A stretch of 64,000 nt of DNA from Candidatus Methylomirabilia bacterium (GTDB taxonomy: Bacteria; Methylomirabilota; Methylomirabilia; Rokubacteriales; CSP1-6): NCBI GenBank assembly GCA_041499965.1, contig JBGQLG010000003.1, forward strand, positions 15,896 to 79,895, in the 5' to 3' direction. Numbering within the stretch: position 1 is the stretch's first letter; every line of letters begins with the position of its first letter. The position numbers and the translations under genes are program-made. The notes beneath the pieces are model-generated. The model was not told the origin of the DNA and made no database searches. It worked only from the letters and a program-made list of their open reading frames with translations. Below are positions 1 through 64,000 of this stretch, one piece after another.

Positions 1-7
1 GTTGCCG

Positions 8-23
8 TGGCAGGGCTGTTGCT
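8..23 (+). promoter_or_regulatory. sigma54 -24/-12 promoter for HAD-LOG operon
   Basis: TGGCAGGGCTGTTGCT (GG-N10-GC); GTG start at 37 lies 15 nt after the -12 C. Confidence 0.75.
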
Positions 24-36
24 CCGTGTCGCATCC

Positions 37-1758
37 GTGGTCCGTTTCCAGGCGCTCGCGCTCGACTACGACGGCACGCTGGTCTCACACGATCACCTCA
101 CCGACGCCACCGTCGCCGCGCTGGAGCGCGCCCGCCGGGCGGGGTTGCAGCTCATCCTGATCACCGGGCGCACCTTCTTCGAGCTCTCACGCGTGTGCCG
201 CCGCCTCGACCTGTTCGACGTCGTGGTCGCCGAGAACGGCGCCGTCCTGCACTATCCGGCCGAGGACGCCATCCGGGACGAGGGGCCGTCACCGCCGCCG
301 AGGCTGATCGCCGCGCTGGACCGGCAGGCGATTCCCTTCCAGGTCGGCCGCGTGATCGTGGCGACCGGCCACAGCTATGAGGGGCAGGTGCGCCGGATCA
401 TGGCGGAGCTGGGGGTCGAGCTCGAGCTCGTGCGCAACCGGGCCGCGCTGATGCTGCTGCCGCCCGGCGTATCGAAGGGGAGCGGGCTCAAGCACGCGCT
501 GCAGCGGTTGGGACTCTCGTTCCATGACGTCCTGGCCATCGGCGACGCCGAGAACGATCTGGAGATGTTCGCGACCTGCGGTTTCGCCGCCTGCCCAGCC
601 AGCGCGGTCGCCGAGGTGACGCAGGTCGCCGACTGGGTGTTCGCCGGGGAGGGTGGCGAGGCGGTCACCCGCGCCATCGACGGCCCCATCCTGGACGGTT
701 CGCTGTCGCCGCCGCGCTCGGGTCGGGAGCGGATCAAGCTCGGCTGGGCCCGGACCACCACCAAGCCGGTGACCATTCCCGCCCAGGGCGTGAACGTGCT
801 GGTGCACGGCGACTCGCTGTCCGGCAAGTCCTGGCTGGCCGGCGGCTTCGTCGAGCGCCTCGTCGCCGCCCGCTACGCGACGTGTGTCATCGATCCCGAA
901 GGGGACCATCAGGCGCTCGCCGACGTGCGGGGCATCACGTGGTGCGAGATCCGCACCACCGAGGACTGGGACGCCGCGCTCGCCGCCTTCGAGCGCAATC
1001 CGGCCGCCAGCGTGGTCGCGGATCTATCGTCCATGCCGGTCGATCGCCAGCTCGGGCTCGTACGCCACGGGCTCACCCTCTTGCGGAGGCTGCGCGCCCT
1101 GCGCGGGCTGCCGCACTGGATCGTGCTCGACGAGGCGCACTACGCGTTGCACGAGGCCGGCGTACCGGATGACGCCGTCGGTCTCGACGCCAAGGGCTTC
1201 TGTCTCGTCACCTATCGACCGAGCGGCCTGCGGGCCTCGGTGCTCGACGCGATCGACCTGTTCGTGTTCGGACGCACCACGGCCGCCGCCGAGCTGGCGT
1301 TCCTCCGGGCGCTCCTGGAGCGGCGCGGGCGGTGCGCGGCGAGCGTGCTCGACACGCTGCCGGAGCTCACGCCTCCCGACTATCTGCTGGCGGCCGACTG
1401 CGGCGGCGTCGGCTTCGTGGCGCCCCCACGCGCGACCCGCCACGTCCGTCATCTCGGCAAGTACGTTGATCACCCGGTGGCGCCGCCGGAGGCGTTCGTC
1501 TTCCGGCGCGGCGATGGTCGATTCACGGCCGAGGCCAACACGCTGCGGTCGTTCCTGGGCTGTCTGCGGGAGGTCGACGACCACGTGCTCCTCCATCACG
1601 CCTCGCGCGGCGACTTCTCTCGCTGGGTCGCCGACGTGTTTCTCGATCGGCAGCTCGCCAACCAGCTCCGCAAGGCCGAGCGGCGGTCGGGGAAGGATGA
1701 TGGGGCGCTCCTGCGAGCATCCCTCACCGGTCTGGTGGCCGGGCTCATCGAGCCGTGA
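37..1758 (+). CDS. HAD-family (Cof-like) hydrolase fused to a P-loop ATPase-like domain and a C-terminal DUF5752-like domain
   Basis: ALDYDGTL, LITGR, AENG, SKG, IGDAENDLEM HAD motifs; GDSLSGKS, IDPEGD, VLDEAH; C-terminal HHASRGDFSRWV; start moved to GTG 37 because of the promoter. Confidence 0.85.
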   Translation: MVRFQALALDYDGTLVSHDHLTDATVAALERARRAGLQLILITGRTFFELSRVCRRLDLFDVVVAENGAVLHYPAEDAIRDEGPSPPPRLIAALDRQAIPFQVGRVIVATGHSYEGQVRRIMAELGVELELVRNRAALMLLPPGVSKGSGLKHALQRLGLSFHDVLAIGDAENDLEMFATCGFAACPASAVAEVTQVADWVFAGEGGEAVTRAIDGPILDGSLSPPRSGRERIKLGWARTTTKPVTIPAQGVNVLVHGDSLSGKSWLAGGFVERLVAARYATCVIDPEGDHQALADVRGITWCEIRTTEDWDAALAAFERNPAASVVADLSSMPVDRQLGLVRHGLTLLRRLRALRGLPHWIVLDEAHYALHEAGVPDDAVGLDAKGFCLVTYRPSGLRASVLDAIDLFVFGRTTAAAELAFLRALLERRGRCAASVLDTLPELTPPDYLLAADCGGVGFVAPPRATRHVRHLGKYVDHPVAPPEAFVFRRGDGRFTAEANTLRSFLGCLREVDDHVLLHHASRGDFSRWVADVFLDRQLANQLRKAERRSGKDDGALLRASLTGLVAGLIEP

Positions 1759-2495
1759 GGCACGAGTGGGGCCGGGTGCCCGGTCCCGTCGAGGTGAGGC
1801 GCTTCCTGGAAGGCCCCCAGCCGCGGAGGTCCGAGCTCCGGCTGGCCCTGGGCATCTTCACGGAGTTCATTCGCGGCTTCCGGTCGTTGCACTTCGTGGG
1901 GCCCTGCGTGACCGTGTTCGGGTCGGCGCGCTTCAAGGAAGACCACCCCTACTACGCGATGGCGCGCGCGATCGGCCACGGCCTCGCCGAGCTCGGCTTC
2001 ACGGTCGTCACCGGAGGCGGGCCCGGCATCATGGAGGCAGCCAACCGCGGCGCCCGCGAGGCGCGCGGCCGCTCGATTGGCTGCAACATCGAGCTGCCGG
2101 CGGAGCAAACGCCCAATCCGTACCTGGACCGCTGGATCACGTTCCGCCACTTCTTCGTGCGCAAGGTCATGCTGGTGAAGTATTCGTACGCATTCGTGGC
2201 GCTACCGGGCGGCTTCGGCACGCTCGACGAGATCTTCGAGACCGCCACGCTGATCCAGACGGGCAAGATCGAGGACTTTCCGCTCGTCCTGGTGGGACGC
2301 GACTTCTGGCGCCCGCTCACCGACTTCCTGCACGGCCCGCTGGAGCGGATGGGACTGATCGATCCCCGGGACGCCGACCGGATCATCGTCGCGGATTCGG
2401 CGACGGAGGCGGTGGAGGCCGTGCGCACCATCGCCGTCCCGAGCTTCGGCCTGCGCTATCGGCAGCCGCGCCGCCGGTGGCTGCTGAACGAATGA
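1755..2495 (+). CDS. LOG-family (TIGR00730-type) Rossmann-fold protein
   Basis: VTVFGSAR, TGGGPGIMEAANRGA, FFVRKVML, PGGFGTLDE; GTGA overlap with upstream stop. Confidence 0.92.
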   Translation: MRHEWGRVPGPVEVRRFLEGPQPRRSELRLALGIFTEFIRGFRSLHFVGPCVTVFGSARFKEDHPYYAMARAIGHGLAELGFTVVTGGGPGIMEAANRGAREARGRSIGCNIELPAEQTPNPYLDRWITFRHFFVRKVMLVKYSYAFVALPGGFGTLDEIFETATLIQTGKIEDFPLVLVGRDFWRPLTDFLHGPLERMGLIDPRDADRIIVADSATEAVEAVRTIAVPSFGLRYRQPRRRWLLNE

Positions 2496-2518
2496 CCGGG
2501 CCGAGCTCGCGAATCCGC

Positions 2519-2593
2519 CTACGTCGCCGGCCGCATCCGCTCAGCGTACTTGATCATGATCTCGCCCATCGCGTTCATCATCTCGCCCCGCAT
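2519..2593 (-). pseudogene. Met-rich C-terminal remnant or micro-ORF (MRGEMMNAMGEIMIKYAERMRPAT)
   Basis: Coding-like codon usage and amphipathic Met-rich helix, no clear 5' part. Confidence 0.3.
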
Positions 2594-2633
2594 CGCAGAC
2601 CGCCCCTGGTTCGGGGCGGCCGCGCCGCCCGGG

Positions 2634-4253
2634 TCATCCGAGCTCCGGCTCGCTCCCCGTCTCTCTCCTGGCCTCGGGCAGCTGGACCATCGTGGCCTCG
2701 GTCAAGAGGAGCAGGCTGGCCACCGACACTGCGTTCTCGAGCGCCACGCGAACGACCTTCGTCGGATCGATGATGCCGGCCTCGACGAGGTCCACCCACT
2801 GCTTGCGGCCGGCGTCGAACCCGAGCGCGCCGGTGCCCTCGCGCATGCGGGCAACGATGACGCCGCCGTCGACGGCGGAGTTCTCGGCGATCTGGCGGGT
2901 CGGCGCTTCCAGGGCACGCCGGAGGATCTGCAGGCCCGTCCGCTCGTCGCCCTCGGTCTTCGCCTCTTCGCGCTCGACCGCCTCGATGGCGCGTAGCAAC
3001 GCCAGCCCGCCGCCTGGCACGATCCCCTCGGCCACGGCCGCCTTGGTGGCGTTGATCGCGTCCTCGAGCGCCTCCTTGCGGCTCTTCATCTCGGTCTCCG
3101 ACGGGGCGCCGACCCGGATGACGGCGACGCCGCCCGACAGCTTGGCCAGCCGCTCCTCGAGCTTCTCCCGGTCGTAGTCACTGGTCGTCTTCGTGATCTG
3201 CTGGCGGATCTGCTGCTTGCGCCCCTCGATGGCGGCCTTGCTGCCGTGGCCGCTGATGATGGTCGTGTTGTCTTTGTCCACCACCACGCGGCCGGCCCGC
3301 CCGAGCTGGCTGGCCTGGACGTTCTCGAGCTTGGTCCCGGTCTCCTCGCTCAGCACCTCGCCGCCGACCAGCACCGCGATGTCGGCCAGCATCTCCTTGC
3401 GGCGGTCGCCGAAGCCGGGCGCCTTCACCGCGATGCAGCGCAGCGACCCGCGGAGCTTGTTGACGACCAGCGTGGCCAGCGCCTCACCCTCGACGTCCTC
3501 GGCGATGATCACCAGGGCCTCGCCCGCCCGCGCGATCTGCTCCAGCAGCGGCAGGAGGTCCTTCATGATCGTCAGCTTGCGGTCGGTGACCAGCACCCGG
3601 GCATTCTCGAGGACGGCTTCCATCTTCTCCGGGTCGGTGACGAAGTAGGGGGAGAGGTAGCCGCGGTCGAACTGCAGACCCTCCACCACCTCGAGCTGGG
3701 TCTCCGTCGTCTTCGACTCCTCCAGCGTGATGACACCCTCGTCGCCGACCTTCTCCATGGCGTCGGCGATCAGCTCACCGATAGCGGTGTCGTTGTGGGC
3801 CGAGATCGCCGCGACCTGCGCCTTCTCCAGCCGGCTCTTCACCGGACGCGACAGCTCGCGCAGTCGCTCGACGGCCACCCGCGTGCCGCGGTCGAGGCCC
3901 CGCTTGAGGTCGACGGCGCTCGCCCCGGCCACCACGTTCTTGACTCCCTCGGCGAAGATCGCCTGGGCCAGGATGGTCGCCGTCGAGGTGCCGTCGCCCA
4001 CGGCGTCGCCGGTCCGCTCGGCCGCCTGCCGGATCGTCTGCGCGCCGAGGTTCTCGGTCGGATCTTCGAGGTTCGTCTCCTTGGCGATGGTGACGCCGTC
4101 GTTGCACACGAGCGGCGCCCCGAACTTCCGCTCGATGAGCACGCACTTCGATCGGGGGCCGAGCGTCACCCGCACCGCATCGGCAACGGCGTTCACGCCA
4201 CGGAGAATTTTCTCTCTCGCCTGCGACCGGAACATGACCTGCGTGTGGCTCAT
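2634..4253 (-). CDS. groEL: Chaperonin GroEL (no adjacent groES)
   Basis: [53 protein letters not shown]; ATG 4253 with GGGAGG RBS; 539 aa. Confidence 0.97.
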
Positions 4254-4293
4254 CGTCGCCTCCCTCGGGACGTTTCGACCGAGCCAGTGAAGG

Positions 4294-4309
4294 TGCAGTG
4301 CGGATGCCA
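4294..4309 (-). promoter_or_regulatory. sigma54 promoter for groEL
   Basis: TGGCATCCGCACTGCA; AAT-N8-TT at 4325-4337; palindrome CGGGGC-N6-GCCTCG at 4361-4378. Confidence 0.8.
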
Positions 4310-4529
4310 CGCGCGAAGTCCAGGAATCCGCGAGCTTACTGTCGGGGGTTGCGCCGGCACCGGGGCGTTGGCGCCTCGCCTCGCGCTCCCGTGCCTCAGA
4401 CCGCCGAGATCGCGACAGCCAAGGCGAACGGGACGTCCGGGGGTGGAGCGGACGGCCCCGAGCCCAGAGCGCGGCTCGGGCCACGAGTCGACCGATCCGG
4501 TCAGTGTCGCGATGCCGTCGAGGACCTCG

Positions 4530-4808
4530 TCATCGCCCCGCCGGCGCGACCGGATCCCGCGGGACGCTCTTCCAGATCGCGCCGAGGACACGCCCGCTCA
4601 CGTAGCCCACGGTCGCGGTCACCACGACGAGCGCGACGGCCCGGGCAGGCGCGAAGGGCCCGACCTGGTAGGGCGGGGTGATGAAGTGCAGCCAGAAGAT
4701 GAAGTCGATCACCGGCTGCGCCCACTGCGCGAGCACCAGCAGCGACCACAGCAGATGCCAGCCGCCGACAAAGAGCGCCAGCACGATCCCGAGCTTGTGG
4801 GAACTCAT
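4530..4808 (-). CDS. Small membrane protein (92 aa)
   Basis: Two hydrophobic helices, [11 protein letters not shown]...FIFWLHFI; GGAGG RBS. Confidence 0.75.
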
Positions 4809-4943
4809 CCGTTTTCCTCCGGTCGCCAGCGGCTGCCCGACGCCCGCTCCACGGTGCTGCCCGTTGGCTGGCAGGCGGTCGCACGCGCGGGCGTGGGCTC
4901 GAGGAAGGGTAATCGCCGGCCCGGATCTTCGGCGACGATCGCG

Positions 4944-5240
4944 CTACGATCGCGTGAACCGCGGCGACCGGGCCACGACCAGCAGACACCCCTTGCGGCA
5001 CAGGGCGACGCCCGGCGTGCCGAGCACCGAGCAGCAGGTGACGTCGACGAACCGGCGCGTCCACTCGTCCCGCGCGAGCTCGGCGGTGGCCGGCTGCCGG
5101 ATCAGCGAACAGTGGACGCCGGTGGTCACGGGCTGCATGGCGCGCGGGAAGAGGCGTAGCACCCCCAGCACGAGCACGGTCGCGGTCGTGGAGACCACGA
5201 GGACGAGCAGTGCGCCTTCGAGCGTCGTCAGCGAGTACAT
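4944..5240 (-). CDS. Membrane-anchored Cys-rich small protein
   Basis: N-terminal TM then VHC...VDVTCCS...CRKGCL; follows the TraR/DksA gene in the operon. Confidence 0.7.
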   Translation of the reverse strand: MYSLTTLEGALLVLVVSTTATVLVLGVLRLFPRAMQPVTTGVHCSLIRQPATAELARDEWTRRFVDVTCCSVLGTPGVALCRKGCLLVVARSPRFTRS

Positions 5241-5259
5241 GGGCTTTCCCCCCGCGGCG

Positions 5260-5631
5260 TCAGTGCGCCGCTTCGGCCCGGGCTTGGCAGGTCGCACACC
5301 GGCGGGCCGTCGGCACCGCCCGCAGGCGGGTCAGCGGGATCGCGCGATGGCAGCTCTCGCACACGCCGAACACGCCGGCCTCGAGCCGGCGCTGCGCGGC
5401 GTCGATCTCGTCCATCTCGTGCCGCTCGCGACCCTCGAGCCGGGCCAGGAGGTCACCGATGGCACCGGTCGCTGCGCCCTCGCCGAATTCGCTCGGCTGC
5501 TGCGATTCGAGCGTCGCCAGCTCGTCGTCGGTGGTGGCGACGGTACGCGCCAGGCTCCAGCGCATCGCGGCCAGGCGCTGGCGAAACTCCGCGGTCACGC
5601 GCGGCCGTTTCCTGCGTGTCGACGTCGTCAT
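5260..5631 (-). CDS. TraR/DksA C4 zinc-finger protein
   Basis: Coiled-coil followed by FGVCESCHRAIPLTRLRAVPTARRCATCQ; GGAG RBS. Confidence 0.92.
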   Translation of the reverse strand: MTTSTRRKRPRVTAEFRQRLAAMRWSLARTVATTDDELATLESQQPSEFGEGAATGAIGDLLARLEGRERHEMDEIDAAQRRLEAGVFGVCESCHRAIPLTRLRAVPTARRCATCQARAEAAH

Positions 5632-5687
5632 GTCATCGCTCCTCCCGCCGGGTCAGCCTCGTGGCGCCCGAGCTGTCTCGATCTTGG

Positions 5688-5703
5688 TGCACTGCGGGTG
5701 CCA
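5688..5703 (-). promoter_or_regulatory. sigma54 promoter for TraR/DksA operon
   Basis: TGGCACCCGCAGTGCA; AAT-N8-TT at 5719-5731. Confidence 0.8.
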
Positions 5704-5754
5704 TCCCGGAGGTGGCGAAATTCAGGGACTTACGCGACGGGGGGAGGTCCACGG

Positions 5755-5792
5755 CGGGGCGCCGGCGCCCCGCGCGGGACTCGGTCGCCACG
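5755..5792. promoter_or_regulatory. Tandem palindromic enhancer-like sites
   Basis: CGGGGC-GCCGGC-GCCCCG cg CGGGAC-TCGGTC-GCCACG. Confidence 0.65.
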
Positions 5793-5795
5793 CGG

Positions 5796-6017
5796 TCAGC
5801 GCTTCTTGACCTTCGGCTTGGTCACGCCCCACCGCACCCGCGGGCCCTCGGCGGCCTGCATCAGCATGGTGTCCTTGCGCACGGCCACGTGAGCCGTCTT
5901 CTGGCGCCGCCGCACGCGCGGCGTGGGCGGAGTGTCGTGGGGCGGGCTCCCCGCCTTCGGGGAGCGGCGGGCCACCAGGGTCTTGGTGCGTCGGGCGCGT
6001 CGCTTGTTCGCGGCCAT
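5796..6017 (-). CDS. Small highly basic protein (73 aa)
   Basis: MAANKRRARR...KPKVKKR; AGGAG RBS 6 nt before ATG 6017. Confidence 0.55.
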   Translation of the reverse strand: MAANKRRARRTKTLVARRSPKAGSPPHDTPPTPRVRRRQKTAHVAVRKDTMLMQAAEGPRVRWGVTKPKVKKR

Positions 6018-6246
6018 GGGTTGCTCCTGGGGCACGCCGTGGACATGAGGCAACACGGCGTGGGGATCGGAGTAGATGACCCACGTGGGCTCGAGCCAGC
6101 CCCGGGGCGCGGTACGGGCGTCGTGGACCTCGGCGGCCCACTCGAGGTCACGCTCGAGGCTCGACGCGATGAATGCCCGGATCCCGTCGCAGAGACCGGG
6201 ACCGGGCCAGCGGCAAGGTCCTTCGATCCGGCGTCGAACCGGGCGT

Positions 6247-6792
6247 TCAATCGACGACGCCGTGGTTGGCGGGCATGTCCGTCGGTTCCGGGATCGGGAA
6301 CCCGTAGTCGTACGGCTCGGCGGCGCCCGACGGAGCGGCCAGCGGACGGATCGTGGCGAGCCGGGCGCCGAGGAGCTTTTCCATGGCCGCCAGCACGTCG
6401 ATCTCGGTGAGGATGCCGACGATGAGGCCCTCGTCCACGACGGGCAGGGCGCCGATCTTTCGCTCCCGCATGAGGCGCGCGGCCGCCCGCAGGTCGGCAT
6501 CGGCGCGCACGCTGACGACGCCCCACGTCATCACCTCGCCCACGGTGAGCGTCCGCAGCGTGAGGGTGGCGTCGCCGAGCGCGTCCTGGATCCGCGGATC
6601 GAAGACCACCTGCCGGAGATCACGGTCGGTGACGATGCCGACCAGCCGCCCGCGCCCGTCCACGACCGGCAGGTGGCGGATCTTCCGTGTCCGCATGAGG
6701 TCCGCGGCAATGGCGATCGGCGCGTCGGCGCGCACGACGACCGGGTCACGATGCATCCAGTCGCGAACGGGCATGGGCTCGAGCCACTGCAT
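6247..6792 (-). CDS. CBS-domain pair protein
   Basis: VRDWM, IRHLPVVD, GIVTDRDLR, IGALPVV, GILTEID. Confidence 0.93.
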   Translation of the reverse strand: MQWLEPMPVRDWMHRDPVVVRADAPIAIAADLMRTRKIRHLPVVDGRGRLVGIVTDRDLRQVVFDPRIQDALGDATLTLRTLTVGEVMTWGVVSVRADADLRAAARLMRERKIGALPVVDEGLIVGILTEIDVLAAMEKLLGARLATIRPLAAPSGAAEPYDYGFPIPEPTDMPANHGVVD

Positions 6793-6806
6793 CGCCGCGT
6801 CCCCGC

Positions 6807-7373
6807 TCAGCGGTACGCGAGCGCCCACCGGTACGGGCGGGCGACCACGCCTTCGTCCAGGATCTCGCGGAACGTGGCCAGGACGTCGCGCTCGGTGAGG
6901 ATGCCGACGACGCGGTCGGCCTCGACGACGGGCAGCGCGCCGACCTTGCGCTCGTGCATCAGCCGGGCGGCGTCGCGGATGCTGGTCGCCGGCGTCACGC
7001 TGACCGCACCCCAGGTCATGACGTCGCGCACGGTGAGACCGCGCAGCGCATCCGTCGCCCGGGCCAACCGGGCCTGCACGGTCGGATCGAACACTACCTG
7101 CCGGAGATCACGGTCGGTCACGATGCCCACCAGCCGGCCGCTCCGGTCCACGACGGGCAAGTGCCGGATGCGCCGGCCGCGCATCAGGCCGATCGCACCA
7201 CTGACGAGCGCGTCCGAATGGACGGTCGTCACCGAACGGCTCATGCGGTCACCGACCCGGATCGACTCCGGCCACGCGACCGCCTCCTGCTCGTCGCGGC
7301 TGCGGCCGGGGTGCAGCGGGCGGCGTGTGCGGATCTCGCGGGTGATCGTGCGGGTCGGACGGCGTCGGGTCAT
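6807..7373 (-). CDS. CBS-domain pair protein
   Basis: IRHLPVVD, GIVTDRDLR, VGALPVV, GILTERD; GAGGAGG RBS before ATG 7373. Confidence 0.93.
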   Translation of the reverse strand: MTRRRPTRTITREIRTRRPLHPGRSRDEQEAVAWPESIRVGDRMSRSVTTVHSDALVSGAIGLMRGRRIRHLPVVDRSGRLVGIVTDRDLRQVVFDPTVQARLARATDALRGLTVRDVMTWGAVSVTPATSIRDAARLMHERKVGALPVVEADRVVGILTERDVLATFREILDEGVVARPYRWALAYR

Positions 7374-7392
7374 CTGCGACCTCCTCGTGGGG

Positions 7393-7866
7393 TCACCACA
7401 GGTACGTGTCGGGGTCGGCGCCCTTGATGCACGGCAGCGTCGCGGCCAGGGCCTTGAGCGCATCGTGCTCGGTGACGATGCCGACCAGTCGCGTGCCCTC
7501 GACGACCGGCAGGCTGCCGATGCGGGCGTTCGCCATGATGGCGGCCGCTTGGGCCGCCGGCGCCTCCGGGCCGACGGTCACGACCCCCCACGTCATCACG
7601 TGGCTCACGCGGACGTCGTTGAGGACGGCGGTCAGTGCACGCAGCCGACCGCCCTGCTCCGCCGGCAGGTGTTCCACGAGCCCGGCGCCGAACATCGCGC
7701 TCCGCAGGTCGCGATCGGTGACGATGCCGATGAGCCGGCCCTGACCGTTCACGACGGGCAGGTGGCGCAGGCCGCGCTCACGCATCACCGCCACCGCGGT
7801 CTCCACCGGCGCCTCGGGGTCGATCGTCGTCGGCATCGCCGTCATCACGTCCCGGACCTGCATCAC
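7393..7866 (-). CDS. CBS-domain pair protein
   Basis: VRDVMT, LRHLPVV, GIVTDRDLR, IGSLPVV; AAGGAG RBS. Confidence 0.93.
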   Translation of the reverse strand: MMQVRDVMTAMPTTIDPEAPVETAVAVMRERGLRHLPVVNGQGRLIGIVTDRDLRSAMFGAGLVEHLPAEQGGRLRALTAVLNDVRVSHVMTWGVVTVGPEAPAAQAAAIMANARIGSLPVVEGTRLVGIVTEHDALKALAATLPCIKGADPDTYLW

Positions 7867-7948
7867 CGCACTCCTTGCCAGTCAACGCGCGCGTCACGCG
7901 GGCCGCCTCCACCACCGCGAAGCGGCACGCGTGAGCTCGCGCCTGAGG

Positions 7949-8383
7949 CTACTCGGCCTTGATGGGGATGGTCGTGCCCTTGGCGCCCGGCGCCTTGGGC
8001 AGGGTGACGGTGATCACGCCGTTCTTGAACGTCGCCGTGGTCTTGCTGCCGTCCACCGGCGCCGGCAGGCGAACGCTCCGCATGAACGCGCCCCACGACC
8101 GCTCCACGCGATGCTGGCGCTCGTCCTTCTCTTCCTTCTTCTGCTCCTTCTCCCCCTTGATGGTGAGCATGTCGCCATCGAGCGAGATCCCGACGTCCTT
8201 CGCGTCCACGCCGGGCAGCTCGGCCTTCACGATGACCGCGTCCTTGCCCTCGGTCACGTCGAGCGCCGGAGTCCAGTCGCCGAGTGCCGGCAGCTCGGCC
8301 CACGGCGACTCGAAGAACCGCTCGAACAGCCGGTCCATCTCATGCTTGAGCCCGGTCCCGGTCCACGGTGTCAGTGCGCGCAT
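7949..8383 (-). CDS. Hsp20/alpha-crystallin small heat-shock protein
   Basis: WTPALDV, AELPGV, LTIKGEK, ERSWGAFMRS, FKNGVITVTLPK, C-terminal IPI. Confidence 0.96.
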   Translation of the reverse strand: MRALTPWTGTGLKHEMDRLFERFFESPWAELPALGDWTPALDVTEGKDAVIVKAELPGVDAKDVGISLDGDMLTIKGEKEQKKEEKDERQHRVERSWGAFMRSVRLPAPVDGSKTTATFKNGVITVTLPKAPGAKGTTIPIKAE

Positions 8384-8436
8384 CGTCGTCCTCCTCGTTA
8401 CGGGTTCCTGCTTCGATCTGACGTCGCTCGACAGGG

Positions 8437-8452
8437 TGCAAGGCGACTGCCA
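8437..8452 (-). promoter_or_regulatory. sigma54 promoter for hsp20-CBS operon
   Basis: TGGCAGTCGCCTTGCA; AAA-N8-TT at 8468-8480. Confidence 0.82.
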
Positions 8453-8503
8453 CGGCGAAGGATCGAGAAATCACGGCGTTCGACGGGCGGCAGGTGAAGC
8501 GCG

Positions 8504-8542
8504 CGCGGCGACGGCGCCCCAGCGCGGGGCGCCGTCGCCTCA
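8504..8542. promoter_or_regulatory. Tandem palindromic enhancer-like sites
   Basis: CGCGGC-GACGGC-GCCCCA gcg CGGGGC-GCCGTC-GCCTCA. Confidence 0.65.
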
Positions 8543-8743
8543 ACGCCGATGCCGCGTCAGGGTGAGACTCGTTCGCCGGGGGGCGTCCTCACGGAGGCGA
8601 TCGAAGATGCCGCCGCCCGATGTCGTGCTTCCCGGCGGCGGCGTCGTCTGGCCCCGGCCCATCGCCGCGCTGGCCAGGCAGCAGACCATCATCGCGGCGA
8701 GAAGCGGGCACGGGAGGATGCGGGGCAACCGACAACACAGCAT
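8540..8743 (-). CDS. Small protein with signal-peptide-like N-terminus (67 aa, possibly truncated)
   Basis: MLCCRLPRILPCPLLAAMMVCCLASAAMG...; ATG 14 nt after a good sigma54 -12 box. Confidence 0.45.
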   Translation of the reverse strand: MLCCRLPRILPCPLLAAMMVCCLASAAMGRGQTTPPPGSTTSGGGIFDRLREDAPRRTSLTLTRHRR

Positions 8744-8755
8744 GCGCTCGAGCGG

Positions 8756-8771
8756 TGCAAGGCTTCGGCCA
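8756..8771 (-). promoter_or_regulatory. sigma54 promoter (divergent pair with pfkB promoter)
   Basis: TGGCCGAAGCCTTGCA; shared palindrome TGAGGC-GCGTCC-GCCTCG at 8812-8829. Confidence 0.7.
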
Positions 8772-8890
8772 GAGGGGGCCCGGAACGGTCTCGGGAGGCG
8801 CAGCCCCGGAGTGAGGCGCGTCCGCCTCGGCCGGTACCGCCAGCGATGATCGACCATCCCACAACTCTCCAGTTTCGCTCGACTGGGTCC

Positions 8891-8906
8891 CGGCACCCGA
8901 CTTGCC
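8891..8906 (+). promoter_or_regulatory. sigma54 promoter for pfkB
   Basis: CGGCACCCGACTTGCC; AA-N8-TTT at 8863-8875. Confidence 0.75.
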
Positions 8907-8923
8907 CGTGTCCGTCGTCGGCC

Positions 8924-9919
8924 ATGCTGCGCTCCGGATCGACGGCCACGCCCGAACGCGATGGGGAAGCATCCGTTCCCGCCATCGTCACACTCACGAT
9001 GAATCCGGCCATCGACGTGAGCGCGAGCGTCGACTACGTGACCCCGGACCACAAGCTTCGCTGCGAGACGCCGACCTACGAGCCGGGCGGCGGGGGCATC
9101 AACGTCGCGCGCGCGATTCGCACGCTGGGCGGAGAAGCCTTGGCGCTCTTTCCCGCCGGCGGTCCGGCCGGGGCCCTGCTGTCCTCGCTCCTCGACGCCG
9201 AGGGCGTGCGGCATCGGACCGTGCCCATCGCGGGCTGGACGCGCGAGAACATGAACGTCACCGAGCGCGTGACCCGACGGCAGTTCCGGTTCGTCATGCC
9301 GGGACCCACGCTGGACGAGCCCGAATGGCAGTCGGTCCTCGATCAGCTGGGCGCTCTCGATCCTGCCCCCCGGTATCTCGTGGTGAGCGGAAGCCTGTCG
9401 CCCGGCGTTCCGGCCGACTTCTACGCGCGGCTGGCGCGGATCGTGAGACCGCGCGGCGTCGCGCTGGTCCTCGACGCGTCCGGCGAGCCACTGCGCCGGG
9501 CCGTGGCCGAGGGGGTCGACGTGCTCAAGCCGAGCCTGCGCGAGTTCGAGGAGCTCACCGGGGAGGAGGGCGTCGAGGAGGCGCGGCTACCGGTCCTGGC
9601 CCGGCGCCTCATCGACGACCGGCGGTGCGCCATCCTGATCCTGTCACTCGGAGCGCGGGGCGTGTTCTGGATGTCGGCGTCGGAGCGTGGTCGCCTGGTG
9701 GCGCCGGCCGTGCCCGTGCGGAGCACCGTGGGCGCGGGTGACAGCATGGTCGCCGGCATCGTCCTGTCGCTCTCGCGTCAGCACACGCTCGGCGAGGCGA
9801 TCCGGTTCGGCGTCGCCGCCGGGGCCGCCTCGGTCATGAATCCGGGAACGCAGCTCTGCCGCGCCGAGGACGTCGAGCGGCTCTACGCCGAGGTGGGTGT
9901 CGCGCCGAGCACGCGCTGA
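8924..9919 (+). CDS. pfkB: 1-phosphofructokinase/Pfk-2 family hexose kinase
   Basis: IVTLTMNPAID, PGGGGINVAR, VSGSL, LKPSLREF, STVGAGDSMVAG. Confidence 0.92.
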   Translation: MLRSGSTATPERDGEASVPAIVTLTMNPAIDVSASVDYVTPDHKLRCETPTYEPGGGGINVARAIRTLGGEALALFPAGGPAGALLSSLLDAEGVRHRTVPIAGWTRENMNVTERVTRRQFRFVMPGPTLDEPEWQSVLDQLGALDPAPRYLVVSGSLSPGVPADFYARLARIVRPRGVALVLDASGEPLRRAVAEGVDVLKPSLREFEELTGEEGVEEARLPVLARRLIDDRRCAILILSLGARGVFWMSASERGRLVAPAVPVRSTVGAGDSMVAGIVLSLSRQHTLGEAIRFGVAAGAASVMNPGTQLCRAEDVERLYAEVGVAPSTR

Positions 9920-10332
9920 AAGCCGTCGAGGAGGTCGCTCTCCGTCAGCATTCCGACGAGGCGATCGCGCTCCACCACCGGCAGGGCGCCGACCCGTCGC
10001 TCGTACATCAGCCGGGCCGCCTCGCGAATCGACGTCCCCGCCCGCACGCTGACCACCCCGCGCGTCATGACGTCGCGGACCACCAGCGTGTCCAGGACAC
10101 CGCGGAGATTCTGCAGCCCGTCCTGCACCGACGGGGCGAACAGGGTCTGGCGGAGGTCGCGAGCGGTGACGATGCCGACGAGCCTCCCGCCCGGCTCGAC
10201 CACCGGCAGGTGTCGGAACTTCCGCTTGCGCATGAGGGCGGCCGCCTCGCCGAGGCGGGCGTCGGGGCGGATCGTGACGATGCGGCGAGTCATCCAGTCC
10301 CGGACGGCGATCGAACGCGTCTTCGGCATCAC
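9883..10332 (-). CDS. CBS-domain pair protein
   Basis: VRDWMT, FRHLPVV, GIVTARDLR, VGALPVV; coupled to the ppsA stop. Confidence 0.92.
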   Translation of the reverse strand: MMPKTRSIAVRDWMTRRIVTIRPDARLGEAAALMRKRKFRHLPVVEPGGRLVGIVTARDLRQTLFAPSVQDGLQNLRGVLDTLVVRDVMTRGVVSVRAGTSIREAARLMYERRVGALPVVERDRLVGMLTESDLLDGFQRVLGATPTSA

Positions 10333-12812
10333 ATCCTCCTCGTGTCGGCGCCCGGCACACCGGACGCACGGGCAGTGTCGGGGGTCGCCCGCGTGGTGTC
10401 GCGGGCCCGCGGTTGCTCCCGCTCGGCGGCGGCGATCGTCTCGAAGCCGTGGACGACGGCGTCGGGATTGAGAGAGATGCTGCCGATGCCCTCCCGCACC
10501 AGGAAGCGCGCGAACTCAGGATAGTCGCTGGGGGCCTGCCCGCAGATGCCGATCTTCCGGCCGGCGGCCCGGGCTCGGGCGATCACGTCGGCCACGAGCG
10601 ACAGCACCGCCGGGTTGCGCTCGTCGAAGAGCGGCGCGACGAGCGCCGAGTCCCGGTCGAGCCCGAGCGTGAGCTGCGTGAGATCGTTGGATCCGATGGA
10701 GAAGCCGTCGAAGATCTCCGCGAACTCCGCGGCCAGGATCACGTTCGAGGGGATCTCGCACATCACGTAGACCTCGAGCCCGTCTTCGCCGCGACGCAGC
10801 CCATGCTCCGCCAGCAGCTCCACCACCCGGCGGCCCTCGGCCGGCGTGCGGCAGAAGGGGATCATCAGCTTGAGGTTCGTCAGGCCCATGTCCGCTCGCA
10901 CCCGCCGCATCGCGCGGCACTCGAGCGCGAACGCCTCCCGGTAGTGCGGATGGGCATAGCGGTAGGCGCCGCGGAACCCGAGCATCGGGTTCTCCTCCAC
11001 CGGCTCGAAATCGCGGCCGCCGAGGAGTCCGGCGTACTCGTTGGACTTGAAGTCCGACAGCCGCACGATCACGTCCTTGGGATGGAAGGCGGCGGCGATC
11101 ACCGCCACCCCCTCGGCCAGCCGATCGACGAAGTAGTCACCGCCGCTGGCGTGTCCGCGGATCAGTTCGGTGAGCTCGGCGCGCACCGTGGTGTCCACCA
11201 CGCGATCCGGATGGAGGAGTGCCATCGGATGGGCGCGCACGGCGTTGGCGATGATGAACTCGATGCGGGCCAGCCCCACGCCGTCGTTCGGCAGCGCGGC
11301 GAGGCGGAAGGCCTGATCGGGATTGCCGACGTTGAGCATGACCCGGGTGGCCGGCCGGGGGATCCCGGCGAGATCGACGCTCCGCCGCGTGAAGGCGAGC
11401 GCCCCCCGGTACACGGCACCCGTCTCGCCCTGGGCGCACGACACCGTGACCGTCTCGCCGTCGACGAGGCTCGCGGTCGCGCCCTCCGTCCCCACGACGC
11501 AGGGCACGCCGAGCTCCCGGCTGACGATCGCCGCGTGGCATGTGCGACCGCCGCGGTCCGTCACGATGGCGGCCGCGCGTTTCATCACGGGCTCCCAGTC
11601 GGGATCCGTCATGCGGGCGACGAGGACCTCGCCGGTCTGGAAGGCCGGCATGTCGGCCCGGGTGCGGACCAGTCGGGTCTGGCCCACGCCGATCTTCTGG
11701 CCGACGGCCTTGCCCGTCACGACGGGCACGGCCTCGGTGGCCGTGAGCTCGAACACGTCGACCGCTTTCGGTCGTCCCGTTCGATGCACCGTCTCCGGTC
11801 GCGCCTGGAGAATCCAGAGCCGGCCGTCGAGGCCGTCCTTCGCCCATTCGATGTCCATGGGCGTCGGCTCGCCGCGCCGTCGGCTGTAGTGCGCCTCGAT
11901 CGCGACCGCCGCCCTCGCCAGCTCGACCGCGTCGGCGTCCGAGAGGCACATGACGGCGGCGTCCGCGACCGGCACCTCGGCGCGGCCGGGCCGGCCGTCG
12001 GGGCCGAGGACGAGCTTCCAGGTCTTGGAGCCCACGCTGTGCTTGAGGATGGCGCCCGCCCCCCGGGCCAGCGTCGGCTTGAAGATCCAGAACGAGTCGG
12101 GATCGACCTGGCCACCGACGATCGGCTCGCCGAGGCCGTAGCTTGCCTCGATGAGGACCACGCCGTCGAAGCCGCTGTCGGGATCAAGCGTGAACATCAC
12201 TCCGGAGACGCCGAGATCGGAGCGCACCATGTGCTGGACGGCGATGGACAGGCGGACGGCGAGGTGGTCGAAGCCGTGATCGATGCGATAGGCGATGGCC
12301 CGGTCGGTGAACAGGGACGCCAGGCACCGCCGGCAGGCCCGCGCGAGCTCGTCGGCGCCGCGCACGCCGAGGAACGTCTCCTGCTGGCCGGCGAAGCTCG
12401 CCTCGGGCAGGTCCTCCGCCGTTGCGCTGGAGCGCACGGCGACCGCGACCTCGCGGCCGTCGGGGCCACCCAGCGTCGCGTACGCCTGCCCGACGGCCCG
12501 GTCGAGCTCGACGGGCCAAGCGGCGCCCTCGACGATCGCCCGGATCGCCGCGCCCGCCTTCGCCAGGACGGAGACGTCGCGCCCATCGATGCCCTGCAGG
12601 AGCTGGGCGATGCGGTCCCGAACACCGTCGGCGTCCAGGATCGCGGTATAGGCGTCGGCCGTGATCGCGAAGCCATCCGGCACGCGGAGCCCGGCCGTCG
12701 TCAGCTCGCGATGCAGCTCGCCCAGCGAGGCGGTCTTGCCGCCGACGTGGGGCACGTCTTCGAGCGTGATGTCGCGGAACCAGCGGATGTAGCGGGCGTT
12801 CGCGGCCGTCAC
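10329..12812 (-). CDS. ppsA: Phosphoenolpyruvate synthase
   Basis: VGGKTASLGE, AVRSSATAEDLPEASFAGQQ, DIEWAKD, GGRTCHAAIVSRELG, ENPMLGFRG, GFSIGSNDLTQ. Confidence 0.97.
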   Translation of the reverse strand: MTAANARYIRWFRDITLEDVPHVGGKTASLGELHRELTTAGLRVPDGFAITADAYTAILDADGVRDRIAQLLQGIDGRDVSVLAKAGAAIRAIVEGAAWPVELDRAVGQAYATLGGPDGREVAVAVRSSATAEDLPEASFAGQQETFLGVRGADELARACRRCLASLFTDRAIAYRIDHGFDHLAVRLSIAVQHMVRSDLGVSGVMFTLDPDSGFDGVVLIEASYGLGEPIVGGQVDPDSFWIFKPTLARGAGAILKHSVGSKTWKLVLGPDGRPGRAEVPVADAAVMCLSDADAVELARAAVAIEAHYSRRRGEPTPMDIEWAKDGLDGRLWILQARPETVHRTGRPKAVDVFELTATEAVPVVTGKAVGQKIGVGQTRLVRTRADMPAFQTGEVLVARMTDPDWEPVMKRAAAIVTDRGGRTCHAAIVSRELGVPCVVGTEGATASLVDGETVTVSCAQGETGAVYRGALAFTRRSVDLAGIPRPATRVMLNVGNPDQAFRLAALPNDGVGLARIEFIIANAVRAHPMALLHPDRVVDTTVRAELTELIRGHASGGDYFVDRLAEGVAVIAAAFHPKDVIVRLSDFKSNEYAGLLGGRDFEPVEENPMLGFRGAYRYAHPHYREAFALECRAMRRVRADMGLTNLKLMIPFCRTPAEGRRVVELLAEHGLRRGEDGLEVYVMCEIPSNVILAAEFAEIFDGFSIGSNDLTQLTLGLDRDSALVAPLFDERNPAVLSLVADVIARARAAGRKIGICGQAPSDYPEFARFLVREGIGSISLNPDAVVHGFETIAAAEREQPRARDTTRATPDTARASGVPGADTRRM

Positions 12813-14134
12813 CGGGGCGCGGCCCTCAGGGCGACATAGGTCGCGAGCGGCCCGCGCTGCACGAGCAACGCGACGGGGTCACCGGCGCGCAGGCGATCGA
12901 CGAGCCGCGCGAAGTCGGCCATGGTGCGGACCCGGGTACTGTTGACCTCGCGCACGATGTCGCCGGGCCGCAAGCCGCCGGCGCCCACCCGTGCGTCCAC
13001 CCGTACCACGCTGACGCCGAGGTCGGGCGTGAGATTCCGCACGACGCACCCCAGCTCCGGCACGCGATACGTGGTCAGCGATGTCGGCGACGTGTCGCGC
13101 TCCTCGCCGAGGATGACGGACAGGGTGTGCACGGAGCCGTCCCGCCGCCGCACCTGCAGGGCGATCGCCTGCCCCGGCCGTGACTCCGCGAGCGCGCGCC
13201 CGAGGTCGACACGCGCCAGCAGCCGACGGCCGTCGAGCATCGTGACGAGGTCGCCGGGGCGCAGGCCGGCGGCGGCGCCCGGGCTGGCGGGAAGCACGTC
13301 GGAGACGAGCAACCCGGGCGAGGTCCCGAGCGCCAGGCCGAGCGCCAGCTCGGGCGTCACGGCCTGCGTGGCGAGCCCGAGCCACGGCCGGCTCACCCGG
13401 CCCTTCTCGAGCAGCTGAGTGGCCACCGCGCGCGCCGTGTTGGACGGAACGGAGAATGCGAGCCCGACGGCCTCGAAGGCCAGGACCGTATTGATGCCGA
13501 CCACCTCGCCGTCGAGGTTCACCAGCGGACCACCGGAGCTGCCAGCGCGCAGGACCGCGCTCGTCTGGATGTACTCAGGCCCGAGGGGACCGGCGCCCTC
13601 GCCCCCGCGCGCGCTGATGATCCCGGCGGTCACCGTCGTCTGCAGCCCGTGGGGCGTGCCGATCGCCACGACCCAGTCGCCCACGCGGGCGCGATCGGAG
13701 TCCCCCAGGCGTGCGAAGGGGAACGTCGTGGTTCCGTCGCCGATGACCAGCACGCCGAGATCCGAGCGCCCATCGATCACGGTCCGGGTCGGCCGGTAGC
13801 GTCGCCCATCGCTCGTGACCACCTCGATGCCCACGGCGGCGTCGGCGACATGCGCATTGGTCAGCACGACGCCCTTGGGATCGATGATGACTCCGGATCC
13901 GATGGGGCCGGCCTCCTCGGGCTCCTCGTCGTCCTGCAGGAGTTCGGCGGGCGCCGTCTTCGGCTCGGCAACGGCGTTGATCACGACCACGGCGGGCGCC
14001 ACGGCGTCCACCACGGTCGCGAAGCTGGGCGGCGCACCGCGCTGGGCGAGCGCCGGGCCGGCGATGGGGCCGGGAACGAGGAGGGTTGCGATCGTGAACA
14101 CAACCCCGTGGATGGCCCGGCGGCTCGACATCAT
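12809..14134 (-). CDS. HtrA/DegP-type serine protease with PDZ domains
   Basis: Signal peptide, GSGVII, LTNAHV, GDWVVAIG, GSSGGPLVN, two PDZ-like domains. Confidence 0.92.
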   Translation of the reverse strand: MMSSRRAIHGVVFTIATLLVPGPIAGPALAQRGAPPSFATVVDAVAPAVVVINAVAEPKTAPAELLQDDEEPEEAGPIGSGVIIDPKGVVLTNAHVADAAVGIEVVTSDGRRYRPTRTVIDGRSDLGVLVIGDGTTTFPFARLGDSDRARVGDWVVAIGTPHGLQTTVTAGIISARGGEGAGPLGPEYIQTSAVLRAGSSGGPLVNLDGEVVGINTVLAFEAVGLAFSVPSNTARAVATQLLEKGRVSRPWLGLATQAVTPELALGLALGTSPGLLVSDVLPASPGAAAGLRPGDLVTMLDGRRLLARVDLGRALAESRPGQAIALQVRRRDGSVHTLSVILGEERDTSPTSLTTYRVPELGCVVRNLTPDLGVSVVRVDARVGAGGLRPGDIVREVNSTRVRTMADFARLVDRLRAGDPVALLVQRGPLATYVALRAAPR

Positions 14135-14146
14135 GCCAGGCCGGAG

Positions 14147-14162
14147 TGCACTGAGCCTGCCA
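14147..14162 (-). promoter_or_regulatory. sigma54 promoter for htrA-ppsA-CBS
   Basis: TGGCAGGCTCAGTGCA; ATG 14134 is 14 nt after the -12 C. Confidence 0.78.
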
Positions 14163-14215
14163 GCCGCAAGCGCACGCCGCTGCAGCTGTTCGGCTCGAGG
14201 CTTCGACGGCGCGGG

Positions 14216-14253
14216 TGTCCCGGTGGCGCCCCAGGTGGGGCATCGGCTCGCCG
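14216..14253. promoter_or_regulatory. Tandem palindromic sites between divergent promoters
   Basis: TGTCCC-GGTGGC-GCCCCA gg TGGGGC-ATCGGC-TCGCCG. Confidence 0.55.
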
Positions 14254-14304
14254 GGCCGCCACGGCCCATCGCGTCCAACGGTGCGAATGCACAGGCCCCG
14301 ACCG

Positions 14305-14320
14305 TGGCAGTGAGGTTGCA
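14305..14320 (+). promoter_or_regulatory. sigma54 promoter for archease-rtcB
   Basis: TGGCAGTGAGGTTGCA; ATG 14334 is 15 nt after the -12 C. Confidence 0.83.
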
Positions 14321-14333
14321 CAAACGCCGAACA

Positions 14334-14762
14334 ATGGGCCGCTACGAGGTGCTCGAATCCGTGGCCATCGCCGATTGCGCACTGGACATCGAGGGCAGCG
14401 ACCTGGCCGATCTGTTCACCACGGCCGCCCGTGCCCTGGCCGACCTGATGGTCGATCCGGTGACGCTCGCGCGGACCCTGCGGCGGCAGATCGTGATCGA
14501 GGCGCCGTCGGTCGACCTGCTGTTCTTCGATTGGCTCGGCGAGCTCATCGCGCTCAAGGATTCGGACGGGGCGGCGTTCCCCGACGTCGAGGTCGAGATC
14601 GAGTGCGGCCCGCCGTGCCGACTGTGCGCCCGCCTGGTCGGCGGAGTGCTCCAGGGGGGATCGGCCGCGCTGCGATCGGACCCCAAGGCCGTGACGTTCC
14701 ACCTCTTCCGCGTCGAGCGGCAGGCAGAAGGCTGGCGCGCACGTGTGGTGATCGACACGTGA
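14334..14762 (+). CDS. Archease
   Basis: YEVLESVAIAD, LFFDWLGELI, DPKAVTFH, terminal VVIDT; directly upstream of rtcB. Confidence 0.92.
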   Translation: MGRYEVLESVAIADCALDIEGSDLADLFTTAARALADLMVDPVTLARTLRRQIVIEAPSVDLLFFDWLGELIALKDSDGAAFPDVEVEIECGPPCRLCARLVGGVLQGGSAALRSDPKAVTFHLFRVERQAEGWRARVVIDT

Positions 14763-14772
14763 GGAACATCGG

Positions 14773-16218
14773 ATGAAGACGATCCCGCGGGCCGACTGCG
14801 TCTGGGAGATCCCGACGAGCGAGAAGGCCGGGATGCGCGTACCCGCCCGCATCTACGCCTCGGAGGCGCTGCTGGCCGGGATGGATGCAGGCGTGTTCGA
14901 GCAGGTCACGAACGTCGCCTGCCTGCCCGGTATCGTGGGGGCCGCCCTCTGCATGCCCGACGGGCACTGGGGCTACGGCTTTCCGATCGGCGGCGTCGCG
15001 GCGTTCGGCGTCGAGGACGGCGTGATCTCGCCGGGCGGGATCGGCTTCGACATCAACTGCGGCATGCGGGTGTTGCGCACGAGCCTGACCGAGGCCGAGG
15101 TACGCCCGCGGCTACCGGAGCTCGTGGACGCGCTCTTCGCCGCTGTGCCGACCGGGGTGGGCGCGCGGGGCTTCCTGCGCCTCGCCGACGACGCCTTCGC
15201 CGACGTCATGCGGGAGGGCGCCGGCTGGTGCGTCCGCCACGGGTACGGATGGCCGGAGGATCTGGAGGCCACCGAGGGCGGCGGTTGCCTGCCCGGCGCC
15301 GACCCCGCGCAGGTGAGCGCACGCGCGCTGGCTCGCGGCCGCGAGCAGCTCGGCACGCTGGGCTCGGGCAACCACTATCTCGAGATCCAGGTGGTACCCG
15401 CCGACGGCATCCACGACCCGGCGGTGGCGCGGGCGTTCGGCATCGAGAGGGCCGGCCAGGTGCTGGTGATGCTGCACTGCGGGTCGCGCGGGTTCGGGCA
15501 CCAGGTGGGGACCGACTATCTCCGATTGTTCGACGGCGCGATGCGCGCCTACGGCATCGTCGTGAACGACCGCGAGCTCGCCTGCGCGCCGTTCCGGTCG
15601 CCCGAGGGACACGCGTACTTCGCCGCCATGACGGCCGCGGCCAACACCGCATTCGCCAACCGCCAGGTCATCACGCACCGGGTGCGCGAGGTCATGGGGC
15701 GCGTGTTCGCGCGCGATCCGCACGACCTGGGACTCTCGCTGATCTACGACGTCTGCCACAACACGGCCAAGCTGGAGCGGCACGTCGTGGACGGCGTCGC
15801 CCGCGATCTCGTCGTGCATCGCAAGGGCGCCACCCGTTCGTTCGGGCCCGGCGCCCCGGACGTGCCGGCCGCCTACCGGCACCTGGGACAGCCGGTCATC
15901 ATCGGCGGGTCGATGGAGACGGGCTCCGCGCTTCTGATCGGGACCGACCACGCCATGCACGAGACGTTCGGCTCCACGGCGCACGGCGCCGGCCGGACCA
16001 TGTCGCGGGCGCAGGCCAAGAAGCGCGTCTGGGGTGAGAGCCTGATGCAGGACATGGAGCGCCGGGGCATCGTCATCCGGGCGGCGTCGAAGTCCGGAGT
16101 GGCCGAGGAAGCGGGCTTCGCCTACAAGGACCTCGGGGCCGTGGTGGACGTCCTGCACCGGCTGGACATCTCGCGCCAGGTCGTGTCACTCCGGCCGATC
16201 GGGAACATCAAGGGATGA
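14773..16218 (+). CDS. rtcB: RtcB RNA 3'-phosphate/5'-OH ligase (archaeal/eukaryotic type)
   Basis: MPDGHWGYGFPIGG, FDINCG, GSGNHYLE, HCGSRG, VHRKGAT, STAHGAGR, EEAGFAYK. Confidence 0.97.
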   Translation: MKTIPRADCVWEIPTSEKAGMRVPARIYASEALLAGMDAGVFEQVTNVACLPGIVGAALCMPDGHWGYGFPIGGVAAFGVEDGVISPGGIGFDINCGMRVLRTSLTEAEVRPRLPELVDALFAAVPTGVGARGFLRLADDAFADVMREGAGWCVRHGYGWPEDLEATEGGGCLPGADPAQVSARALARGREQLGTLGSGNHYLEIQVVPADGIHDPAVARAFGIERAGQVLVMLHCGSRGFGHQVGTDYLRLFDGAMRAYGIVVNDRELACAPFRSPEGHAYFAAMTAAANTAFANRQVITHRVREVMGRVFARDPHDLGLSLIYDVCHNTAKLERHVVDGVARDLVVHRKGATRSFGPGAPDVPAAYRHLGQPVIIGGSMETGSALLIGTDHAMHETFGSTAHGAGRTMSRAQAKKRVWGESLMQDMERRGIVIRAASKSGVAEEAGFAYKDLGAVVDVLHRLDISRQVVSLRPIGNIKG

Positions 16219-16240
16219 GCGCCAGACGGAGGCGAACGAC

Positions 16241-16444
16241 ATGAAGCTCTTCGAGGTGGGCGACGTGGTCAACCATCGCATGGGGGACCTGCAGTGCCCG
16301 GAATGCTCGGAGGAATACCCGGAGCCCTGCCCGTGCGGTGGCCTCCTGCACGCCAGCGACACCGCCGAGGAGGGTCCGGACGGCAATGTGCTGATCGCGA
16401 CGCTCTGTGATCAGTGCGGCCGCACCGAAGACGAGCTCGACTAG
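16241..16444 (+). CDS. Small acidic Cys-rich (putative zinc-binding) protein
   Basis: CPEC...CPCGGLLH...CDQCG; GGAGG RBS. Confidence 0.75.
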   Translation: MKLFEVGDVVNHRMGDLQCPECSEEYPEPCPCGGLLHASDTAEEGPDGNVLIATLCDQCGRTEDELD

Positions 16445-16450
16445 CCGGCC

Positions 16451-16549
16451 AGTGTCCTGTCTCAGAGATTCGTTGACTGGGTAGGGCGCAGAGCGCCGGG
16501 AGCCGGGAGCGCGCCCTGCCCAGTCGACGAATCTCTGACGCGGGACACT
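16451..16549. mobile_element. 99-bp MITE-like inverted repeat
   Basis: 39-nt arms 16451-16489 and 16511-16549 with 5 mismatches, 21-nt spacer; ends AGTGTCC...GGACACT, abuts CTAG. Confidence 0.6.
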
Positions 16550-17753
16550 AGCACACCGGGAACTCGCCCCGGGCGAGGCGGGAGCGGAACTCCGGCAGCC
16601 CCTCGAGTTGAGCTTGCACCGTCTGCGCGATGGCGGCCTCGACGTCGGGCAGCGCCACGCCGTCGTCGAGCACCACCTGGACACCGACCCATGGTCGATC
16701 GATGGGATCACCGATCCGCGTCGCCAGGTGCACGTACACCTCGGCGAGACCGGGCACCGTCGTGCGGATACCGTGGGCGAGACGGTGGCTGAGCACGCTG
16801 TACACCTTGCCGGCGTGGGCCAGCGCGTTCTTGCCCGCCGTGGCCTCGCCGCCGCTCGGCCGCGCGAACGCGATGAGGCCATTGGCGCGGTTGCCCCGTC
16901 CGACCTGCCCGGAATCGCCGTCCTCGGCCGAGGTGCCGGTGAGCGTGAGATAGACGCCGTCGGTCCCGCGACCCGGAACGTCGAGGTTGTTCAGTCGCCA
17001 GACGATGTCGAACGGCGTCTCCCGGAACCGCTCGGCCAGCGCCGACAGGATCTCGTCCTTGCGCCGGAAGTACGCGGGCTCGGACGGCGTGGCCTCGGCC
17101 AGCAGCGGCATCGCCACGGTGAGGCTCAGCCGGTCGTCCTCGCGCCGGCCGAACACCTTCACGTCCTGACCGGTGTCCGGGAAGGCGGTCTTGAAATCCG
17201 GCCCGTTCACCCATTGCTCGACGGCCAGGACGATCTCCTCGGTGGCGCTCAGCGGCGAATACCCGCTGGCGCCCGACGTGTCGTTGGAGACCATCTCCAC
17301 GCCCGCCCGCGGCGTGAAGATCCCGGCGAGCTCGACCGAGCCGGGCGCCAGCGCGATGCGGGTCCGCAGGTGCGGCGGCACCCGCGGCAGATGGCGGGCC
17401 AACCAGGCGGCGACGGCGGCATGCGCCGTCTCCTCGACCGGGAGCTTCCGCCCAGCGGCCTCGAAGGTCGCGCGGTCACCGACGATGAGCTCCATCGGGC
17501 GGGTGACCTCACCGCCGCCGAACCACTTCCGGCACTGGCCGGCCACCAGGAGCGCCTTGTCGACGTTGTAATGGGCGACCGTCCCCAGCCGCTCGAGGTA
17601 CATCCCGTTGAGCGCCACCGCGATCGCCTCGACCAGCGAATCGCAGATCGTGTCGGGGTGGCCGACGCCCTTGCGCTCGACCATCTCGACGCGACGGCGG
17701 CCCACCGGTCGCTCCGCCAGCGCCTCGACGACGACGGCCGCGGGCCGCGTCAC
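16548..17753 (-). CDS. mat: Archaeal-type methionine adenosyltransferase (SAM synthetase)
   Basis: VEMVERKGVGHPDTICD, HYNVDK, SNDTS, GQDVKV, TGTSAEDGDSGQVGRGNR, AGKN..HAGKVY. Confidence 0.93.
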   Translation of the reverse strand: MTRPAAVVVEALAERPVGRRRVEMVERKGVGHPDTICDSLVEAIAVALNGMYLERLGTVAHYNVDKALLVAGQCRKWFGGGEVTRPMELIVGDRATFEAAGRKLPVEETAHAAVAAWLARHLPRVPPHLRTRIALAPGSVELAGIFTPRAGVEMVSNDTSGASGYSPLSATEEIVLAVEQWVNGPDFKTAFPDTGQDVKVFGRREDDRLSLTVAMPLLAEATPSEPAYFRRKDEILSALAERFRETPFDIVWRLNNLDVPGRGTDGVYLTLTGTSAEDGDSGQVGRGNRANGLIAFARPSGGEATAGKNALAHAGKVYSVLSHRLAHGIRTTVPGLAEVYVHLATRIGDPIDRPWVGVQVVLDDGVALPDVEAAIAQTVQAQLEGLPEFRSRLARGEFPVC

Positions 17754-19111
17754 CGGTAGGCCTCGTCGGCCGACCAGCCCTCCGCGCCGATGAGCGGCAC
17801 GAACGCGACGTCCTCGAGCCGCTCCTGCTCGTACGTCTCCTCGCCGGTCCGGACGACCCGCACCAGCCGTTGCGACCGCATCGTCGGTCCGACCGGCATG
17901 ACGAGCCGCCCACCCACGGCCATCTGGGCCAGGAGCGAGCGAGGGACGTCCGGGCCGCCGGCGGTGACGACGATGGCGTCGTACGGCGCGTGCTCCAGCC
18001 AGCCGAGCGAGCCGTCGCCGTGCCGGACGTGGACGTTTGCGAATCCGAGCTCCTCGAGCCGGCGCCGGGCCGACTCAGCCAGTCCCTCGAGCCGCTCGAC
18101 GGTGTAGACCTCGGCGGCGATCGCGGCGAGGACGGCGGCGGCATAGCCCGAGCCTGTGCCGATCTCCAGTACCCGGTCGGCCGGTCGCAGCTGCAGCGCC
18201 TCGGTCATCGCCGCGACGATGTAGGGTTGGGAGATCGTCTGTCCCTCGCCGATCGGCAGCGGCATATCGTCGTACGCGCGATGCGCCCGCCCCGCGGGGA
18301 CGAAGCGCTCGCGCGGGACCCTCCGCATGGCGGCGAGGACGGCGGGATCGCCGAGGCCACGCCGGGCGATCTGGGTCTCGACCATGCGTTCTCGCTCGTC
18401 GATGGAACTCCGTTGGCGGCGCCGTCCGACGATCTCGCTGCGGAGCAGCGCGGCGGCGTACCGACGGGCGCGCCGGCTGATCTCGCGCTGCTCGTCGGTG
18501 CCAGCGGCGAGCGCCGAGCCCGGATCGCGCCGGGGCGCGCCGGCCCCGGCGGCCTCGGCGGCGCCGGGCTCCACCGACAGGAAGCGATCGCGGATCATGT
18601 CGATGATCGCGGCGGCCGCCGCGTCGACGGTCTGGGCGGTGGTGTCGACTCGCAGCTCGGGCGCAAGCGCGAGCTCGTACTCGACGTTGACCCCGGGAAC
18701 GCGCGCGCCCGCCCGGGCCGCCTGCGCGTAGATGCCGGCGGGCGCCGTGCCGCGCGGCCGCGCCGCCTCGCGCAGGCGACACACCGGCAGCGGGCAGAGG
18801 AGCTGGACTTCGGCGAAGCGCGGGAGCGTGACCCGCGCCAGGTCGCGCCAGGCGCGCCGGTGAGCGGTGGCGTCGAAGATTACCGGTATCCGGGCCTCGA
18901 CGAGGCAAGCGCCGATGTAGACCAGGGCCCGGTACACGGCCTCGCGCTCGGCGTCGGTATACGTCGCCGCCGGCGTGATGACGCGCCGGATCGTGTCGAG
19001 CTCGAGCACGCGCACCTCCTCGCCGCCGGCGTGCAGCCTCGCAGCCACCGCCCGCGCGATGACGGATTTGCCGCTGCCAGGCAGGCCGGTGATCCAGACC
19101 GCCCAGCTCAT
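17750..19111 (-). CDS. Fusion: adenylyl-sulfate-kinase-like P-loop kinase + protein-L-isoaspartate O-methyltransferase
   Basis: WITGLPGSGKS, IFDATAHRRAWR, VPGVNVEYE; then VPRERFV, AYDDMPLPIGEGQTISQP, VLEIGTGSGY, FVPLIG. Confidence 0.9.
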   Translation of the reverse strand: MSWAVWITGLPGSGKSVIARAVAARLHAGGEEVRVLELDTIRRVITPAATYTDAEREAVYRALVYIGACLVEARIPVIFDATAHRRAWRDLARVTLPRFAEVQLLCPLPVCRLREAARPRGTAPAGIYAQAARAGARVPGVNVEYELALAPELRVDTTAQTVDAAAAAIIDMIRDRFLSVEPGAAEAAGAGAPRRDPGSALAAGTDEQREISRRARRYAAALLRSEIVGRRRQRSSIDERERMVETQIARRGLGDPAVLAAMRRVPRERFVPAGRAHRAYDDMPLPIGEGQTISQPYIVAAMTEALQLRPADRVLEIGTGSGYAAAVLAAIAAEVYTVERLEGLAESARRRLEELGFANVHVRHGDGSLGWLEHAPYDAIVVTAGGPDVPRSLLAQMAVGGRLVMPVGPTMRSQRLVRVVRTGEETYEQERLEDVAFVPLIGAEGWSADEAYR

Positions 19112-19938
19112 CGCGTCTCCGGGAGCCGAGCATCAAGGGCCGCCCGGCAGTCGGCCAGGGCCTCGCCGTGCGCCGAGGTGTTTCCGGCCAGAAATGGCAT
19201 CGGCGCGCCGCCGTACGCGGCCGCGCCGGGAGGGAAGCAAGGCTGACCGCGTGGATTGGTGATGGTGCCGCCAGCCTCCAGCAAGATCGCCGCTCCGGCG
19301 GCAACGTCCCAGAGCGTGGCCTGGTGATCGAGGACCACGTCGATGGCGCCGATGGCGGCATAGGCGAGGTGCAGCGCCACCGAACCGAATCCGCGCAGCT
19401 TGTAGTGTCGCAGCCAACCGATCGTCGCCGGGGCCAGCTCGGGATCGAGCGGAACGCGCACCGCGACGTTGGAGGCGGCTGTCAGCGGCCGGGCGGGCAG
19501 GGCCAGGACCCGACCCCCGGCGACGGCACCGTGCCCGCGCATCGCCGAGCAGGTGAAGCCGGTACTGGGATCGTGCACGACGCCGGCGTGAGGCAGGCCA
19601 TGCCGCAGGATGCCGATCGACACCGCGAAGCACGGAATGCCGAGCGCGAAGTTGTTCGTGCCGTCGAGGGGATCGACGACCCAGACGAACTCCCGGGCGC
19701 CCGGATCGACGGCCAAGCCCTCCTCGGCCACGATCCCGTCGTCGGGAAAGCAGGAGCGGATCCGTTCCGCGAGCCGCTCCTGGATGGCGACGTCGACATC
19801 GGTGACCCGGTCGCCGGGTCCTTTCCAATCGACACGCACCTCGGCACGGACGGCTCCGGTAGCCTGCCGTCCGCCCTGGTGTGCCAGGGCGAGGGCCAGC
19901 TGGAGTCGAGCCCCGCTCGAGCCGCGTCGGTCGGTCAT
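19108..19938 (-). CDS. Inositol monophosphatase family protein
   Basis: VTDVD, AEEG, WVVDPLDGTNNF, GSVALHLAY, WDVAAG. Confidence 0.93.
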   Translation of the reverse strand: MTDRRGSSGARLQLALALAHQGGRQATGAVRAEVRVDWKGPGDRVTDVDVAIQERLAERIRSCFPDDGIVAEEGLAVDPGAREFVWVVDPLDGTNNFALGIPCFAVSIGILRHGLPHAGVVHDPSTGFTCSAMRGHGAVAGGRVLALPARPLTAASNVAVRVPLDPELAPATIGWLRHYKLRGFGSVALHLAYAAIGAIDVVLDHQATLWDVAAGAAILLEAGGTITNPRGQPCFPPGAAAYGGAPMPFLAGNTSAHGEALADCRAALDARLPETR

Positions 19939-19952
19939 GGACCGGCGAGCAT

Positions 19953-19968
19953 CGCAACTCGAATGCCA
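19953..19968 (-). promoter_or_regulatory. sigma54 promoter for IMPase-kinase::pcm-mat
   Basis: TGGCATTCGAGTTGCG; AAA-N8-TT at 19984-19996; TGGGGC-GCCTGC-GCCACA at 20019-20036. Confidence 0.82.
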
Positions 19969-20093
19969 GCGGCGTCACGAGCCAAAACAGGGAGTTATCG
20001 TTGGCGTCCCGCGCAACGTGGGGCGCCTGCGCCACACGGGGATGACGGGAGGCAGCCGCGCCGCACGAGCAGGGGACGTGTAGAGTACCCGCC

Positions 20094-21557
20094 GTGACCG
20101 TGACCACTGAGCCCGCTGCAGCTGAGCCCGCTCCGGCGACATCGACGGTTCTCTGGCGGGTGATCGTGCCGCTTGTGCTCGGCGCGAGCATCGTGGTGCT
20201 CCCGCCGCCCGCCGGCCTGACGCCCACCGCGTGGCACTTCTTCGCGTTGTTCGTGACGACGATCGCGGCCCTGGTCACCGAGCCGATCCCCGGCCCTGTG
20301 GTCGGCCTGCTGGGGGTGACGCTGGCGGCGCTGCTCGGCCTCGTGGCCCGCGACCCCGCCGCCTCGATTCGATGGGCGCTCACGGGCTTCTCGGACAGCA
20401 CCGTGTGGCTGATGTTCGTCGTGCTCATGCTCGCGCTCGGATATCAGAAGACGGGGCTCGGCCACCGGATCGCCCTCACGCTGGTCGAGCGTCTCGGCCG
20501 CCGGACACTCGGGCTCGGGTACGCGGTCGCGCTCGCTGACCTTGTCCTGGCGCCCCTCACGCCGTCCAACACGGCACGCGCCGGCGGCATCCTGTTCCCG
20601 ATCATCCGGGCGATCCCGGCGCTCTACGGCTCGTCGCCCGGCCAGACGGCCCGCGGGATAGGCGCCTATCTGATGTGGACGTCGTTCGCGGCGATGTGCG
20701 TCACGAGCTCGCTGTTCCTGACCGCGCTCGCGCCCAATCTGCTCGCCCAGGCGATGCTGAAGGACATCGCGCGCGTGAACGTCACGTGGGTCGAGTGGTT
20801 CGTCGGATTCCTGCCGGTCGGGCTCGTGCTGTTCGGTCTGGCGCCGCTGCTGGTGTACTGGATCTATCCGCCGACCCTGACCGCCAGCGCCGAGGTTCCG
20901 CGGTGGGCCCGGGCCGAGCTCGAGCGGCTCGGCGGTATCAAGCGCAGCGAGGTCGTGATGGCGCTGCTGGTCGCCCTCGCGCTGGCCTTGTGGATCCTGG
21001 GCAGCCGCTGGGTGAGCCCGACCACGGCCGCGCTCCTCGTGTTCTGCCTGATGCTCGTCACGGGCATCGTCGACTGGGACGATGTCCTCGGAGCCCGGCA
21101 GGCCTGGAACGCCCTCGTGTGGTTCGCCACCCTCGTGACCCTCGCCGATGGACTGAACCGGGTCGGGTTCCTCGGGTGGTTCGCGGCAGGCACGGTCGGC
21201 GCCCTCGCGCCGCTGCCCGTCGTCGCCCGGATGGTCGCCATCGTCCTGGCATTCTTCGTGGCCCACTACATGTTCGCGAGCCTCACCGCGCACACGACGG
21301 CGCTGCTGCCGGCGTTCCTCGCCGTGGTCGCGGCCAGCCCCGATCTTCCGCGGCGGCCGCTGTCGCTCCTGCTCTGCTACACGCTCGGCCTCATGGGTGT
21401 CCTCACCCCGTACGCCACCGGCTCGGCTCCGATCTACTACGCGAGCGGGTACGTCACTCGCCGGGAGTTCTGGAGGCTCGGCGCGATCTTCGGTGCGCTC
21501 TACCTGGCCGTTCTCGTGGGCCTCGGGCTTCCTTACCTCGTGGCGCTGACCCCGTAG
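20094..21557 (+). CDS. DASS-family anion/dicarboxylate transporter
   Basis: Multi-TM; PAGLTPTAW, KTGLGHRIAL, TPSNTARAGGI, SSLFLTALAPN, TPYATGSAPIYY. Confidence 0.93.
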   Translation: MTVTTEPAAAEPAPATSTVLWRVIVPLVLGASIVVLPPPAGLTPTAWHFFALFVTTIAALVTEPIPGPVVGLLGVTLAALLGLVARDPAASIRWALTGFSDSTVWLMFVVLMLALGYQKTGLGHRIALTLVERLGRRTLGLGYAVALADLVLAPLTPSNTARAGGILFPIIRAIPALYGSSPGQTARGIGAYLMWTSFAAMCVTSSLFLTALAPNLLAQAMLKDIARVNVTWVEWFVGFLPVGLVLFGLAPLLVYWIYPPTLTASAEVPRWARAELERLGGIKRSEVVMALLVALALALWILGSRWVSPTTAALLVFCLMLVTGIVDWDDVLGARQAWNALVWFATLVTLADGLNRVGFLGWFAAGTVGALAPLPVVARMVAIVLAFFVAHYMFASLTAHTTALLPAFLAVVAASPDLPRRPLSLLLCYTLGLMGVLTPYATGSAPIYYASGYVTRREFWRLGAIFGALYLAVLVGLGLPYLVALTP

Positions 21558-21568
21558 CCGAGGCGCCG

Positions 21569-22615
21569 CTAGCGCGCCCGCCGGGGCGACGCCGTCGGCG
21601 TGCTCGCCCGTTCCAGTGCCGTGAGGATCTCGTCGCGCACCCGCCACGGGAACGCCACGCGGCGTCCGTGCCGCATGGCACCGACGCCACGCCCTGACGC
21701 CACTGAGCCGATGACGCGACCGATGATTCCCCGCCGGGACCATGACCGTAGCAGGCGCGCGACTCGCGCTGCCGGCGCCGCGACCAGCAGGGCGCCGGAA
21801 CCGATCAGTCCGAGCGGGTCGATGTCGTAGTGGCGGCAGATCCGTGCGGTCGGCGGCAGGACGGGGATCCGGTCGAGATCGACGCGAATCCGTACCCCTG
21901 ACGCGAACGCGATCTCGTGCAGGCCGGCGCGGATCCCGCCCTCGGTGGGATCGTGCATCGCGGAAGCACCGTGGCGGGCCGCGAGGAGGGCCTCGGGGAC
22001 CACGGAGATCCCCGGCTCGTATCGCAGCCGCTGAGCTGCGCGCAGCAGGGCCGGCGGCAGCGCGCAGCCCAGCTCACCGGCGCGCTCCTGGGCGAGGACC
22101 GCCGTCCCCTCGATGCCGGCGGCCTTCGTGGCCAGGAGGAGATCTCCGGCGCGTGCGCCGGCGGCGGTGACGATGCGCGACGAGAGCAGCGGGCCTTGCA
22201 TGTCGCCGGCGACCACCGGGCGTGTCACCGCGTCGGTCACTTCCGTGTGGCCCCCGGTCACCGCCACGCCGAGGGCGCGGCAGGCGGCGTCGATGTCGCG
22301 GGCGATCGCCATGACGATCGAGGCATGGGTGCCGGGCGGCACGAGAATCGTCGGCTGGAACCAGGCCGGTTCGCCGCCCATGACGGCGATGTCGTTGGCG
22401 TTGACCTGGACGGCGTACCAGCCGACCCGGCGGCTGGTGAACGTCACGGGATCACTCTTCAAGACGAGGCGATGTCGCCCCAGGGCGACCACGGCGGCGT
22501 CGACGCCGCAGCCCGGACCGACGAGCACCCGTCGATCGGCCGCGCCGCGCCAGCGGAGGAGCCGCTCGAGGAGCCGGGGTGGGAGCTTGCCGGTGAGCAG
22601 ACCCTCGGTCGCCAC
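21569..22615 (-). CDS. AIR-synthase-related (PurM/HypE-like) protein
   Basis: GKLP, GPGCGVDAAV, SDPVTF, NANDIA, GGHTEVT, MHDPTEGG, DPLGLIGSG. Confidence 0.9.
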   Translation of the reverse strand: MATEGLLTGKLPPRLLERLLRWRGAADRRVLVGPGCGVDAAVVALGRHRLVLKSDPVTFTSRRVGWYAVQVNANDIAVMGGEPAWFQPTILVPPGTHASIVMAIARDIDAACRALGVAVTGGHTEVTDAVTRPVVAGDMQGPLLSSRIVTAAGARAGDLLLATKAAGIEGTAVLAQERAGELGCALPPALLRAAQRLRYEPGISVVPEALLAARHGASAMHDPTEGGIRAGLHEIAFASGVRIRVDLDRIPVLPPTARICRHYDIDPLGLIGSGALLVAAPAARVARLLRSWSRRGIIGRVIGSVASGRGVGAMRHGRRVAFPWRVRDEILTALERASTPTASPRRAR

Positions 22616-22628
22616 GGTGTTCCCCCCG

Positions 22629-22644
22629 TGCATGGCCGATGCCC
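22629..22644 (-). promoter_or_regulatory. sigma54 promoter for AIRS-like gene
   Basis: GGGCATCGGCCATGCA; GTG 22615 is 15 nt after the -12 C. Confidence 0.65.
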
Positions 22645-22728
22645 CGCCCGGCGACCTCGAACCGGCGGAGCCCGGCCAGGACAATCGAGCTGTTGCCGCG
22701 CCGGGGTCCTCGGCGTCGCCACGGTCGG

Positions 22729-22766
22729 CGAGAAGGCGCTGCCCCATGTGGGGTATCACTGTCCCA
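22729..22766. promoter_or_regulatory. Tandem palindromic sites between divergent promoters
   Basis: CGAGAA-GGCGCT-GCCCCA tg TGGGGT-ATCACT-GTCCCA. Confidence 0.6.
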
Positions 22767-22872
22767 GCGCGGCCGCGTCCCGTCGAGGGCGCTGGAGCGC
22801 TCCCTCATCCAGACGGTTGCGCAGGCGGGCCTCTTCACCCGCACCGCCGCCTCGGTGTCCGGTTTCGCCGCG

Positions 22873-22888
22873 TGGCATCCGCGATGCA
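22873..22888 (+). promoter_or_regulatory. sigma54 promoter for baeRF-carS
   Basis: TGGCATCCGCGATGCA. Confidence 0.72.
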
Positions 22889-22936
22889 CCGCTGTCGCGG
22901 CTGACGGCAGCGGCAAAGCCGCAGGAGGACCGCGAC

Positions 22937-24067
22937 GTGACTGCTTCGTACGACGACATCGCCGCGCAGCTCGCGCGCCTGGAGCGTCTACCCGCTGCCC
23001 AACCCGGGGTGGTGAGCGTCTACCTGAACACGCGGTGGTCGGATGAGCACCAGCGCGATCGGACCCGCATCTTCTTGACCGGGGAGCTTCGCCGGGCCAG
23101 AGAGGCCGGTGGGGTCGAGCCCGAGGATCTCGACTGGATCGAGCGAGAGGGCGACATGCTCGTCGACCAGGCCGAGCTGTCGGAGGCCAAGGGTGTCGCG
23201 CTGTTCGCGTGCCGGTCCCTGGGCCTGCGCGAAGTGATTCCCGCCCGCATCCCGTTTCACGAGCGATTCGTCGTGGCGGAGCGGCCCGACCTCGGCGGGC
23301 TCGCCGAGCTACTCGACGAGCACGCCTCGGCGATCGTCGTCTTCGTCGACGGCGAGAGTGCACGGCTGCTTCCGCTTCATCCGAGCGGGGCCGGCGCCGA
23401 GGTGGCCCTCGAACGCGACGTGCCGGGGCGCCACACGCGAGGGGGCTGGGCGCAGCTCGCCCAGTCACGCTATGCCCGGCACATCGAGACCCACCGCGAT
23501 CGACACTTCGAGGCGGTCGCCGACGCCGTCACCCACATCGCCGACACACAGGCGATCCATCGCATCCTGCTGGCCGGTCACGAGAACGAGCTCGCCGCCT
23601 TCCGGAACCAGCTTCCCGAGCGGCTGCAGCAGCTGGTGGTGGGGCAGATCCACGCCACCCGCTGGGAGCCGGCGAGTGCCATCCTGCGGCGGGCGTCCGA
23701 GCGACTCGACCTGCAGGAGCACAGCGACGAGGTGGGCGATGTCGACGACGTCCTCACCGAGGCCGCGAAAGGCGGGCGGGCTGTCGCCGGTCCTGGCACG
23801 CTGGTCGCCGCCCGCCGCGGGGCGATCCATCGGCTCTACATCCTGGCCGATCTGCATCGCCCGGGCCGAGCGTGCGAGCGCTGTGGCGCGCTGCAGGAGG
23901 CGGGCGAGAGCTGTTGGTTGTGCGGAGGGCCCACGCGCGAGATCGAGCTGGCCGCCGCCGTGGTGGATCGCGTGCAACGGACCGGGGGCACGGTGGAAAC
24001 GGTCCTCTCCCACGCGGGCCTGGCCGCGGCGGGAGGGCTGGCCGCGCGCCTCCGATACAGCCTGTAG
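22937..24067 (+). CDS. Bacterial archaeo-eukaryotic release factor (baeRF/eRF1-like) protein with Zn ribbon
   Basis: VVSVYLN, GVALFAC, HTRGGWAQLAQSRYARH loop, CERC...CWLCG, terminal GGLAARLRY; AGGAGG RBS before GTG 22937. Confidence 0.85.
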   Translation: MTASYDDIAAQLARLERLPAAQPGVVSVYLNTRWSDEHQRDRTRIFLTGELRRAREAGGVEPEDLDWIEREGDMLVDQAELSEAKGVALFACRSLGLREVIPARIPFHERFVVAERPDLGGLAELLDEHASAIVVFVDGESARLLPLHPSGAGAEVALERDVPGRHTRGGWAQLAQSRYARHIETHRDRHFEAVADAVTHIADTQAIHRILLAGHENELAAFRNQLPERLQQLVVGQIHATRWEPASAILRRASERLDLQEHSDEVGDVDDVLTEAAKGGRAVAGPGTLVAARRGAIHRLYILADLHRPGRACERCGALQEAGESCWLCGGPTREIELAAAVVDRVQRTGGTVETVLSHAGLAAAGGLAARLRYSL

Positions 24068-24069
24068 GC

Positions 24070-24570
24070 CTGCTGGGTCGCGCGCTCCGGCTCCTGGCGT
24101 TCATGGCGCCGGCCTATGTCGCCACCATGGCGGCGCCCCTGACCAGGTACTGGAGAGGCTGGAACCGGCCGATCAACGCGCGGTGGCTCGGCAGTCACAA
24201 GACCGTGATCGGGTTCGCCGCCGGGCTCCTGGGCGCGCTGAGCACGAGCTTCGTCCAGCACGCCATCGGCTGCGACACGGGCATCGTCGACGTCGACAAC
24301 TGGGCCGAGCTCGGCCTGCGCTTCGGTCTGGGGGCGATGGCGGGCGACAGCGCCAAGAGCTTCTTCAAGCGTCGCCTGGGGATTCCCCCAGGGGAGCCAT
24401 GGCTGCCGTTCGATCAGGTCGACTTCGTGCTCGGAGCGTTGATCCTCGTCGCGCCCCGCTCGACCCTCGGCCTCGGTGACGTCACCCTCGTGCTCTGCCT
24501 GAGCTTCGGCGGACACATCGCCGTCAACCATGCGGCGTACTGGCTCGGCCTTCGCGACGTGAGGTGGTGA
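24070..24570 (+). CDS. carS: CDP-archaeol synthase-like (CarS/DUF46) membrane cytidylyltransferase
   Basis: PAYVATMAAP, LGSHKT, GAMAGDSAKSFFKRRLG, PFDQVDF, terminal LGLRDVRW; start uncertain (first ATG 24103). Confidence 0.8.
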   Translation: MLGRALRLLAFMAPAYVATMAAPLTRYWRGWNRPINARWLGSHKTVIGFAAGLLGALSTSFVQHAIGCDTGIVDVDNWAELGLRFGLGAMAGDSAKSFFKRRLGIPPGEPWLPFDQVDFVLGALILVAPRSTLGLGDVTLVLCLSFGGHIAVNHAAYWLGLRDVRW

Positions 24571-24744
24571 CGGTCGGACGAGAGTGCCCACCCTCTCCCG
24601 CCGTTTGCGCCGAGGGCGCGGCCGGGCCGTGGAGAACGTCGCACACGATCCGCTTGACAGCGGCTGACATGCCGCGCTGAGCCAGTATCGGGTCTCCCTT
24701 GCCGGAAGCGGGGCGCGTAGACAACCACGCCCCTCGGACACGCC

Positions 24745-24782
24745 TGGGGCGCCGGTGCCCCATCTGGGGCAGCCGTGATCGG
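24745..24782. promoter_or_regulatory. Tandem palindromic enhancer-like sites
   Basis: TGGGGC-GCCGGT-GCCCCA tc TGGGGC-AGCCGT-GATCGG. Confidence 0.7.
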
Positions 24783-24836
24783 TGTCGATCTCGGCCCGGT
24801 GCCGCGGAACTCTTGATTCTCAAGAGCTCGCAATGT

Positions 24837-24852
24837 TGGCAACGCGGATGCA
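24837..24852 (+). promoter_or_regulatory. sigma54 promoter for BON'-USP-nrdJ
   Basis: TGGCAACGCGGATGCA. Confidence 0.75.
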
Positions 24853-24957
24853 CCGCTCGGCATCGCGTCCGATCACAACGAGACGACGAGCACGGCGCTG
24901 CGTGCTCCGATGCCATTGGACGGAGATGATGCTGCGATGGGATGCGGAGGAACAGTC

Positions 24958-25146
24958 ATGATCCAGGGACCCAGGAAGACGGACACCCAGATCCATCACG
25001 ACGTGCTCGAAGAGCTCAAGTGGGATTCGCGCGTCGACGAGACGGAGGTGGGGGTCGAGGTCGGCAAGGGGGTCGTCACGCTGACCGGCACCGTGTCGAG
25101 CTGGGCCAAGCGGATGGCGGCCCAGGAAGCGGCGTGCCGGGTGTGA
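24958..25146 (+). pseudogene. Truncated BON-domain gene (62 aa), paralog of 35253-35927
   Basis: Near-identical to the first ~62 residues of the BON protein at 35253, then stops at the USP start. Confidence 0.85.
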
Positions 25147-25742
25147 TGACCGCCGTCCCGAAGGGGCCGGCGCAGGAGATCCTGGTCGCCACCGACTTTT
25201 CGGACACCGGCGCCGCCGCCCTCGATGTGGCCGGGCAGTATGCGCGGGCGCTCCACGCGCGTCTGCACCTGCTGCATGTCTTCACCGAGGATGTCGACAC
25301 GACGCGCCTCCTCGGCGACGCGGCCGCCGCGGTGGGAGGGGACGTTCCCGTGCTCATGGCCGGGACCGGCGGCGACCCTGCCGAGGAGATCCTGCGCTAC
25401 GGCACCCAACACGCGATCGACCTCATCGTCGTCGGTACGCACGGGCGCACCGGCGTGAGCCGGGTGCTCCTCGGCAGCGTGGCCGAGCGCGTCGTGCGCG
25501 GCGCCCGCTGTGCCGTGCTCGTGGTGCCGGCGCGCCGACAGCGTGCGGCGCCGGGGCCCGCCGCTCCGGCGGCGGCCGGCGGGGCGCTCGATGCGGAGGA
25601 GGCAGAGCCGCGGGCGCCGGCGCGACTCTGCCTGGTCTGCGCGACGCCCACCCCCGATCTGATCTGCGAGCCGTGCCGCGCCCGCATCCGCGGCGAGGCG
25701 CTGGAGCGCAAGCAGCGCGAGGAGCGCCCGGGGAGGCCATGA
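25146..25742 (+). CDS. Universal stress protein with C-terminal CxxC-x8-CxxC tail
   Basis: ILVATDFS, DLIVVGTHGRTG, LLGSVAERVVR; CLVCATPTPDLICEPC. Confidence 0.92.
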   Translation: MTAVPKGPAQEILVATDFSDTGAAALDVAGQYARALHARLHLLHVFTEDVDTTRLLGDAAAAVGGDVPVLMAGTGGDPAEEILRYGTQHAIDLIVVGTHGRTGVSRVLLGSVAERVVRGARCAVLVVPARRQRAAPGPAAPAAAGGALDAEEAEPRAPARLCLVCATPTPDLICEPCRARIRGEALERKQREERPGRP

Positions 25743-27553
25743 CGCCGGCGGCCGCCGGGCGCCCTGGGATGCCGGACCAGAGCCACCCGTCTCGGATGTC
25801 GCCCAACGCCCTGCGCGTGTTGCGGGCCCGGTATCTCAGGCGGGAGGCCGTCGGCAACATGGTCGAGGCGCCCGAGGAGCTGTTCCGTCGCGTCGCCCGC
25901 ACGATCGCCCAGGCCGAGGCCCTCTTCGGGCGGGCTCGCGACGCCGAGCGTTGGCAGGAGAGGTTCGAGGCCGTCATGGTCGACGGTGACTTCCTGCCGA
26001 ACTCCCCCGTACTCATGAACGCCGGCACCCCCCTCGGGCAGCTCGCCGCGTGCTTCGTGCTGCCCGTGCAGGACTCGATGGAGTCGATCTTCGACGCGCT
26101 CAGGTCCATGGCACTCCTGCAGCGCGCGGGAGGCGGCACCGGCTTCTCGTTCTCGGCGCTCCGTCCGCGTGGCGACGTCGTCGGCTCGACCGGCGGCGAG
26201 GCCTCGGGGCCCGTGTCGTTCATGCGGGTGTTCGACACCGCCACCGAGCACATCAAGCAGGGTGGGCGCCGTCGCGGGGCCAACATGGGCGTGCTGCGGG
26301 TGGACCACCCGGACATCCTCGAGTTCGTGGACGCCAAGCTCGACGGCCGCAGCCTGCGGAACTTCAACCTGTCGGTGGGCGTGACCGACGATTTCATGCG
26401 GGCCGTCGAGGCCGGCCGGTCCTACGACCTGGTCCACCCGGGTCGCCAGCAGGCCACGGGGCGGCTACCCGCGCGCGACGTGTTCGAGCGGATCGTCGGC
26501 GCGGCCTGGACGGCCGGCGATCCCGGGATACTGTTCCTCGACGCGATCAATCGTGCGAACCCGCTGGCTGGGCTGGGCCCGATCGAGGCCACGAATCCCT
26601 GCGGCGAGGTCCCGCTACGGCCGTGGGAAAGCTGCATCCTCGGCTCGATCAACCTGGCCCACGTGGTGATCGGCGGGGCGGTCGACTGGCAGCGGCTCCG
26701 CGCGCTCGTCGACACCGGTGTCCGGTTCCTCGACGACGCCATCGAGGTCAACCGCGAGCCGCTACCCCAGGTCGCCGCCGCGACCCGCGCCGCCCGCAAG
26801 ATCGGCCTCGGGGTCATGGGTTTCGCCGAGTGTCTGATCCTCCTCGGTGTCGGCTACGACAGCGACGAGGCCAGCGCCTGGGCGGAGCGGCTCATCGGCT
26901 TCATCGCGGCCGAGGCGCGCGCGGCGTCGCGCCGGCTCGCGGAAGAGCGTGGCGTGTTTCCGGACTGGAGTCGTAGCATCTATGCCATCACCGGCGAGCG
27001 CGTGCGCAATGCGACCCGGCTCTCGATCGCGCCGACCGGAACGATCAGCATCATCGCCGGGACGAGCGGCGGCATCGAGCCGCTCTTCGGCCTCGCCTAC
27101 CGTCGCCAGCACACCCTCGGCGGGGAGCCGATCGTGGAGGTCAACCCGGTCTTCCTCAGGCATGCCGAGACGCTCGGACTCGACACCGGCCGCCTGCTCG
27201 CTGACGTTCGCGTGGCCGGGCACCTCGCCGCCGTGCCGGGTGTTCCCGAGACGGTCCGTCGCCTGTTCGTCACGGCGACCGAGGTTCCCGTGCGCCGGCA
27301 CCTCGCGATCCAGCACGCGTTTCAGCGCCACGTCGACAACGCGGTGTCCAAGACGATCAATCTTCCGGTCGACGCGAGCCTCGCGCAGGTGGCCGAGGCG
27401 TACCGGGAGGGCTGGCGCCTCGGTCTCAAGGGCGTGACGGTCTACCGCACCGGATCGAGGGCGGGTGAGGTGCTGACGCTCGGTGCCGAGGAGCCGCTGG
27501 AAGCGCGCGAGCTCTTCGCCAAGTGCGACCCCGGCGCCTGCCGGCTGTCGTGA
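25739..27553 (+). CDS. nrdJ: Class II (adenosylcobalamin-dependent) ribonucleotide reductase
   Basis: FLPNSPVLMNAG, QLAACFV, GGGTGFSFS, QGGRRRGANM, ATNPCGE, IAPTGTIS, VSKTINL, KGVTVYR; no beta subunit nearby. Confidence 0.93.
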   Translation: MTPAAAGRPGMPDQSHPSRMSPNALRVLRARYLRREAVGNMVEAPEELFRRVARTIAQAEALFGRARDAERWQERFEAVMVDGDFLPNSPVLMNAGTPLGQLAACFVLPVQDSMESIFDALRSMALLQRAGGGTGFSFSALRPRGDVVGSTGGEASGPVSFMRVFDTATEHIKQGGRRRGANMGVLRVDHPDILEFVDAKLDGRSLRNFNLSVGVTDDFMRAVEAGRSYDLVHPGRQQATGRLPARDVFERIVGAAWTAGDPGILFLDAINRANPLAGLGPIEATNPCGEVPLRPWESCILGSINLAHVVIGGAVDWQRLRALVDTGVRFLDDAIEVNREPLPQVAAATRAARKIGLGVMGFAECLILLGVGYDSDEASAWAERLIGFIAAEARAASRRLAEERGVFPDWSRSIYAITGERVRNATRLSIAPTGTISIIAGTSGGIEPLFGLAYRRQHTLGGEPIVEVNPVFLRHAETLGLDTGRLLADVRVAGHLAAVPGVPETVRRLFVTATEVPVRRHLAIQHAFQRHVDNAVSKTINLPVDASLAQVAEAYREGWRLGLKGVTVYRTGSRAGEVLTLGAEEPLEARELFAKCDPGACRLS

Positions 27554-27596
27554 CGTGCGGTCACGGCGGCCGCGGCGCCCCTTCGTTCCCTCGTCG

Positions 27597-28016
27597 TCAC
27601 TCCACCTCGAGCGCGTCCTCCACGGCCCGGAGCACGTCGATATAGCTGACGATGCCGATGATCTGCCGGGTGCCGGCAGGGACCACCGGGATCGCGCCGA
27701 CCTTGTGCTCGACGAGTAGCGAGATCAGCTCGCCCATCTCGGCATCCGGCTCGACGGCGACGATGTCGGTGCTCATGATCTGGACCACCGGGAGGGTGAG
27801 CCGTCGCCGCAGGGCGTCGGCGCCTTCGTCGGTGAGCAGGCGGGTCACCTCCAGGGTGCCGATGTCTCGGTCGCTCAGCATGCCGACCAGTGCCCCGCCC
27901 TCGACGACTGGCAGGTGCCGCACGTCGAGCTCGCGCATCAGATCCCACGCCTCCGCGATGCTGGCCTGGGGCGTCACCGTCGCGGGATTCGCGGTCATCA
28001 ACTCTTGGGCTATCAT
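27597..28016 (-). CDS. CBS-domain pair protein
   Basis: AQELMT, VRHLPVV, GMLSDRD, VGAIPVV, GIVSYID; AGGAGGAG RBS. Confidence 0.93.
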   Translation of the reverse strand: MIAQELMTANPATVTPQASIAEAWDLMRELDVRHLPVVEGGALVGMLSDRDIGTLEVTRLLTDEGADALRRRLTLPVVQIMSTDIVAVEPDAEMGELISLLVEHKVGAIPVVPAGTRQIIGIVSYIDVLRAVEDALEVE

Positions 28017-28071
28017 CGCACTCCTCCTTCAGGCGGTCGCGGTGCCATCGCTGTATCGTCACGGGCGAGTG

Positions 28072-28087
28072 TGCAAGCGACCCGCCA
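28072..28087 (-). promoter_or_regulatory. sigma54 promoter for CBS gene
   Basis: TGGCGGGTCGCTTGCA; tandem sites TGCGGA-N6-GCCTCA tc TGGGGC-N6-GGGACA at 28150-28187. Confidence 0.75.
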
Positions 28088-28256
28088 GGTCGGGGTACGC
28101 GAGACTGCGCGAATTCGCGTACGTTCGCGGCACGTGGTGGGTGGTGGTCTGCGGACGCTGCGCCTCATCTGGGGCGAGCCTGGGACACGGCGCGCCTCAC
28201 GCCCCTCGCCGGCCCTTGAGCGCCTGGACATCGAGGATCGCGAGCAACCTGGTCGA

Positions 28257-30104
28257 TCACTCGTAGAGTGAATCGAGCAGCGCCGCATACCGTGCGGCCA
28301 CGGCCTTGCGCTTCACCTTCTGGGTCGGCGTCATCTCGCCGGCGGCCTCGGTGAACTCGGCCGGCACGAGGGCAAATCGCTTGACCCTCGCATAGGATTG
28401 GACCTCGGCGTTCTTCGCCTCGACGATCTTCGCGACCCGCCTCACGACCTCCGGATGGCGGATGAGCTGCGCGTAGTCGCCGTCGAGAATGCCCCGGGCC
28501 CGGGCGAACCGCTGCAGCGCCTGCGGACTGAGCGCGATCAGGGCGGTGGGGTACGGCCGCCGATCACCGTAGACGAGAGCCTGGCTGATGAAGGGATCGC
28601 TGCGCAGGAGGTTCTCCAGGTGCTGGGGCGCGATGTTGACCCCGCCCGAGGTCACGATGAGATCCTTCTTGCGGTCGGTGATGTAGAGGAAGCCGTCCTC
28701 GTCGATCCGTCCGATGTCCCCCGTCTTGAACCACCCATCGGCGCCCAGGACCTGCGCGGTAGCCTCTGGCTGGTTGAGGTACCCACGGTGGGCGATGTTC
28801 GCGCCGCGCGCGAGGATCTCACCATCTGGAGCGATCCGCAGCTCGACGCCGGGAATGGGCGGGCCGACGGACCCGAGCTTGAAGCGATCGACTCGGTTGA
28901 AGGTCAGCACCGGACAGGCCTCGGTGAGCCCGTAGCCCTCCAGGATCAACACCCCGGCCGCATGGAAGAACTCGGCGAGCTCATTGCCGAGTGGCGCTCC
29001 GCCCGACACGGCGAAGCGCAGGCGGCCGCCGAGCGGCTGGCGCAGCCGGGCCAGGACCAGGTGATCCGCGAGACGATGCCGAAGACGCAGACGCCGCGGG
29101 ACCGGCTCACCGGCGCGTTGCCGCCGTGACATCTCGGATCCGACGCGCATCGCCCAGGCGAACGCCCGGCGCTCGAGCCAGGTGCCGGCATCGACGCCGG
29201 CCAGGATCGCCGCGTGAAGCTTTTCGAACACCCGGGGAACGGCGAACAGGAAGTGCGGACGCACCTCGAGGAGATCGCTCCGGATCGTCTCCAGGCTGGT
29301 GGCGAAGGCGGTGACGAGGCGACGGTGCACGCCGAGGAAGGCCTCGGCCCGGGCGAAGGAGTGCGCGAGCGGGAGGAAGAGCAGGTGGACGTCGCCGGGC
29401 TGGACGCCGGGGATGCGGGATAGCGCCACGAGGGTGGCCATGTGGTTGCCGTGGGTCTGCACCACGCCCTTGGGCTCTCCGCCGGTGCCGGAGGTGTAGA
29501 CGATCGTGGCGACGTCGGCGGGCCCCAGAGACGCGAGGCCCTCGGTGAGTCGGCTGGCCAGCTCGGGCTCTCGCGCCCGGCCGATCTGACGCAGCCGGGC
29601 CCACGTCAGCACGGACGGATCGTCAGCCGCGTCACCGTCGATCACCACGATCTCCTGCAGCCGCGGCATCTGCGAGCGGGCGGCCAGCGCCTTCGCGAGC
29701 TGCGCCCGGTCCTCGACGATCAGCGTTCGCGCATCGGCGTCGTTGACGATGGAGGCGACCTGGGCGGACGTGTACGTCGCGTAGATCGGCACGGTCACGC
29801 AGCCCGCGGAGAGGATGGCGAAGTCGGTCTGGACCCATTCCGCGCGAGTGCCTGAGAGGAGGGCCACGGCATCCCCTCGTCGGCGGCCACGCGCGAGGAG
29901 CCCCAGGGCCAGCCCGCGCACCCGGTCGCCGACGTGCTTCCAGGTCAGCACGGTCCACGCGTCGCCCCGCTTGACCAGCTGGGCCGGCTGGCCAGCATCG
30001 GCCGCGACGCGGGTCCAGAACATCGCGCCGAGCGTGTCGTCGCTTGCCACGGGGAGTTCCAGCCTCGCCGACAGGCCACGACGGGTCTCGGCGGTGGGAG
30101 CCAT
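28257..30104 (-). CDS. Long-chain fatty acid-CoA ligase (AMP-dependent synthetase)
   Basis: TIVYTSGTGGEPKG, AVPRVFEK, SGGAPL, EGYGLTE, WFKTGDIG, DRKKDLIV, MTPTQKVKR. Confidence 0.94.
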   Translation of the reverse strand: MAPTAETRRGLSARLELPVASDDTLGAMFWTRVAADAGQPAQLVKRGDAWTVLTWKHVGDRVRGLALGLLARGRRRGDAVALLSGTRAEWVQTDFAILSAGCVTVPIYATYTSAQVASIVNDADARTLIVEDRAQLAKALAARSQMPRLQEIVVIDGDAADDPSVLTWARLRQIGRAREPELASRLTEGLASLGPADVATIVYTSGTGGEPKGVVQTHGNHMATLVALSRIPGVQPGDVHLLFLPLAHSFARAEAFLGVHRRLVTAFATSLETIRSDLLEVRPHFLFAVPRVFEKLHAAILAGVDAGTWLERRAFAWAMRVGSEMSRRQRAGEPVPRRLRLRHRLADHLVLARLRQPLGGRLRFAVSGGAPLGNELAEFFHAAGVLILEGYGLTEACPVLTFNRVDRFKLGSVGPPIPGVELRIAPDGEILARGANIAHRGYLNQPEATAQVLGADGWFKTGDIGRIDEDGFLYITDRKKDLIVTSGGVNIAPQHLENLLRSDPFISQALVYGDRRPYPTALIALSPQALQRFARARGILDGDYAQLIRHPEVVRRVAKIVEAKNAEVQSYARVKRFALVPAEFTEAAGEMTPTQKVKRKAVAARYAALLDSLYE

Positions 30105-30277
30105 TCGCTCCCACCGCCGAGCCGCGGCCGAGGCGGGATGGCGCCGTCAGGCGCTCAGCCTGACCTTCAGCTCGTCCTGGAAGTGAAGCGCCAGATGGTC
30201 CACGATGCGCTTGTCGGATTCTTCAGCATCTCGGCCTCCTGTTCTGTGTCCATGCCGGGACTGTGGTCATCGGTCCG

Positions 30278-30505
30278 TCACGCCGTCTCGGCCAGGCATC
30301 GGGTCACCTCATCGACGCGATCCGCGGCGCGCAAGCGCAGCGGCGCGATGCCGCGGTGGAAGAAGTCGCACATGATCCGATTGGCGTCCGCCCAGCTGTC
30401 GGTCGACACCGCGGTGTGGTGCGCGCACAGCGCCTCGCCCCCCACCATCTGTTGCCCACACACCGAGCACAGGCTCGTCACGATCAGATCTTGAAGTCTC
30501 GGCAC
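30278..30505 (-). CDS. Small Cys/His protein (75 aa)
   Basis: CSVCG...LCAHH...WADANRIMCDFFHRG; GAGGG RBS; directly behind a sigma54 promoter. Confidence 0.7.
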   Translation of the reverse strand: MPRLQDLIVTSLCSVCGQQMVGGEALCAHHTAVSTDSWADANRIMCDFFHRGIAPLRLRAADRVDEVTRCLAETA

Positions 30506-30533
30506 CGTGGACCCTCACGTACGCCAACGCCGG

Positions 30534-30549
30534 TGCATCAGCGATGCCG
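30534..30549 (-). promoter_or_regulatory. sigma54 promoter for small Cys protein and acyl-CoA ligase
   Basis: CGGCATCGCTGATGCA; tandem sites CGAGGC-N6-TTCCCA tg TGTCCC-N6-GCCCCA at 30600-30637. Confidence 0.68.
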
Positions 30550-30685
30550 GAGTCGAACGCTGGAGTTTCGAATGCTTCGCCGCCGCGCGGCGGCGGCGGC
30601 GAGGCATCGGATTCCCATGTGTCCCGGCCTCGCCCCACGGCGCGGGATCGCCCGGCCCAGCCGTCGCACCGTTCCTGGCATCACC

Positions 30686-30979
30686 TCACGCCGGGAGCAC
30701 GAGCTCGAAGCGTTCCCACGGGATGGCGGTCCAGGTCTCGGTGTGGCCGTGCCCGTACGAGCGAATGACGGCCACGACCTTGGACGCCACGATCTCGTCG
30801 GGCGCCTCGAAGATGTCGAGGTAGTCGCAGGGGCCAAGGATTGCGTAGTTGGCCACCCACTTCACCTGCGGACAGTCCTGGCGGATGTGATCGGCGACGG
30901 CACGTTCCAGGCGCTTGAGCTCGCCGGGCATCTTCACCGCCTCGGGCGTCAGTCGGGTCAGGACCACGTACGTTGGCAT
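30686..30979 (-). CDS. GYD-domain protein
   Basis: MPTYVVLTRLT, YAILGPCDYLDIFEAPD, HTETWTA. Confidence 0.88.
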   Translation of the reverse strand: MPTYVVLTRLTPEAVKMPGELKRLERAVADHIRQDCPQVKWVANYAILGPCDYLDIFEAPDEIVASKVVAVIRSYGHGHTETWTAIPWERFELVLPA

Positions 30980-31006
30980 GTTCGTTCTCCTCTCACGGGC
31001 CTCTTG

Positions 31007-34883
<3,877 letters not shown>

Positions 34884-34900
34884 ACGCCCGGAAGGAGACC

Positions 34901-35001
34901 ATGCGGCGGTCGCCCAACGCCCCGCGGGTCCTCGAGGCGCGGTATCTCCGGCGGGACGCGGCCCGCCGCGTGATCGGGGTGCCCGAGGAGCTTTCCGCCG
35001 T
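34901..35001 (+). pseudogene. 5' remnant of a second class II RNR gene
   Basis: AAGGAG RBS; MRRSPNAPRVLEARYLRRD...PEEL matches MSPNALRVLRARYLRRE...PEELFRR of nrdJ, then frameshift and loss of similarity. Confidence 0.8.
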
Positions 35002-35059
35002 CGGAAGTCAGAGCAGGGCCTCCTCGGAGCTTCTCTCCGCGGCGAGTCGGCGCAATCGC

Positions 35060-35097
35060 TGGGGCAGCGGCGCCTCACGTGAGGCGCTCACGCTCCG
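35060..35097. promoter_or_regulatory. Tandem palindromic enhancer-like sites
   Basis: TGGGGC-AGCGGC-GCCTCA cg TGAGGC-GCTCAC-GCTCCG. Confidence 0.7.
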
Positions 35098-35150
35098 TTC
35101 TCGGACTCGGCGATGTTGCGGAACTCCGAGATTCTTCACGGATTCCGCGT

Positions 35151-35166
35151 TGGCAACACCGATGCA
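35151..35166 (+). promoter_or_regulatory. sigma54 promoter for BON-USP-USP
   Basis: TGGCAACACCGATGCA; AACTCCGAGATT at 35122-35133. Confidence 0.77.
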
Positions 35167-35252
35167 CTCTGTCCACCGTGTTCGAGCACCAGTCACACGG
35201 GCCACCCACGGTCCCCGGACGGACGTCGGGGTGAGACACGGAGGAGAGGGTC

Positions 35253-35927
35253 ATGACACAGGGGATCAAGAAGACGGACACGCAGATCCACCAAGACGTG
35301 CTCGACGAGCTCAAGTGGGATTCGCGCGTCGACGAGACGGAGGTGGGCGTCGAGGTCGACAAGGGCGTCGTCACGCTGACCGGCACGGTGACGAGCTGGG
35401 CCAAACGTGTGGCAGCCCAGGAAGCGGCGCGCCGCGTGATCGGCGTGCTCGACGTGGCGAACAATATCGCGATCAAGATTCCGGGCGGACTCGCGCGCAC
35501 CGACACCGAGATCGCCCAGGCGGTACGGCACGCGCTCCAGTGGGATGTCTTCGTCCCCGAGGAGCAGATCAGCTCGACGGTCTCGGACGGGTGGGTCACG
35601 CTCGACGGCACCGTGGAGCGCTGGAGTCAGCGCAACGATGCGGAACGGGCGATTCGCAATCTGACTGGCGTGAAGGGTGTCGCGAACAGGATCACGGTGA
35701 CGCCGGCGCAGCCGGTGACCGAGGATGTGCACAAGGCCATCGAGCAGACGCTGGAGCGCCGGGCCGAGCGGGAAGCCAGGCGGATCCACGTCGATGTGCG
35801 GGCCGGCATCGTGACACTGACGGGGTCGGTGCATTCGTGGGCGGAGCGCAAATCGGTCGTCGCGGCCGCTCGCTTCACGGCCGGGGTTCGAGAAGTCGTG
35901 GATCACCTGCGGACGGAGCCGGTCTGA
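35253..35927 (+). CDS. Triple BON-domain (OsmY-like) protein
   Basis: Three repeats of GxVTLxGxV...GVxxVxNxI; GGAGAGG RBS. Confidence 0.94.
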   Translation: MTQGIKKTDTQIHQDVLDELKWDSRVDETEVGVEVDKGVVTLTGTVTSWAKRVAAQEAARRVIGVLDVANNIAIKIPGGLARTDTEIAQAVRHALQWDVFVPEEQISSTVSDGWVTLDGTVERWSQRNDAERAIRNLTGVKGVANRITVTPAQPVTEDVHKAIEQTLERRAEREARRIHVDVRAGIVTLTGSVHSWAERKSVVAAARFTAGVREVVDHLRTEPV

Positions 35928-36220
35928 ACCGGACGAGGTGCGCGGCGCGATGGAGATCCATATATCGAGAGCGGAGCCGGACTGGCAATGACCACCCGGA
36001 CAAGTGAATGACGCCAGGACGTTCATGCTCGCCGAGGTCGGCCCCTGGCAGCTGCGGGATCGCGCGAGCACGTACCGGACGGTCACGCTGGTCCCGCGAA
36101 CCGAGTTCGCCATCGTCGCCCGGGCCAACGCGGCTCCGGGCGAGTTCGAGGGCCAGTTCGTCGAGACCAGGCCCCGGCCGGAGGACGTCTATCTGAGACC
36201 AACGAGGGGAGGACTCTCCG

Positions 36221-36658
36221 ATGACCAAGCGAGTGCTTGTTCCTCTCGACACCACCGAAGCGACCCAGGACATCCTGCCGATCGCCGCGATGCTCGCGAG
36301 CACGGGCGCCGCCGTGCGGCTGATCCACGTTGCCTCCGTGCCCGACAACGTCGTGACCCCGCAGGGCCGGACGGTCGCCTACGCCGACCAGGAGATGGCC
36401 CGTGTCCAGGCGCTGTGGTCCGATTCCCTCGGGGACACCGCGGCGCGGCTCCACGGCGCCGTGGATCACGCCGTGCGCTTCGGCGATCCCATCGCCGAGA
36501 TCCTCGCCGAGGCCGAAGCGTTCGGCGCCGATACGATCCTCGTCACCACCGGGACACGGAGCTCGGTGAAGCGGGCGCTGCTGGGCAGCGTGGCCGAGGC
36601 GATGCTGCGGCGCGCTGGCGTCGGCGTCCTGCTGTACCGGGCGCCGCGAGACCCCTGA
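36221..36658 (+). CDS. Universal stress protein
   Basis: VLVPLD, GDPIAEIL, ALLGSVAEAMLR; GGAGG RBS. Confidence 0.9.
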   Translation: MTKRVLVPLDTTEATQDILPIAAMLASTGAAVRLIHVASVPDNVVTPQGRTVAYADQEMARVQALWSDSLGDTAARLHGAVDHAVRFGDPIAEILAEAEAFGADTILVTTGTRSSVKRALLGSVAEAMLRRAGVGVLLYRAPRDP

Positions 36659-36669
36659 GCAAGCCCGTG

Positions 36670-37260
36670 ATGGCCGTCGTTCCGGAATATCCGGCGCAGC
36701 ACATCCTCGTCGCCACGGACTTCTCGGAGAGCGCGGAGGCGGCGCTCGGTGCTGCCGCGCGATATGCCCGCGCGCTCCACGCGCGTCTGCATCTGCTGCA
36801 CGTCTTCTCGGGAGAGGAGGTCGAGGTCACGCGGCTCCTCGCAGATGCCGCCGGCAAGGCGGGACCGGATGTTGGGGTGACCGTGGCCGCGACCGGGGGC
36901 GACCCGGCCGAGGAGATCCTGCGGTACGCCAGCCGTCAGCCCATCGATCTCATCGTCGTGGGCACCCACGGACGCACGGGCGTGAGCCGCGTGCTCCTCG
37001 GCAGCGTGTCCGAACGCGTCGTGCGGGGCACCCGCTGTCCCGTGCTCGTGGTGCCGGCACCCCGCCCGAGCGCGCCGTCATCCCCGGCGCCGTCGGGCGT
37101 GGCGCTCGACGACGAAGAGACGGAGCAGCCCGCGCCGGTTCGGCCGTGTCTCGTCTGCGCGACGCCCAGCCACGACCTGATCTGCGAGCCGTGTCGCGCG
37201 CGCATCCGCGGGGAGGCGCTGGCGCGCAAGCAGCGCGAGGAGCGCGCGGGGAGACCATGA
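36670..37260 (+). CDS. Universal stress protein with C-terminal CxxC-x8-CxxC tail
   Basis: ILVATDFS, GTHGRTG, LGSVSERVVR; CLVCATPSHDLICEPC; paralog of 25146-25742. Confidence 0.92.
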   Translation: MAVVPEYPAQHILVATDFSESAEAALGAAARYARALHARLHLLHVFSGEEVEVTRLLADAAGKAGPDVGVTVAATGGDPAEEILRYASRQPIDLIVVGTHGRTGVSRVLLGSVSERVVRGTRCPVLVVPAPRPSAPSSPAPSGVALDDEETEQPAPVRPCLVCATPSHDLICEPCRARIRGEALARKQREERAGRP

Positions 37261-37312
37261 CGGCTGGTGGGTCCGCGACGCCGCCCATGGCCGCCGGCAT
37301 CACCGTGGCTCC

Positions 37313-37414
37313 ATGATCCAGGCGATCCGTGATCAGTGGGTCATCGTCGTCGCGGTCGTCGTCCTCGTCGGGCTGGTCATCTGGCTGTGGACGACGCGAT
37401 CGAAGGCGTTGTGA
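37313..37414 (+). CDS. 33-aa single-pass membrane peptide
   Basis: MIQAIRDQWVIVVAVVVLVGLVIWLWTTRSKAL; GC-ending codons; below the ORF-track cutoff. Confidence 0.5.
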   Translation: MIQAIRDQWVIVVAVVVLVGLVIWLWTTRSKAL

Positions 37415-37529
37415 CACGGACCGGCAGACCGTCCTGGCCGAGCCGGCGCCGCACGAGCAGAAGCGTCTCTTCGCCCACCGTGTTGACGTAAGCGGGCCCC
37501 GGCTCTTCCGACTGATTGTCGTGCGCACG

Positions 37530-37810
37530 AGAGCATACGCTTGGCGCCAACGTGGCGGGCCACCCGCTCGAAGAGCAGCGCGCCGAGGCCTGCGATGAAC
37601 TGCGCCACGAGGACCACCGTCGCCAGCGTGGCCATCGCCCCCCCCGGCTCTTCCTGGCCGAGCTGCGACGCGAGCGTGCTGACGGACCCGCCGTACGCGA
37701 ACCCGATCAGCATCCGCGTCTTCCATCCCGAGAAGTCCGCGACGGCTCACGACCGTCGTGGAGAACGCCGAGTGCCCGAAGTCGTACGCGTCCCAGCCGG
37801 CACGCTCCCA
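37530..37810 (-). pseudogene. Collapsed remnant of an Atg22/UMF1-like MFS transporter
   Basis: GWDAYDFGHSAFSTTVV in one frame and LVAQFIAGLGALLFERVARHVGAKRM in another. Confidence 0.6.
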
Positions 37811-37834
37811 TCGGCTCGGCCCCGGGCGGCGCCG

Positions 37835-37972
37835 TCACCGCCGGTACTTGAGCGCCTCGAGGAGCGCGACGGGCCAGACGACGGCGGCGGCCACGACCAA
37901 CCAGTCGCCGGCCTCCAGCGGCACGGTGTCGAGCAGCCGAGTGAGCGGCGTCCACGATACCGCCCACCACTG
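37835..37972 (-). pseudogene. C-terminal remnant of a cation-transporting P-type ATPase
   Basis: QWWAVSWTPLTRLLDTVPLEAGDWLVVAAAVVWPVALLEALKYRR-stop resembles the Cation_ATPase_C end; no start. Confidence 0.6.
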
Positions 37973-38046
37973 CCTCCCTGCGGTGCTGATGCCCCAGTGG
38001 GGAACCGGCCGCTATGGCAAACTCCTGGAATCACGGAGCTCGAGCG

Positions 38047-38062
38047 TGGCAGTGTCATTGCA
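38047..38062 (+). promoter_or_regulatory. sigma54 promoter for pal operon
   Basis: TGGCAGTGTCATTGCA; AA-N8-AAT at 38019-38031; TGCGGT-N6-GCCCCA g TGGGGA at 37979-38003. Confidence 0.82.
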
Positions 38063-38117
38063 CTCCTGCATACGCGCCATGAACTCGACGTACGTACACA
38101 CAGGGGAGGGAGCGCCC

Positions 38118-38711
38118 ATGCGGCTTCGGAGATCTCAGTTCGTCGTCGTCCTGCTGGCGATGCTGCTCGCCGCGGCATGCGCGAAGCGTCCGGCGATGAC
38201 CCAGACGGCCGCCCCCCCGCCGACCGGTGCGGCCGTGACGGCGGCACCCCCGGCGCCGGCTCCGGCGGCACCGGTCGCGCCTCCTGCGGCCGAGCCGCCG
38301 GCCACGCCCGCTCCGGTGGTCGCGGCCCCGCCGGCCCCCGCCCCACGCCCCGCACCGGCCGAGTTCAAGGGCATCTCTGAGCTACGCGACGTCTTCTTCG
38401 ACTTCGACAAGCACACGATCAGGTCGGACGCCGCCCGCACCCTCGATGCCAACCTCGACTGGCTGAAGGCGAATGCCTCGGCGCTGATCCTGATCGAGGG
38501 CCACTGCGACGAGCGCGGGACGAACGCCTACAACCTGGCCCTCGGCGAGCGCCGGGCCAGCGCCACGCTGGACTATCTCGTGGCGCGCGGCGTGGCCGCG
38601 ACGCGGATCACCATCGTCAGCTACGGTGAGGAGCGACCGGTCTGCTCGGCGCGCAACGAGGCGTGTTGGGCGCAGAACCGCCGGGCGCACTTCCTCACGA
38701 AGCAGCCGTAG
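38118..38711 (+). CDS. pal: Peptidoglycan-associated lipoprotein (OmpA-like)
   Basis: Lipobox LAAAC, Pro/Ala linker, VFFDFD, IEGHCDERGTNAYNLALGERRA, SYGEERP, QNRRA. Confidence 0.95.
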   Translation: MRLRRSQFVVVLLAMLLAAACAKRPAMTQTAAPPPTGAAVTAAPPAPAPAAPVAPPAAEPPATPAPVVAAPPAPAPRPAPAEFKGISELRDVFFDFDKHTIRSDAARTLDANLDWLKANASALILIEGHCDERGTNAYNLALGERRASATLDYLVARGVAATRITIVSYGEERPVCSARNEACWAQNRRAHFLTKQP

Positions 38712-38730
38712 CGGTGCGGCCACGCCCGTG

Positions 38731-39135
38731 ATGCGCGCACCCGGCCTCCTCGCCGTGACGCTCGTCCTCCTGGCGACCGCCCTGGCCGACGCCGCCGGCG
38801 GCCCGAGGTATTCAGGGACCGTGGTGGCCATCGATCCGCGACGGGGTGTGCTGATCATCGAGGAGGTCGGCCCCCTTCGCGGCCCGAAGGCCGTCGTGAC
38901 CCAGCGAACGATCGGTGTGACATCCCGCACGAAGTTCAATCGGTTCATCCGGGTGAACGGGCCGGGAGCGTTCGCCGGGGATTTCATCGAGGTCATGCTC
39001 GATGCCGACGACGTGGCGCTGGGTGAATTCGTGACCGCCGAATGTGTCCTCGAACGGGGCCGGCTCGTCGCCGTGCTGGTGACCCTGGCCGAACTCGCGC
39101 AGCCTCCCTCGAGCCCGGGCGTCCGTCTGCCCTGA
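38731..39135 (+). CDS. Secreted hypothetical protein (beta-rich)
   Basis: Signal peptide, YSGTVVAID..., good codon usage, in operon. Confidence 0.7.
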   Translation: MRAPGLLAVTLVLLATALADAAGGPRYSGTVVAIDPRRGVLIIEEVGPLRGPKAVVTQRTIGVTSRTKFNRFIRVNGPGAFAGDFIEVMLDADDVALGEFVTAECVLERGRLVAVLVTLAELAQPPSSPGVRLP

Positions 39136-39157
39136 CCCGCGGTCAGGGACGCACCCG

Positions 39158-40266
39158 ATGCGGGCGTCGCGGGTCCTGATCGCGGCCCTGCTGGCGCTCC
39201 TCGCGGTGGGGGTCGCGGCGGTTGCCTCGCCCGGCCCTACCGCCCGCTTGCTCGCTCGGACGGCCGATAGTGCTCGGCCCGCGCCGGCCGTCGTCAAGGC
39301 CGTCTATTTGAGCTACTACGGCGTCGCCGACGCGACCATCCGCGGTCGCGTCCTCGATCTCCTCGACGGCACCGAGCTCAACGCGGTCGTGATCGACGTG
39401 AAGGGCGACCGTGGGTTCATTCCCTACGCGACCTCCGTCGAGCTGGCCGTGCAGGCGGGCGCGCGGGGCCCGGTGCGTTGGAACGGCTTCGACGCTGCGC
39501 TGGCCCGGCTCAAGGCCGGGGGCGTCTACACGATCGCGCGCATCGTCGTGTTCAAGGACGACGTCCTCGCCCGCCACCGCCCCACGTGGGCGCTGCTCGA
39601 CACTCGGACGGGCCGGCCCTGGGTGGACCGGGAAGGGCTCGCCTGGATCGATCCGTTCAAGGACGAGGCCTGGGCGTACACGTTGCAACTCGCCGTCGAG
39701 GCCGCCGCCAAGGGGTTCGATGAGATCCAGTTCGACTATCTTCGCTTCCCGAGCGAGGGGCCGCTCGGCGCCATCCGGTACTCGGCGGTCAGCACGCAGG
39801 AGACCCGGACTCGGGCCATCGGCCGGTTTCTCGCGGCGGCGCGGCAGATGCTGGGCGACCGCGCACGTCTGGCGATCGACGTCTTCGGCTACACGGCGTT
39901 CAACGACAACGACACGAACGTCGGCCAGCGCATCGAGGATCTCGCGACGCTGGTCGACGTCATCTGTCCGATGGCCTATCCGTCCGCCTACCACGTCGGC
40001 ATCCCCGGGTATCGCAACCCCGTCGCGCGTCCCTACGAGGTCGTCGCCGAGACGGTGCGCCGGATCCGGGCCCGCAGCCGCCACGGCGGTGCGCTCGTCC
40101 GTCCGTGGATCCAGGACTTTCGCGACTATGCGTTCGATCGGCGAGCCTTCGGGCCGATGGAGGTGGCGGCGCAGATCCGCGCGGCCACGACGCGGGCGCC
40201 TCCGGGTGGATGCTGTGGAATCCGCGCAATCGCTACACCGTCGAGGCGCTCGGCCCCCCGGGCTGA
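39158..40266 (+). CDS. Putative glycoside hydrolase (DUF4015-like), frameshifted near the C-terminus
   Basis: ELNAVVIDVKGDRG, IARIVVFKD, GFDEIQFDYLRFP, PMAYPS, RPWIQDF; terminal [11 protein letters not shown] lies in another frame after ~40187. Confidence 0.85.
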
Positions 40267-42119
40267 CCGGCCTCGCTGGCGGCGATCAGCGCCAGCAGCG
40301 TCGCCCGGTCGACGACCTCCTTCTCGATCAGCTGCTTGGCCAGCGCCTCGAGCGTCACTCGCTTGGCGGTCAGCGTCGCGCGGACGCGGCCGTGCGCCGC
40401 CTCGAGCATCGTCTGGATCTCCGCGTCGATGACCTCGGCGGTACGCTCGCTGTACTCCCTGGGGCCGCTGGTGGGCACCGGCAGGAACACGGGGCGGGGC
40501 GGCTCGAAGGTGGCCAGCCCCAGCGCCTCGCCCATTCCGTAGCGCGTGATCATGTGACGCGCGATGTCCGTCGCGCGTTGCAGATCGTCCTGCGCGCCGG
40601 TGGACACGTCCCCGAAGGTCAGCTCCTCGGCCACCCGCCCGCCGAGCAGCACGTCGAGCCGGTCGAGCAGCTCGGTCCGCGTCATCAGGTAGCGGTCCTC
40701 GGTCGGGCGCTGCTGCGTGTAGCCGAGCGCCGCCACCCCGCGCGGAATGACCGAGACCTTCGCGACGCGGTCCGCCTGGGGCCGGGACTCGGCCACCAGC
40801 GCGTGGCCGGCCTCGTGGTAGGCCACGATCTCCTTCTCCTTCGGATTGATGACGCGGGACTTTCGCTCCAGCCCGGCCACGACCCGGTCGATGGCGTCAT
40901 CGAAGTCCGTCATGTCGACCGCGTCCTGGCCCTGCCGGGCGGCCCGGAGCGCGGCCTCGTTCACGATGTTCGCGAGGTCGGCGCCGACGAACCCGGGCGT
41001 GCGCGCGGCGACGAGGGACAGATCGAGCCCGGGCGCGAGCGGGACCTTGCGGGTGTGGACCAGGAGAATCTTCTCGCGCCCCCGCAGGTCGGGCCGGTCG
41101 ATCACGACCTGCCGGTCGAAGCGGCCGGGCCGTAGCAGCGCGGGGTCGAGGATCTCGGGGCGGTTGGTGGCCGCCAGCAGGATGACGCCCTTCTGGGTGT
41201 CGAAGCCGTCCATCTCGGCCAGCAGCTGGTTCAGCGTCTGCTCCCGCTCGTCGTGGCCGCCGACGAGCGTACTGGCCCCCCGGGCCTTGCCGAGCGCGTC
41301 CAGCTCGTCGATGAAGATGATGCTGGGCGCCTTCTCCTGGGCCTGGGCGAAGAGGTCGCGCACCCGCGCCGCACCGACCCCGACGAACATCTCGACGAAA
41401 TCCGAGCCGGTCAGACTGAAGAACGGCACGCCGGCTTCCCCCGCGACGGCCTTGGCGAGGAGCGTCTTGCCGGTGCCGGGCGCGCCGACGATCAAGACGC
41501 CCTTCGGGATCTTGCCGCCGAGCCGCTGATAGCGCTCGGGCGCTTTCAGGAAATCGACAATCTCCATCAGCTCGCCGCGGGCCTCGTCGATGCCGGCCAC
41601 GTCATCGAACGTTACGCCGGTGCTGTGCTGCATGTAGACCTTGGCCTTGCTCTTCCCGATGGCCAGGAGCCCGCCCTGGGCCCCGCCCATGCGCCGTATG
41701 AGGAAGAACCAGACGCCCATGAACAGCAGCGTGGGCAGGATCCACGAGAGCACCGTCGAGACCCAGGGGTTGTCCGCGCGGCCGGTGAACTTCACGGTGG
41801 CCGCCTCCAGCTCGGTGACGAGGCCGGGGTCGTCGACCCGGACGGTGACGAAGCGGTAGGGGCCGGCTCCGGATCGTTTCAGCGCCTCGATCTTCTCCGT
41901 GGGGAGGACGCCCTCCAGCCCGTCAGCGGCGAGCGTCCCGGTGATGGCGTGCGCGTCGAGAAGGAGGTCGCTGACCTTGCCCTTCCTCACGAGCGCCTTG
42001 AACTCGCTGTAGGAGATGCTCTCGGGGTGCGGTGCGAAGAGGAACGAGTTGATCAGGATCAGGGCGAGCATCACCGCGACGAGATAGCCGAAGGCGGCGG
42101 TTTGCCCGGAGGGTTTCAC
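40233..42119 (-). CDS. ftsH: ATP-dependent zinc metalloprotease FtsH
   Basis: [38 protein letters not shown]. Confidence 0.97.
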
Positions 42120-43537
42120 AGTCTGAACCCTGGCCCGGGAATCGTCGTCGTCGGCGCCGCCGACTCGAGGCCGATCAGGACCGCCTGTCCCGCCTCGAGG
42201 TCGCCACGCACGATCTCCGTCGACGTCCCGTCGGTGATCCCGAGCGTGACCCGGGCGGCGATGGGGCGGCCGTCACGCCCGAGGATCCACACGACCGGCG
42301 TCGTCGAGCCCGGGGCACCGGGGGGACGGAACCGGAGCGCGGTGTTCGGGACCTTGAGGACGTCCACGTTCTGTTCGGTCACGAACCTGACGCTGGCGGT
42401 CATGCCCGGGACGAGGCGGGCGGCTGGATTGGCGACGGCGACCACGACGGTGTACGTGACGACGTTCTGCGCGACCTGCGGCGCCTTGCGGATCTGCGAG
42501 ACGGTCCCCGTGAACACCTGGCCCGGAAACGCGTCGACGGTGAACGTCACCGGCGTCTCGGCCCTGATGCGCCCGATGTCCGCCTCGTCGACGCTGGCCT
42601 CCACCTGCATCCGCGTCAGGTCCTGGGCGATCGTGAACAACGTCGGTGCCTGCAGCGCCGCGGCGACCGTCTGGCCCACGTCGACCGCTCGATTGACGAC
42701 GACCCCGTCGACCGGCGAGCGAATCGTGGTGTGGTCGAGATTGATCTGCGCCTGGGCCAGCGCCGCCTGCTTCTGCTCGACCTGATCGCGACTCGTCTGC
42801 AGGGCGGCCTCCTGGACGTGTCGCTGGACTTCGGCGGTGTGGATGGCCGAGGCCAGCGCCTGCTCGTGAGCCAGCGCCGACTCGTGTTGGGCCAGGGCGG
42901 CGTCGTAGGCGCTCTGGGCGCTGTCGCGGTCGGCGGCGGCCACGAGGCCGCGCTCGAACAGCTCGACCTCACGGCCGAGCGTACGGCGGGCGTCGAGGAC
43001 CCCCACGAGGGCCTTGGCCGTCTGCGCCTTGCCCTCGGCGTAGCCGGCCTGCGCGTTGTCGACGTTGGTCTGGGCCTGCTCGACCTGGGCGGCCTGATTG
43101 AGCACGGTGGACCCTGCGGCCTTGACGTCGGCCCGGGCCTGGTTGGCCGCCGCCTCGAAGAGCGCCGGGTCGATGCGCGCGATGACCTGTCCCTTGCGCA
43201 CGAGCGTGTTGAAGTCGGCGTTCAGCTCCTTGATCGTGCCCGAGACCTGGCTTCCGACCAGGACCATGATGACCGCGTTGAGGTTGCCGGTGGCCGAGAC
43301 CGAGGCGCTGATCGCGCCACGCTCCACACGAGCGGTCCGGTAGACGGGCGGGGCCCCGGAGCCCGCCACATACCAGTACACGGCGAGGCCTCCGACGGCG
43401 ACGGCGGCGCCGAGGGCCACGGCAGCCCAGCGTGTCCAGCGCTGGCGCGCCGGCTTCGCAGGGACCAGGGTCGCGTCGACCGGCGGGGAGCCGGCGGCGG
43501 ATCCGTTCGAGGCCGCCTGCGTCTGTTCGGTCTTCAT
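42116..43537 (-). CDS. MacA-like efflux periplasmic adaptor subunit
   Basis: TM anchor, VGSQVSG, coiled-coil, IRSPVDGVV, GQTVAA, VDEADIG, LKVPNTALRF. Confidence 0.92.
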   Translation of the reverse strand: MKTEQTQAASNGSAAGSPPVDATLVPAKPARQRWTRWAAVALGAAVAVGGLAVYWYVAGSGAPPVYRTARVERGAISASVSATGNLNAVIMVLVGSQVSGTIKELNADFNTLVRKGQVIARIDPALFEAAANQARADVKAAGSTVLNQAAQVEQAQTNVDNAQAGYAEGKAQTAKALVGVLDARRTLGREVELFERGLVAAADRDSAQSAYDAALAQHESALAHEQALASAIHTAEVQRHVQEAALQTSRDQVEQKQAALAQAQINLDHTTIRSPVDGVVVNRAVDVGQTVAAALQAPTLFTIAQDLTRMQVEASVDEADIGRIRAETPVTFTVDAFPGQVFTGTVSQIRKAPQVAQNVVTYTVVVAVANPAARLVPGMTASVRFVTEQNVDVLKVPNTALRFRPPGAPGSTTPVVWILGRDGRPIAARVTLGITDGTSTEIVRGDLEAGQAVLIGLESAAPTTTIPGPGFRL

Positions 43538-43556
43538 GGGTCCGGCCTCGGACAAG

Positions 43557-43572
43557 TGCAACGGCACTGCCG
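43557..43572 (-). promoter_or_regulatory. sigma54 promoter for adaptor-ftsH
   Basis: CGGCAGTGCCGTTGCA; AAA-N8-TT at 43588-43600. Confidence 0.8.
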
Positions 43573-43625
43573 TTCCTGAAACGAAAGAAAACGGTCCTTT
43601 CGGCGGGAGCGTTCGCCCCGGCCAC

Positions 43626-43662
43626 TGGGGCGCCCGTGCGGCGCTGGGGTGACGATGCCCCA
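43626..43662. promoter_or_regulatory. Tandem palindromic sites between divergent promoters
   Basis: TGGGGC-GCCCGT-GCGGCG c TGGGGT-GACGAT-GCCCCA. Confidence 0.68.
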
Positions 43663-43704
43663 GGCCCACGGTAGCCATGTGGCTGGATTCTTGTCGATCA
43701 GGTC

Positions 43705-43720
43705 CGGCACGCCGGTTGCC
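43705..43720 (+). promoter_or_regulatory. sigma54 promoter for ABC ATPase-permease-MFS
   Basis: CGGCACGCCGGTTGCC; ATG 43734 is 15 nt after the -12 C. Confidence 0.78.
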
Positions 43721-43733
43721 CAGGTCGATAGCG

Positions 43734-44480
43734 ATGGCCGAGCCCGTCATCGAGACGCAGGATCTGGCGAAGGACTACTGGCTGGGCGCCCACGTGGTGC
43801 ACGCGCTGCACGGCGTGTCGCTCACCGTCGAGGCCGGGGAGCTGGTGGCCATCATGGGTCCCTCGGGATCAGGGAAATCCACGCTCATGACGATCCTGGG
43901 TTGCCTCGACACCGCCACGAGCGGGCGCTATCTCCTGGAGGGCCACGACGTCTCGCGGCTGGACGACGATGCGCTGGCCAGGATCCGGAACTCGAAGATC
44001 GGCTTCGTGTTCCAGCAGTTCAACCTGATGCCCCGGATGAGCGCGCTGGCCAACGTCGAGCTTCCGCTCATCTACAGTGATCGCCCGGCCAGGGAACAGC
44101 GCCGAACGGCGATGTCGAAGCTCGAGGCCGTCGGGCTCGGCGACCGCGCCAACCACCGCCCCGCCCAGCTCTCGGGCGGTCAGCAGCAGCGGGTGGCAAT
44201 CGCCCGGGCCCTGGTCAACGATCCGATTCTGTTCCTGGCCGACGAGCCCACCGGCAATCTCGATACGCGGACCAGCGTGGAGATCATGGCCATCCTCCAG
44301 GCCCTGAACCGCAACGGCATCACGATCCTGCTCGTCACGCACGAGGAGGACATCGCCCGCTATGCGCGGCGCATCCTGCACTTCCGCGATGGCGAGCTCG
44401 TGCAGGACGAGCCCGTCCTCGCTCCGATCGACGCCCGCACGGTGCTCGCCGCCGGTGCGCGGGCCCTGAAGATGCCATGA
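43734..44480 (+). CDS. MacB/LolD-type ABC transporter ATP-binding protein
   Basis: [45 protein letters not shown]. Confidence 0.96.
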
Positions 44481-45709
44481 GAGTTCGCGCCACCGCGCAC
44501 CTGGCCCTCGTGGCCCTGGCGGCCAGCCGGGCGCGCACCGCGCTCACGATGCTCGGTGTCATCATCGGCGTGGCCGCCGTCGTGACGATGATGGCGGTGG
44601 GCGCCGGGGCCCAGGCCCGCGTCGAGGGCCAGATCCGGAGCCTGGGCTCGAACCTGATCATCGTGCTGTCCGGCTCGATCACCACGGGCGGTGTGCGGCT
44701 CGGCGCCGGCAGCCAGCTCACCGTCACCGAAGACGACGCGCGCGCGATGGAGCGCGAGATCGACAGCCTCCAGGTCGCGGCGCCGACGGTCCGGGGCGGC
44801 GTCCAGGTGATCGCGGGCAACGCCAACTGGTCGACGGGGCTCGTCGGCGTGACGCCAGGGTTCCTGGAAGCGCGCGACTGGGAAACCGCAGCCGGCCGGC
44901 CGCTCACGCAGGACGACGTCGACGGTGCCACCAAGGTCGTCCTGCTCGGCCAGACGGTGGCGAACAATCTCTTCGGCGGGGCCGATCCCCTCGGCCAGGT
45001 CGTTCGCGTCAAGAAGGTCCCGCTGACCGTAGTCGGCGTGCTTGCCCGGAAGGGCCAGTCCACCCAGGGACAGGATCAGGACGACACGGTGCTGGTCCCG
45101 CTCTCGACGGCGAAGAAGAAGGTGCTGGGGACGAGCCAGGCCAACGCCCGGGCGGTCAACGGGATTCTCGTGAAGGTCCGGGAGGCGAGCGCGATGAAAG
45201 GCGCCGAGCAGAGTATCCGCACGCTGCTGCGCCAGCGCCATCATCTGCAGCCCGGCCAGGACGACGATTTCACGCTCCGGAATCTGGCCGAGATCCTCGA
45301 GAGTCAGGAGGCGTCGTCCCGGGTGCTCAGCCTGCTGCTCGCCGCCATCGCGTCCGTCTCCCTCGTGGTGGGCGGCATCGGCATCATGAACATCATGCTG
45401 GTCTCGGTCACCGAGCGGACGCGCGAGATCGGGCTGCGCCGGGCGGTCGGCGCCCGCCGACGGGACATCCTGACGCAGTTCCTCATCGAGGCGGTGACCG
45501 TGTCGCTGGCCGGCGGCCTCGTGGGGATCGTGCTCGGAGTGGTCGCCGCCTGGGCCATCGGGTACTTCGCCGGCTGGCTGGCTCCGATCCAGGCGCGCGC
45601 GGTCGTTCCCGCCTTCCTCTTCGCCGGAGCGGTCGGCGTCTTCTTCGGCTTCTACCCGGCCCGCAAGGCGTCCCGCCTGAATCCCATCGACGCGCTCCGA
45701 CACGAGTAG
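44477..45709 (+). CDS. MacB-type ABC permease
   Basis: [56 protein letters not shown]. Confidence 0.96.
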
Positions 45710-45729
45710 CCACCAGGCCGGACAGGCCG

Positions 45730-47001
45730 ATGCCGGGCTCCGAGAGCGACGTCCCTGGCTCGCGCGTCGGCGGCCTGCGGGCGATTCCCCGAGGCGTCTG
45801 GGCGCTGGGTGTCGTCAGCCTGTTCATGGATCTCTCCTCGGAGATGATCCACAGCCTGCTGCCGGTGTTCCTCGTGTCGGTCCTGGGCGCGAGCGTGCTC
45901 TCGGTCGGAGTGATCGAAGGCGTCGCCGAAGCGACCGCGTCCATCACCAAGGTCTTCTCGGGGACGCTGAGCGACTATCTGGGCCGGCGCAAGTTCCTGA
46001 CGGGGCTGGGCTACGCACTGGCGGCTATCACCAAGCCGGTTTTCCCCCTCGCCACGTCGCTGAGCTGGGTGCTCGCCGCGCGCTTCGTAGACCGTATCGG
46101 CAAGGGAATCCGTGAGGCGCCGCGGGATGCGCTCATGGGGGATCTGGCCCCTGCCGCCATGCGTGGCGCCTGCTACGGCCTCCGCCAGTCGCTCGACACG
46201 GTCGGCGCCGTTGCCGGGCCACTCGTCGCGGCGGCCCTGATGGCCGTGACGCTCCACGATTTCCGGCTGGTGTTCTGGATCGCCGTGATTCCGGCGGTCC
46301 TGGCGGTGGGAATCCTGCTCGTGGCGGTGAAGGAGCCGCCGGTCAGGCAGCCGGCTCCCGGGGCCGGGCCATCGATGCGGGTCGCGGAGGTCCGGGCGTT
46401 GCAGCCGGTCTACTGGAGCGTCGTGGTGGTTGGCACGATCCTGACCCTGGCGCGCTTCAGCGAGGCGTTCCTCCTCCTTCGGGCGGCCGACCGGGGCGTG
46501 TCGGTTGCCCTCGTGCCCATGGTCTTCGTCATCATGAACATCGCGTACGCCGTCTCGGCCTATCCGGCCGGCCTGCTGTCGGATCGGCTGGACCGGCGCC
46601 TGGTCCTGGCCGCCGGAAGTCTCGTGCTGATTGCCGGAGATATCGCGCTCGCGCTCGCCGTGCGCCCACTCGGCGTCTTCGTCGGCGTGGTCCTCTGGGG
46701 CCTCCACATGGGGCTGACCCAGGGCCTGCTGGCCGCCCTGGTGACCGACACCGCGCCCGAGCGGCTGCGGGGGACGGCGTTCGGCCTGTTCAACCTGGCG
46801 GGCGGCCTGGCGGCGCTGCTGGCGAGTGTCGTGGCCGGATGGCTCGGGATCCGGTACGGGATGGCGGCACCGTTCTATGCCGGCGCCGGGTTTGCGGGGA
46901 CGGCGCTGGTCGGCCTGCTGGCGCTCCACGTGTGGCTCCCGCAGCCGGCCGCCGCCGCCCCACGCGAGCGTCGGTCGCCAACATCACCTCGGCCTGGCTA
47001 G
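45730..47001 (+). CDS. MFS transporter
   Basis: DLSSEMIH, GTLSDYLGRRK, DRIGKGIREAPRDAL, about 12 TM. Confidence 0.93.
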   Translation: MPGSESDVPGSRVGGLRAIPRGVWALGVVSLFMDLSSEMIHSLLPVFLVSVLGASVLSVGVIEGVAEATASITKVFSGTLSDYLGRRKFLTGLGYALAAITKPVFPLATSLSWVLAARFVDRIGKGIREAPRDALMGDLAPAAMRGACYGLRQSLDTVGAVAGPLVAAALMAVTLHDFRLVFWIAVIPAVLAVGILLVAVKEPPVRQPAPGAGPSMRVAEVRALQPVYWSVVVVGTILTLARFSEAFLLLRAADRGVSVALVPMVFVIMNIAYAVSAYPAGLLSDRLDRRLVLAAGSLVLIAGDIALALAVRPLGVFVGVVLWGLHMGLTQGLLAALVTDTAPERLRGTAFGLFNLAGGLAALLASVVAGWLGIRYGMAAPFYAGAGFAGTALVGLLALHVWLPQPAAAAPRERRSPTSPRPG

Positions 47002-47183
47002 TTCACCACACGGGGATACGCCCGCGCCCCGACGATCATCAGCACGAGGATCATCACCCGGCCGCGATGCATGAGCGCCACCCGGCGGCAGAGGGTCTCC
47101 GCCTCGTCCCAGACGGCTCGCGCGACCGGGTCCAGTCCTACGGTGGGCTCGTCGAGGAACAGCGCCATGGTGTCGAGGTCCAT
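46998..47183 (-). pseudogene. Collapsed mosaic remnant of ABC ATPase + ABC-2 permease
   Basis: LFLDEPTVGLDPVAR, DEAETLCRRVALMHRG and a permease-like end (IVGARAYPRVV) within 61 aa. Confidence 0.7.
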
Positions 47184-47229
47184 GAAGACGAGCCGGTCAA
47201 CGCGCCGTCGGCCGAGATCAATTGAGGGA

Positions 47230-47632
47230 CGTAGCCGATGACCCGCCGAACCTCCGCTGCGTGGTGCCCGATGTCGACGACGTCCGCGGCGGCATGGCTG
47301 TTACCGTGGGCGCTTCTGCCTCAGTCGCGCGAGCGCAGACGGGTGAATCCCCGGGCAACCTGGAGCTCCAGATCGGCGCCCGAGCGTACGTGCGGGACTG
47401 GGCCGGCACGCAGGTCGGCATCTCGACCCTGGAGCCGGATTTCGTGCAGCTCAAGGTCACGACCGGCTATGTCTCGATCGACCTCCGCCAACGGGATCGC
47501 CGCGGCGGTCGCGTCGAGCGAAGAGGTGCTCGTGGAGGGCACCGATGGCACGCAACTCTCGACGTACGTCGCGCCGGAAAGCTCGACGTCTGGGATCGCT
47601 GGAACTACGCGCGTACCGAGGCGCTCATCGAC
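47230..47632 (+). pseudogene. Remnant of a FecR-like/DUF6600-type secreted protein
   Basis: NLELQIGARAYVR...QLKVTTGYVSIDLR and LDVWDRWNYART with frameshifts. Confidence 0.5.
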
Positions 47633-50600
47633 TCACCGCTCGTTCTGGCGCGACCCCATCGTCACCTGGACCTCGTGGATGCGACCGTCCGTGAGGCGTG
47701 GCAGGATCGGCGGGTCGAGACGCTCACCGTCGAGCAGCATTCGCTCGACGCCCGAGCTCACGCCGCGTGGGTTGTCCACCTGGATGCGAACGATCGTGGC
47801 GCCGTCGTGCCAGACGACCTCGAACCCGGGCCAGGCCGCGGGGATGTGCGGCTCCAGGTGCCACCCGCCCTCCGACGGCCGCATGCCGAGGATCTTCTCC
47901 AGACCCAGGCGGTACGCCCAGGCCGCGGCGCCCGTGTACCAGGTCCAGCCGCCGCGGCCGCTCCACGGCGGCGCCGCGTAGACGTCGGAGGCCAGCACGT
48001 ACGGCTCGGTGCGGTAGAGGGCCGCCGCCTCGGGAGTCAGCGCGCGCCGGATCGGGAGCAGCCGCTGGAACAGGTCCACGGCGTGCTCGACGTCGCCGAG
48101 CTCGAGCAGCGCCCACAGGACCCAGATCGCCGCATGCGTGTACTGCCCGCCGTTCTCCCGGACGCCGGGCGGATAACCGCGGATGTAGCCGGGATCGTCC
48201 GTGCTCTCTGCGAACGGCGGCGCCAGGAGCAGGATGAGACCGTCCGGCTCCTTCACGAGGCGCCGCATCACCGCCTCCATCGCGGCGGCGGCTCTCGACT
48301 TTTCCGCCGCTGACGAGAGCACTGCCCACGACTGGGCCACGGAATCGATCTGGCACTCGGCCCTCTCGGCCGACCCGAGCGGGGTGCCGTCGTCGTAGTA
48401 CCCTCGCCGATACCAGGCGCCATCCCAGGCCGTCGCCTCCAGGGCGGCGCGCAGCTCCTCCGCCTGGCCTCGGAGCGTCTCCGCACGAGCGCTGTCGCCG
48501 AGGCGCGCGGCCACGCGACCGAAGCGCGTCAACGTCGCGTGCAGGAACCAGCCGAGCCACACGCTCTCGCCGCGGCGGCCGGCGCCGACGCGGTTCATCC
48601 CGTCGTTCCAGTCGCCGCTGCCGAACAGTGGCAGTCCGTGCGCGCCGGCGGTGCGGCCGCGGTCGATCGCGGCCAGACAGTGGGTGTAGAGCGTGGCGCG
48701 ATGCGGTCCGGGCTCGAACCGTGCGTACCGCTCGACTTCGTCCGGCTCGAGCGGCTCGCCCGCCAGGAACGGTATCGCCTCCTCGAGGATGGTTGCGTCG
48801 CCGGTCGCCTCGACGTAGTGCGCCGTCACGAACGGAAGCCACAGCAGATCGTCCGAGCACCGTGTCCGCACGCCGGCGCCGGCCGGCGGATGCCACCAGT
48901 GCAGGACGTCCCCGGCCTCGAACTGGTGGCGCGCCGCCTCGAGGATGTGGTCGCGGCAGAGCGCGGGCAGGCCATGAATCAGCGCCGCCACGTCCTGCAG
49001 CTGGTCGCGAAAGCCGAACGCGCCGCTGGACTGGTAGAAGCCGGTCCGTCCCCAGAACCGGCTGGCCAGCAGCTGGTACAGGAGCCAGCGGTTGAGCATC
49101 AGGTCGAGCGCAGGGTCCGGCGTGCGCACCGTGACCGCGCCCAGTCGCGCATCCCACTGCCGGTTCAGCTCGGTCCACGCCGCCTCGACGACGGCGCGGT
49201 CACGGTACTTCGTGACGAGATCCAGCGCCTCGTCGCGGCCGGCCGCCTGGCCCAGCATGAAGTGCGCGTGCACCGTCGCGCCGGGGGCCAGGTCGAGGGA
49301 GATCTGCAGCGCTGCGCATGGATCGCGGCCCGCCCGGACCGTGCCCGCCAGGCCGATGCGCCGCAGCGCCGCCGGCGTCGCGTAGCCGCCGTGTCGACCG
49401 AGGAACTCCAGCCGGTCGGCGGTCAGTCCGCGGAGCTTCGCGCTCACCGCCACGAATGCGACACGGGCTGCGAAGTCCTCGCTCCACGCATTGCGTGCGA
49501 GCAGCGCTTCGGACGCCGGATCGAACTCCGGGACGACGAACGCCTGGGACTGCTCGCGCGACGTTCCGAGCACCCACTCGACGTAGTACGTCACCGTGAC
49601 CGTGCGCGGGCGGTCCAGGCGGTTCGTCAGCGCGAGCTCGACGAGCTTGACGGGGTCGTCGGGCGCTACCCAGAGGCGCACGCTCTGCTCGAGCCCGTGG
49701 CTGCGGTGAAGGAACCGCGCGTAGCCGGCGCCGTAGGCCACCTGGTAGGCGCCGTCCGCCGGGGCGGGCCGGGGCGTCGGACTCCACACGGCGCCGGTCG
49801 CCTCGTCGCGGAGGTACAGCACTTCTCCCGGCTCGTCGGAAATCGGATCGTTCCGCCACGGCGTCAGCCGGTTCTCGCCGCTGTTCTCCGCCCACGTGTA
49901 GCCACCCCCCGACTCCGTCACGACGAAACCCAGCCGCCGGTTGGCCACCACGTTGACCCACGGCGCCGGCGTCGACTGACCCGGCTCGAGATGGATGATG
50001 TACTCACGGCCGTCGGCGGCGAAGCCCCCGAGCCCCAGATCGAACAGCAGCGTGTCCGGTCTCGGCAACGTCTCCGGCGCTTCGGTGGGCGGCGGCGAGC
50101 TCGGAGCGAGCAGCGGCAGCCTCGCCGGCTCGCCAGCCAGTCGAGCGAGGTGCTGACCGATGCTGCCCTGCGAGCCGTCGAGCACCACGCGGGCCGCCGA
50201 CAGCAGCAGCGTGCGATCGGCCCCGTCGATCCGGGCCGCATGGATCACGAACACGCCTCCGAGCCGATCGCGAGAGGCCTCGGCGCCGGCCTGGACGAGG
50301 GCGCGCTCGACGGGCTCGTCCATCTCGGCCACGTAGCCTCCGGCCCGCTCGTTGAGGATCACCACGTCCACGCAGACGCCACGCCCCCGCCAGAACCGCT
50401 GGGCGCGCAGCACCGATGGCAGGATGGCCGCGTCCTCGGCCGAGCCGATGCGCACCAACAGGATGGGGAGGTCGCCCGAGATCGCGTGCTTCCACAGGGA
50501 GCGCTGTCCGAGGTGGTTCAGGGCCAGTGTGGCGGCGGAGGCCCGCAGGGCGTCGTGCGAGCAGAGGAGGAGTGAGAGGAGCGTTGCGGCCGCGGGAAGA

Positions 50601-53600
50601 TCGTGTGGGGCGAGCTCCAGATCGGCCGCTTCGATCTCGCTGCGGCGGCGCGCCAGCTCGAAGCTCCACTCGAGCGCGGGGAGCGACCGGTAGCGGCGAG
50701 CGAGCGCCAGGACGCCCTCGCGAGAGCTGGCGGCGAGCATGACGAACCCCAGCGATGTGGCGCGATGTCCCGGCAGCTCGACCTCGGCCGACAGCGCCAT
50801 GATCGGATCCAGCGTCGCGCCCGTCATGCCGGCGCCGAGGGGCCCCGCGCCGTCGAGCGCGGCCGGCCTTCGAGTCGTCCGCCCGCGTCCCACGAAGCGT
50901 TCCCGGGCCGTCTCGTACCCGGCTGGCCGAGCACGTCCCGCCGGCAGAACGAGCAGGTGCGCGAGCCAGGCGTCGGGTCCGCCGCCGGAGCGCGGGCGGC
51001 GATGAAAGATCAGGGCGTGCAGATCCTCGAGGTACTCGCTCTCCACGAAGAGCTTGCTGAACGCCGGATGCCGTCGGTCCTCGGCGGCATCGCCGACGAC
51101 GACTTCGGCGTAGCTGGTGACCTCGAGCCGGCGCCGAAACGCGGTCTGGTTGCGCACCGTCACGAGCCGCACTTCCGCATCGTCGGCCGGCGCCACACAC
51201 ACCTGCTGGCGAAGCGAGACGCCATGGACGCGCCGATGCGTCTCGACCATGTGGGCGTGGAACGTCGTCTCGCCCTCGCCGGGCGCCAGGGACCACGCGA
51301 GCCTGCGCGCGGGCTCGCGCACGAAGAGCCGGAATCCCGGGGCAGCGAGGGTGCGGTCAGCCTGCTGGCGGGTCAGGGCCACGGCGCCCCAGCTGCTGGC
51401 CCCTCCGCCATCCGAGACGAGGGTCTGATAACGGCCGTTGGAGAGCACGTGGGCCTGCGGGAAGCCTGCGTCCGGACGGGCCGGCCAGGGCTCGAGCGGC
51501 GCGCGCCGCGGCGCCGCCGTGCGCCGCGGGCCTTCCGGCACCAGGCGTGTCCGCCGCAGGGGCGCCGCGGTGGCGGGGCGCTCGAAGGCCAGCGCCTCCG
51601 TGGTCTGGACCACCGGGTCGGCATGGAAGCGGCGTACCATCGGGTGTCCGCAGAGCAGGTTGTCCACGGCGACCAGGATCATGCCCTGGTGGTGGGCCAT
51701 GAACGAGCGCACGATCGCGTGGTGCGTGCCCTCGGCCAGACGCGAGGCTGTGAAGTCCACCGCCTCGTAGAGGCCGTATCGCCCCATGAGTCCGAGGTGC
51801 TCCAGCCGCCCGAGATTCGCCATCACCGCCTCCGGCGCGAACGGCAGCGCGAGCAGGCAGGCATACGGTGCGACGACCACGTCGTCCTCCAGCCCTCGCT
51901 TGAACCCGAGGTCGGGAACGCCGAAGGCGCGATACTGATAGTTGCGGTGGTCGTCGAACCGGTAGTACCCCGACTCCGACATGCCCCACGGGACGCCCCG
52001 TCGCCCGGCGTAGGCGATCTGGATCCGTACGGCGCTCGCGCACGCTCGACCCATCAGGCTCTCCGGTGCCTCGCGGAGCAGCAGCGTCGGCATCAGGTAC
52101 TCGAACATCGTGCCGCTCCACGACAGCAGCGCGCTGCCACCATCGACGCGGCAGAAGGGGCGGCCGAGGTGGAGCCAGTGCTCCTCGGGCACGTCGCCCT
52201 TCGCGATGGCGACGAAGCTGGCCAGCCGGGCCTCGGACGCGAGGAGATCATAGTGGTGGGCATCCGGGCGATCCGTGGCGACGTCCTGTCCGATATAGAA
52301 GAGCCGCCGGCTTTCGTCGTAGAGAAAGGTGAAGTCCATCGCGTCGAAGAGCGCGTCGGTGCGCCCGGCAAGCCCGGCGAGGCTCGTGAGGACGGTCCGG
52401 GCGGCGTCCTCGGCCCGGCCGATGGCCTCTCGAAGCCCCGCCGCCCAGGCTCGGACGCCGGCCATGCCGGCGGCGTCGACGGGCAGGGTATCGAGTTGCT
52501 TCGCCAGCCGCGTCACGGCGGCGCTGGCACTCTCGCAGGCCGAGGGCAACCCATGCAGCGTAGGGTCGAGGGAGAGGCATCGCTCGAACTCATCGCGCAC
52601 CTCGCCATTCAGGACGAGGGGCGCGCTCGCGCCCGGCACCTGCCAGGGAAGGTAGAGCTCGATGTCGCGCCGCATGGCTCCGAGGTGCTGGCGTACCTCG
52701 GCGGACCAGACGCGAAGCTCGGCGAGCAGGTCCTGGTCGAGGTCCTCGCGGCCCGGGGCGATCGCCGACAGGAGGGTACGGTCGAACTCGGCGCATCCCT
52801 GCTCGAGGAGCCGGGCAATGCCGGGTGCCCACGCCCGCCGCTGCCCCTTCAGGGCCGCTGCCTCCTGGCGCGCCCTCGCGACGCAGGCGCGAAGGCCGGC
52901 GAACCGCGCCCGGTCCTGCCGTCGAACGCGGCCGTCGATGACCTCGCCCAGGATGTCGAGCGTGTCGAGCAGGCCGTCCCATCCGGCAGGCCCGATGATG
53001 GGGGCGTGGACGAGCTCCAGGCATCCCTGCTTCACGGTCAACAGCGAGGCGGCCAGGTTGCCGCTGTCCACCGTGGAGACGTAGCGGGGCAACAGCGGCG
53101 TGAGATCGGCGGTGTCGTACCAGTTGTAGAAGTGGCCGCGATGGCGCTCCATCCGCTCGAGGGTGTCGATCGTGTTCCCGAGACGCTGGACCACCGACAG
53201 CAGACCCGCATGGCCGAGGTCGTGGGCCGAGAGCGTGGCGAGCTGCAGGAATCCGATGTTCGTCGGCGAAGTCCGTCGTGCGATCTCCCCCCGGGGCTCT
53301 TCCTGGAAGTGGTCCGGTGGAAGCCACTGGTTCTCCGGTCCGACGAACGTGTCGAAGAAGAGCCAGGTCCGGCGTGCCAGCAGACGGAGGCGACGAGCCT
53401 GGCCCTGCCCCGGTGCCGGCGGCCGGTCGGGCCATGCCCGGCCGACGATGTCGGCGATCTCGGGGGCGAGGAGCCAGAGCAGCAGGACGCCAAGCGCGGC
53501 GGGCAGCGCCGCCGGCCGGGAGATCGCGAGGAGCGCCCCCGTGCCGAGCGCGGCCAGCGGCGCCGCCGCCATCTCGCGCCAGAGGGGCCGGCGTGAGCTG

Positions 53601-56089
53601 GTGCCGCCGAGCATCGAGGCGATCCGCGCTGCGGAGGTCCACTCGAGCAGGCGGCGTTTCCGGCGCAGGCGGACGAGCGTGCGCAGGATGGCATCGGCCA
53701 GGACGGCCGCGCGATGCGGCAGGAAAGCGACGTGCAGGATCCAGAGCGCCGAGGCGGGTCGGAGCCGGAGCCAGACACCGCGGATGGCGGCAGGCAAGGC
53801 CGCCACCCGGTGGGCCGACACGAGACCCCCCATCGCCTCGCTGAGCAGCGGCGTCGCCAGCGGGAGGACGCCCAGCGCAGTCCAGATGACGGGCCAGCCG
53901 GGGAACAACGCCCACGCGAGGAGCAGGAAGGCGAGCAGCGTGGGAGGAAGCAGCGTGCGCCGCAGGTTGTCGACGATCTTCCAGCGCGAGATCAGCGACA
54001 GCCGGTTTGGCCCCCGGCCACCGCCCGCCAGGGGCACGCGGCGGCCGAGCCAGGGCAACAGTTGCCAGTCTCCGCGCGCCCAGCGGTGCAAGCGCCGCCA
54101 GTATCGGCGATAGTCGACTGGATAGTCCTCGAAGAGCACGACGTCGCTCACCAGGCCGGCTCTGCCGTGGATGCCCTCGAACAGGTCGTGGCTGAGCAGC
54201 GTGTTGTCGGGCACGCGTCCCTGCAGGCTGCGCTCGAACGCGACCGGGTCGTAGATTCCCTTGCCGACGTAGATCCCTTCACCGAACAGATCCTGGTAGA
54301 CGTCCGAGGTCGCGCCGGCGTAGAGGTCGAGGCCCGGGTCTCCCGCGAAGAGGCGGGTGAACCGCGACGCGGCGGCGCCCAGGGGGGTCACCTCGACCCG
54401 GGGTTGCAGGACCGTATAGCCGGCACTGACGCGGCCGGTGAGGGGATCGAACTCCGCCCGGTTGAGCGGGTGGGCGAGGGTGGCGACGAGGCGATGCGCG
54501 GCGCCCCGAGGAAGCTCGGTATCGGCGTCGAGCGTGAGCACGAACCGAATGGAAGGCAGGATGCGCGGATCACCCACGTGGCCGGCGAAGGTGGTCGTCT
54601 GATCTCCGGCCAGCAGGCGGTTGAACTCGGCGAGCTGGCCTCGCTTGCGCTCCCATCCCATCCAGCAGCCCTCGCTGGGGTTCCACAGTCGCTTGCGATG
54701 CCGCAGATGAAACGGTCCGGTGTCTGTCCCCCCGTATCGCGCATTGAGCGCACGAACGCCCTCCTCGGCGCGCCGGAGCAGGTCGGCGTCGTCCGGCATC
54801 GATTCGGCGGGCGCGTCGGCCAGGGTGACCAGCAGCGCGAGATGGAGGTTCGCGTCCGCGTTGGCCAGCCAGTGGACCTCGAGCCGGGACACGATCGCCG
54901 CGACGTCGTCACGCGAAGCCAGGAGCACCGGCACGGCCGCCATGGTCCGGCAGTCGGCGGGGATGCCCTTGCGGAAGTCCATCTTGGGCAGGACACGCGC
55001 GGGCAAGAGGCGGGTCGTGAGGAGGTTGACGAGACTGACGCCGATCGTCGTGGCCGGGACGACGGCGAGCGCCATGCCCGACGCGGCGACGGCGAGGCTG
55101 GCGCCGGCCATGAGCAGTGCCACGCCCAGCCCTGTCACATGTAGCGCGGCGACCAGGAGGATGGCTCCGAGGTACCAGGGGGTCGGATGACGCTCGAGCC
55201 CCCGCCGCCATCGGGTACGCCAGCGGGAACGATACACGACGATCCGTTCGAGGCCGACGACGCCCTGGCCGATGAGGTGGTCGCCGACATGGCGGCTCCG
55301 ATCTCCGGTACTCTCCCCGGACAAGCGGATGGCCTCGCGCGCCACCGCGTCCTCCGACCAACCGCTCCGGGCGGCCAGGTCCTCGACGACACCGCGGTAG
55401 CGATCACGCGTATCGAAATCCATGCTCGGGTAGACGCCCGCGGGATCCTCACGCAGGATCCGCTCGGTCTCGCTGACCTGTTCGAAGACGGCGTTCCAGT
55501 CGGTCGTCTCCAGCGTGCGCAGACTGCGGATGCATGCGGGCAGGGTCTGGTCGGCCGGCGGCTGCCCCGGCAGGCCTTCTGCCTGGAATGCGCTGATGGT
55601 GGCGGCCGCCAGGGACTCGAGGAGAACGATGCGGAGCAGCACGGGCAGCGCCCACACCTCGGCGATGGTGAGTGGCCGTCGCGTCTGGAAGTCGGCGACG
55701 AGGAGCGTGATCTGCTCGACTTCGACGTGATGCCCGCCGGCCGTGACGATCTCCCGGGCCAGCTCGTAGGCCACCGGGTGCCCGCGCAGCTCCCCGTCGG
55801 CCAGACGAGGAAGCCGCCCCTCGAACACAGGCGGGAACTCCTCGCGAACCAGCTGGAAGGCTCGTTCGACGATGTAGTAGTTGTCGAGCAGCCATTCCGC
55901 GGCCGGGTGGTCCGACCCAGGGCCCCCCGCGGCGAGTCGGCGAGACGTCGTGGCGAGAGTCTGCTCGGGGCCTCGCAAGCGGTCCACAAGGTGTGGAGCT
56001 CGACGCCGGGCCGGCAGCGGCGCCGTACTCGCCAGGCGTCGAACCCGTTCGCGCACGTCACCGGCACTCACGACCAGGCCAGGAATCAC
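47633..56089 (-). CDS. ndvB: Cyclic beta-1,2-glucan synthase (GT84 + GH94 domains), 2818 aa
   Basis: AEWLLDNYY, WMGWERKRG, TLDADT, LSHDLFEG, RWARGDWQ, YDLLASEARL, YQSSGAFGFRDQLQD, GDWNDGMN, PPGVRENGGQYTH. Confidence 0.93.
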   Translation of the reverse strand: MIPGLVVSAGDVRERVRRLASTAPLPARRRAPHLVDRLRGPEQTLATTSRRLAAGGPGSDHPAAEWLLDNYYIVERAFQLVREEFPPVFEGRLPRLADGELRGHPVAYELAREIVTAGGHHVEVEQITLLVADFQTRRPLTIAEVWALPVLLRIVLLESLAAATISAFQAEGLPGQPPADQTLPACIRSLRTLETTDWNAVFEQVSETERILREDPAGVYPSMDFDTRDRYRGVVEDLAARSGWSEDAVAREAIRLSGESTGDRSRHVGDHLIGQGVVGLERIVVYRSRWRTRWRRGLERHPTPWYLGAILLVAALHVTGLGVALLMAGASLAVAASGMALAVVPATTIGVSLVNLLTTRLLPARVLPKMDFRKGIPADCRTMAAVPVLLASRDDVAAIVSRLEVHWLANADANLHLALLVTLADAPAESMPDDADLLRRAEEGVRALNARYGGTDTGPFHLRHRKRLWNPSEGCWMGWERKRGQLAEFNRLLAGDQTTTFAGHVGDPRILPSIRFVLTLDADTELPRGAAHRLVATLAHPLNRAEFDPLTGRVSAGYTVLQPRVEVTPLGAAASRFTRLFAGDPGLDLYAGATSDVYQDLFGEGIYVGKGIYDPVAFERSLQGRVPDNTLLSHDLFEGIHGRAGLVSDVVLFEDYPVDYRRYWRRLHRWARGDWQLLPWLGRRVPLAGGGRGPNRLSLISRWKIVDNLRRTLLPPTLLAFLLLAWALFPGWPVIWTALGVLPLATPLLSEAMGGLVSAHRVAALPAAIRGVWLRLRPASALWILHVAFLPHRAAVLADAILRTLVRLRRKRRLLEWTSAARIASMLGGTSSRRPLWREMAAAPLAALGTGALLAISRPAALPAALGVLLLWLLAPEIADIVGRAWPDRPPAPGQGQARRLRLLARRTWLFFDTFVGPENQWLPPDHFQEEPRGEIARRTSPTNIGFLQLATLSAHDLGHAGLLSVVQRLGNTIDTLERMERHRGHFYNWYDTADLTPLLPRYVSTVDSGNLAASLLTVKQGCLELVHAPIIGPAGWDGLLDTLDILGEVIDGRVRRQDRARFAGLRACVARARQEAAALKGQRRAWAPGIARLLEQGCAEFDRTLLSAIAPGREDLDQDLLAELRVWSAEVRQHLGAMRRDIELYLPWQVPGASAPLVLNGEVRDEFERCLSLDPTLHGLPSACESASAAVTRLAKQLDTLPVDAAGMAGVRAWAAGLREAIGRAEDAARTVLTSLAGLAGRTDALFDAMDFTFLYDESRRLFYIGQDVATDRPDAHHYDLLASEARLASFVAIAKGDVPEEHWLHLGRPFCRVDGGSALLSWSGTMFEYLMPTLLLREAPESLMGRACASAVRIQIAYAGRRGVPWGMSESGYYRFDDHRNYQYRAFGVPDLGFKRGLEDDVVVAPYACLLALPFAPEAVMANLGRLEHLGLMGRYGLYEAVDFTASRLAEGTHHAIVRSFMAHHQGMILVAVDNLLCGHPMVRRFHADPVVQTTEALAFERPATAAPLRRTRLVPEGPRRTAAPRRAPLEPWPARPDAGFPQAHVLSNGRYQTLVSDGGGASSWGAVALTRQQADRTLAAPGFRLFVREPARRLAWSLAPGEGETTFHAHMVETHRRVHGVSLRQQVCVAPADDAEVRLVTVRNQTAFRRRLEVTSYAEVVVGDAAEDRRHPAFSKLFVESEYLEDLHALIFHRRPRSGGGPDAWLAHLLVLPAGRARPAGYETARERFVGRGRTTRRPAALDGAGPLGAGMTGATLDPIMALSAEVELPGHRATSLGFVMLAASSREGVLALARRYRSLPALEWSFELARRRSEIEAADLELAPHDLPAAATLLSLLLCSHDALRASAATLALNHLGQRSLWKHAISGDLPILLVRIGSAEDAAILPSVLRAQRFWRGRGVCVDVVILNERAGGYVAEMDEPVERALVQAGAEASRDRLGGVFVIHAARIDGADRTLLLSAARVVLDGSQGSIGQHLARLAGEPARLPLLAPSSPPPTEAPETLPRPDTLLFDLGLGGFAADGREYIIHLEPGQSTPAPWVNVVANRRLGFVVTESGGGYTWAENSGENRLTPWRNDPISDEPGEVLYLRDEATGAVWSPTPRPAPADGAYQVAYGAGYARFLHRSHGLEQSVRLWVAPDDPVKLVELALTNRLDRPRTVTVTYYVEWVLGTSREQSQAFVVPEFDPASEALLARNAWSEDFAARVAFVAVSAKLRGLTADRLEFLGRHGGYATPAALRRIGLAGTVRAGRDPCAALQISLDLAPGATVHAHFMLGQAAGRDEALDLVTKYRDRAVVEAAWTELNRQWDARLGAVTVRTPDPALDLMLNRWLLYQLLASRFWGRTGFYQSSGAFGFRDQLQDVAALIHGLPALCRDHILEAARHQFEAGDVLHWWHPPAGAGVRTRCSDDLLWLPFVTAHYVEATGDATILEEAIPFLAGEPLEPDEVERYARFEPGPHRATLYTHCLAAIDRGRTAGAHGLPLFGSGDWNDGMNRVGAGRRGESVWLGWFLHATLTRFGRVAARLGDSARAETLRGQAEELRAALEATAWDGAWYRRGYYDDGTPLGSAERAECQIDSVAQSWAVLSSAAEKSRAAAAMEAVMRRLVKEPDGLILLLAPPFAESTDDPGYIRGYPPGVRENGGQYTHAAIWVLWALLELGDVEHAVDLFQRLLPIRRALTPEAAALYRTEPYVLASDVYAAPPWSGRGGWTWYTGAAAWAYRLGLEKILGMRPSEGGWHLEPHIPAAWPGFEVVWHDGATIVRIQVDNPRGVSSGVERMLLDGERLDPPILPRLTDGRIHEVQVTMGSRQNER

Positions 56090-56094
56090 CGGGC

Positions 56095-57132
56095 TCAGTG
56101 GCCCGGACGGCTCCGCGCCGCCATTTCGGCGCGCGTCGGCCCCCGCGCGCCCAGGCCGAGGTCCTGCAGCACGAGGATCGGCCGGGTGCTTTCGGCCAGG
56201 AGGCGGGCGCTGACACTGCCGTAGCGCTCACTCGCATCGGCCGTACGGCCGTGGGCGCATACCACGATCAGATCGACGTCGGCCCCCTCCGCCAGCGCCC
56301 GAATCGCCGGCGCCCGCCGGGACGATACGACGCTTTGCACGCTGACGCGAAGCGCCTGGCCAGCCAGCCCACTCTGCAGCTCACGCAGGTACCGCTCGGC
56401 TTCCACCCGGTTGCGCTCGGTGAGCTGCGAGGCGACGGCCACGTCGTCCGCGGACGGTGGCATGCGCCGAGGCATCTCCGGCTCGGGCACCACGTGGGCG
56501 AGGATCAACTCGGCGTCATGCGCGCGCGCCAGAGCGACGGCGAGTGTGAGGACGGACTCGGCCCGTGGCGAGCAATCCAGGGGCACGAAGATTCGGCGCA
56601 AACGAATCTCGCCGACGGGCCGTTCATCGGCGGTGTGCGCGGGGACGACGAGGACCGAGCTGTCGGCGCGGGCCACGACTTTCTGGGCGGTACTGCTCAG
56701 GACCCAGCCGCTGAGCCCGCCTTCACCGTGGGTCGACAGGACGACGAGATCGACGTCGTGTCCCCTGGCGAAATTGATGATCTGTTCGGCGGGCCGGCCC
56801 TCCAGCAACTCGGCGGCCGAGGTCAATCCATCCGCCTTCAGTTCGCCATCCAGCTTTGCGAGCTGGCTGTGCGCCTCCGCCCGCCGGATCTGCCACTCCA
56901 CGGCGTCGTGAGCGTGGCGCGGCGAGGCCGCGGTGACCGGTGGCTCGAGGATACGGAGGAGCGTGATGCGCGCAGCGAACACCCGTGCCAGGGCAACGGC
57001 CCACGGAAGCGCGCACTCTGCGAGCGCCGACCCATCCAGCGGCACCAGCAGGTGCTCGATGGTCAGCTCTGGGCACCCGATTTCATGCTCGCCGCCGGGC
57101 GGTCCAACCGCGGATGGTCTACTGGATCGCAT
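56095..57132 (-). CDS. Tandem-domain universal stress protein
   Basis: LLVPLDGS, LVVLSTHG, IFVPLDCS, LIVVCAHGRT, YGSVS; GGAGG RBS. Confidence 0.93.
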   Translation of the reverse strand: MRSSRPSAVGPPGGEHEIGCPELTIEHLLVPLDGSALAECALPWAVALARVFAARITLLRILEPPVTAASPRHAHDAVEWQIRRAEAHSQLAKLDGELKADGLTSAAELLEGRPAEQIINFARGHDVDLVVLSTHGEGGLSGWVLSSTAQKVVARADSSVLVVPAHTADERPVGEIRLRRIFVPLDCSPRAESVLTLAVALARAHDAELILAHVVPEPEMPRRMPPSADDVAVASQLTERNRVEAERYLRELQSGLAGQALRVSVQSVVSSRRAPAIRALAEGADVDLIVVCAHGRTADASERYGSVSARLLAESTRPILVLQDLGLGARGPTRAEMAARSRPGH

Positions 57133-57264
57133 GGCCGATCCCTCCCCCCCGTCGTGTCGGGTGTGCAGCTCACCGCCGGCGGCACCTTCGTTACGGCAGG
57201 GGCCTGAGGAGACGTTCCCTTCTAGGGGAACCTCCGATTTGCGAAGCGATGTCAGAACTGTGAC

Positions 57265-57280
57265 TGCAACGTGCGCGCCA
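57265..57280 (-). promoter_or_regulatory. sigma54 promoter for USP-glucan synthase
   Basis: TGGCGCGCACGTTGCA; TGGGGC-N6-GGGGCA a TGAGGC-N6-GCCGCC at 57333-57369. Confidence 0.77.
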
Positions 57281-57578
57281 GGACTTTCCCGTGCGTTTCG
57301 TGCCGAACCCGCGACATGGAAGCCCAGCGAAGTGGGGCGCCGGAGGGGCAATGAGGCGGAGACGCCGCCCCGTTCCCTGTCTTGACTGCGGCGTGGTCGC
57401 GAGGATCGGCCGGGCAGCCGCCATCGCGATGCGCTACGCGAGCTCCAGCAGCGCGAGGGCGGGTTTCCGTCGGCGCTCGAGCACCGGCACGTGGCATTGC
57501 TGCACCACCTGTCGCATCGATGTCCCACGCTCTCCCTCGGTTCCGGGCGCAAGTTGTGGGATTCGCTGGCGTGGGACT

Positions 57579-57594
57579 CGGCACCGTCGTTGCT
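57579..57594 (+). promoter_or_regulatory. sigma54 promoter for HPF-like gene
   Basis: CGGCACCGTCGTTGCT; AA-N8-ATT at 57551-57563; tandem sites at 57490-57527; ATG 57607 is 14 nt after the -12 C. Confidence 0.8.
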
Positions 57595-57606
57595 GTCTCG
57601 TTGGGC

Positions 57607-57990
57607 ATGACGAAACCGGCCTCTCGCCCGCGTTCCTCTTCGGTGCCCACGATCGAGATCGTAGGCCTCGCCATCGCACCGACGTTCAGGGCCCGTATCG
57701 CTCGGCAGATCCGGCGCGCGCTCGTCGGCGTCCAGACGAGCCCGGTCCACGTCCGCGTCAGCTTCGCGGACGTCAATGGCCCGAAAGGCGGTCTCGACGC
57801 GCGGTGCGCCATCGACGTGACGATTCCGCGGACGGCGCCGCTCCACGTCGAGGAGACCGCCGCGAGAGACGTCACCGCCTTCGACCTGAGCGCGGCGGCG
57901 ATTTCGCGACAGATTGCGCGGCAACTCGAGCGCAGGCAGAAGAGCGGGCGGTATCCGAAGAAGTACTACGCGGCCCAACGCTTGCCGTAG
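57607..57990 (+). CDS. HPF/RaiA-like ribosome-associated protein
   Basis: VRVSFADVNGPKGGLDARCAIDVTIP, AFDLSAAAISRQI, basic tail. Confidence 0.8.
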   Translation: MTKPASRPRSSSVPTIEIVGLAIAPTFRARIARQIRRALVGVQTSPVHVRVSFADVNGPKGGLDARCAIDVTIPRTAPLHVEETAARDVTAFDLSAAAISRQIARQLERRQKSGRYPKKYYAAQRLP

Positions 57991-58154
57991 CGCGTCCCGG
58001 CGCCGCCGGCCAGCGTGTTGGTAGCGTCAGGGGGAGCGCTGTCACCGTCGTCACCGGCGCCGTCTGATCGGCATTCCACCCTGCCGTTGGTGCGGTGCGT
58101 GAGCGCGTGAAGCCGACGTGAAGCCTGGGGGGTCGAGACGCGGGAGGGGTTGTC

Positions 58155-58730
58155 GTGCTGGTCCAGGAACTGACGAGGCAGGCGAGTCTGGAGCTGCTGG
58201 CTCGTGCACACATCGGTAGATTGGCGTGCGCCCGAGGGACCCAGCCGTACATGGTGCCATTCTATTTCGTCTATGAGAATGATTGCCTGTATAGCTTTTC
58301 CGCGGTCGGACAAAAGATCGACTGGATGCGAGCCAACCCGCTGGTCTGCGTCGAAGCGGACGAGGTGGTGAGCCCGCAGCAATGGATGAGCGTCATTGTC
58401 TTCGGTCGCTACGAAGAGATACTCGACACCCCCGAATACCCGGGCGCGCGCGCACGCGCTCACGCCCTGCTGAAACGGCACGCGGCGTGGTGGGAGCCTG
58501 CGTACGTGAAGACCATCGTCCACGGCGCAGAGCGCCCGCCGGTGCCGGTCTTCTACCGCATTTACGCCCGCCAGATTACCGGCCGCCGGGCCATCCCTGA
58601 TCAGCCGGTGTCGCCGCCAGACCCCAGGCTGTCGGTGACCGAGTCGGGCGAAGGCGGTTGGCTGCACAACCTTCTGCGGCAGATCCTGGGTATACGCAAG
58701 CACTCCCGCGCCAAGCAGCGAGAGCGATAG
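58155..58730 (+). CDS. Pyridoxamine 5'-phosphate oxidase-like flavin-binding protein
   Basis: IGRLAC, QPYMVP, GQKIDWMRANPLVCVE, WMSVIVFGRYEE, ITGRR. Confidence 0.92.
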   Translation: MLVQELTRQASLELLARAHIGRLACARGTQPYMVPFYFVYENDCLYSFSAVGQKIDWMRANPLVCVEADEVVSPQQWMSVIVFGRYEEILDTPEYPGARARAHALLKRHAAWWEPAYVKTIVHGAERPPVPVFYRIYARQITGRRAIPDQPVSPPDPRLSVTESGEGGWLHNLLRQILGIRKHSRAKQRER

Positions 58731-58930
58731 CCCGAGCCGTTGTCGGTCATGACGGCGACGAGAACCTGCCCGCCCAGCCGCGGCCGGCCGTGCACGGTGC
58801 GGTCGGCCGCGGACGGCACCGTCCCGCCGCGGGGGCGAGGCACCGATTGCGGCAAGCGCCGACCGGCCTATTTCGCGGAACCGCCCGAGATCCGCGGGTC
58901 ACGCCTGGCCGTCTTGCGACGAGGTGGTCA

Positions 58931-59782
58931 ATGATCCCCACGAAATTGACCGAGGCGCTGGTTGTGGTGACGATGGTGCTGTGGCTCGCCACGCCGGCCA
59001 CGGCCCAGCCGGTGGGGACGCCGGTCGCGACGGCGACCGCCCCCTCGGCGGAGCAGGGTCGGCCGGCACTGCCGGTCATCGGGACGATCCTCGAGCACGG
59101 CGGTGCCCTCGGGCTGTCGGCCTCGCAGGTCGAGGCGCTCGAGCGCCTCGGCCTTGACTTCATCCGCGAGGCGATCCGGCGCCAGGCCGACTTGCTCATC
59201 ACCCAGATCGATCTCGATCTCCTGCTCGATCAGGAGCCGAGCCAGGCGGTCGACGTGAAGGCGGCGGAGGCCAAGCTCCGGGAGATCGAGAAGATCCGGA
59301 CGGATCTCCAGCTCGCGTTGATCCGCGCCGTCGAGAACGCCCGGGCCCAGCTCACCCCGGAGCAGCGCTCGAAGCTGGCCGCGCTTCTGGCCGGGGCCCC
59401 GGCTCAGAGCGAGGCCGACCCTCCGGACGATCCGCCGAGCGCCGCGCGCGGCGCCGCACCGGCGGGGCGGGGCGGCGCCGGACACGCACCGCCGGGCGGT
59501 GGGGCAACGCATCCGCGCCCGCCCGAGCGCCGCTTCGAAGGGCGCCGCGACACGGGCCCACGCGATCATGGTCGGGCCGTCATCCGCGGCTGGTCGTCAT
59601 ACTGGTGGGAGCCGTACTGGTTCTATGCTCCACCGCCGGCGATCGTTCAGGAGCAGCCGCCGGTGTACGGGCAGTCCCCTGAGCCACCGTACTGGTACTA
59701 CTGCCGGAGCGCTCAGACGTACTACCCGTACGTCTCGACCTGTCCGGAGCCGTGGCTCCCGGTGCCGGCGACGCCCCGGTAG
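58931..59782 (+). CDS. Secreted Spy/CpxP-like helical protein with Pro/Tyr-rich C-terminal domain
   Basis: Signal peptide, LGLSASQ...LTPEQR, then YWYYC...YYPYVSTCPEPW. Confidence 0.75.
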   Translation: MIPTKLTEALVVVTMVLWLATPATAQPVGTPVATATAPSAEQGRPALPVIGTILEHGGALGLSASQVEALERLGLDFIREAIRRQADLLITQIDLDLLLDQEPSQAVDVKAAEAKLREIEKIRTDLQLALIRAVENARAQLTPEQRSKLAALLAGAPAQSEADPPDDPPSAARGAAPAGRGGAGHAPPGGGATHPRPPERRFEGRRDTGPRDHGRAVIRGWSSYWWEPYWFYAPPPAIVQEQPPVYGQSPEPPYWYYCRSAQTYYPYVSTCPEPWLPVPATPR

Positions 59783-59887
59783 CGGCAGTCCCGTGCGGTC
59801 GAGGGGAACGGACATCGATCGCGGCCAATGCGCAGGCGGCGGTCGAGCGCCTGACGTATGTGCCGTAGGGGAGGTGGCGTCCCCCTG

Positions 59888-61000
59888 ATGGAAGAGGTGT
59901 TTCGACTCGGGGACGATCTCGGACCGTCGAAGGTCATCCACGTGCACGAACCCACGCTCGGCCTGAGGGCGGTGCTGGTGATCGATAACACCGCGCCGGG
60001 CCCCTCGATCGGCGGCCTGCGCATGGCGCCGGATGTGAGCACGACGGAGTGCTTTCGGCTGGCGCGGGCGATGACTCTGAAGAATGCCGCCGCGGGTCTC
60101 CCTCACGGCGGCGGCAAGTCGGTGCTCTACGGCGAGCCGCGCATGCCGCGCGACCAGAAGGAGCGCCTCATTCGCGCCTTCGCCCACGCGCTCCGGAACG
60201 AGCAGGACTACATCGTCGGGCCGGACATGGGGACCGACGAATCATGCATGGCGTGGATCAAAGACGAGATCGGTCGTGCCGTCGGATTGCCGGCCGTCCT
60301 CGGGGGACTTCCGCTCGACGAGATCGGTGCCACCGGCTGGGGGATACGTCACGCGGCGGAGGCGGCCGCGCCCTACTGCCGGCTCGACCTCCGGGGCGCG
60401 CGTATGGCGATCCAGGGCTTCGGGGCGGTCGGCAAGCACTGCGCCCGGTTTCTCGCCGAGCGGGGCGCGGTTCTCGTCGCGGCCTCTGACTCGCAGGGAA
60501 CGATCCACAATCCCCAGGGCCTGCCGGTTGCCGACCTGATCGCGCTCAAGGACGCCGGGAAGACGGTGTGCGACCACACCGGTGGCCACACGCGCGATCG
60601 CGAGGCGATCCTCGACGTCGAGTGTGACATCTGGATTCCCGCGGCGCGTCCTGACGTCGTGCGCGAGGACAACGTGCATCGCTTGAAGACGAAGCTCGTC
60701 CTGCAGGGTGCGAACATTCCGTTCACCGTGGGTGCGGAGAGGATGCTGCACGATCGAGGCGTGGTGGTGGTACCCGATTTCATCGCGAACGCCGGCGGGG
60801 TGATCTGCGCCGCGATGGAGTACCGTGGCGCAACGCAGGCGGCGGCCTTCGCGGCGATCGAAGCAACGACTCGGGTGAACACGGCGATGGTACTCGAGGC
60901 CGTGACGGCGAGGCGAATCCTGCCGCGCGAGGCTGCGCTGGAACTGGCGGCGGGACGGGTCCGGCAGGCCATGAGCTACCGTCGCTTCTCGATCTCGTGA
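59888..61000 (+). CDS. Glu/Leu/Phe/Val dehydrogenase
   Basis: GPSIGGLRM, AMTLKNA, GGGKS, GPDMGTD, IQGFGAVG, QGANIP, PDFIANAGGV. Confidence 0.95.
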   Translation: MEEVFRLGDDLGPSKVIHVHEPTLGLRAVLVIDNTAPGPSIGGLRMAPDVSTTECFRLARAMTLKNAAAGLPHGGGKSVLYGEPRMPRDQKERLIRAFAHALRNEQDYIVGPDMGTDESCMAWIKDEIGRAVGLPAVLGGLPLDEIGATGWGIRHAAEAAAPYCRLDLRGARMAIQGFGAVGKHCARFLAERGAVLVAASDSQGTIHNPQGLPVADLIALKDAGKTVCDHTGGHTRDREAILDVECDIWIPAARPDVVREDNVHRLKTKLVLQGANIPFTVGAERMLHDRGVVVVPDFIANAGGVICAAMEYRGATQAAAFAAIEATTRVNTAMVLEAVTARRILPREAALELAAGRVRQAMSYRRFSIS

Positions 61001-61095
61001 GCTGCGTTCCGACGCCCCGTGGGCGAGCGTCACCTCTGACCGGCGGGAGACCGGTGGAATCAGTCAGGCGCAGCTTCGCGACGGGAGGACCGCGT

Positions 61096-61305
61096 ATGAA
61101 CTGTGTCTGTGGTCATCCGGATAAGGACCATGTACGGGGAGGACGGTGCCGCGTCCCCGATTGCCCGTGTGAGCTGTTCCGACCGGGCGATACACTGCGG
61201 GGGACGGCGCCGCCTGAAGCTGGACCGGTCCTCGATCGCCTGGTCGGCCGCGATCCCACGTGGGGTGGCCCGTGCGTCCCACGCTCGATGTCAGTGGCCC
61301 CCTGA
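61096..61305 (+). CDS. Small Cys/His putative zinc-binding protein (69 aa)
   Basis: MNCVCGHPDKDHVRGGRCRVPDCPCELF; GGGAGG RBS. Confidence 0.65.
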   Translation: MNCVCGHPDKDHVRGGRCRVPDCPCELFRPGDTLRGTAPPEAGPVLDRLVGRDPTWGGPCVPRSMSVAP

Positions 61306-61307
61306 CG

Positions 61308-62189
61308 CTACCCGAGATCCGAGGTCGCGGCCTCCTCGGCGGGGCACTCACTCTCGCGACCGCGCACGACGCGTCGTCCCGCCAGCGGCCCCTGGGTCTC
61401 GGTCACGATCGTTCGCTGCCCCTCGATCTGGTGATCGGCGCGGAAGTAGACGACGACCCAGTCTCGCGTGCGGCCGAACTCGTGCGCGCGCGCGGTGTTC
61501 GAGAAGAGGGCCGTGACGTGCCAGGGACCGCGCTCGGTGTGGAGGATCGGTAGCCAGCGCTTCCCGGAGGGATTGAATCGGTGAGGCGCGATCCGCGCCA
61601 GGCGGCCGGTCTTGGCCTTGCCGCGGTACTCCTCGTCGACGTCGAGGAGCACGGCCACCGGGGGCTCCGCGGCCGGCGGGGCGGGTCGACGACGGCCGAG
61701 CATGCCGGCCAGCGTCGAGCGGATCATCGCGATGCGGCGCGCGCCCATGCCGGGCACGGACGCGAGGTGTCCATCATGCGCGGCACTCTCGAGCGCCTCG
61801 AGGCTGTCGACCTGCAGGACGTCGTGGATCCGGCCGGCCAGCACTCGACCGACGCCGGGGATCGAGCGGAGAAGCTGCTCGGGATCGAGCGTGCCCCGGA
61901 GCCGCTCGAGCAGGGCCCATCGGCCGGTGGCGAGGATCTCGTGCACGGCGGCCGCGATGCCCGGGCCGATACCGGGCAGCGCTCGGAGCGCCTCCGGGCC
62001 GCCGCGGGTGACCAGTTCGCCGACGTCATCCGGCAACCCGGCGATCGTGTCGGCGGCTCGGCGAAACGCGCGCACGCGGAAGGGGTTGGCCTTCTGCCGC
62101 TCGAGGAGCTCGGCGGCCTCGCGCAGCCGCGCGCTGATCGCCTCGTTCCGCCCCGAGGGCGGGCCGTTCGGAGCGAGCATCGCCGTCAC
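61308..62189 (-). CDS. PolX N-terminal/helix-hairpin-helix DNA-binding protein with a non-polymerase C-terminal domain
   Basis: ANPFRVRAFRRAA, three HhH (LPGIG, IPGVG, VPGMG), then IAPHRFNP...ALFSNTARAH...RVVRGRE; no DxD palm. Confidence 0.85.
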   Translation of the reverse strand: MTAMLAPNGPPSGRNEAISARLREAAELLERQKANPFRVRAFRRAADTIAGLPDDVGELVTRGGPEALRALPGIGPGIAAAVHEILATGRWALLERLRGTLDPEQLLRSIPGVGRVLAGRIHDVLQVDSLEALESAAHDGHLASVPGMGARRIAMIRSTLAGMLGRRRPAPPAAEPPVAVLLDVDEEYRGKAKTGRLARIAPHRFNPSGKRWLPILHTERGPWHVTALFSNTARAHEFGRTRDWVVVYFRADHQIEGQRTIVTETQGPLAGRRVVRGRESECPAEEAATSDLG

Positions 62190-64000
62190 GGCGACTCCCT
62201 CTTGCCCGGGCCAGGGGCGGCGCGGAGTGCCCGCAGCTGCTCGACGTTGCGCACCAGGGCCTGACGGACCGCTTCGTTGAAGGTGCCGTCGGGATAGCGC
62301 CCGTCGGGCCGGAGGTCTCCGGCCTCGCGTCCGGACAGGACGGCGAGCCCGTCGTCCACGGAACGCGCGGCATAGACGTGAAACCGCTCGTCGCGGACGG
62401 CGGCGGCCACATCCTCGCGGAGCATGAGATGGCGGACGTTGGCTTCGGGGATCAGCACACCCTGGCTGCCGGTGAGGCCGTGCCGCCGGCACGCATCGAA
62501 GAAGCCCTCGATCTTCTCGTTGATCGCGCCGACCGGCTGGATCTCACCCTGCTGGCTCACGGAGCCGGTGACGGCGATCCGCTGGGCCAGCGGGATGCCG
62601 GCCAGGGCGGACAGCAGCGCGTACAGCTCGGCCGAGGAGGCGCTGTCCCCGTCGACTTCCTCGTACTGCTGCTCGAAGGCGATCGACGCGGACAGCGCGA
62701 GCGGGTGCACGCGGGCGTACCGTCCGGCCAGGAATCCAGTCAGGATCATGACTCCCTTGGAGTGCACGCGCCCGCCGAGCTTCGCCTCCCGCTCGATGTC
62801 CACGACGCCGGGCTCTCCGCAGAAGGCCCGGGCGGTGATCCGGCACGGCCGGCCGAAGGCGTGATCGCCCGTGGAGAGGACCGAGATCCCGTTGACCTGT
62901 CCGAGCGCCTCGCCGTCCATGGCGAGCAACAGCGTGCCGTCGGAGATCGCTCGGCCGACCCGTTCCTCGACGAGGTTGACGCGCTCGATTCGCTGGGCGA
63001 TGGCCCGCGTCACGTCCGGGCCGGTCACGAGGGCGTGCTGATCACGCTCGGCGCAGTACGCGGACTCCCGGATGAGGTCCAGGAGCAGCCCGAGTCGCGC
63101 ACTGAGTCGCTCCTGGTGTTCCACGAGACGCGAGCCGTGCTCCACGAGCCGCGCGATGCCGTCGGCCGCGAAGGGACGCAGCCCTTCCTCGCGGCAGGCA
63201 TCCGCCACGAAGCGCGCATAGAGCAGCACGTTGTCGGGCGTGCGGGGGAACGAATCGTCGAAGTCGACCTTCACCTTGAACAGCTCACCGAAGTCCTCGT
63301 CGAGCGCGTAGAGCAGGTAGTAGAGCATCGGGCTGCCGATCAGGACCACCTTCACGGAGAGTGGAATCGGCTCCGGGGCGAGGCTCACGGTACTGACCAT
63401 CTGCAGCTCGGCTAGCGGAGTCTCGATGCGGAGTGCGCGGCTCTTCAGCGCTTTCTTCAGCGAATCCCAGGCCATGAAGTTCGCCAGCACGTCCTTCGCC
63501 TCGAGGAGCAGAGAGCCGCCGTTGGCGCGGTGCAACGCGCCCGCCTTGATCAGCGTGAGGTCCGTCACCAGGGTCCCGAAGTGGGCCCGGTGCTCGATCC
63601 GGCCCAGGAGGTTACCGTGGGTGGGATTCCGCTCGAAGACCACGGGGGCGCCGCGCGCGTCGGCACGGTCGACCAGGACGTTCACGCGATACCGGTCGAG
63701 AAACGCGCCCGGCGGCGGCAGGAACGGCAGCTCTGGCGGCGCGCCCCCTTCGCTGCGCAGCTCCTCGGCGTGCGCGATGAGATCTTCCTCGACCTTGCCG
63801 AGGTAGGCCTGCACGGCAGCCAGACCGTCGAAGGTCTCCTTCACCTCACGCAGGAGCTGCCTCGTTCCCGCCGCCACCGTGTCCCGGACGAGGTGGGTGT
63901 GCGCCTGCTGCGTCTCGCGCTCGTTCTGACGAAGTTGGCGCAGCGTCGCCTCGACGCGGCTCTCGAGCGCTGCGGCCTGCTCGTGCAGGTGCTGCCGCCT
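62186..64000 (-). CDS. Lon-like (LonB/LonC-type) ATP-dependent protease, 5' end outside the window
   Basis: NPTHGNLLGRIE, GALHRANGG, GQVNGISV, FEQQYEEVDGDSASSAEL, AVTGSV, NEKIEGFF. Confidence 0.92.
   Translation of the reverse strand, partial: RRQHLHEQAAALESRVEATLRQLRQNERETQQAHTHLVRDTVAAGTRQLLREVKETFDGLAAVQAYLGKVEEDLIAHAEELRSEGGAPPELPFLPPPGAFLDRYRVNVLVDRADARGAPVVFERNPTHGNLLGRIEHRAHFGTLVTDLTLIKAGALHRANGGSLLLEAKDVLANFMAWDSLKKALKSRALRIETPLAELQMVSTVSLAPEPIPLSVKVVLIGSPMLYYLLYALDEDFGELFKVKVDFDDSFPRTPDNVLLYARFVADACREEGLRPFAADGIARLVEHGSRLVEHQERLSARLGLLLDLIRESAYCAERDQHALVTGPDVTRAIAQRIERVNLVEERVGRAISDGTLLLAMDGEALGQVNGISVLSTGDHAFGRPCRITARAFCGEPGVVDIEREAKLGGRVHSKGVMILTGFLAGRYARVHPLALSASIAFEQQYEEVDGDSASSAELYALLSALAGIPLAQRIAVTGSVSQQGEIQPVGAINEKIEGFFDACRRHGLTGSQGVLIPEANVRHLMLREDVAAAVRDERFHVYAARSVDDGLAVLSGREAGDLRPDGRYPDGTFNEAVRQALVRNVEQLRALRAAPGPGKRESP

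Follow-up and report, generated by a model that had tools for sequence, protein, structure and literature searches.

Genes and promoters in the window

The window analysed here (the whole stretch of 64 kb) belongs to an 81-kb contig, C3, in the genome of an uncultured soil bacterium of the Rokubacteria (Methylomirabilota), and this contig is filled by a single gene cluster. Assignment of the contents with Pfam and NCBIfam identified at least 13 USP genes along with HSP20, CBS and BON proteins, a B12-dependent ribonucleotide reductase and acetate kinase, housekeeping and repair machines in second copy (GroEL, DNA ligase and SAM synthetase), further proteases of the FtsH and Lon types, PolX, RtcB and PCMT, and, from a weak match, a possible ribosome hibernation factor. 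The genome holds 3 Cpn60 genes, 2 LigA genes and, besides the archaeal-type SAM synthetase gene in the window, a bacterial MetK gene elsewhere.

A sequence-only reading of this DNA had listed 21 GG-N10-GC boxes as sigma-54 promoters heading almost every transcription unit. All 21 are present where it placed them and on the strands it gave; each carries the richer -24/-12 motif TGGCA-N7-TGC(AC), is intergenic and faces a gene start (Table 1). As we read the gene calls, 20 of the 22 units in the window start behind a three-part sigma-54-type promoter. For the DASS gene, correctly singled out as an exception, no match in the stretch from 19959 to 22635 reaches 6 bits, and the Lon promoter does lie beyond the window. 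Genes were called with a home-made codon-bias caller. It overlooked at least one genuine gene (DUF4015), and both the intergenic labels and the start-codon distances are therefore approximate. The core at 8756(-) stands back to back with 8891(+), with no Pfam-matching ORF downstream, and is either a tandem promoter or the start of an unannotated short transcript.

Table 1. Predicted sigma-54 cores and enhancers and the units they would serve (window coordinates; bits, matrix score of the core)
Feature	Position	Strand	Details
Core, HAD-hydrolase + LOG unit (37-2495)	8..23	+	18.8 bits; 10/11 consensus; half-sites -73, -61
Core, extra GroEL copy (2634-4253)	4294..4309	-	15.0 bits; half-site -90; aligned G001 site retains TGGCA..TGCAC
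Core, DksA-type zinc-finger unit (4530-5598)	5688..5703	-	14.4 bits
Core, HSP20 + three-CBS + small-ORF unit (5796-8383)	8437..8452	-	20.0 bits, best in window; half-sites -91, -70; conserved in G001
Second core, 380 nt upstream of HSP20	8756..8771	-	11.5 bits
Core, PfkB kinase gene (8999-9919)	8891..8906	+	13.5 bits
Core, HtrA + PEP synthase + CBS unit (9883-14134)	14147..14162	-	10.2 bits
Enhancer, perfect GCCYCA-N2-TGRGGC palindrome	14228..14241	.	midway between divergent 14147(-) and 14305(+), common to both
Core, archease + RtcB + small-ORF unit (14334-16444)	14305..14320	+	15.6 bits; half-sites -78, -70
Core, inositol monophosphatase + APS-kinase/PCMT fusion + archaeal-type SAM synthetase unit (16548-19938)	19953..19968	-	13.2 bits; identical in G001
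DASS transporter gene, unit without sigma-54 site	20160..21557	+	Pfam Na_sulph_symp
Weak core, AIR-synthase-related gene (21569-about 22600)	22629..22644	-	8.6 bits
Enhancer palindrome, 1 mismatch	22741..22754	.	between 22629(-) and 22873(+)
Core, baeRF-family-10 + CarS-like unit (22937-24570)	22873..22888	+	13.8 bits; conserved in G001, L006, L008
Enhancer, three half-sites TGGGGC-N6-GCCCCA-N2-TGGGGC	24745..24770	.	perfect inverted + everted N6 copy
Core, BON + USP + B12-dependent ribonucleotide reductase unit (24958-27553)	24837..24852	+	8.7 bits, core alone
Core, CBS gene (27597-28016)	28072..28087	-	14.2 bits
Enhancer, perfect palindrome	28162..28175	.	belongs with 28072(-)
Core, acyl-CoA synthetase gene (28257-30104), ~430 nt ahead	30534..30549	-	~10.0 bits; identical in G001
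Core, PolX + second NAD-dependent DNA ligase + GYD unit (30686-34728)	34747..34762	-	12.1 bits; conserved in G001
Enhancer, three half-sites TGGGGC-N6-GCCTCA-N2-TGAGGC	35060..35085	.	
Core, BON + USP + USP unit (35253-37260)	35151..35166	+	11.6 bits; half-sites -92, -80, -72
Core, OmpA-like + hypothetical + DUF4015 unit (38316-40432)	38047..38062	+	16.8 bits
Core, HlyD-like + FtsH unit (40233-43537)	43557..43572	-	14.4 bits; conserved in G001
Enhancer, everted TGGGGT-N6-GCCCCA	43645..43662	.	between divergent 43557(-) and 43705(+)
Core, ABC ATPase + MacB-type permease + MFS unit (43734-47001)	43705..43720	+	13.0 bits; conserved in G001
Core, tandem USP + 2784-aa GH94/glycosyltransferase unit (47633-about 57240)	57265..57280	-	13.5 bits; Pfam
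Core, weak HPF-like + Pyridox_ox_2 + hypothetical + Glu/Leu dehydrogenase unit (57643-61000)	57579..57594	+	16.9 bits; G001 counterpart 16.8 bits
LonB-like protease + HHH_8 (PolX N-terminal-like) unit	61308..64000	-	Pfam; promoter outside window, 64771-64786(-), 15.3 bits

A core motif confined to intergenic DNA

The weight matrix used for scoring was built from 75 intergenic sites of contigs other than C3, C262 and C197. This matrix behaves as a sigma-54 matrix genome-wide: in co-directional gaps, 85 matches lie on the gene strand versus 16 on the opposite one, and 22 of the 153 matches of at least 12 bits fall within 5 kb of an enhancer-binding-protein (EBP) gene versus 6.3 expected (P = 4e-7), with 14 of the 26 EBP genes (strong PF00158 matches) having such a match at that distance. 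The single rpoN gene of the genome is located on contig C2, outside the window as had been anticipated.

The 21 window sites score 8.6-20.0 bits, and 19 of them agree with TGGCAC-N5-TTGCW at 9 or more of the 11 specified positions. Eighteen reach 10 bits; 30534(-) falls marginally short of this line, and the core is weak at 22629(-) and 24837(+). Every one of the window's 18 intergenic matches that reach 10 bits comes from the earlier list, and no coding position there attains this score (maximum, 9.1 bits). With thresholds picked after the data were seen, intergenic DNA has 1.93 such matches per kb in the window, compared to 0.347 in the rest of the genome, and coding DNA has 0.057 (Poisson P = 1e-8 for at least 18 matches in window intergenic DNA, 3.2 expected). 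The richest 64-kb span of C3 contains 21 matches versus 8 on the next contig, and the richest 20-kb span, 10 versus 5. Of the 18 matches, 14 lie in divergent gaps and 4 in co-directional gaps on the strand of the genes; the opposite strand and convergent gaps have none. As a spacing control, GGCA-Nx-TGCA was counted in intergenic DNA for N3 to N15: N7 accounts for 40 copies and every other spacing for 8-14. The base composition of intergenic DNA is that of the genome and thus does not explain the enrichment.

An island-specific enhancer

The half-site GCCCCA/TGGGGC was sought between -120 and -30 at 25 C3 sites, 19 of them in the window. It is present in 17 of these 25 upstream regions versus 11 of the 165 upstream regions of other sigma-54 sites (Fisher 1.9e-11), and in 21 of the 25 when the GCCTCA/TGAGGC variants are added; four of the 25, namely, 5688(-), 22873(+), 57579(+) and -12229(+), the last outside the window, have no exact half-site in this interval. 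Half-sites are inverted with N1 or N2, everted with N6, or single, and the predicted enhancer, 50-110 nt upstream of GG, has the inverted 2-nt gap, the everted 6-nt gap or both, one enhancer being common to divergent units. GCCYCA-N2-TGRGGY has five copies in the genome, all five intergenic and on island contigs; the zero-mismatch intergenic palindrome GCCYCA-N2-TGRGGC has four, all in the window; and 8 of the 10 copies of the everted N6 form are intergenic, with 6 on island contigs. When the 14-nt palindrome was scored by leave-one-out, 12 of the 29 island promoters reached 8 bits and 6 reached 10 bits. The GCCYCA/TGRGGY enhancer is island-specific and nearly absent from the other sigma-54 promoters of the genome. 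Given the four C3 sites without the exact half-site and the small number of strong palindromes, more than one activator is possible.

A further feature of these promoters is an IHF-like, A/T-rich element, whose AA (-29/-28) and TT (-18/-17) keep a fixed register relative to GG. The core of 24837(+) is weak, yet the enhancer of this promoter, at -81/-73, is perfect and its IHF-like element is clear.

Extent and conservation of the cluster

Contig C3 carries 26 sites, 21 in the window and 5 beyond it, and synteny with a relative of the same genus (G001) extends the cluster into contigs C197 and C262. The matching segments of C262, C197 and C3 lie in this order on a 1.84-Mb contig of G001, where the cluster (549-674 kb, ~125 kb, 105 genes) has 41 intergenic sites, compared to 14 in the flanks (195 kb, 209 genes). 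The previous estimate was about 55 genes over more than 60 kb; the window has approximately 50 genes, and the cluster is larger than the window: judging from the relative, it spans at least 125 kb and about 100 genes.

Ten promoters align with G001 without gaps, and in these, 79 of the 80 core positions are identical versus 107 of the 140 other positions (P = 1e-6); 11 of the 26 C3 promoter regions have no G001 alignment through the core. The least secure of the 21 sites is 22629(-), for which the aligned sites of relatives are poorly kept and score only 1.5-6.4 bits. Sites with half-sites also occur near baeRF homologues at loci of more distantly related Rokubacteria. The G+C content is 0.715 on C3 and 0.712 genome-wide, and acquisition of the island by horizontal transfer is not supported.

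One regulon or another explanation

Bare GG-N10-GC is worthless as evidence, being uninformative in DNA of 71% G+C: there are 1699 copies in the window versus a mean of 1697.6 in 100 shuffles, and, genome-wide, 28.0 per kb of intergenic and 28.2 per kb of coding DNA. TGGCAC-N5-TTGC, searched with up to 3 mismatches, gives 480 matches versus 494 in shuffles. Such counts favor the view that selection by eye from an abundant pattern produced a set of chance matches, to which we nevertheless give next to no weight: the signal is in the extended motif, and the independent matrix, intergenic restriction, orientation, spacing control, base composition, common enhancer and cross-genome conservation already refute chance as far as sequence statistics can. 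The TGGCA-N7-TGCAC boxes might instead mimic -24/-12 elements and be read by a dimeric transcription factor or another sigma. Several sites are indeed near-palindromic (GGCA-N7-TGCC) and match both strands (8891/8898, 43705/43712 and -254/-253), 8891(+) because it reads GGCA-N7-TGCC itself, and the base preferences of the island differ from those of other sites in the genome (C after TGGCA, 36% versus 87%; A after GC, 56% versus 29%). We consider this very improbable, given that sigma-54 has exactly this spacing and these two conserved dinucleotides, that a matrix derived from other sites, which are enriched next to EBP genes and oriented toward genes, assigns 8.6-20 bits to the island sites, that the majority of sites are asymmetric and consistently oriented, and that rpoN is present.

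A weightier alternative, albeit still an unlikely one, accepts the sigma-54 promoters as real and takes the island for a mosaic of several regulons with different EBPs, or with added sigma-70 promoters, that does not switch as a block. The 26 EBP genes of the genome, the varied enhancer layout, the C3 sites lacking an exact half-site, the minority of promoters with a palindrome of at least 8 bits and a second receiver protein in the cluster are all compatible with a mosaic. The half-site common to most C3 promoters and rare elsewhere argues against it, as do the absence of an EBP gene from C3 and the single one at the cluster edge in the contiguous relative. We infer that the cluster promoters depend on sigma-54; intergenic confinement, orientation, the common enhancer and core conservation bear out the proposal of a physically clustered regulon, and that this regulon is real and switched as a block appears probable.

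A candidate activator and its possible input

The activator had been placed elsewhere in the genome; it does lie outside the window, but probably not far from the cluster. A gene on C262 encodes an NtrC-type protein with REC, Sigma54_activat and HTH_8 domains and a GAFTGA motif, and its orthologue in G001 (90% identical; G001:C1:549156-550559) adjoins the cluster segments as the only EBP gene at this edge. In G001 a promoter of the same type directly follows this gene. Of 18 orthologue loci from 17 relatives, 13 have a same-strand site that scores 10 bits or more and lies no further than 700 nt past the gene, and half-sites accompany 9 of these 13. The C262 regulator has roughly an even chance of being the activator of the cluster; that one regulator serves all units seems somewhat more probable.

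The three parts of the promoters are a core, TGGCA-N7-TGC (often TGCAC), the IHF-like element and the upstream enhancer. In the mechanism we envisage, the sigma-54 holoenzyme would wait, closed, on each core until the phosphorylated C262 regulator (REC, AAA+ with GAFTGA, HTH_8) binds the enhancers and loops over the bent DNA, so that every promoter opens at once. A single on/off switch would then control about 50 stress, repair and dormancy-type genes in the window and about 100 in the whole cluster; the output would be a survival programme under oxygen or energy limitation.

No histidine kinase adjoins the C262 EBP gene, and the genome encodes 25 other EBPs. Inside the cluster, along with a stand-alone receiver protein, there is a kinase (C3:5370-6617) with a PAS domain similar to FixL heme domains (E 4e-18 to 1e-14). 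The aligned proximal histidine is kept; the FixL residues that sense bound O2, in our reading of the alignment, are not, the position of what we take to be Arg220 being Leu. This FixL-like heme-PAS histidine kinase is probably the input of the cluster; its link to the C262 EBP is a guess. Oxygen or energy limitation as the signal is a tentative suggestion, with slightly less than even chances. The gene content parallels that of the mycobacterial DosR regulon and overlaps with the published gene list of the Burkholderia lxa low-oxygen locus (PMC3721108). It is solely this similarity in gene content that suggests a hypoxia/dormancy-type survival programme.

A sigma-54 core motif concentrated in intergenic DNA

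Twenty-one GG-N10-GC boxes, all in correct strand orientation, had been noted in the sequence-only reading. The sites themselves are confirmed and carry a rich motif, but the bare pattern is uninformative at the 71% G+C of the window, where it occurs 1699 times versus 1697.6 in shuffled sequence; genome-wide, its density is 28.0 per kb in intergenic and 28.2 per kb in coding DNA. The form TGGCAC-N5-TTGC with up to three mismatches is also at chance in the window (480 matches versus 494 in shuffles). GG and GC are exactly 10 nt apart in 21 of 21 sites, most of which read TGGCA-N7-TGCAC, and 19 match at least 9 of the 11 consensus positions of TGGCAC-N5-TTGCW.

Genes were called in the genome (5.8 Mb in 329 contigs, with the window at C3:15896-79895, C3 being contig JBGQLG010000003.1) using a home-made codon-bias model, which yielded 5290 genes, 91% coding sequence and 9.1% of the genome as intergenic DNA. 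Every GG-N10-GC was then scored against the 11 specified positions, with thresholds picked post hoc. At 10 or more matching positions, 88 of the 102 sites in the genome fall in the intergenic 9.1%; at nine or more, the window accounts for 19 of 234 intergenic sites with 1.8% of the intergenic DNA. Intergenic GGCA-Nx-TGCA occurs 40 times at N7 versus 8-14 times at each other spacing from N3 to N15.

Because the bare patterns are at chance, the test was rebuilt with a position weight matrix of 22 columns, derived from 75 intergenic training sites, all of which lie outside C3 and outside C262 and C197, the two further contigs of the same locus, so that circularity was avoided. This matrix assigns 8.6-20.0 bits to the 21 sites, with at least 10 bits for 18 of them, and gives the best coding position in the window at most 9.1 bits. 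The genome-wide scan against background that had been proposed along with the boxes thus yields a density of sites of at least 10 bits of 1.93 per kb in the intergenic DNA of the window, versus 0.347 per kb in intergenic DNA outside it; coding DNA has 0.057 per kb. Intergenic base composition is that of the genome. The richest 64-kb span of C3 contains 21 matrix matches versus 8 on any other contig; given that few contigs reach 64 kb, the 20-kb comparison is fairer, and it gives 10 versus 5.

The behavior of the bare patterns would fit a set of chance matches, an explanation at odds with the scores from a matrix trained outside the island. Avoidance of the motif in coding DNA was also considered: GGCA-N7-TGCA occurs there 32 times versus about 220 at most other spacings, yet those that keep the codon phase (N4, N10 and N13) give 37-56, which leaves no strong avoidance. 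Nor is TGCAC at -12 a signature exclusive to the island. The window contributes 14 of the 51 intergenic copies of GGC.-N7-TGCAC, and about 20 good copies are found elsewhere, so that this is a tendency rather than a marker.

Some sites have a GGCA-N7-TGCC core (Table), which matches the -24/-12 pattern on both strands; in divergent gaps, such cores could serve either direction.

Sigma-54, promoter orientation and transcription units

As the sequence-only reading had supposed, rpoN lies elsewhere: the genome has one, a single PF04552 match (206 bits) in a 593-aa open frame on contig C2, along with 26 strong matches to the sigma-54 interaction domain PF00158. Sites of at least 12 bits tend to be close to genes for enhancer-binding proteins, with 22 of 153 within 5 kb of such a gene versus 6.3 expected, and 14 of the 26 genes have a site of this strength at that distance. 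Genome-wide, co-directional gaps have 85 sites of 10 bits or more on the gene strand versus 16 on the opposite strand, and convergent gaps contain only 12. In the window, 14 sites of this class are in divergent gaps, 4 in co-directional gaps on the gene strand and 0 elsewhere.

By our own reading of the gene calls, the window encodes 53 genes in 22 units. The proposal that a site heads almost every unit holds, with the first gene preceded by one in 20 of the 22. The HSP20 unit has two sites and the DASS unit none; the site of the Lon unit is located just beyond the window edge.

At three sites, the nearest called start codon is 270-450 nt away (Table). The intervals contain no Pfam-matching open reading frame and no Rfam match, and scanning the whole window for Rfam families and tRNAs gave no match; the sites could reflect long leaders, mis-called starts, small proteins or unannotated RNAs.

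Four metatranscriptome runs from one study, available as assembled contigs that cannot show transcription starts and may derive from library DNA, include contigs at least 90% alike over the GroEL gene, the dksA unit and the hsp20-CBS unit. The upper ends of these contigs (4231-4249, 5623-5646 and 8388-8408) are 18-55 nt downstream of the predicted starts, a distance that the contigs cannot equate with a start. None of the listed contigs crosses the three promoters, and uncovered stretches prove nothing. For these reasons, the RNA contigs are not counted as evidence.

A putative bend and a putative enhancer shared by the promoters

Alignment of the 26 C3 sites on GG revealed two further elements. 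An A/T-rich element, often resembling the reverse of the IHF consensus, recurs in a fixed register, with AA at -29/-28 and TT at -18/-17 from GG. We considered it as a marker of the island and rejected it as such; a weaker form is present at other sigma-54 promoters of the genome, and it is therefore read as a general IHF-like bending site. The genome has five genes of the HU/IHF family.

Farther upstream, 50-110 nt from GG, are repeats of GCCCCA/TGGGGC or GCCTCA/TGAGGC. Upstream regions contain the 6-mer GCCCCA/TGGGGC in 17 of 25 cases on C3 versus 11 of 165 at the other sigma-54 sites (Fisher 1.9e-11). All four copies of the perfect 14-mer GCCYCA-N2-TGRGGC that the genome has in intergenic DNA lie in the window, and one palindrome is common to a divergent promoter pair (Table). 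Genome-wide, two arrangements of half-sites stand out: inverted with a 2-nt gap (5 occurrences, 5/5 intergenic and 5/5 on island contigs) and everted with a 6-nt gap (10 occurrences, 8 intergenic and 6 on island contigs); no other gap gave a comparable intergenic or island pattern in the genome. In a leave-one-out test, the palindrome reaches at least 8 bits in 12 of 29 island promoters versus 2 of 161 elsewhere. The strict palindrome, which was considered as the sole form of the enhancer, is present at a minority of promoters, and the half-site in two arrangements fits better. An exact half-site within -120 to -30 is absent from 4 of 25 C3 sites.

A different inverted repeat, CCCCA-N8-TGGGG, occurs 62 times in the genome (57 intergenic), and its N7 variant 21 times (18 intergenic), versus 2-7 at neighboring spacings; neither is found on C3. 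It looks like a dispersed hairpin-forming (REP-like) repeat or a common form of terminator.

Extent of the cluster and conservation in relatives

The claim of an island-wide regulon is supported as far as clustering under sigma-54 is concerned and has to be amended in other respects: the cluster extends beyond the window, its edge carries the gene for a candidate activator, and nothing points to a foreign origin, G+C giving no support for horizontal acquisition. The left 15.9 kb of C3 contains four more sites and encodes six USPs, a heme-copper oxidase, a cytochrome c, acetate kinase, an ADP-forming acetyl-CoA synthetase, a CBS protein, a stand-alone receiver and a PAS histidine kinase.

A search for related loci placed the organism among Candidatus Rokubacteria/Methylomirabilota, and 320 kb of the 1.84-Mb contig of a same-genus relative, G001, was compared. 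On this contig, the counterparts of C262, C197 and C3 lie side by side at 548-558, 558-579 and 579-692 kb. The region from 549 to 674 kb, with 105 called genes, has 41 intergenic sites, 26 of which have half-sites; the 195 kb of flanking sequence, with 209 genes, has 14 sites, 2 of them with half-sites. Ten orthologous promoters could be aligned without gaps, and core positions are identical in 79 of 80 cases versus 107 of 140 at other positions; alignment through the core failed for 11 of 26 promoter regions. Sites with half-sites were also seen near the baeRF homologs of more distant relatives (47-49% protein identity).

One CBS gene pair has a second copy elsewhere in the G001 cluster (Table), which suggests a recent duplication within the cluster.

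A candidate activator and a putative sensor

The activator had been expected to lie outside the window. No candidate enhancer-binding protein is indeed encoded within it, although the candidate that we identified sits at the edge of the cluster rather than simply elsewhere. This protein, encoded on C262, is an NtrC-type regulator of 467 aa with the Pfam domains Response_reg, Sigma54_activat, AAA_lid_14 and HTH_8; its translation includes the GAFTGA motif and a Walker A motif. Among NCBIfam equivalogs, none matched it at cut-off, the best being AtoC at 462 bits versus the required 714. The gene is flanked by USP genes behind island-type promoters, and its ortholog in G001, 90% identical, marks the left border of the cluster. 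A histidine kinase gene was looked for beside the ortholog in G001 and not found; ABC transporter genes lie there instead.

Of 20 relatives from across the order that were searched, 17 have orthologs (E value of 1e-150 or better). At 13 of 18 orthologous loci, a site scoring at least 10 bits lies on the same strand no more than 700 nt beyond the gene, and 9 of the 13 have half-sites; at two of the five negative loci, fewer than 300 bases were available. From its position and the promoters of the same type that follow it, we give the C262 gene an even chance of encoding the activator of the cluster. That the cluster answers to a single activator is somewhat more probable.

The PAS region of the histidine kinase encoded at the left of C3 is similar to FixL heme domains (E values from 4e-18 to 1e-14) and to DosP (about 1e-11). 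The kinase keeps a histidine aligned with the one that we take to be the proximal heme ligand of FixL. By our own count on the alignment, it has leucine in place of the distal arginine that reads O2 in FixL, Arg220 of the Bradyrhizobium protein, and it is filed for this reason as heme-PAS-like only and not as a FixL ortholog. Position and similarity make this kinase a plausible sensor for the cluster, and an oxygen or redox signal is conceivable, though somewhat doubtful.

Gene content

The genes of the window, together with other features of the locus, are listed in the Table. The genome has three GroEL genes in all, two ligA genes and a bacterial-type metK elsewhere, so that at least these island genes are extra copies.

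Table. Gene content of the window (assigned with Pfam and NCBIfam) and other features of the locus; positions are those of the window unless a contig is named
Feature	Position	Remark
HAD hydrolase and LOG-family protein	window	
GroEL copy	window	
DksA-type protein	window	
HSP20 with three CBS proteins; further CBS proteins	window	
PfkB	window	
HtrA with PEP synthase	window	
Archease with RtcB	window	
Inositol monophosphatase, APS-kinase/PCMT fusion, archaeal-type SAM synthetase	window	
AIR-synthase-like protein	window	
baeRF-family protein and CarS-like protein	window	
BON, USP, B12-dependent ribonucleotide reductase	window	NrdJ_Z above cut-off
Acyl-CoA synthetase	window	
PolX, NAD-dependent DNA ligase, GYD protein	window	
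BON with two USPs	window	
OmpA-like and DUF4015 proteins	window	
HlyD with FtsH	window	
MacB-type ABC system and MFS transporter	window	
Tandem USP and 2784-aa GH94/glycosyltransferase protein	window	
Ribosome hibernation factor family (weak), Pyridox_ox_2 protein, Glu/Leu dehydrogenase	window	hibernation factor match 22.6 bits, cut-off 23.7
LonB-like protease	window	
Putative sensor kinase	C3:5370-6617	
CBS gene pair of the HSP20 unit	6229-7486	second, 91%-identical copy at G001:C1:572867-574124
Sites far from called starts	8452-8756(-), 30104-30534(-), 38062-38316(+)	
GGCA-N7-TGCC cores	8891-8907, 43705-43721, C3 15641-15643 region	
Palindrome shared by divergent promoters	14147(-) and 14305(+)	about 72 nt from either GG
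Perfect 14-mer palindromes	14228, 24757, 28162, 35072	
Three half-sites in a row	24745-24770, 35060-35085	
Archaeal/eukaryote-flavored genes	14334-19938, 22937-24570	archease-RtcB, SAM synthetase PF01941, baeRF family-10 release-factor-like, CDP-archaeol-synthase-like
DUF4015 putative glycosyl hydrolase gene	39158-40432(+)	E 1.4e-94; missed by gene caller; open frame overlaps 3' end of convergent FtsH gene (40233-42119) by about 200 nt
2784-aa frame	47633-55987(-)	single frame; weak glycosyltransferase family 2 (19.8 bits, cut-off 27), glucoamylase-like, two GH94 domains; in unit with tandem USP behind promoter 57265(-); layout resembles that of cyclic beta-1,2-glucan synthases
Divergent AMP-binding enzyme genes	L003 (contig C197) 2779-7524	one fused to carrier domain and acyltransferase

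Discussion

Taken on its sequence features, the cluster is probably a real, physically clustered sigma-54 regulon. More tentatively, and at somewhat less than even odds in our judgment, one sigma-54 switch, consisting of the heme-PAS kinase, the NtrC-type regulator and about 40 look-alike promoters, might drive a cluster of at least 100 kb that encodes a complete standby cell state, a convergent counterpart of the DosR and lxa systems. Such a state would combine stress proteins with a second, separately wired set of chaperonin, DNA ligase and SAM synthetase, further FtsH- and Lon-type proteases, PolX, a ribonucleotide reductase, enzymes of RNA and protein repair and, perhaps, a ribosome hibernation factor. 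About 100 genes would stay silent until needed because sigma-54 promoters have a strict off-state. If this is true, it would be, as far as is known, the densest contiguous sigma-54 regulon described.

The promoter and enhancer signature defines a testable regulon with a named candidate regulator and sensor, and predicts which genes rise together in metatranscriptomes once these organisms stop growing. For sigma-54 biology, it would mean that a very large block of genes, rather than one pathway, makes use of the tight off-state. With regard to dormancy, it suggests recurrence of the DosR/lxa gene set under unrelated control, which would argue that the gene set itself is the selected unit.

The closest architectural precedent that we considered among textbook systems is nif of Klebsiella, in which contiguous operons each have a -24/-12 promoter, with a dyad enhancer for NifA about 100 nt upstream, an IHF site in between and enhancers shared by divergent operons. 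There, about 7-8 promoters over about 24 kb serve one pathway, and the activator has a GAF domain and no receiver. The island resembles nif in the combination of core, bend and dyad enhancer and in the proposed single activator for a cluster of operons. It differs in scale (21 sites in the 64-kb window, 26 on C3 and 41 in the G001 cluster), in its genes, which are of the stress, repair and dormancy type, in the receiver-type candidate activator and in the enhancer sequence. In DosR of Mycobacterium tuberculosis, a heme sensor kinase and a response regulator induce USPs, alpha-crystallin, CBS proteins, a B12-dependent ribonucleotide reductase, PfkB and ribosome-silencing factors in hypoxia. DosR is of the LuxR/NarL type and acts at sigma-70-type promoters of genes in several small scattered clusters; Actinobacteria, to our knowledge, lack sigma-54. 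The island shares the gene set and differs in having the sigma-54 core and one contiguous locus.

NmpR of Myxococcus xanthus is described as an NtrC-like response regulator that works with sigma-54 downstream of a heme-dependent kinase, with paired dyad enhancers within about 100 nt of the promoter, in a proposed response to oxygen limitation (PMC11841059). Among the targets described are a USP, a CBS-domain protein and a terminal oxidase, and the NmpR site, GCGCA-N5-TGCGC, was bound at seven promoters of 12 scattered candidates (PMC11841059). By that account, the island and NmpRSTU have in common an NtrC-type regulator (a candidate in our case), sigma-54, dyad enhancers, a heme-type kinase (putative in the island) and USP, CBS and oxidase genes; unlike the few, scattered NmpR promoters, those of the island number dozens in one locus, and the island palindrome is GCCYCA-N2-TGRGGY. 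With respect to content, the lxa cluster of Burkholderia cenocepacia is described as 50 co-regulated genes with one motif at 17 intergenic points, encoding six USPs, alpha-crystallin, "phospholipid-binding" proteins, a class II ribonucleotide reductase, a PfkB-type kinase, a "lysine decarboxylase", acetate kinase and transporters (PMC3721108). The gene content of the island overlaps closely with this list, and also includes repair and second-copy housekeeping genes, which lxa lacks as described in that text (PMC3721108). The lxa motif, TGA-N6-TCA, is FNR/Anr-like (PMC3721108) and so implies a CRP/FNR-type activator, not sigma-54 with an AAA+ activator.

The island thus contains the low-oxygen or dormancy gene set (several USPs, alpha-crystallin, CBS and BON proteins, an O2-independent ribonucleotide reductase and a PfkB kinase), and no control of the DosR/NarL or FNR type was found among its promoters, in which the common motifs are the sigma-54 core and GCCYCA/TGRGGY, not TGA-N6-TCA. 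The resemblance to DosR and lxa is one of function, not of membership. Given a known architecture (nif and NmpR), a known content (lxa) and the lack of literature on the phylum, we rate the system as a canonical mechanism whose scale, density and cargo are unusual, in an unstudied phylum. Rokubacteria are abundant, large-genome bacteria of soil and groundwater; we know of no cultured member and of nothing reported on their gene regulation. A literature search found no paper joining "Rokubacteria" and "sigma-54" and no other work on sigma-54 in this phylum, and "Methylomirabil" is absent from the text of a 2025 cross-phylum sigma-54 survey.

Individual units invite comparisons of their own. The archease-rtcB unit has rtcB behind a predicted sigma-54 promoter, as does rtcBA of E. 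coli and Salmonella. That operon adjoins the gene for its own CARF-domain activator, rtcR; no rtcR-like gene is found beside archease-rtcB here, and the unit is one of about 20 with the common island enhancer. On contig C197, the divergent genes for AMP-binding enzymes have an island-type enhancer in common and two sigma-54 sites, which points to remodeling of lipids or storage compounds in the same regulon.

Follow-up and report, generated by a model that had tools for sequence, protein, structure and literature searches.

We propose that, in the genome analysed here, genuine enhancer-dependent sigma-54 promoters are placed so close to their genes that the messages are leaderless or near-leaderless, a reading we consider likely. 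In the window (the whole stretch of 64,000 nucleotides analysed), eight starts had been predicted 14-16 nt past the -12 C of such a promoter, and all eight distances are borne out in the sequence (Table 1). Seven of these are good sigma-54 sites (11.4-18.6 bits) ahead of supported genes.

The eighth, the small ORF at 8743, cannot be upheld as a first gene: its site is weak, it matches no Pfam family, and the coding signal is absent (67 codons, -0.06 per codon in codon-usage score, and uncalled by the codon-usage gene caller). It was therefore excluded from the count of supported near-leaderless genes. This ORF sits in the enhancer region of the Hsp20 and pfkB promoters. The longer spacing predicted for pfkB, polX and the adaptor is found for the first and the last; for polX there is a probable site (34728, d=20) of just 8.7 bits.

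Table 1 Sigma-54 sites, their genes and palindrome copies in the window. d, nucleotides from the -12 C to the first base of the start codon; scores are from the genome-trained matrix.
Feature	Gene	Interval	Strand	Site	Start	d	Bits	Remarks
HAD-IIB phosphatase-like gene	37-1758	8-39	+	8-22	GTG 37	15	15.6	Pfam HAD from residue 5
HtrA-type protease gene	12809-14134	14132-14162	-	14148-14162	ATG 14134	14	11.4	
Archease	14334-14762	14305-14336	+	14305-14319	ATG 14334	15	15.2	archease domain 4-141
481-aa gene downstream of archease	14773-16218							putative RtcB, named after the original prediction and relatives
IMPase-family gene	19108-19938	19936-19968	-	19954-19968	ATG 19938	16	18.6	first in run with APS-kinase/PCMT fusion (17750-19111) and archaeal-type SAM synthetase (16548-17753)
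AIR-synthase-related (AIRS-like) gene	21569-22615	22613-22644	-	22630-22644	GTG 22615	15	11.5	
ABC ATPase gene	43734-44480	43705-43736	+	43705-43719	ATG 43734	15	14.3	
HPF/S30AE-like gene	57607-57990	57579-57609	+	57579-57593	ATG 57607	14	15.1	
67-codon ORF, unsupported as gene		8741-8771	-	8757-8771	ATG 8743	14	10.0	weak sigma-54-like motif
pfkB-family kinase	8924-9919	8891-8926	+	8891-8905	ATG 8924	19	12.6	
OmpA-domain gene	38079-38711	38047-38081	+	38047-38061	ATG 38079	18	15.7	
HlyD-type adaptor	42116-43537	43535-43572	-	43558-43572	ATG 43537	21	14.1	divergent from ABC promoter
Cpn60 gene	2634-4253	4253-4309	-	4295-4309		42		GGAGG-type Shine-Dalgarno
DksA/TraR-type gene	5260-5631	5631-5703	-	5689-5703		58		Shine-Dalgarno
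Hsp20 gene	7949-8383	8383-8452	-	8438-8452		55		Shine-Dalgarno
aeRF1-like (baeRF) gene	22937-24067	22873-22939	+	22873-22887		50		Shine-Dalgarno
BON-domain gene	35253-35927	35151-35255	+	35151-35165		88		Shine-Dalgarno
Tandem-Usp gene	56095-57132	57132-57280	-	57266-57280		134		
Palindrome between htrA and archease promoters		14216-14233						77 and 94 bp from their -12 C
Palindrome upstream of IMPase promoter		20019-20036						1 mismatch, 73-74 bp
Two palindrome copies between HlyD and ABC promoters		43626-43662						77/96 and 84/65 bp
Two palindrome copies upstream of Hsp20 promoter		8504-8542						75 and 96 bp
Palindrome upstream of sigma-54 site 24837-24851		24745-24762						1 mismatch, 97 bp

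Near-start spacing is beyond chance. When GC-to-start spacing was tabulated genome-wide with a matrix trained on the genome's own 439 intergenic sites, it peaked at 14-18 nt: the first in-frame start lies there (mode 15) for 35 of 100 gene-facing sites of at least 14 bits, with gene calls and starts taken from our own codon-usage caller, not a curated annotation. Five-base bins over 19-60 nt average about 5.4 (Poisson p ~2e-17 for the excess), and a reversed-matrix control is flat (2/50 and 4/155). The same spacing holds for 14 of 68 sites at 12-14 bits, 13 of 121 at 10-12 bits and 41 of 187 matches to the strict seed GGCA-N7-TGC.

The original prediction gave these transcripts a leader of 2-4 nt with no room for a Shine-Dalgarno sequence. 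Its absence stands: GGAG, GAGG or AGGA occurs in the 17 nt before the start at chance level, in 6 of 60 near-start genes, a count limited by a spacer of just 13-15 nt, part of it upstream of any plausible transcript start. By contrast, GGAGG-type boxes precede five leadered sigma-54 genes in the window (Cpn60, DksA-like, Hsp20, baeRF and BON). The length, however, presumed a start exactly 12 nt past the C; from the geometry, 0-4 nt would be expected. Base -1 is C in 35 of the 40 sites with d=14-16, vs 546 of 1002 (54%) Shine-Dalgarno-led starts (binomial p ~9e-6), in agreement with transcription beginning on the purine of the start codon; the leader may therefore be 0 nt. Leaderless mRNAs as a class favour AUG strongly; here the use of ATG is not distinctive (43/60, vs 768/1002 for Shine-Dalgarno-led and 290/437 for sigma-70-type leaderless-like genes).

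In sigma-54 promoters the distance from this C to the transcript start is 12-13 nt; as the mode here is 15 nt, 2-3 nt beyond, either initiation is shifted or a leader of 2-3 nt is present. In E. coli, leaderless translation is reportedly reduced by even short additions at the 5' end. In a C. jejuni dRNA-seq study, mapped starts lie 8-13 nt past the end of the sigma-54 motif (PMC3847290), so a start 14-15 nt past the C would fall within the measured range. Two metatranscriptome runs (5-6% of sampled words) yielded only assembled contigs of relatives, mostly 90-99% alike; such contigs cannot reveal starts, strands or levels.

Many of the sites share an upstream palindrome, TGGGGCGC-N2-GCGCCCCA, obtained by k-mer and dyad counting; a scan of four divergent spacers for small inverted repeats had been uninformative. 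Allowing at most 4 mismatches, it lies 55-125 bp upstream of 17 of the 22 sites on the window's contig vs 11 of 172 elsewhere, and its distances from the -12 C cluster at 73-77, 84 and 94-97 bp. Activator sites of sigma-54 promoters typically lie 70-150 bp upstream. It is absent upstream of the AIRS-like, baeRF and HPF-like sites (for HPF-like, within 125 bp). Judged by its sequence, the window forms a sigma-54 island of stress and dormancy genes, characterized by a single common upstream palindrome that is probably bound by an NtrC-type response regulator. No activator gene was found on the window's contig, and no Rfam element within the window.

We propose the following mechanism. At the enhancer-dependent -24/-12 promoters, RNA polymerase would begin transcription either on the opening base of the start codon or no more than about 4 nt ahead of it. 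With no space left for a Shine-Dalgarno sequence, the mRNA would then be translated as a leaderless message from an AUG or GUG at or near its 5' end, a mode of translation apparently in wide use given several hundred sigma-70-type genes of like geometry. Most near-start promoters in the window would belong to one stress/dormancy regulon, whose mark is the palindrome, set upstream of the -12 C at a constant distance of 73-77 bp or further away by one or two turns of the helix. The transcription start point, the dependence on sigma-54 in vivo, the translation route and the identity of the activator are all points that we infer.

A bolder version is doubtful: that the sigma-54 holoenzyme of this lineage initiates precisely on the start codon's A or G, 14-16 nt past the -12 C, and that a subset of dormancy repair and metabolic genes is translated directly by 70S ribosomes when Shine-Dalgarno-dependent 30S initiation is off. 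If true, transcription would start 2-3 nt beyond the textbook position, and the messages would be truly leaderless and activator-gated, in a regulon that also makes ribosome-hibernation factors. The related idea in the original prediction, that a drop in normal initiation leaves these genes translatable, is unsupported and we do not favour it, because Hsp20, the chaperonin Cpn60 and the DksA-like, BON and Usp genes of the same regulon have Shine-Dalgarno (GGAGG-type) leaders, and because ordinary sigma-70-type genes look leaderless too. There are about 465 of the latter in the genome, the distance from TANNNT to the start peaking at 7-11 nt (128, 180, 119, 93 and 70 vs about 25 per bin); leaderless translation thus seems general in this organism and no sigma-54 speciality. 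Outside support for the stress idea comes, by analogy, only from M. tuberculosis, where leaderless mRNAs rise in starvation (PMC3898074).

It is improbable that the sigma-54 sites are real while the translated mRNAs come from upstream sigma-70 promoters or read-through, with long leaders and Shine-Dalgarno-independent, non-leaderless initiation, the spacing being a by-product of compact intergenic regions. Among the 40 genes with d=14-16, 16 do have a same-strand upstream neighbour, and in 9 the 150 nt upstream contain a TANNNT word. However, the word is not enriched (31 of the 40 lack it, about 26 expected by chance), 24 of the 40 genes are divergent, all 40 have upstream gaps of at least 58 nt (range 58-625 nt), and the htrA-archease spacer yielded no sigma-70-like promoter. 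Nor would a by-product yield the sharp 14-16 nt mode, or its retention among relatives despite spacer turnover: in a same-genus genome, 6 of 7 sites are kept within +/-1 nt with changed spacer sequence (protein identity 71-94%). Distances there are 15 nt for htrA, IMPase (with a different spacer), AIRS-like and ABC, 14 nt for HPF-like, 18 nt for the OmpA-domain gene and 22 nt for the HlyD-type adaptor; the HAD site is absent.

By such comparisons, conservation of individual near-start sites is locus-specific. Archease loci of relatives have d=14-16 in 7 of 13 cases, across two families. For IMPase, the sole site of at least 9 bits among the 29 other loci examined is that of the same-genus genome, and the next orthologue (68% identity, genome G008) has no such site; for HPF-like homologues in relatives, sigma-54 sites lie mostly 43-97 nt upstream. 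Outside the lineage, we found 80 loci with the gene that follows archease, archease lying upstream of it in 63. The eight closest have a sigma-54 site 15-22 nt ahead of the start in just four; distant ones (Nitrospira, Zixibacteria, archaea and others) show no such pre-start site, apart from one 9.8-bit match at 20 nt (L173); their few other matches of at least 9 bits lie inside the gene or far upstream. Since distant loci lack the near-start site, we ruled out the layout as a property of the archease operon.

As a class, the spacing is preserved more widely. Across 33 genomes of the family that includes the window's genome, the motif occurs 399 times with N13-17 before ATG (14-18 nt spacing) vs 160 times with N28-32 (29-33 nt), near spacing being the higher in 30 of the 33; leaving out the window's genome and the two unpublished genomes G022 and G091, the counts are 362 vs 152. 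Five outgroup genomes (two Nitrospira-type, Geobacter, Zixibacteria and Syntrophobacterales) show no bias, with 24 near- and 21 control-spacing matches. These pattern counts support the 14-16 nt spacing as a genome-wide, conserved class.

Under another reading the start codons are mis-assigned: translation would begin further downstream, at a codon that has a ribosome-binding site of its own, and the promoter would give an ordinary short leader overlapping the apparent first codons. High G+C does keep frames open, with up to 17 upstream in-frame candidates, and in the HPF-like gene codon usage sets in 12 codons past the proposed ATG and residues 1-9 show no conservation with the same-genus genome. 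Yet this gene has no other in-frame start up to about 10 codons past its ATG, and elsewhere the homology begins too early for such a shift, which makes mis-assignment very unlikely. As had been predicted, homology opens at or shortly after the starts: Pfam supports 7 of the 8 genes, with domains from 4-79 residues in (HAD 5, archease 4, IMPase 15), and orthologue alignments open at residue 1 in 5 of 7 (HAD, archease, IMPase, AIRS-like and ABC). Outside the window, 33 genes have d=14-16; a Pfam scan of 25 of them gave similar onsets (GT2 4, LpxC 4, response regulators 5 and 12, AMP-binding 12). The name hpf, on the other hand, has to be softened to HPF-like: S30AE (PF02482) scores 22.2 bits, below the gathering cut-off of 23.7, and neither NCBIfam nor PDB sequences (E up to 0.01) gave a match. 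For the aeRF1-like gene, NCBIfam 'ribosome hibernation factor' models score 55.6 and 33.3 bits, far below their cut-offs.

Least of all do we credit the idea that the motif is bound by a different DNA- or RNA-binding factor or arises by chance in G+C-rich DNA: a loose consensus search of the window alone was not above chance (56 matches vs 48 expected at up to 2 mismatches) and was replaced by the genome-trained matrix, but that matrix (T-GGCA-C-N5-TTGC, its GG and GC doublets spaced ten bases) recovers the sigma-54 consensus at each conserved position, its sites of at least 13 bits number 143 in non-coding DNA (9.2% of the genome) vs 60 in coding DNA, they face genes, a phased palindrome lies 73-97 bp upstream as enhancer sites do, and the genome encodes one rpoN (a single PF04552 match, 206 bits) and 26 strong activators (PF00158 matches of at least 200 bits).

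Sigma-54 promoters and leaderless mRNAs are each textbook matter; joining them would be the new element. The sigma-54 holoenzyme forms a closed complex that is opened only with an ATP-driven activator, so such messages would combine tight switching with the lack of a leader. Should the 5' ends lie as predicted, expression would be set purely at activator-gated transcription, with no leader for small RNAs, riboswitches or Shine-Dalgarno masking, and either sigma-54 would choose its start site less rigidly than the -12 label implies or leaders of 2-3 nt would be translated well. Promoter-to-start spacing would also become annotation evidence for starts and promoters in uncultured high-G+C soil phyla. 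For Rokubacteria, a first picture of expression signals emerges here, with Shine-Dalgarno-led, sigma-70-leaderless and sigma-54-leaderless classes together, plus a predicted, defined stress/dormancy regulon and its operator.

In the literature, as far as the accessible portions go, we found no paper joining sigma-54 promoters with leaderless mRNAs. The available main text of two D. vulgaris sigma-54 papers gives no leader lengths (PMC4641369, PMC3897727), and a mapped case could sit in a supplementary promoter figure for that species. The PexR paper (PMC12754779) was rejected as a precedent: in the part available, its 'leaderless' remark concerns a sigma-A promoter.

Compared with known systems, the promoters described here resemble canonical sigma-54 ones in the TGGCAC-N5-TTGC motif, the single rpoN, the many AAA+ activators and a palindrome that keeps to one face of the helix some 75-100 bp from the -12 element. 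Canonical promoters with their enhancer-binding proteins include glnAp2, nifH, pspA and, in E. coli, rtcBA with RtcR; those described have leaders of tens of nucleotides, whereas here the start codon lies 14-16 nt past the -12 C without a Shine-Dalgarno sequence. As with rtcBA, an RNA-repair (archease/RtcB-type) operon is under predicted sigma-54 control; unlike rtcBA, it shares the island's palindrome and has no adjoining RtcR gene. The mycobacterial DosR dormancy regulon comprises Usp proteins, the alpha-crystallin HspX, pfkB, and S30AE-like and aeRF1-like hibernation factors. The island resembles it in gene content only (Usp, Hsp20, pfkB, S30AE-like and aeRF1-like genes), and differs in its predicted sigma-54 and NtrC-type regulator, its operator and its phylum. 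Sigma-70-type leaderless genes with the -10 box adjoining the ORF are reportedly found in Deinococcus-Thermus. In those of M. tuberculosis, the centre of TANNNT lies 7-12 bp ahead of the mapped start (PMC3898074): there, as here, a promoter element stands at a fixed short distance from first genes of units that have no Shine-Dalgarno sequence, but the promoter class here is sigma-54.

Eight genes of the window had been predicted to start 14-16 nt after the -12 C of a sigma-54 promoter, and inspection of the sequence finds all eight sites at that spacing. We denote by d the number of nucleotides from this C to the first base of the start codon, and call promoters with d of about 14-18 near-leaderless and those with longer d leadered. 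Protein homology had been noted at or shortly after these starts, and in Pfam the HAD, HtrA, archease, IMPase, AIR-synthase-related and ABC ATPase domains do begin 4-79 residues in. For the gene named hpf the spacing stands but the identity does not: its product is HPF-like only, at 22.2 bits below the Pfam cut-off, with no NCBIfam match and no PDB sequence match. The ORF at 8743 did not hold up as a gene and was dropped from the set, as its 67 codons match no Pfam family and lack a coding signal, and its motif reaches only 10.0 bits. The protein encoded 3' of archease is 95-81% identical to copies on the closest public contigs.

Coordinates of the features discussed (window positions unless a contig is named; single numbers are gene starts)
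Feature	Position	Strand	Remark
HAD-IIB phosphatase-like	37		sigma-54 site within 1-22, 15.6 bits
Stress/dormancy set of sigma-54 genes	2634-57280		assigned by Pfam
Hsp20 region	8000-8663		metatranscriptome contigs
htrA	14134
archease	14334
IMPase	19938
IMPase-family phosphatase, APS-kinase-like/protein-isoaspartate methyltransferase (PCMT) fusion, archaeal-type SAM synthetase	16548-19938	-	all downstream of a single near-leaderless sigma-54 promoter
AIRS-like	22615
aeRF1-like (baeRF family 10)	22937-24067	+	sigma-54 promoter, 17.1 bits
ABC ATPase	43734
Very long gene	47633-55891	-	~2,750 codons, predicted by codon usage
HPF-like	57607
Regulator adjoining Usp/DUF308 pair	G000:C262:3629-5635		palindrome and sigma-54 promoter

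In the whole genome (5.8 Mb, 71% G+C, 329 contigs), a self-trained codon-usage model predicted 5,337 genes occupying 91% of the sequence. A position matrix trained on intergenic GGCA-N7-TGC sites recovered the canonical consensus for sigma-54, T-GGCA-C-N5-TTGC. Sites of at least 13 bits number 143 in non-coding sequence (9.2% of the genome) versus 60 in coding sequence; at 11 bits or more the counts are 260 and 296, from which we estimate about 230 real promoters. One rpoN is encoded, along with 26 strong enhancer-binding-protein genes, none of them on C3, the contig that holds the window at 15896-79895.

The original prediction had proposed tabulating GC-to-start spacing genome-wide, and this reveals a distinct class at 14-18 nt. 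For every gene-facing site we took the first start codon in frame that lies 10 nt or more past the C; it falls at 14-18 nt for 35 of the 100 sites of at least 14 bits (mode 15), for 14 of 68 at 12-14 bits and for 13 of 121 at 10-12 bits; the reversed matrix gives 2 of 50 at 12 bits or more and 4 of 155 at 10-12 bits. The peak of 35 compares with a mean of ~5.4 in neighbouring five-base bins (Poisson p ~2e-17), and scrambled seeds and other seed spacings produce a flat distribution without a 14-18 nt peak. These counts point to some 50-60 near-leaderless sigma-54 promoters in the genome; contig C3 carries 9 of the 53 sites having at least 12 bits and d = 13-19. Outside the window, 33 genes have d = 14-16, and the 25 scanned against Pfam include response regulators, a hybrid kinase, a PilB-type ATPase, LpxC, glycosyltransferase and GNAT enzymes, large secreted beta-helix or Ig proteins, a proteasomal ATPase, a patatin and acyl-AMP ligases. 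Such a combination of envelope, signalling and stress functions is typical for sigma-54, and the wider set is not translation-specific.

A genome of the same genus (G007) is syntenic with the window and keeps six of the seven remaining sites with d within +/-1 nt and differing spacer sequences (d = 15 for htrA, archease, IMPase, AIRS-like and ABC, 14 for HPF-like). The HAD site has no counterpart of at least 9 bits there, despite an 82% identical protein, and its promoter appears to have been gained or lost recently. Conservation of the near spacing is locus-specific. For archease, d = 14-16 is found in 7 of 13 relatives' loci, including three genomes from another family of the order, while for IMPase the G007 site is the sole one of at least 9 bits among the 29 other loci examined. 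Sites of at least 14 bits accompany 9 of 29 HPF-like loci in relatives, mostly 43-97 nt upstream, and two are near-spaced, one of these from the unpublished genome G022. Loci L034, L041 and L044-L048, encoding HPF-like homologues of ~40% identity, often have sigma-54 sites of 15.8-19.1 bits at 43-97 nt. Sigma-54 control of the HPF-like family looks conserved in the order, with leader length variable.

We further tallied occurrences of TGGCA-N6-TTGC with an ATG downstream, separated from it by N13-17 (near) or N28-32 (control). Across the 33 genomes of the family, near matches number 399 and controls 160, with near exceeding control in 30 of them; the counts are 380 and 159 without the genome under study, and 362 and 152 when the unpublished G022 and G091 are also left out. 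The 28 genomes from other families of the class give 104 near and 120 control matches (102 and 120 without the unpublished G081), and five outgroup genomes 24 and 21. The bias characterises this family-level lineage and does not extend to sigma-54 promoters at large.

The predicted lack of room for a Shine-Dalgarno (SD) sequence agrees with the scarcity of SD-like words, which occur in only 6 of 60 upstream 17-mers. The organism does use SD sequences, as GGAGG-type boxes precede five leadered sigma-54 genes of the window (Cpn60, DksA-like, Hsp20, baeRF and BON). Base -1 of the start codon is C at 12 of 12 sites with d = 14, 17 of 22 with d = 15 and 6 of 6 with d = 16, versus 546 of 1002 GGAGG-led starts (p ~9e-6) and 297 of 437 sigma-70-type leaderless-like starts (p ~0.004). 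Transcription usually starts with a pyrimidine at -1 followed by a purine at +1, so a C-rich -1 position before a purine start codon favours the codon itself as the predicted transcription start. Alternatively, the textbook sigma-54 distance of 12-13 nt from the -12 C would yield leaders of 1-4 nt. For initiation at the codon itself, a start at C+14/15 lies within the range measured in C. jejuni, where the sigma-54 motif ends 8-13 nt upstream of mapped starts (PMC3847290).

Messages could also be supplied by other promoters upstream. However, TANNNT words are not enriched there: 31 of 40 genes have none within 150 nt, against ~26 expected. The gap to the upstream gene is 58-625 nt, with 24 of 40 divergent; the htrA-archease spacer has no sigma-70-like site that we could find, and the window no Rfam element. 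Mis-called start codons, a second explanation, sit poorly with domains that begin at residues 4-15 in many members and with orthologue alignments that start from residue 1 in five of the seven genes. That the motif is the site of another factor, or chance, is excluded by its non-coding enrichment, the 14-18 nt peak and the flat controls.

The stress/dormancy set comprises Hsp20, Cpn60, tandem Usp, proteins of DksA/TraR, BON and OmpA-like type, the aeRF1-like and HPF-like proteins, HtrA, the archease operon, the IMPase / APS-kinase-PCMT / SAM-synthetase run, the HAD-IIB phosphatase-like protein, pfkB, and an adaptor with an ABC exporter. The aeRF1-like protein bears a weak likeness, far below cut-offs, to the NCBIfam 'MSMEG_1130 / Rv2629 family ribosome hibernation factor' models. 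Over the Hsp20 region, contigs from one sediment metatranscriptome reach a summed depth of ~1,200 versus 0-156 elsewhere in the 20 kb covered, contig depth being a poor measure and relatives' contigs contributing to this pile-up.

Most island promoters share an 18-bp palindrome, TGGGGCGC-N2-GCGCCCCA. Allowing at most 4 mismatches, 17 of 22 promoters on C3 have a copy 55-125 bp upstream, versus 11 of 172 elsewhere, and its distances to the -12 C cluster, phased, at 73-77, 84 and 94-97 bp. The best copy off C3 (one mismatch) sits just 3' of an NtrC-type response-regulator gene (REC, AAA+, HTH_8) on contig C262, 75 bp upstream of a sigma-54 promoter driving a Usp gene; this regulator is a candidate activator of the palindrome-marked regulon. 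The palindrome occurs at both promoter types, 8 SD-led and 15 near-leaderless among 23 regulon-like sites. The SD-led ones include those of classic abundant stress proteins, which speaks against the suggestion that the regulon stays translatable by being leaderless.

Judged from sequence, the near-leaderless sigma-54 layout appears to be a real, conserved and lineage-wide promoter architecture with a plausible mechanism. The literature on leaderless mRNAs and sigma-54 that we covered yielded no description of sigma-54-driven leaderless messages. Genome-wide, TANNNT words lie most often 7-11 nt ahead of the first in-frame start (128, 180, 119, 93 and 70 in these bins, versus ~25 per bin), an excess of roughly 465 genes, and sigma-70-type leaderless genes seem common. 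In M. tuberculosis, TANNNT is centred 7-12 bp upstream of mapped starts and a quarter of genes are leaderless (PMC3898074). The near-leaderless sigma-54 class therefore looks like this general habit of leaderless translation carried over to a second promoter type.

Follow-up and report, generated by a model that had tools for sequence, protein, structure and literature searches.

A stretch of 64,000 nucleotides from a Candidatus Methylomirabilia bacterium (GCA_041499965.1, JBGQLG010000003.1:15896-79895; hereafter the window) carries an 18-bp palindrome again and again in front of its sigma-54 promoters, which raises the question of what this element does and which protein reads it. In our view the palindromes are probably sigma-54 enhancers (UAS) of a single NtrC-type activator, encoded on contig C262 of the same genome (the C262 regulator), which with a PAS kinase would drive about 24-28 promoters of one genomic island with stress, repair and dormancy functions in this uncultured, Rokubacteria-like bacterium.

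A first-pass annotation had described the element as TGRGGC-N6-GCCYCA, usually in tandem copies 1-3 nt apart, and both the motif and its pairing are real. All 30 coordinates that it listed were read and scored against that consensus: 17 have at most two mismatches, nine have three, and four have 4-5, this last group (5775, 24765, 28170, 37998 type) retaining a single good half-site. The window holds 36 palindromes with at most two mismatches, compared with 19.8 +/- 4.4 in shuffled sequence, and 0 of 100 shuffles reached 36; of these positions, 17 fall in the listed zones, which make up about 1% of the window. A 6-mer enrichment run without using the annotated motif ranked TGGGGC/GCCCCA first in the 150-bp stretches that precede 18 sigma-54 candidates (16 occurrences versus 37 in the remaining window, 11.8-fold, binomial p 1.7e-12), followed by TGAGGC/GCCTCA (11.5-fold). 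The dyad consensus is YGRGGCRnCGnYGCCYCR (18 bp, with a palindromic PWM and the core TGGGGC-N6-GCCCCA), and the variant half-site TGTCCC/GGGACA occurs three times, as annotated (14216, 28170 and 30620). Paired 18-mers start 19, 20, 20, 21 and 21 bp apart, a spacing of 19-21 bp that places paired dyads on one helix face. The weak partner is often a half-site only, and it is thus not certain that each paired zone takes up two dimers.

The palindromes had been placed upstream of -24 boxes, and a -24/-12 candidate on the fitting strand indeed lies within 160 bp of all 16 zones (at most two mismatches in 15, three for the 30600 zone; Table 1). Seen from the promoters, 19 of the 21 sigma-54 candidates in the window (at most two mismatches) are preceded at 25-220 bp by a site that scores at least 10 bits with the PWM, and the two that have none, 23794+ and 34406-, sit within coding regions. 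Site centres are 59-62 or 80-83 bp upstream of TGGCA in most modules, the exception being zone 22729 (115 and 135 bp). Counted from the expected transcription start, the sites lie about 85-105 bp upstream, which is the classic enhancer position and falls in the range of about 70-150 bp usual for enhancers of this kind. Genome-wide, 27 PWM matches of at least 12 bits fall in the three 20-bp bins 41-100 bp upstream of sigma-54 candidates, while other bins hold 0-5 each. The palindromes keep a constant register with promoters rather than with the ends of genes, and divergent promoter pairs share sites at equal distances (14216-14253, 43626-43662). Between site and promoter there is a third conserved element, A/T-rich and IHF-like (YAA-N6-8-GAWTTC), which deviates at two core positions from the E. 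coli IHF consensus; the genome has five HU/IHF-family genes. GWWTY is present in 19 of 26 modules; random 40-mers contain it in 5% of cases, and the other sigma-54 candidates, 379 in number, in 15%. The longer YAA-N6-8-GWWTY is present in 11 of 26 modules, compared with 0.07% and 2.6% in these two sets, respectively. A module reads, from upstream to downstream, as one or two dyads, about 20 bp, the A/T-rich element, about 14 bp, and TGGCA-N6-TTGCA.

Table 1. Proposed enhancer zones, sigma-54 promoters and associated genes in the window (window coordinates unless a contig is given; bits in the fifth column are palindrome site scores).
Feature	Position	Strand	Sequence	Sites or genes	Module profile (bits)
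Sigma-54 -24/-12 candidate	8..23	+	TGGCAGGGCTGTTGCT	upstream of HAD-like gene	18.2 (weak)
Palindromes of 8..23 promoter	contig C3:15801, 15831			just before window start	
Enhancer zone	4361..4398			4361-4378 14.1 bits; weaker 4381-4398	
Sigma-54 promoter	4294..4309	-	TGGCATCCGCACTGCA	groEL (2634 to ~4250, minus)	50.4
Enhancer zone	5755..5792			5755 15.0 bits; half-site partner 5775	
Sigma-54 promoter	5688..5703	-	TGGCACCCGCAGTGCA	dksA-like gene and two small ORFs (5598-4530)	50.9
A/T-rich element	15-29 nt upstream of promoter 5688..5703		TAAGTCCCTGAATT		
Enhancer zone	8504..8542			8504 14.6 bits; 8525 16.6 bits	
Sigma-54 promoter	8437..8452	-	TGGCAGTCGCCTTGCA	hsp20 and run of CBS-domain genes (8383-5796)	48.8
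Enhancer zone, common to divergent promoters	8791..8829			8812 12.4 bits; 8791 weak	
Weak sigma-54 candidate	8756..8771	-	TGGCCGAAGCCTTGCA		only 19.0
Sigma-54 promoter	8891..8906	+	CGGCACCCGACTTGCC	pfkB-family kinase (8999-9919)	32.5
Enhancer zone between divergent promoters	14216..14253			14236 13.3 bits; 14216 TGTCCC variant	
Sigma-54 promoter	14147..14162	-		htrA, PEP synthase, CBS gene (14134-9883)	24.7
Sigma-54 promoter	14305..14320	+	TGGCAGTGAGGTTGCA	archease and rtcB (to 16218)	34.0
Enhancer zone	20019..20065			20019 17.1 bits; 20048 10.8 bits	
Sigma-54 promoter	19953..19968	-		inositol monophosphatase, APS-kinase-like/PCMT fusion, archaeal-type SAM synthetase (19938-16548)	45.1
Enhancer zone, farther from promoter than others	22729..22766			22729 12.3 bits; 22749 14.3 bits	
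Sigma-54 promoter	22873..22888	+	TGGCATCCGCGATGCA	baeRF-family protein and CarS-like protein (to 24570)	
Enhancer zone	24745..24782			perfect palindrome 24745 20.5 bits; half-site 24765	
Sigma-54 promoter	24837..24852	+		BON, USP, class II ribonucleotide reductase (to 27553)	34.4
Enhancer zone	28150..28187			28150 10.3 bits; 28170 GGGACA variant	
Sigma-54 promoter	28072..28087	-		CBS-domain gene (28016-27597)	26.0
Enhancer zone	30600..30637			30600 11.7 bits; 30620 TGTCCC variant	
Weak sigma-54 candidate, 3 mismatches	30534..30549	-	CGGCATCGCTGATGCA	small ORF and AMP-binding enzyme (30505-28257)	16.1 (E 0.07)
Enhancer zone	34847..34883			34847 13.0 bits; 34866 16.0 bits	
Sigma-54 promoter	34747..34762	-	GGGCACTACTCCTGCA	PolX-PHP, NAD-dependent DNA ligase (LigA), GYD protein (34728-30686)	
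Enhancer zone	35060..35097			35060 19.8 bits; 35080 7.9 bits	
Sigma-54 promoter	35151..35166	+		BON-domain protein and two USPs (to 37260)	47.5
Enhancer zone	37979..38015			37979 15.5 bits; half-site 37998	
Sigma-54 promoter	38047..38062	+	TGGCAGTGTCATTGCA	OmpA-like gene and genes downstream	48.9
Enhancer zone between divergent promoters	43626..43662			43645 17.6 bits; 43626 9.6 bits	
Sigma-54 promoter	43557..43572	-		HlyD-family gene and ftsH (to 40233)	41.9
Sigma-54 promoter	43705..43720	+		ABC ATPase, FtsX permease, MFS transporter (to 47001)	36.0
Enhancer zone	57333..57369			57352 12.4 bits; 57333 6.1 bits	
Sigma-54 promoter	57265..57280	-	TGGCGCGCACGTTGCA	tandem USP (57132-47633 with next gene)	27.8
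Enhancer zone	57490..57527			57490 11.1 bits; 57510 14.7 bits	
Sigma-54 promoter	57579..57594	+	CGGCACCGTCGTTGCT	HPF-like ribosome hibernation factor (57643-57990; Pfam match below cut-off)	44.3

The suggestion that the motif could define the regulon genome-wide fails for the palindrome alone and holds once promoter and spacing are added. The bare palindrome is unspecific: the genome contains 39 sites with at most one mismatch, three of them perfect, and only 9 of the 39 belong to modules as opposed to 30 that do not. A profile of the whole module (R1), searched against the 5.8-Mb genome, yields 24 matches at E ≤ 1.5e-4 (three of them outside the training set; the next match has E 0.003), and these occur on four contigs only: 20 on C3, which includes the window, two on C262 and one each on C260 and C197. 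In the near-complete genome of a relative, G007, 22 of 24 modules fall within 180 kb (C1:550658-728981), starting about 100 bp past the end of the C262 regulator's orthologue, and in G006 (7/7 modules) and G012 (4/4) all lie within 40 kb downstream of that gene. The island spans at least 81 kb in the source genome and about 180 kb in G007. Of 151 genomes sampled from the phylum, 72 give a match to the module profile.

Which protein, then, might bind these sites? Strong Sigma54_activat genes (>200 bits, E ≤ 7e-59) number 26 in the genome; none of them is on C3, window included, and only one is on a module-bearing contig, namely C262:4232-5635, encoding 467 aa. Just 24 nt past its stop codon is a perfect palindrome, followed by a sigma-54 promoter. 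The protein matches Response_reg (99 bits), Sigma54_activat (239 bits) and HTH_8 (27 bits) in Pfam and its translation shows GAFTGA, the NtrC-family layout of receiver, AAA+ and Fis-type HTH, but it reaches none of the named NCBIfam equivalog cut-offs (AtoC, NtrC, NtrX, GlrR, ZraR, RtcR, NorR and others), scoring best for AtoC (462 versus a cut-off of 714; NtrC 434 versus 559). The best PDB matches are Aquifex aeolicus NtrC1/NtrC4 (4l4u, 1ny5, 3dzd; E 1e-94 to 4e-86), over the receiver and AAA+ domains; the DNA sites of these proteins differ from the island motif.

Orthologues of the C262 regulator share 60-90% identity, compared with at most 53% for paralogues, and in 13 of 20 loci of relatives the orthologue is followed by a palindrome, in 11 of the 13 also with a sigma-54 candidate; G088, G043 (perfect palindrome 31 nt past the stop) and G071 have the same arrangement. 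Conservation in relatives, proposed earlier as a check on the motif, is borne out by this adjacency in several families (f1, f2, f4, f8, f10), with the sequence rather than the pairing being conserved. The HTH segment NIS-AAK-AG(I/V)DRKT-HRL is kept in 10 of 11 aligned orthologue rows (the G015 row is an unrelated frame) and differs in those paralogues read in frame. In families f7 and f8 the profile matched 0 of 18 and 0 of 12 genomes despite homologues of 59-61% identity, and no palindrome was found beside the regulator homologue in the f7 genome inspected. Among 93 genomes of the family, 44 have both regulator and modules, 3 the regulator only (one of them 100% complete), 17 modules only and 29 neither, with regulators detected at E ≤ 1e-140, a threshold that misses genes split in fragmented assemblies. 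Where the regulator was detected, 33 of 47 genomes carry three or more modules, versus 6 of 46 where it was not; these six genomes are 81-93% complete. Motif, geometry, confinement to the island and linkage to the regulator gene can all be read directly from the DNA. The earlier idea that one enhancer-binding activator with a Fis-type HTH controls the island draws support from several independent lines: the fixed geometry, the confinement to four contigs, the REC-AAA+-HTH_8 gene with its adjoining palindrome, the persistence of this adjacency in relatives, the start of the island at that gene in G007, G006 and G012, and the co-occurrence. The C262 regulator is probably the activator that docks at the palindromes, a link drawn by guilt by association, and its gene may simply belong to the island without governing it.

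It is unlikely that the palindromes are enhancers whose true partner is a hetero-oligomer or another of the genome's sigma-54 activators, 25 in all besides the C262 regulator, with the latter as cargo. Such a reading would draw on the wealth of strong Sigma54_activat genes in the genome, on the 17 family genomes with modules but without a detected orthologue, and on hetero-oligomeric activators, which are known in Myxococcus; yet no other activator is encoded on the four module-bearing contigs, the orthologue adjoins the palindrome in relatives from families f1, f2, f4, f8 and f10, and the island begins at the regulator gene in G007, G006 and G012, three relatives with better assemblies. Moreover, the modules-only genomes are mostly fragmented assemblies, in which split genes escape the detection threshold.

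The palindromes might also bind a factor that is no enhancer-binding protein, such as a repressor or co-regulator of another HTH family, while the true activator works from solution or from other sites. GGGAC/GTCCC-like dyad variants superficially recall NarL/DosR-type boxes, but from a repressor one would expect overlap with the promoter, whereas these sites occupy the classic enhancer position with a bend-site-like element in between and are shared at equal distances by divergent promoters. Sigma-54 promoters also require an activator, and no further conserved upstream element was found at them besides the palindrome and the A/T-rich element; we hold this reading to be quite improbable. That the palindromes are hairpins (terminators, REP-like or RNA structures) or a by-product of 71% GC is hardly credible. 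The 6-bp arms are GC-rich and could pair across a 6-nt loop, the palindrome on C262 sits directly behind a stop codon, and palindromes with at most one mismatch turn up throughout GC-rich genomes; however, Watson-Crick pairing between half-sites equals the expectation for independent halves (3 compensated versus 48 one-sided changes) and a flanking T-run was seen at 0 of 30 sites, and because both covariation and T-runs are absent, the palindrome is not a hairpin or terminator. The shuffles, the 6-mer enrichment and the promoter register contradict this reading as well.

For the enhancer reading with the C262 regulator as activator, a candidate sensor is encoded inside the island: a cytoplasmic PAS-HisKA-HATPase histidine kinase (C3:5370-6617). 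Its orthologues lie within the islands of G007, G006, G012 and G132 and adjoin the regulator in G088, and a PAS kinase gene is directly 5' of the regulator in G043 and G071. The PAS domain matches the haem domains of FixL (PDB 1d06, 1dp6, 8js5; E 4e-18 to 1e-14 over about 125-135 residues), and alignment to 8js5 and 1d06 sets a histidine of the kinase against the FixL proximal histidine, the haem ligand. As in FixL, this PAS domain is followed by HisKA and HATPase_c; unlike in FixL, the column of the O2-contacting arginine holds a leucine, the NCBIfam FixL score of 192.7 is far under the cut-off of 850, and the putative partner is NtrC-type, not FixJ-type.

From these observations we infer how binding, kinase pairing, IHF looping and signal could fit together. 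The PAS kinase, in the proposed pairing, would phosphorylate the C262 regulator, whose dimers would bind the dyads and, once phosphorylated, assemble into an active ring. With the A/T-rich element placed as an IHF bend site would be, DNA looping would bring the ring to the sigma-54 holoenzyme, and the ring would spend ATP to open the promoter. The predicted output is about 24-28 promoters of one island, serving protein quality control, RNA/DNA repair, O2-independent nucleotide supply, ribosome hibernation and USP/CBS proteins.

The mechanism itself, an NtrC-type enhancer, is already textbook. NtrC-type enhancers are known from glnAp2 of enteric bacteria and, with an IHF site, from nifH-type promoters; the modules resemble them in their tandem dyads, which share a helix face and precede a -24 GG/-12 GC promoter by about 100 bp, in the bend-site-like element between, and in an activator with receiver, GAFTGA AAA+ domain and Fis-type HTH. 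They differ in the packing of about 24-28 promoters into one island, in a regulator that reaches no equivalog cut-off, and in the half-site and spacer of TGGGGC-N6-GCCCCA, presumably unlike those of NtrC, NifA and other sites.

The putative targets include GroEL, Hsp20, many USP and CBS proteins, class II ribonucleotide reductase, RtcB, PolX/LigA and HPF, a set that resembles a hypoxia or dormancy regulon. The DosR/DevR dormancy regulon of Mycobacterium tuberculosis is run by a NarL/LuxR-type regulator at sigma-70-type promoters. Its content is strikingly parallel: Hsp20, many USPs, class II (NrdZ-type) ribonucleotide reductase, PfkB, CBS, a hibernation-type factor and a haem-sensing kinase. 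Unlike in DosR, an AAA+ protein is the candidate regulator of the island, whose promoters belong to the -24/-12 (sigma-54) class, so the likeness is one of function, not of family, and membership in the DosR type was rejected. USPs of the DosR regulon are also mentioned in a report on NmpR of Myxococcus xanthus, the NtrC-like regulator of the NmpRSTU oxygen-utilisation regulon, which acts at sigma-54 promoters with two dyad sites (PMC11841059). Seven promoters are bound by NmpR, with the consensus GCGCA-N5-TGCGC and 14-15 bp between sites; its targets include a terminal oxidase along with universal stress proteins and proteins with CBS domains, and the system is hypoxia-induced and haem-dependent, its sensor being a protoglobin kinase in a multi-step relay (PMC11841059). 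Judged from that description, the island shares with NmpR a candidate NtrC-like regulator, dyad sites at sigma-54 promoters and CBS/USP targets, and differs in its motif (TGGGGC-N6-GCCCCA, which does not fit the NmpR consensus), its roughly 24 modules and its single putative PAS sensor kinase.

We offer as a tentative and rather doubtful proposal that Rokubacteria carry a sigma-54 counterpart of the mycobacterial DosR regulon, in which falling O2 (or a gas or redox signal) would be perceived by a FixL-like haem-PAS kinase that acts through one NtrC-type regulator and a rigid cassette of enhancer, bend site and promoter on an 80-180 kb survival island of about 25 operons. If true, this sigma-54 regulon would be unusually large for a single activator, and it would represent a convergent solution to dormancy in a never-cultured phylum, its island combining chaperones and RNA/DNA repair with B12-dependent ribonucleotide reduction, ribosome hibernation and energy sensing by USP/CBS proteins. 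Rokubacteria abound in soils and sediments; to our knowledge they have no cultured member, and for that reason their gene regulation is unstudied. The analysis names a candidate regulator and a candidate sensor and supplies a cis-element open to testing, a regulon of about 25 promoters that resembles a programme for dormancy or survival at low oxygen, and a profile that detects the modules, which could help to guide cultivation (oxygen regime, resuscitation conditions) and to interpret metatranscriptomes. The proposed enhancer and bend site, at fixed spacing from the promoter, also offer a compact modular sigma-54 cassette for study in heterologous hosts.

Three RNA libraries, which come from two studies, yielded contigs that span groEL, the dksA operon and the CBS-hsp20 operon with 95-99% identity, a result compatible with expression of these genes and not proof of it. 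A 2784-aa cyclic-glucan-synthase-like gene is probably co-transcribed with the tandem USP gene from promoter 57265..57280.

Our counts confirm the repeated palindrome of the first-pass annotation, a model's reading that had listed 30 sites in 16 zones and proposed TGRGGC-N6-GCCYCA as the binding site of a single activator. With up to 2 mismatches this motif occurs 36 times in the window against 19.8 ± 4.4 times in shuffled sequences (0 of 100 shuffles reached 36), and 17 of the 36 matches fall among the 30 listed sites, which make up about 1% of the window; nine further listed sites carry 3 mismatches, and four are essentially half-sites. An exact count of 5-mer dyads with spacers of 0-14 returned only 2-4 copies per dyad and was too strict, so that k-mer enrichment and a position weight matrix (PWM) were used instead. 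When the 150 bp upstream of 18 sigma-54 candidates were searched with no motif given, TGGGGC/GCCCCA came out as the top 6-mer, with 16 occurrences there versus 37 elsewhere in the window (11.8-fold, p 1.7e-12), followed by TGAGGC/GCCTCA, and the iterated palindromic PWM converged on YGRGGCRnCGnYGCCYCR. The claimed placement upstream of sigma-54 promoters also stands, as all 16 zones have a -24/-12 element on the fitting strand within 160 bp, and of the 21 sigma-54 candidates in the window that have up to 2 mismatches, 19 have a site upstream, the two exceptions being intragenic. Four zones (8791, 14216, 43626 and the pair 57333/57490) serve divergent promoters, and the half-site variant TGTCCC/GGGACA does recur three times (14216, 28170 and 30620).

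The palindromes form part of a module, in which one or two 18-bp dyads, an A/T-rich element and the promoter follow one another with unusually rigid geometry. Paired sites start 19-21 bp apart, in agreement with the tandem arrangement first described, and in most modules the distance from a site centre to the T of TGGCA downstream is 59-62 bp or, two helical turns further, 80-83 bp. Because sites occupy either the 60 or the 80 bp position, a promoter-anchored profile without gaps blurred the palindromes; it revealed the A/T-rich element, which the first-pass annotation had not described. In an alignment of 22 modules this third block, placed 15-29 nt before TGGCA, reads YAA-N6-8-GAWTTC. At this place 19 of 26 modules carry GWWTY, whose frequency is 5% in random 40-mers and 15% among 379 further sigma-54 candidates; 11 of the 26 carry the longer pattern of the YAA-N6-8-GWWTY type, against 0.07% and 2.6%, respectively. 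The element is probably an IHF-type bend site, since its position fits and its sequence fits in part; five HU/IHF-family genes are found in the genome.

Inverted repeats of this kind could also be read as hairpins or terminators, but these are neither. Pairing between half-sites does not exceed what independent conservation of each half would give (3 compensated versus 48 one-sided deviations), and 0 of 30 sites show a T-run. The palindromes are very probably enhancer sites.

A sequence-only profile of the entire module, R1, found 24 copies in the genome at E <= 1.5e-4, three of which had been lacking from its training set, with the next match only at E 0.003. Twenty copies lie on C3, the contig that holds the window (15 inside it, 4 upstream and 1 downstream), two on C262, and one each on C260 and C197. 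The C260 module stands ahead of universal stress protein (USP) and CBS-domain genes, that on C197 ahead of genes for an AMP-forming ligase and a 2-oxoacid dehydrogenase E1, and the second one on C262 ahead of an ORF of unnamed function, a USP and a formate/nitrite transporter. Module-linked genes on C3 before the window further comprise cytochrome oxidase subunits I and II, a DUF2267 protein, acetate kinase, an ADP-forming acyl-CoA synthetase and four more USPs. Downstream of the USP-CBS pair on C260 lies a gene for an AAA/TPR/BTAD-type protein, which could be a second-tier regulator.

The proposal that the motif could define the regulon genome-wide thus holds for the whole-module profile and fails for the bare palindrome, which is not diagnostic because 30 of its 39 sites with at most one mismatch lie outside modules. 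Against a reversed control, such sites number 39 versus 15 in the source genome and, in relatives, 32 versus 23 (G043), 18 versus 18 (G071), 18 versus 31 (G018), 10 versus 20 (G053) and 9 versus 7 (G037), so that these counts tell genomes apart poorly. The three perfect TGGGGC-N6-GCCCCA copies in the genome are all module sites. PWM matches of at least 12 bits (150 genome-wide, 27 on C3) accumulate 41-100 bp upstream of sigma-54 candidates throughout the genome. Coincidences of a PWM match with a promoter on ten other contigs (C285, C43, C44, C9, C13, C47, C80, C154, C174 and C78) were not counted as modules, because R1 gave them no support and some lie inside genes; the one on C78 is near another activator gene.

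No gene for a sigma-54 activator was found in the window or elsewhere on C3. The 6.8-kb contig C262 encodes an NtrC-family response regulator of 467 aa with receiver, AAA+ and HTH_8 domains and with GAFTGA present. A perfect palindrome lies 24 nt past its stop codon, the sequence TGGCATTGCCACTGCA about 50 nt beyond that, and USP and DUF308 genes come next. The protein shares 75% identity with a Candidatus Rokubacteria MAG protein. A related-locus search with it returned mostly paralogues (identity above 50% in 1 of 80 loci), and orthologues in 30 relatives are distinct from paralogues, at 60-90% versus at most 53% identity. Conservation in related genomes, which the first-pass annotation had named as a check, is borne out: in 13 of 20 orthologue loci the regulator gene is followed by a PWM site scoring 11 bits or more, in 11 of these 13 with a sigma-54 candidate after it, and 7 of the 20 have neither. 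Aligned, the intergenic regions after the regulator contain exactly three conserved blocks, namely the tandem palindromes, the A/T-rich element and the promoter. In the four-contig genome G007, 22 of 24 R1 matches fall within C1:550658-728981, a stretch that starts about 100 bp past the end of the orthologue (550553), and the 40 kb downstream of the orthologue hold all matches in G006 (7 of 7) and in G012 (4 of 4). The DRKT-HRL recognition-helix region is kept in 10 of 11 aligned orthologue rows, unlike in the paralogues read in frame.

Among 151 sampled genomes of the phylum, 72 have modules and 82 the orthologue. Within the family (93 genomes), 44 have both, 3 the regulator only, 17 modules only and 29 neither, an odds ratio of 25 to which related genomes do not contribute independently; both tallies include one unpublished genome, G084. 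The adjacency of regulator and palindrome recurs in more distant genomes, with PAS kinase, regulator and perfect palindrome in G043 (family f10), and PAS-GAF kinase, regulator, two TGGGAC/GTCCCA-type palindromes and promoter in G071 (family f8; L157:3786-3893). Together with the TGTCCC/GGGACA variant in the window, this points to a possible shift of site specificity across the phylum. A 60% homologue in an f7 genome (G037) also has a kinase gene ahead but no palindrome; directly behind it, in the palindrome's place, is a putative tRNA gene (L154:6230-6330), and thrS is downstream as well. Converging computational evidence supports the interpretation that one activator would control the island, and the C262 regulator is, on these comparisons, a likely candidate for the protein that binds the palindromes.

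A cytoplasmic PAS-HisKA-HATPase kinase, whose gene is followed by a module, is encoded inside the island, outside the window. Its orthologues lie inside the islands of four relatives (G007, G006, G012 and G132) and adjoin the regulator in the more distant G088, where the two genes are divergent neighbours. The kinase's PAS domain resembles the haem-PAS domains of FixL (E 4e-18 to 1e-14) and E. coli DosP, with the FixL proximal histidine aligned. Leucine stands in place of the arginine that contacts O2, and the score is well under the NCBIfam FixL cut-off. Weighing the FixL-like domain and the aligned histidine against the leucine and the low score, a gas or redox signal acting through haem is a plausible candidate; that oxygen or redox is the signal, acting through this kinase, we put forward tentatively.

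The mechanism is that of a textbook NtrC-type enhancer; the kind is known, and the enhancer site has no earlier description in the literature covered. The island parallels the DosR regulon of mycobacteria in gene content, although the DosR regulator is from another family and acts at other promoters. Among described systems, NmpR of Myxococcus xanthus comes nearest: this NtrC-like regulator acts below a haem kinase and, under hypoxia, switches on sigma-54 promoters of genes for CBS proteins, USPs and cbb3 oxidase (PMC11841059). Its site is given there as GCGCA-N5-TGCGC, in contrast to TGGGGC-N6-GCCCCA here. No printed description of the latter was found in the openly searchable article texts. 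In the top-ranked paper among those in which TGGGGC, GCCCCA and sigma54 appear together the letters belong to mutagenic primers, and by title none of the others concerns an activator site. Searches pairing Rokubacteria with universal stress protein found no literature, and those with sigma-54 only one rhizosphere survey; the words 'Rokubacter' and 'Methylomirabil' are absent from the passages covered of a 2025 survey of sigma-54 regulons (PMC12316311). What makes the system notable is the size and compactness of the regulon, the rigid cassette architecture and its presence in an uncultured phylum.

Genes in the window (71% GC; positions 15896-79895 of C3, an 81-kb contig in a 5.8-Mb assembly of 329 contigs) were called from third-position GC and named with Pfam and NCBIfam, and nearly all have predicted functions in stress, repair or dormancy. 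They include protein quality control (a GroEL paralogue, Hsp20, HtrA, FtsH and a LonB-like protease), six CBS-domain proteins, at least six USPs, BON-domain proteins, a DksA-like protein, an HPF-like protein (Pfam score under the cut-off), a MacAB-like exporter, class II (B12) ribonucleotide reductase, PfkB kinase, PEP synthase, inositol monophosphatase, archaeal-type SAM synthetase, and repair proteins for RNA, DNA and protein (archease with RtcB, PolX with an NAD-dependent ligase, and a protein-isoaspartate methyltransferase fusion).

Positions of selected features (bare coordinates follow the window; others carry a contig or locus label)
Feature	Position	Strand	Remarks
GroEL paralogue	2634-4250	-	own sigma-54 promoter
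A/T-rich element, example	5718-5732		
A/T-rich element, example	38018-38032		
A/T-rich element, example	L031:4150-4175		
Archease and RtcB	14223-16218	+	
Archaeal-type methionine adenosyltransferase (SAM synthetase)	16548-17753	-	
APS-kinase-like P-loop domain fused to protein-L-isoaspartate O-methyltransferase	17750-19111	-	
baeRF family-10 release-factor-like and CDP-archaeol-synthase-like proteins	22901-24570	+	
Cyclic-glucan-synthase-like protein	47633-55987	-	2784 aa; GT2, glucoamylase-like and GH94 domains (cyclic beta-1,2-glucan synthase type)
LonB-like protease	62186-64000	-	802 aa; extends beyond window end
Two tandem APS-kinase-like domains in one gene	L032:11409-12515	-	
PAS-HisKA-HATPase kinase	C3:5370-6617		
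AAA/TPR/BTAD-type protein	L034:1190-4345	+	1051 aa; C260

For groEL and for the dksA and CBS-hsp20 operons there are metatranscriptome contigs at 95-99% identity, from three libraries in two studies. This is compatible with expression in close relatives, though RNA libraries can contain DNA. Cover is next to none in bins 8503-13171 and none over the palindrome zones, and this carries no evidential weight. At their upstream ends, contigs of one study stop 18-50 nt before reaching the predicted starts (groEL 4249/4240, dksA 5646/5623, hsp20 8408/8394). This was not counted as start evidence, because only a single study is involved and contigs do not reveal where transcripts begin.

The Pfam name Cpn60_TCP1 would make the chaperonin archaeal-type (group II); we rejected this, as it scores 754 bits with NCBIfam GroEL, above the cut-off. 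No co-chaperonin ORF was called between its promoter and the gene. Genes of archaeal flavour are collected in the island, namely those for SAM synthetase, archease/RtcB, baeRF, the CDP-archaeol-synthase-like protein and the LonB-like protease. The glucan-synthase-like gene lies directly behind a tandem-USP gene and its sigma-54 promoter, and the two are possibly co-transcribed. A double APS-kinase-like gene comparable to that of the source genome follows the regulator in G088 (L155:6419-7525).
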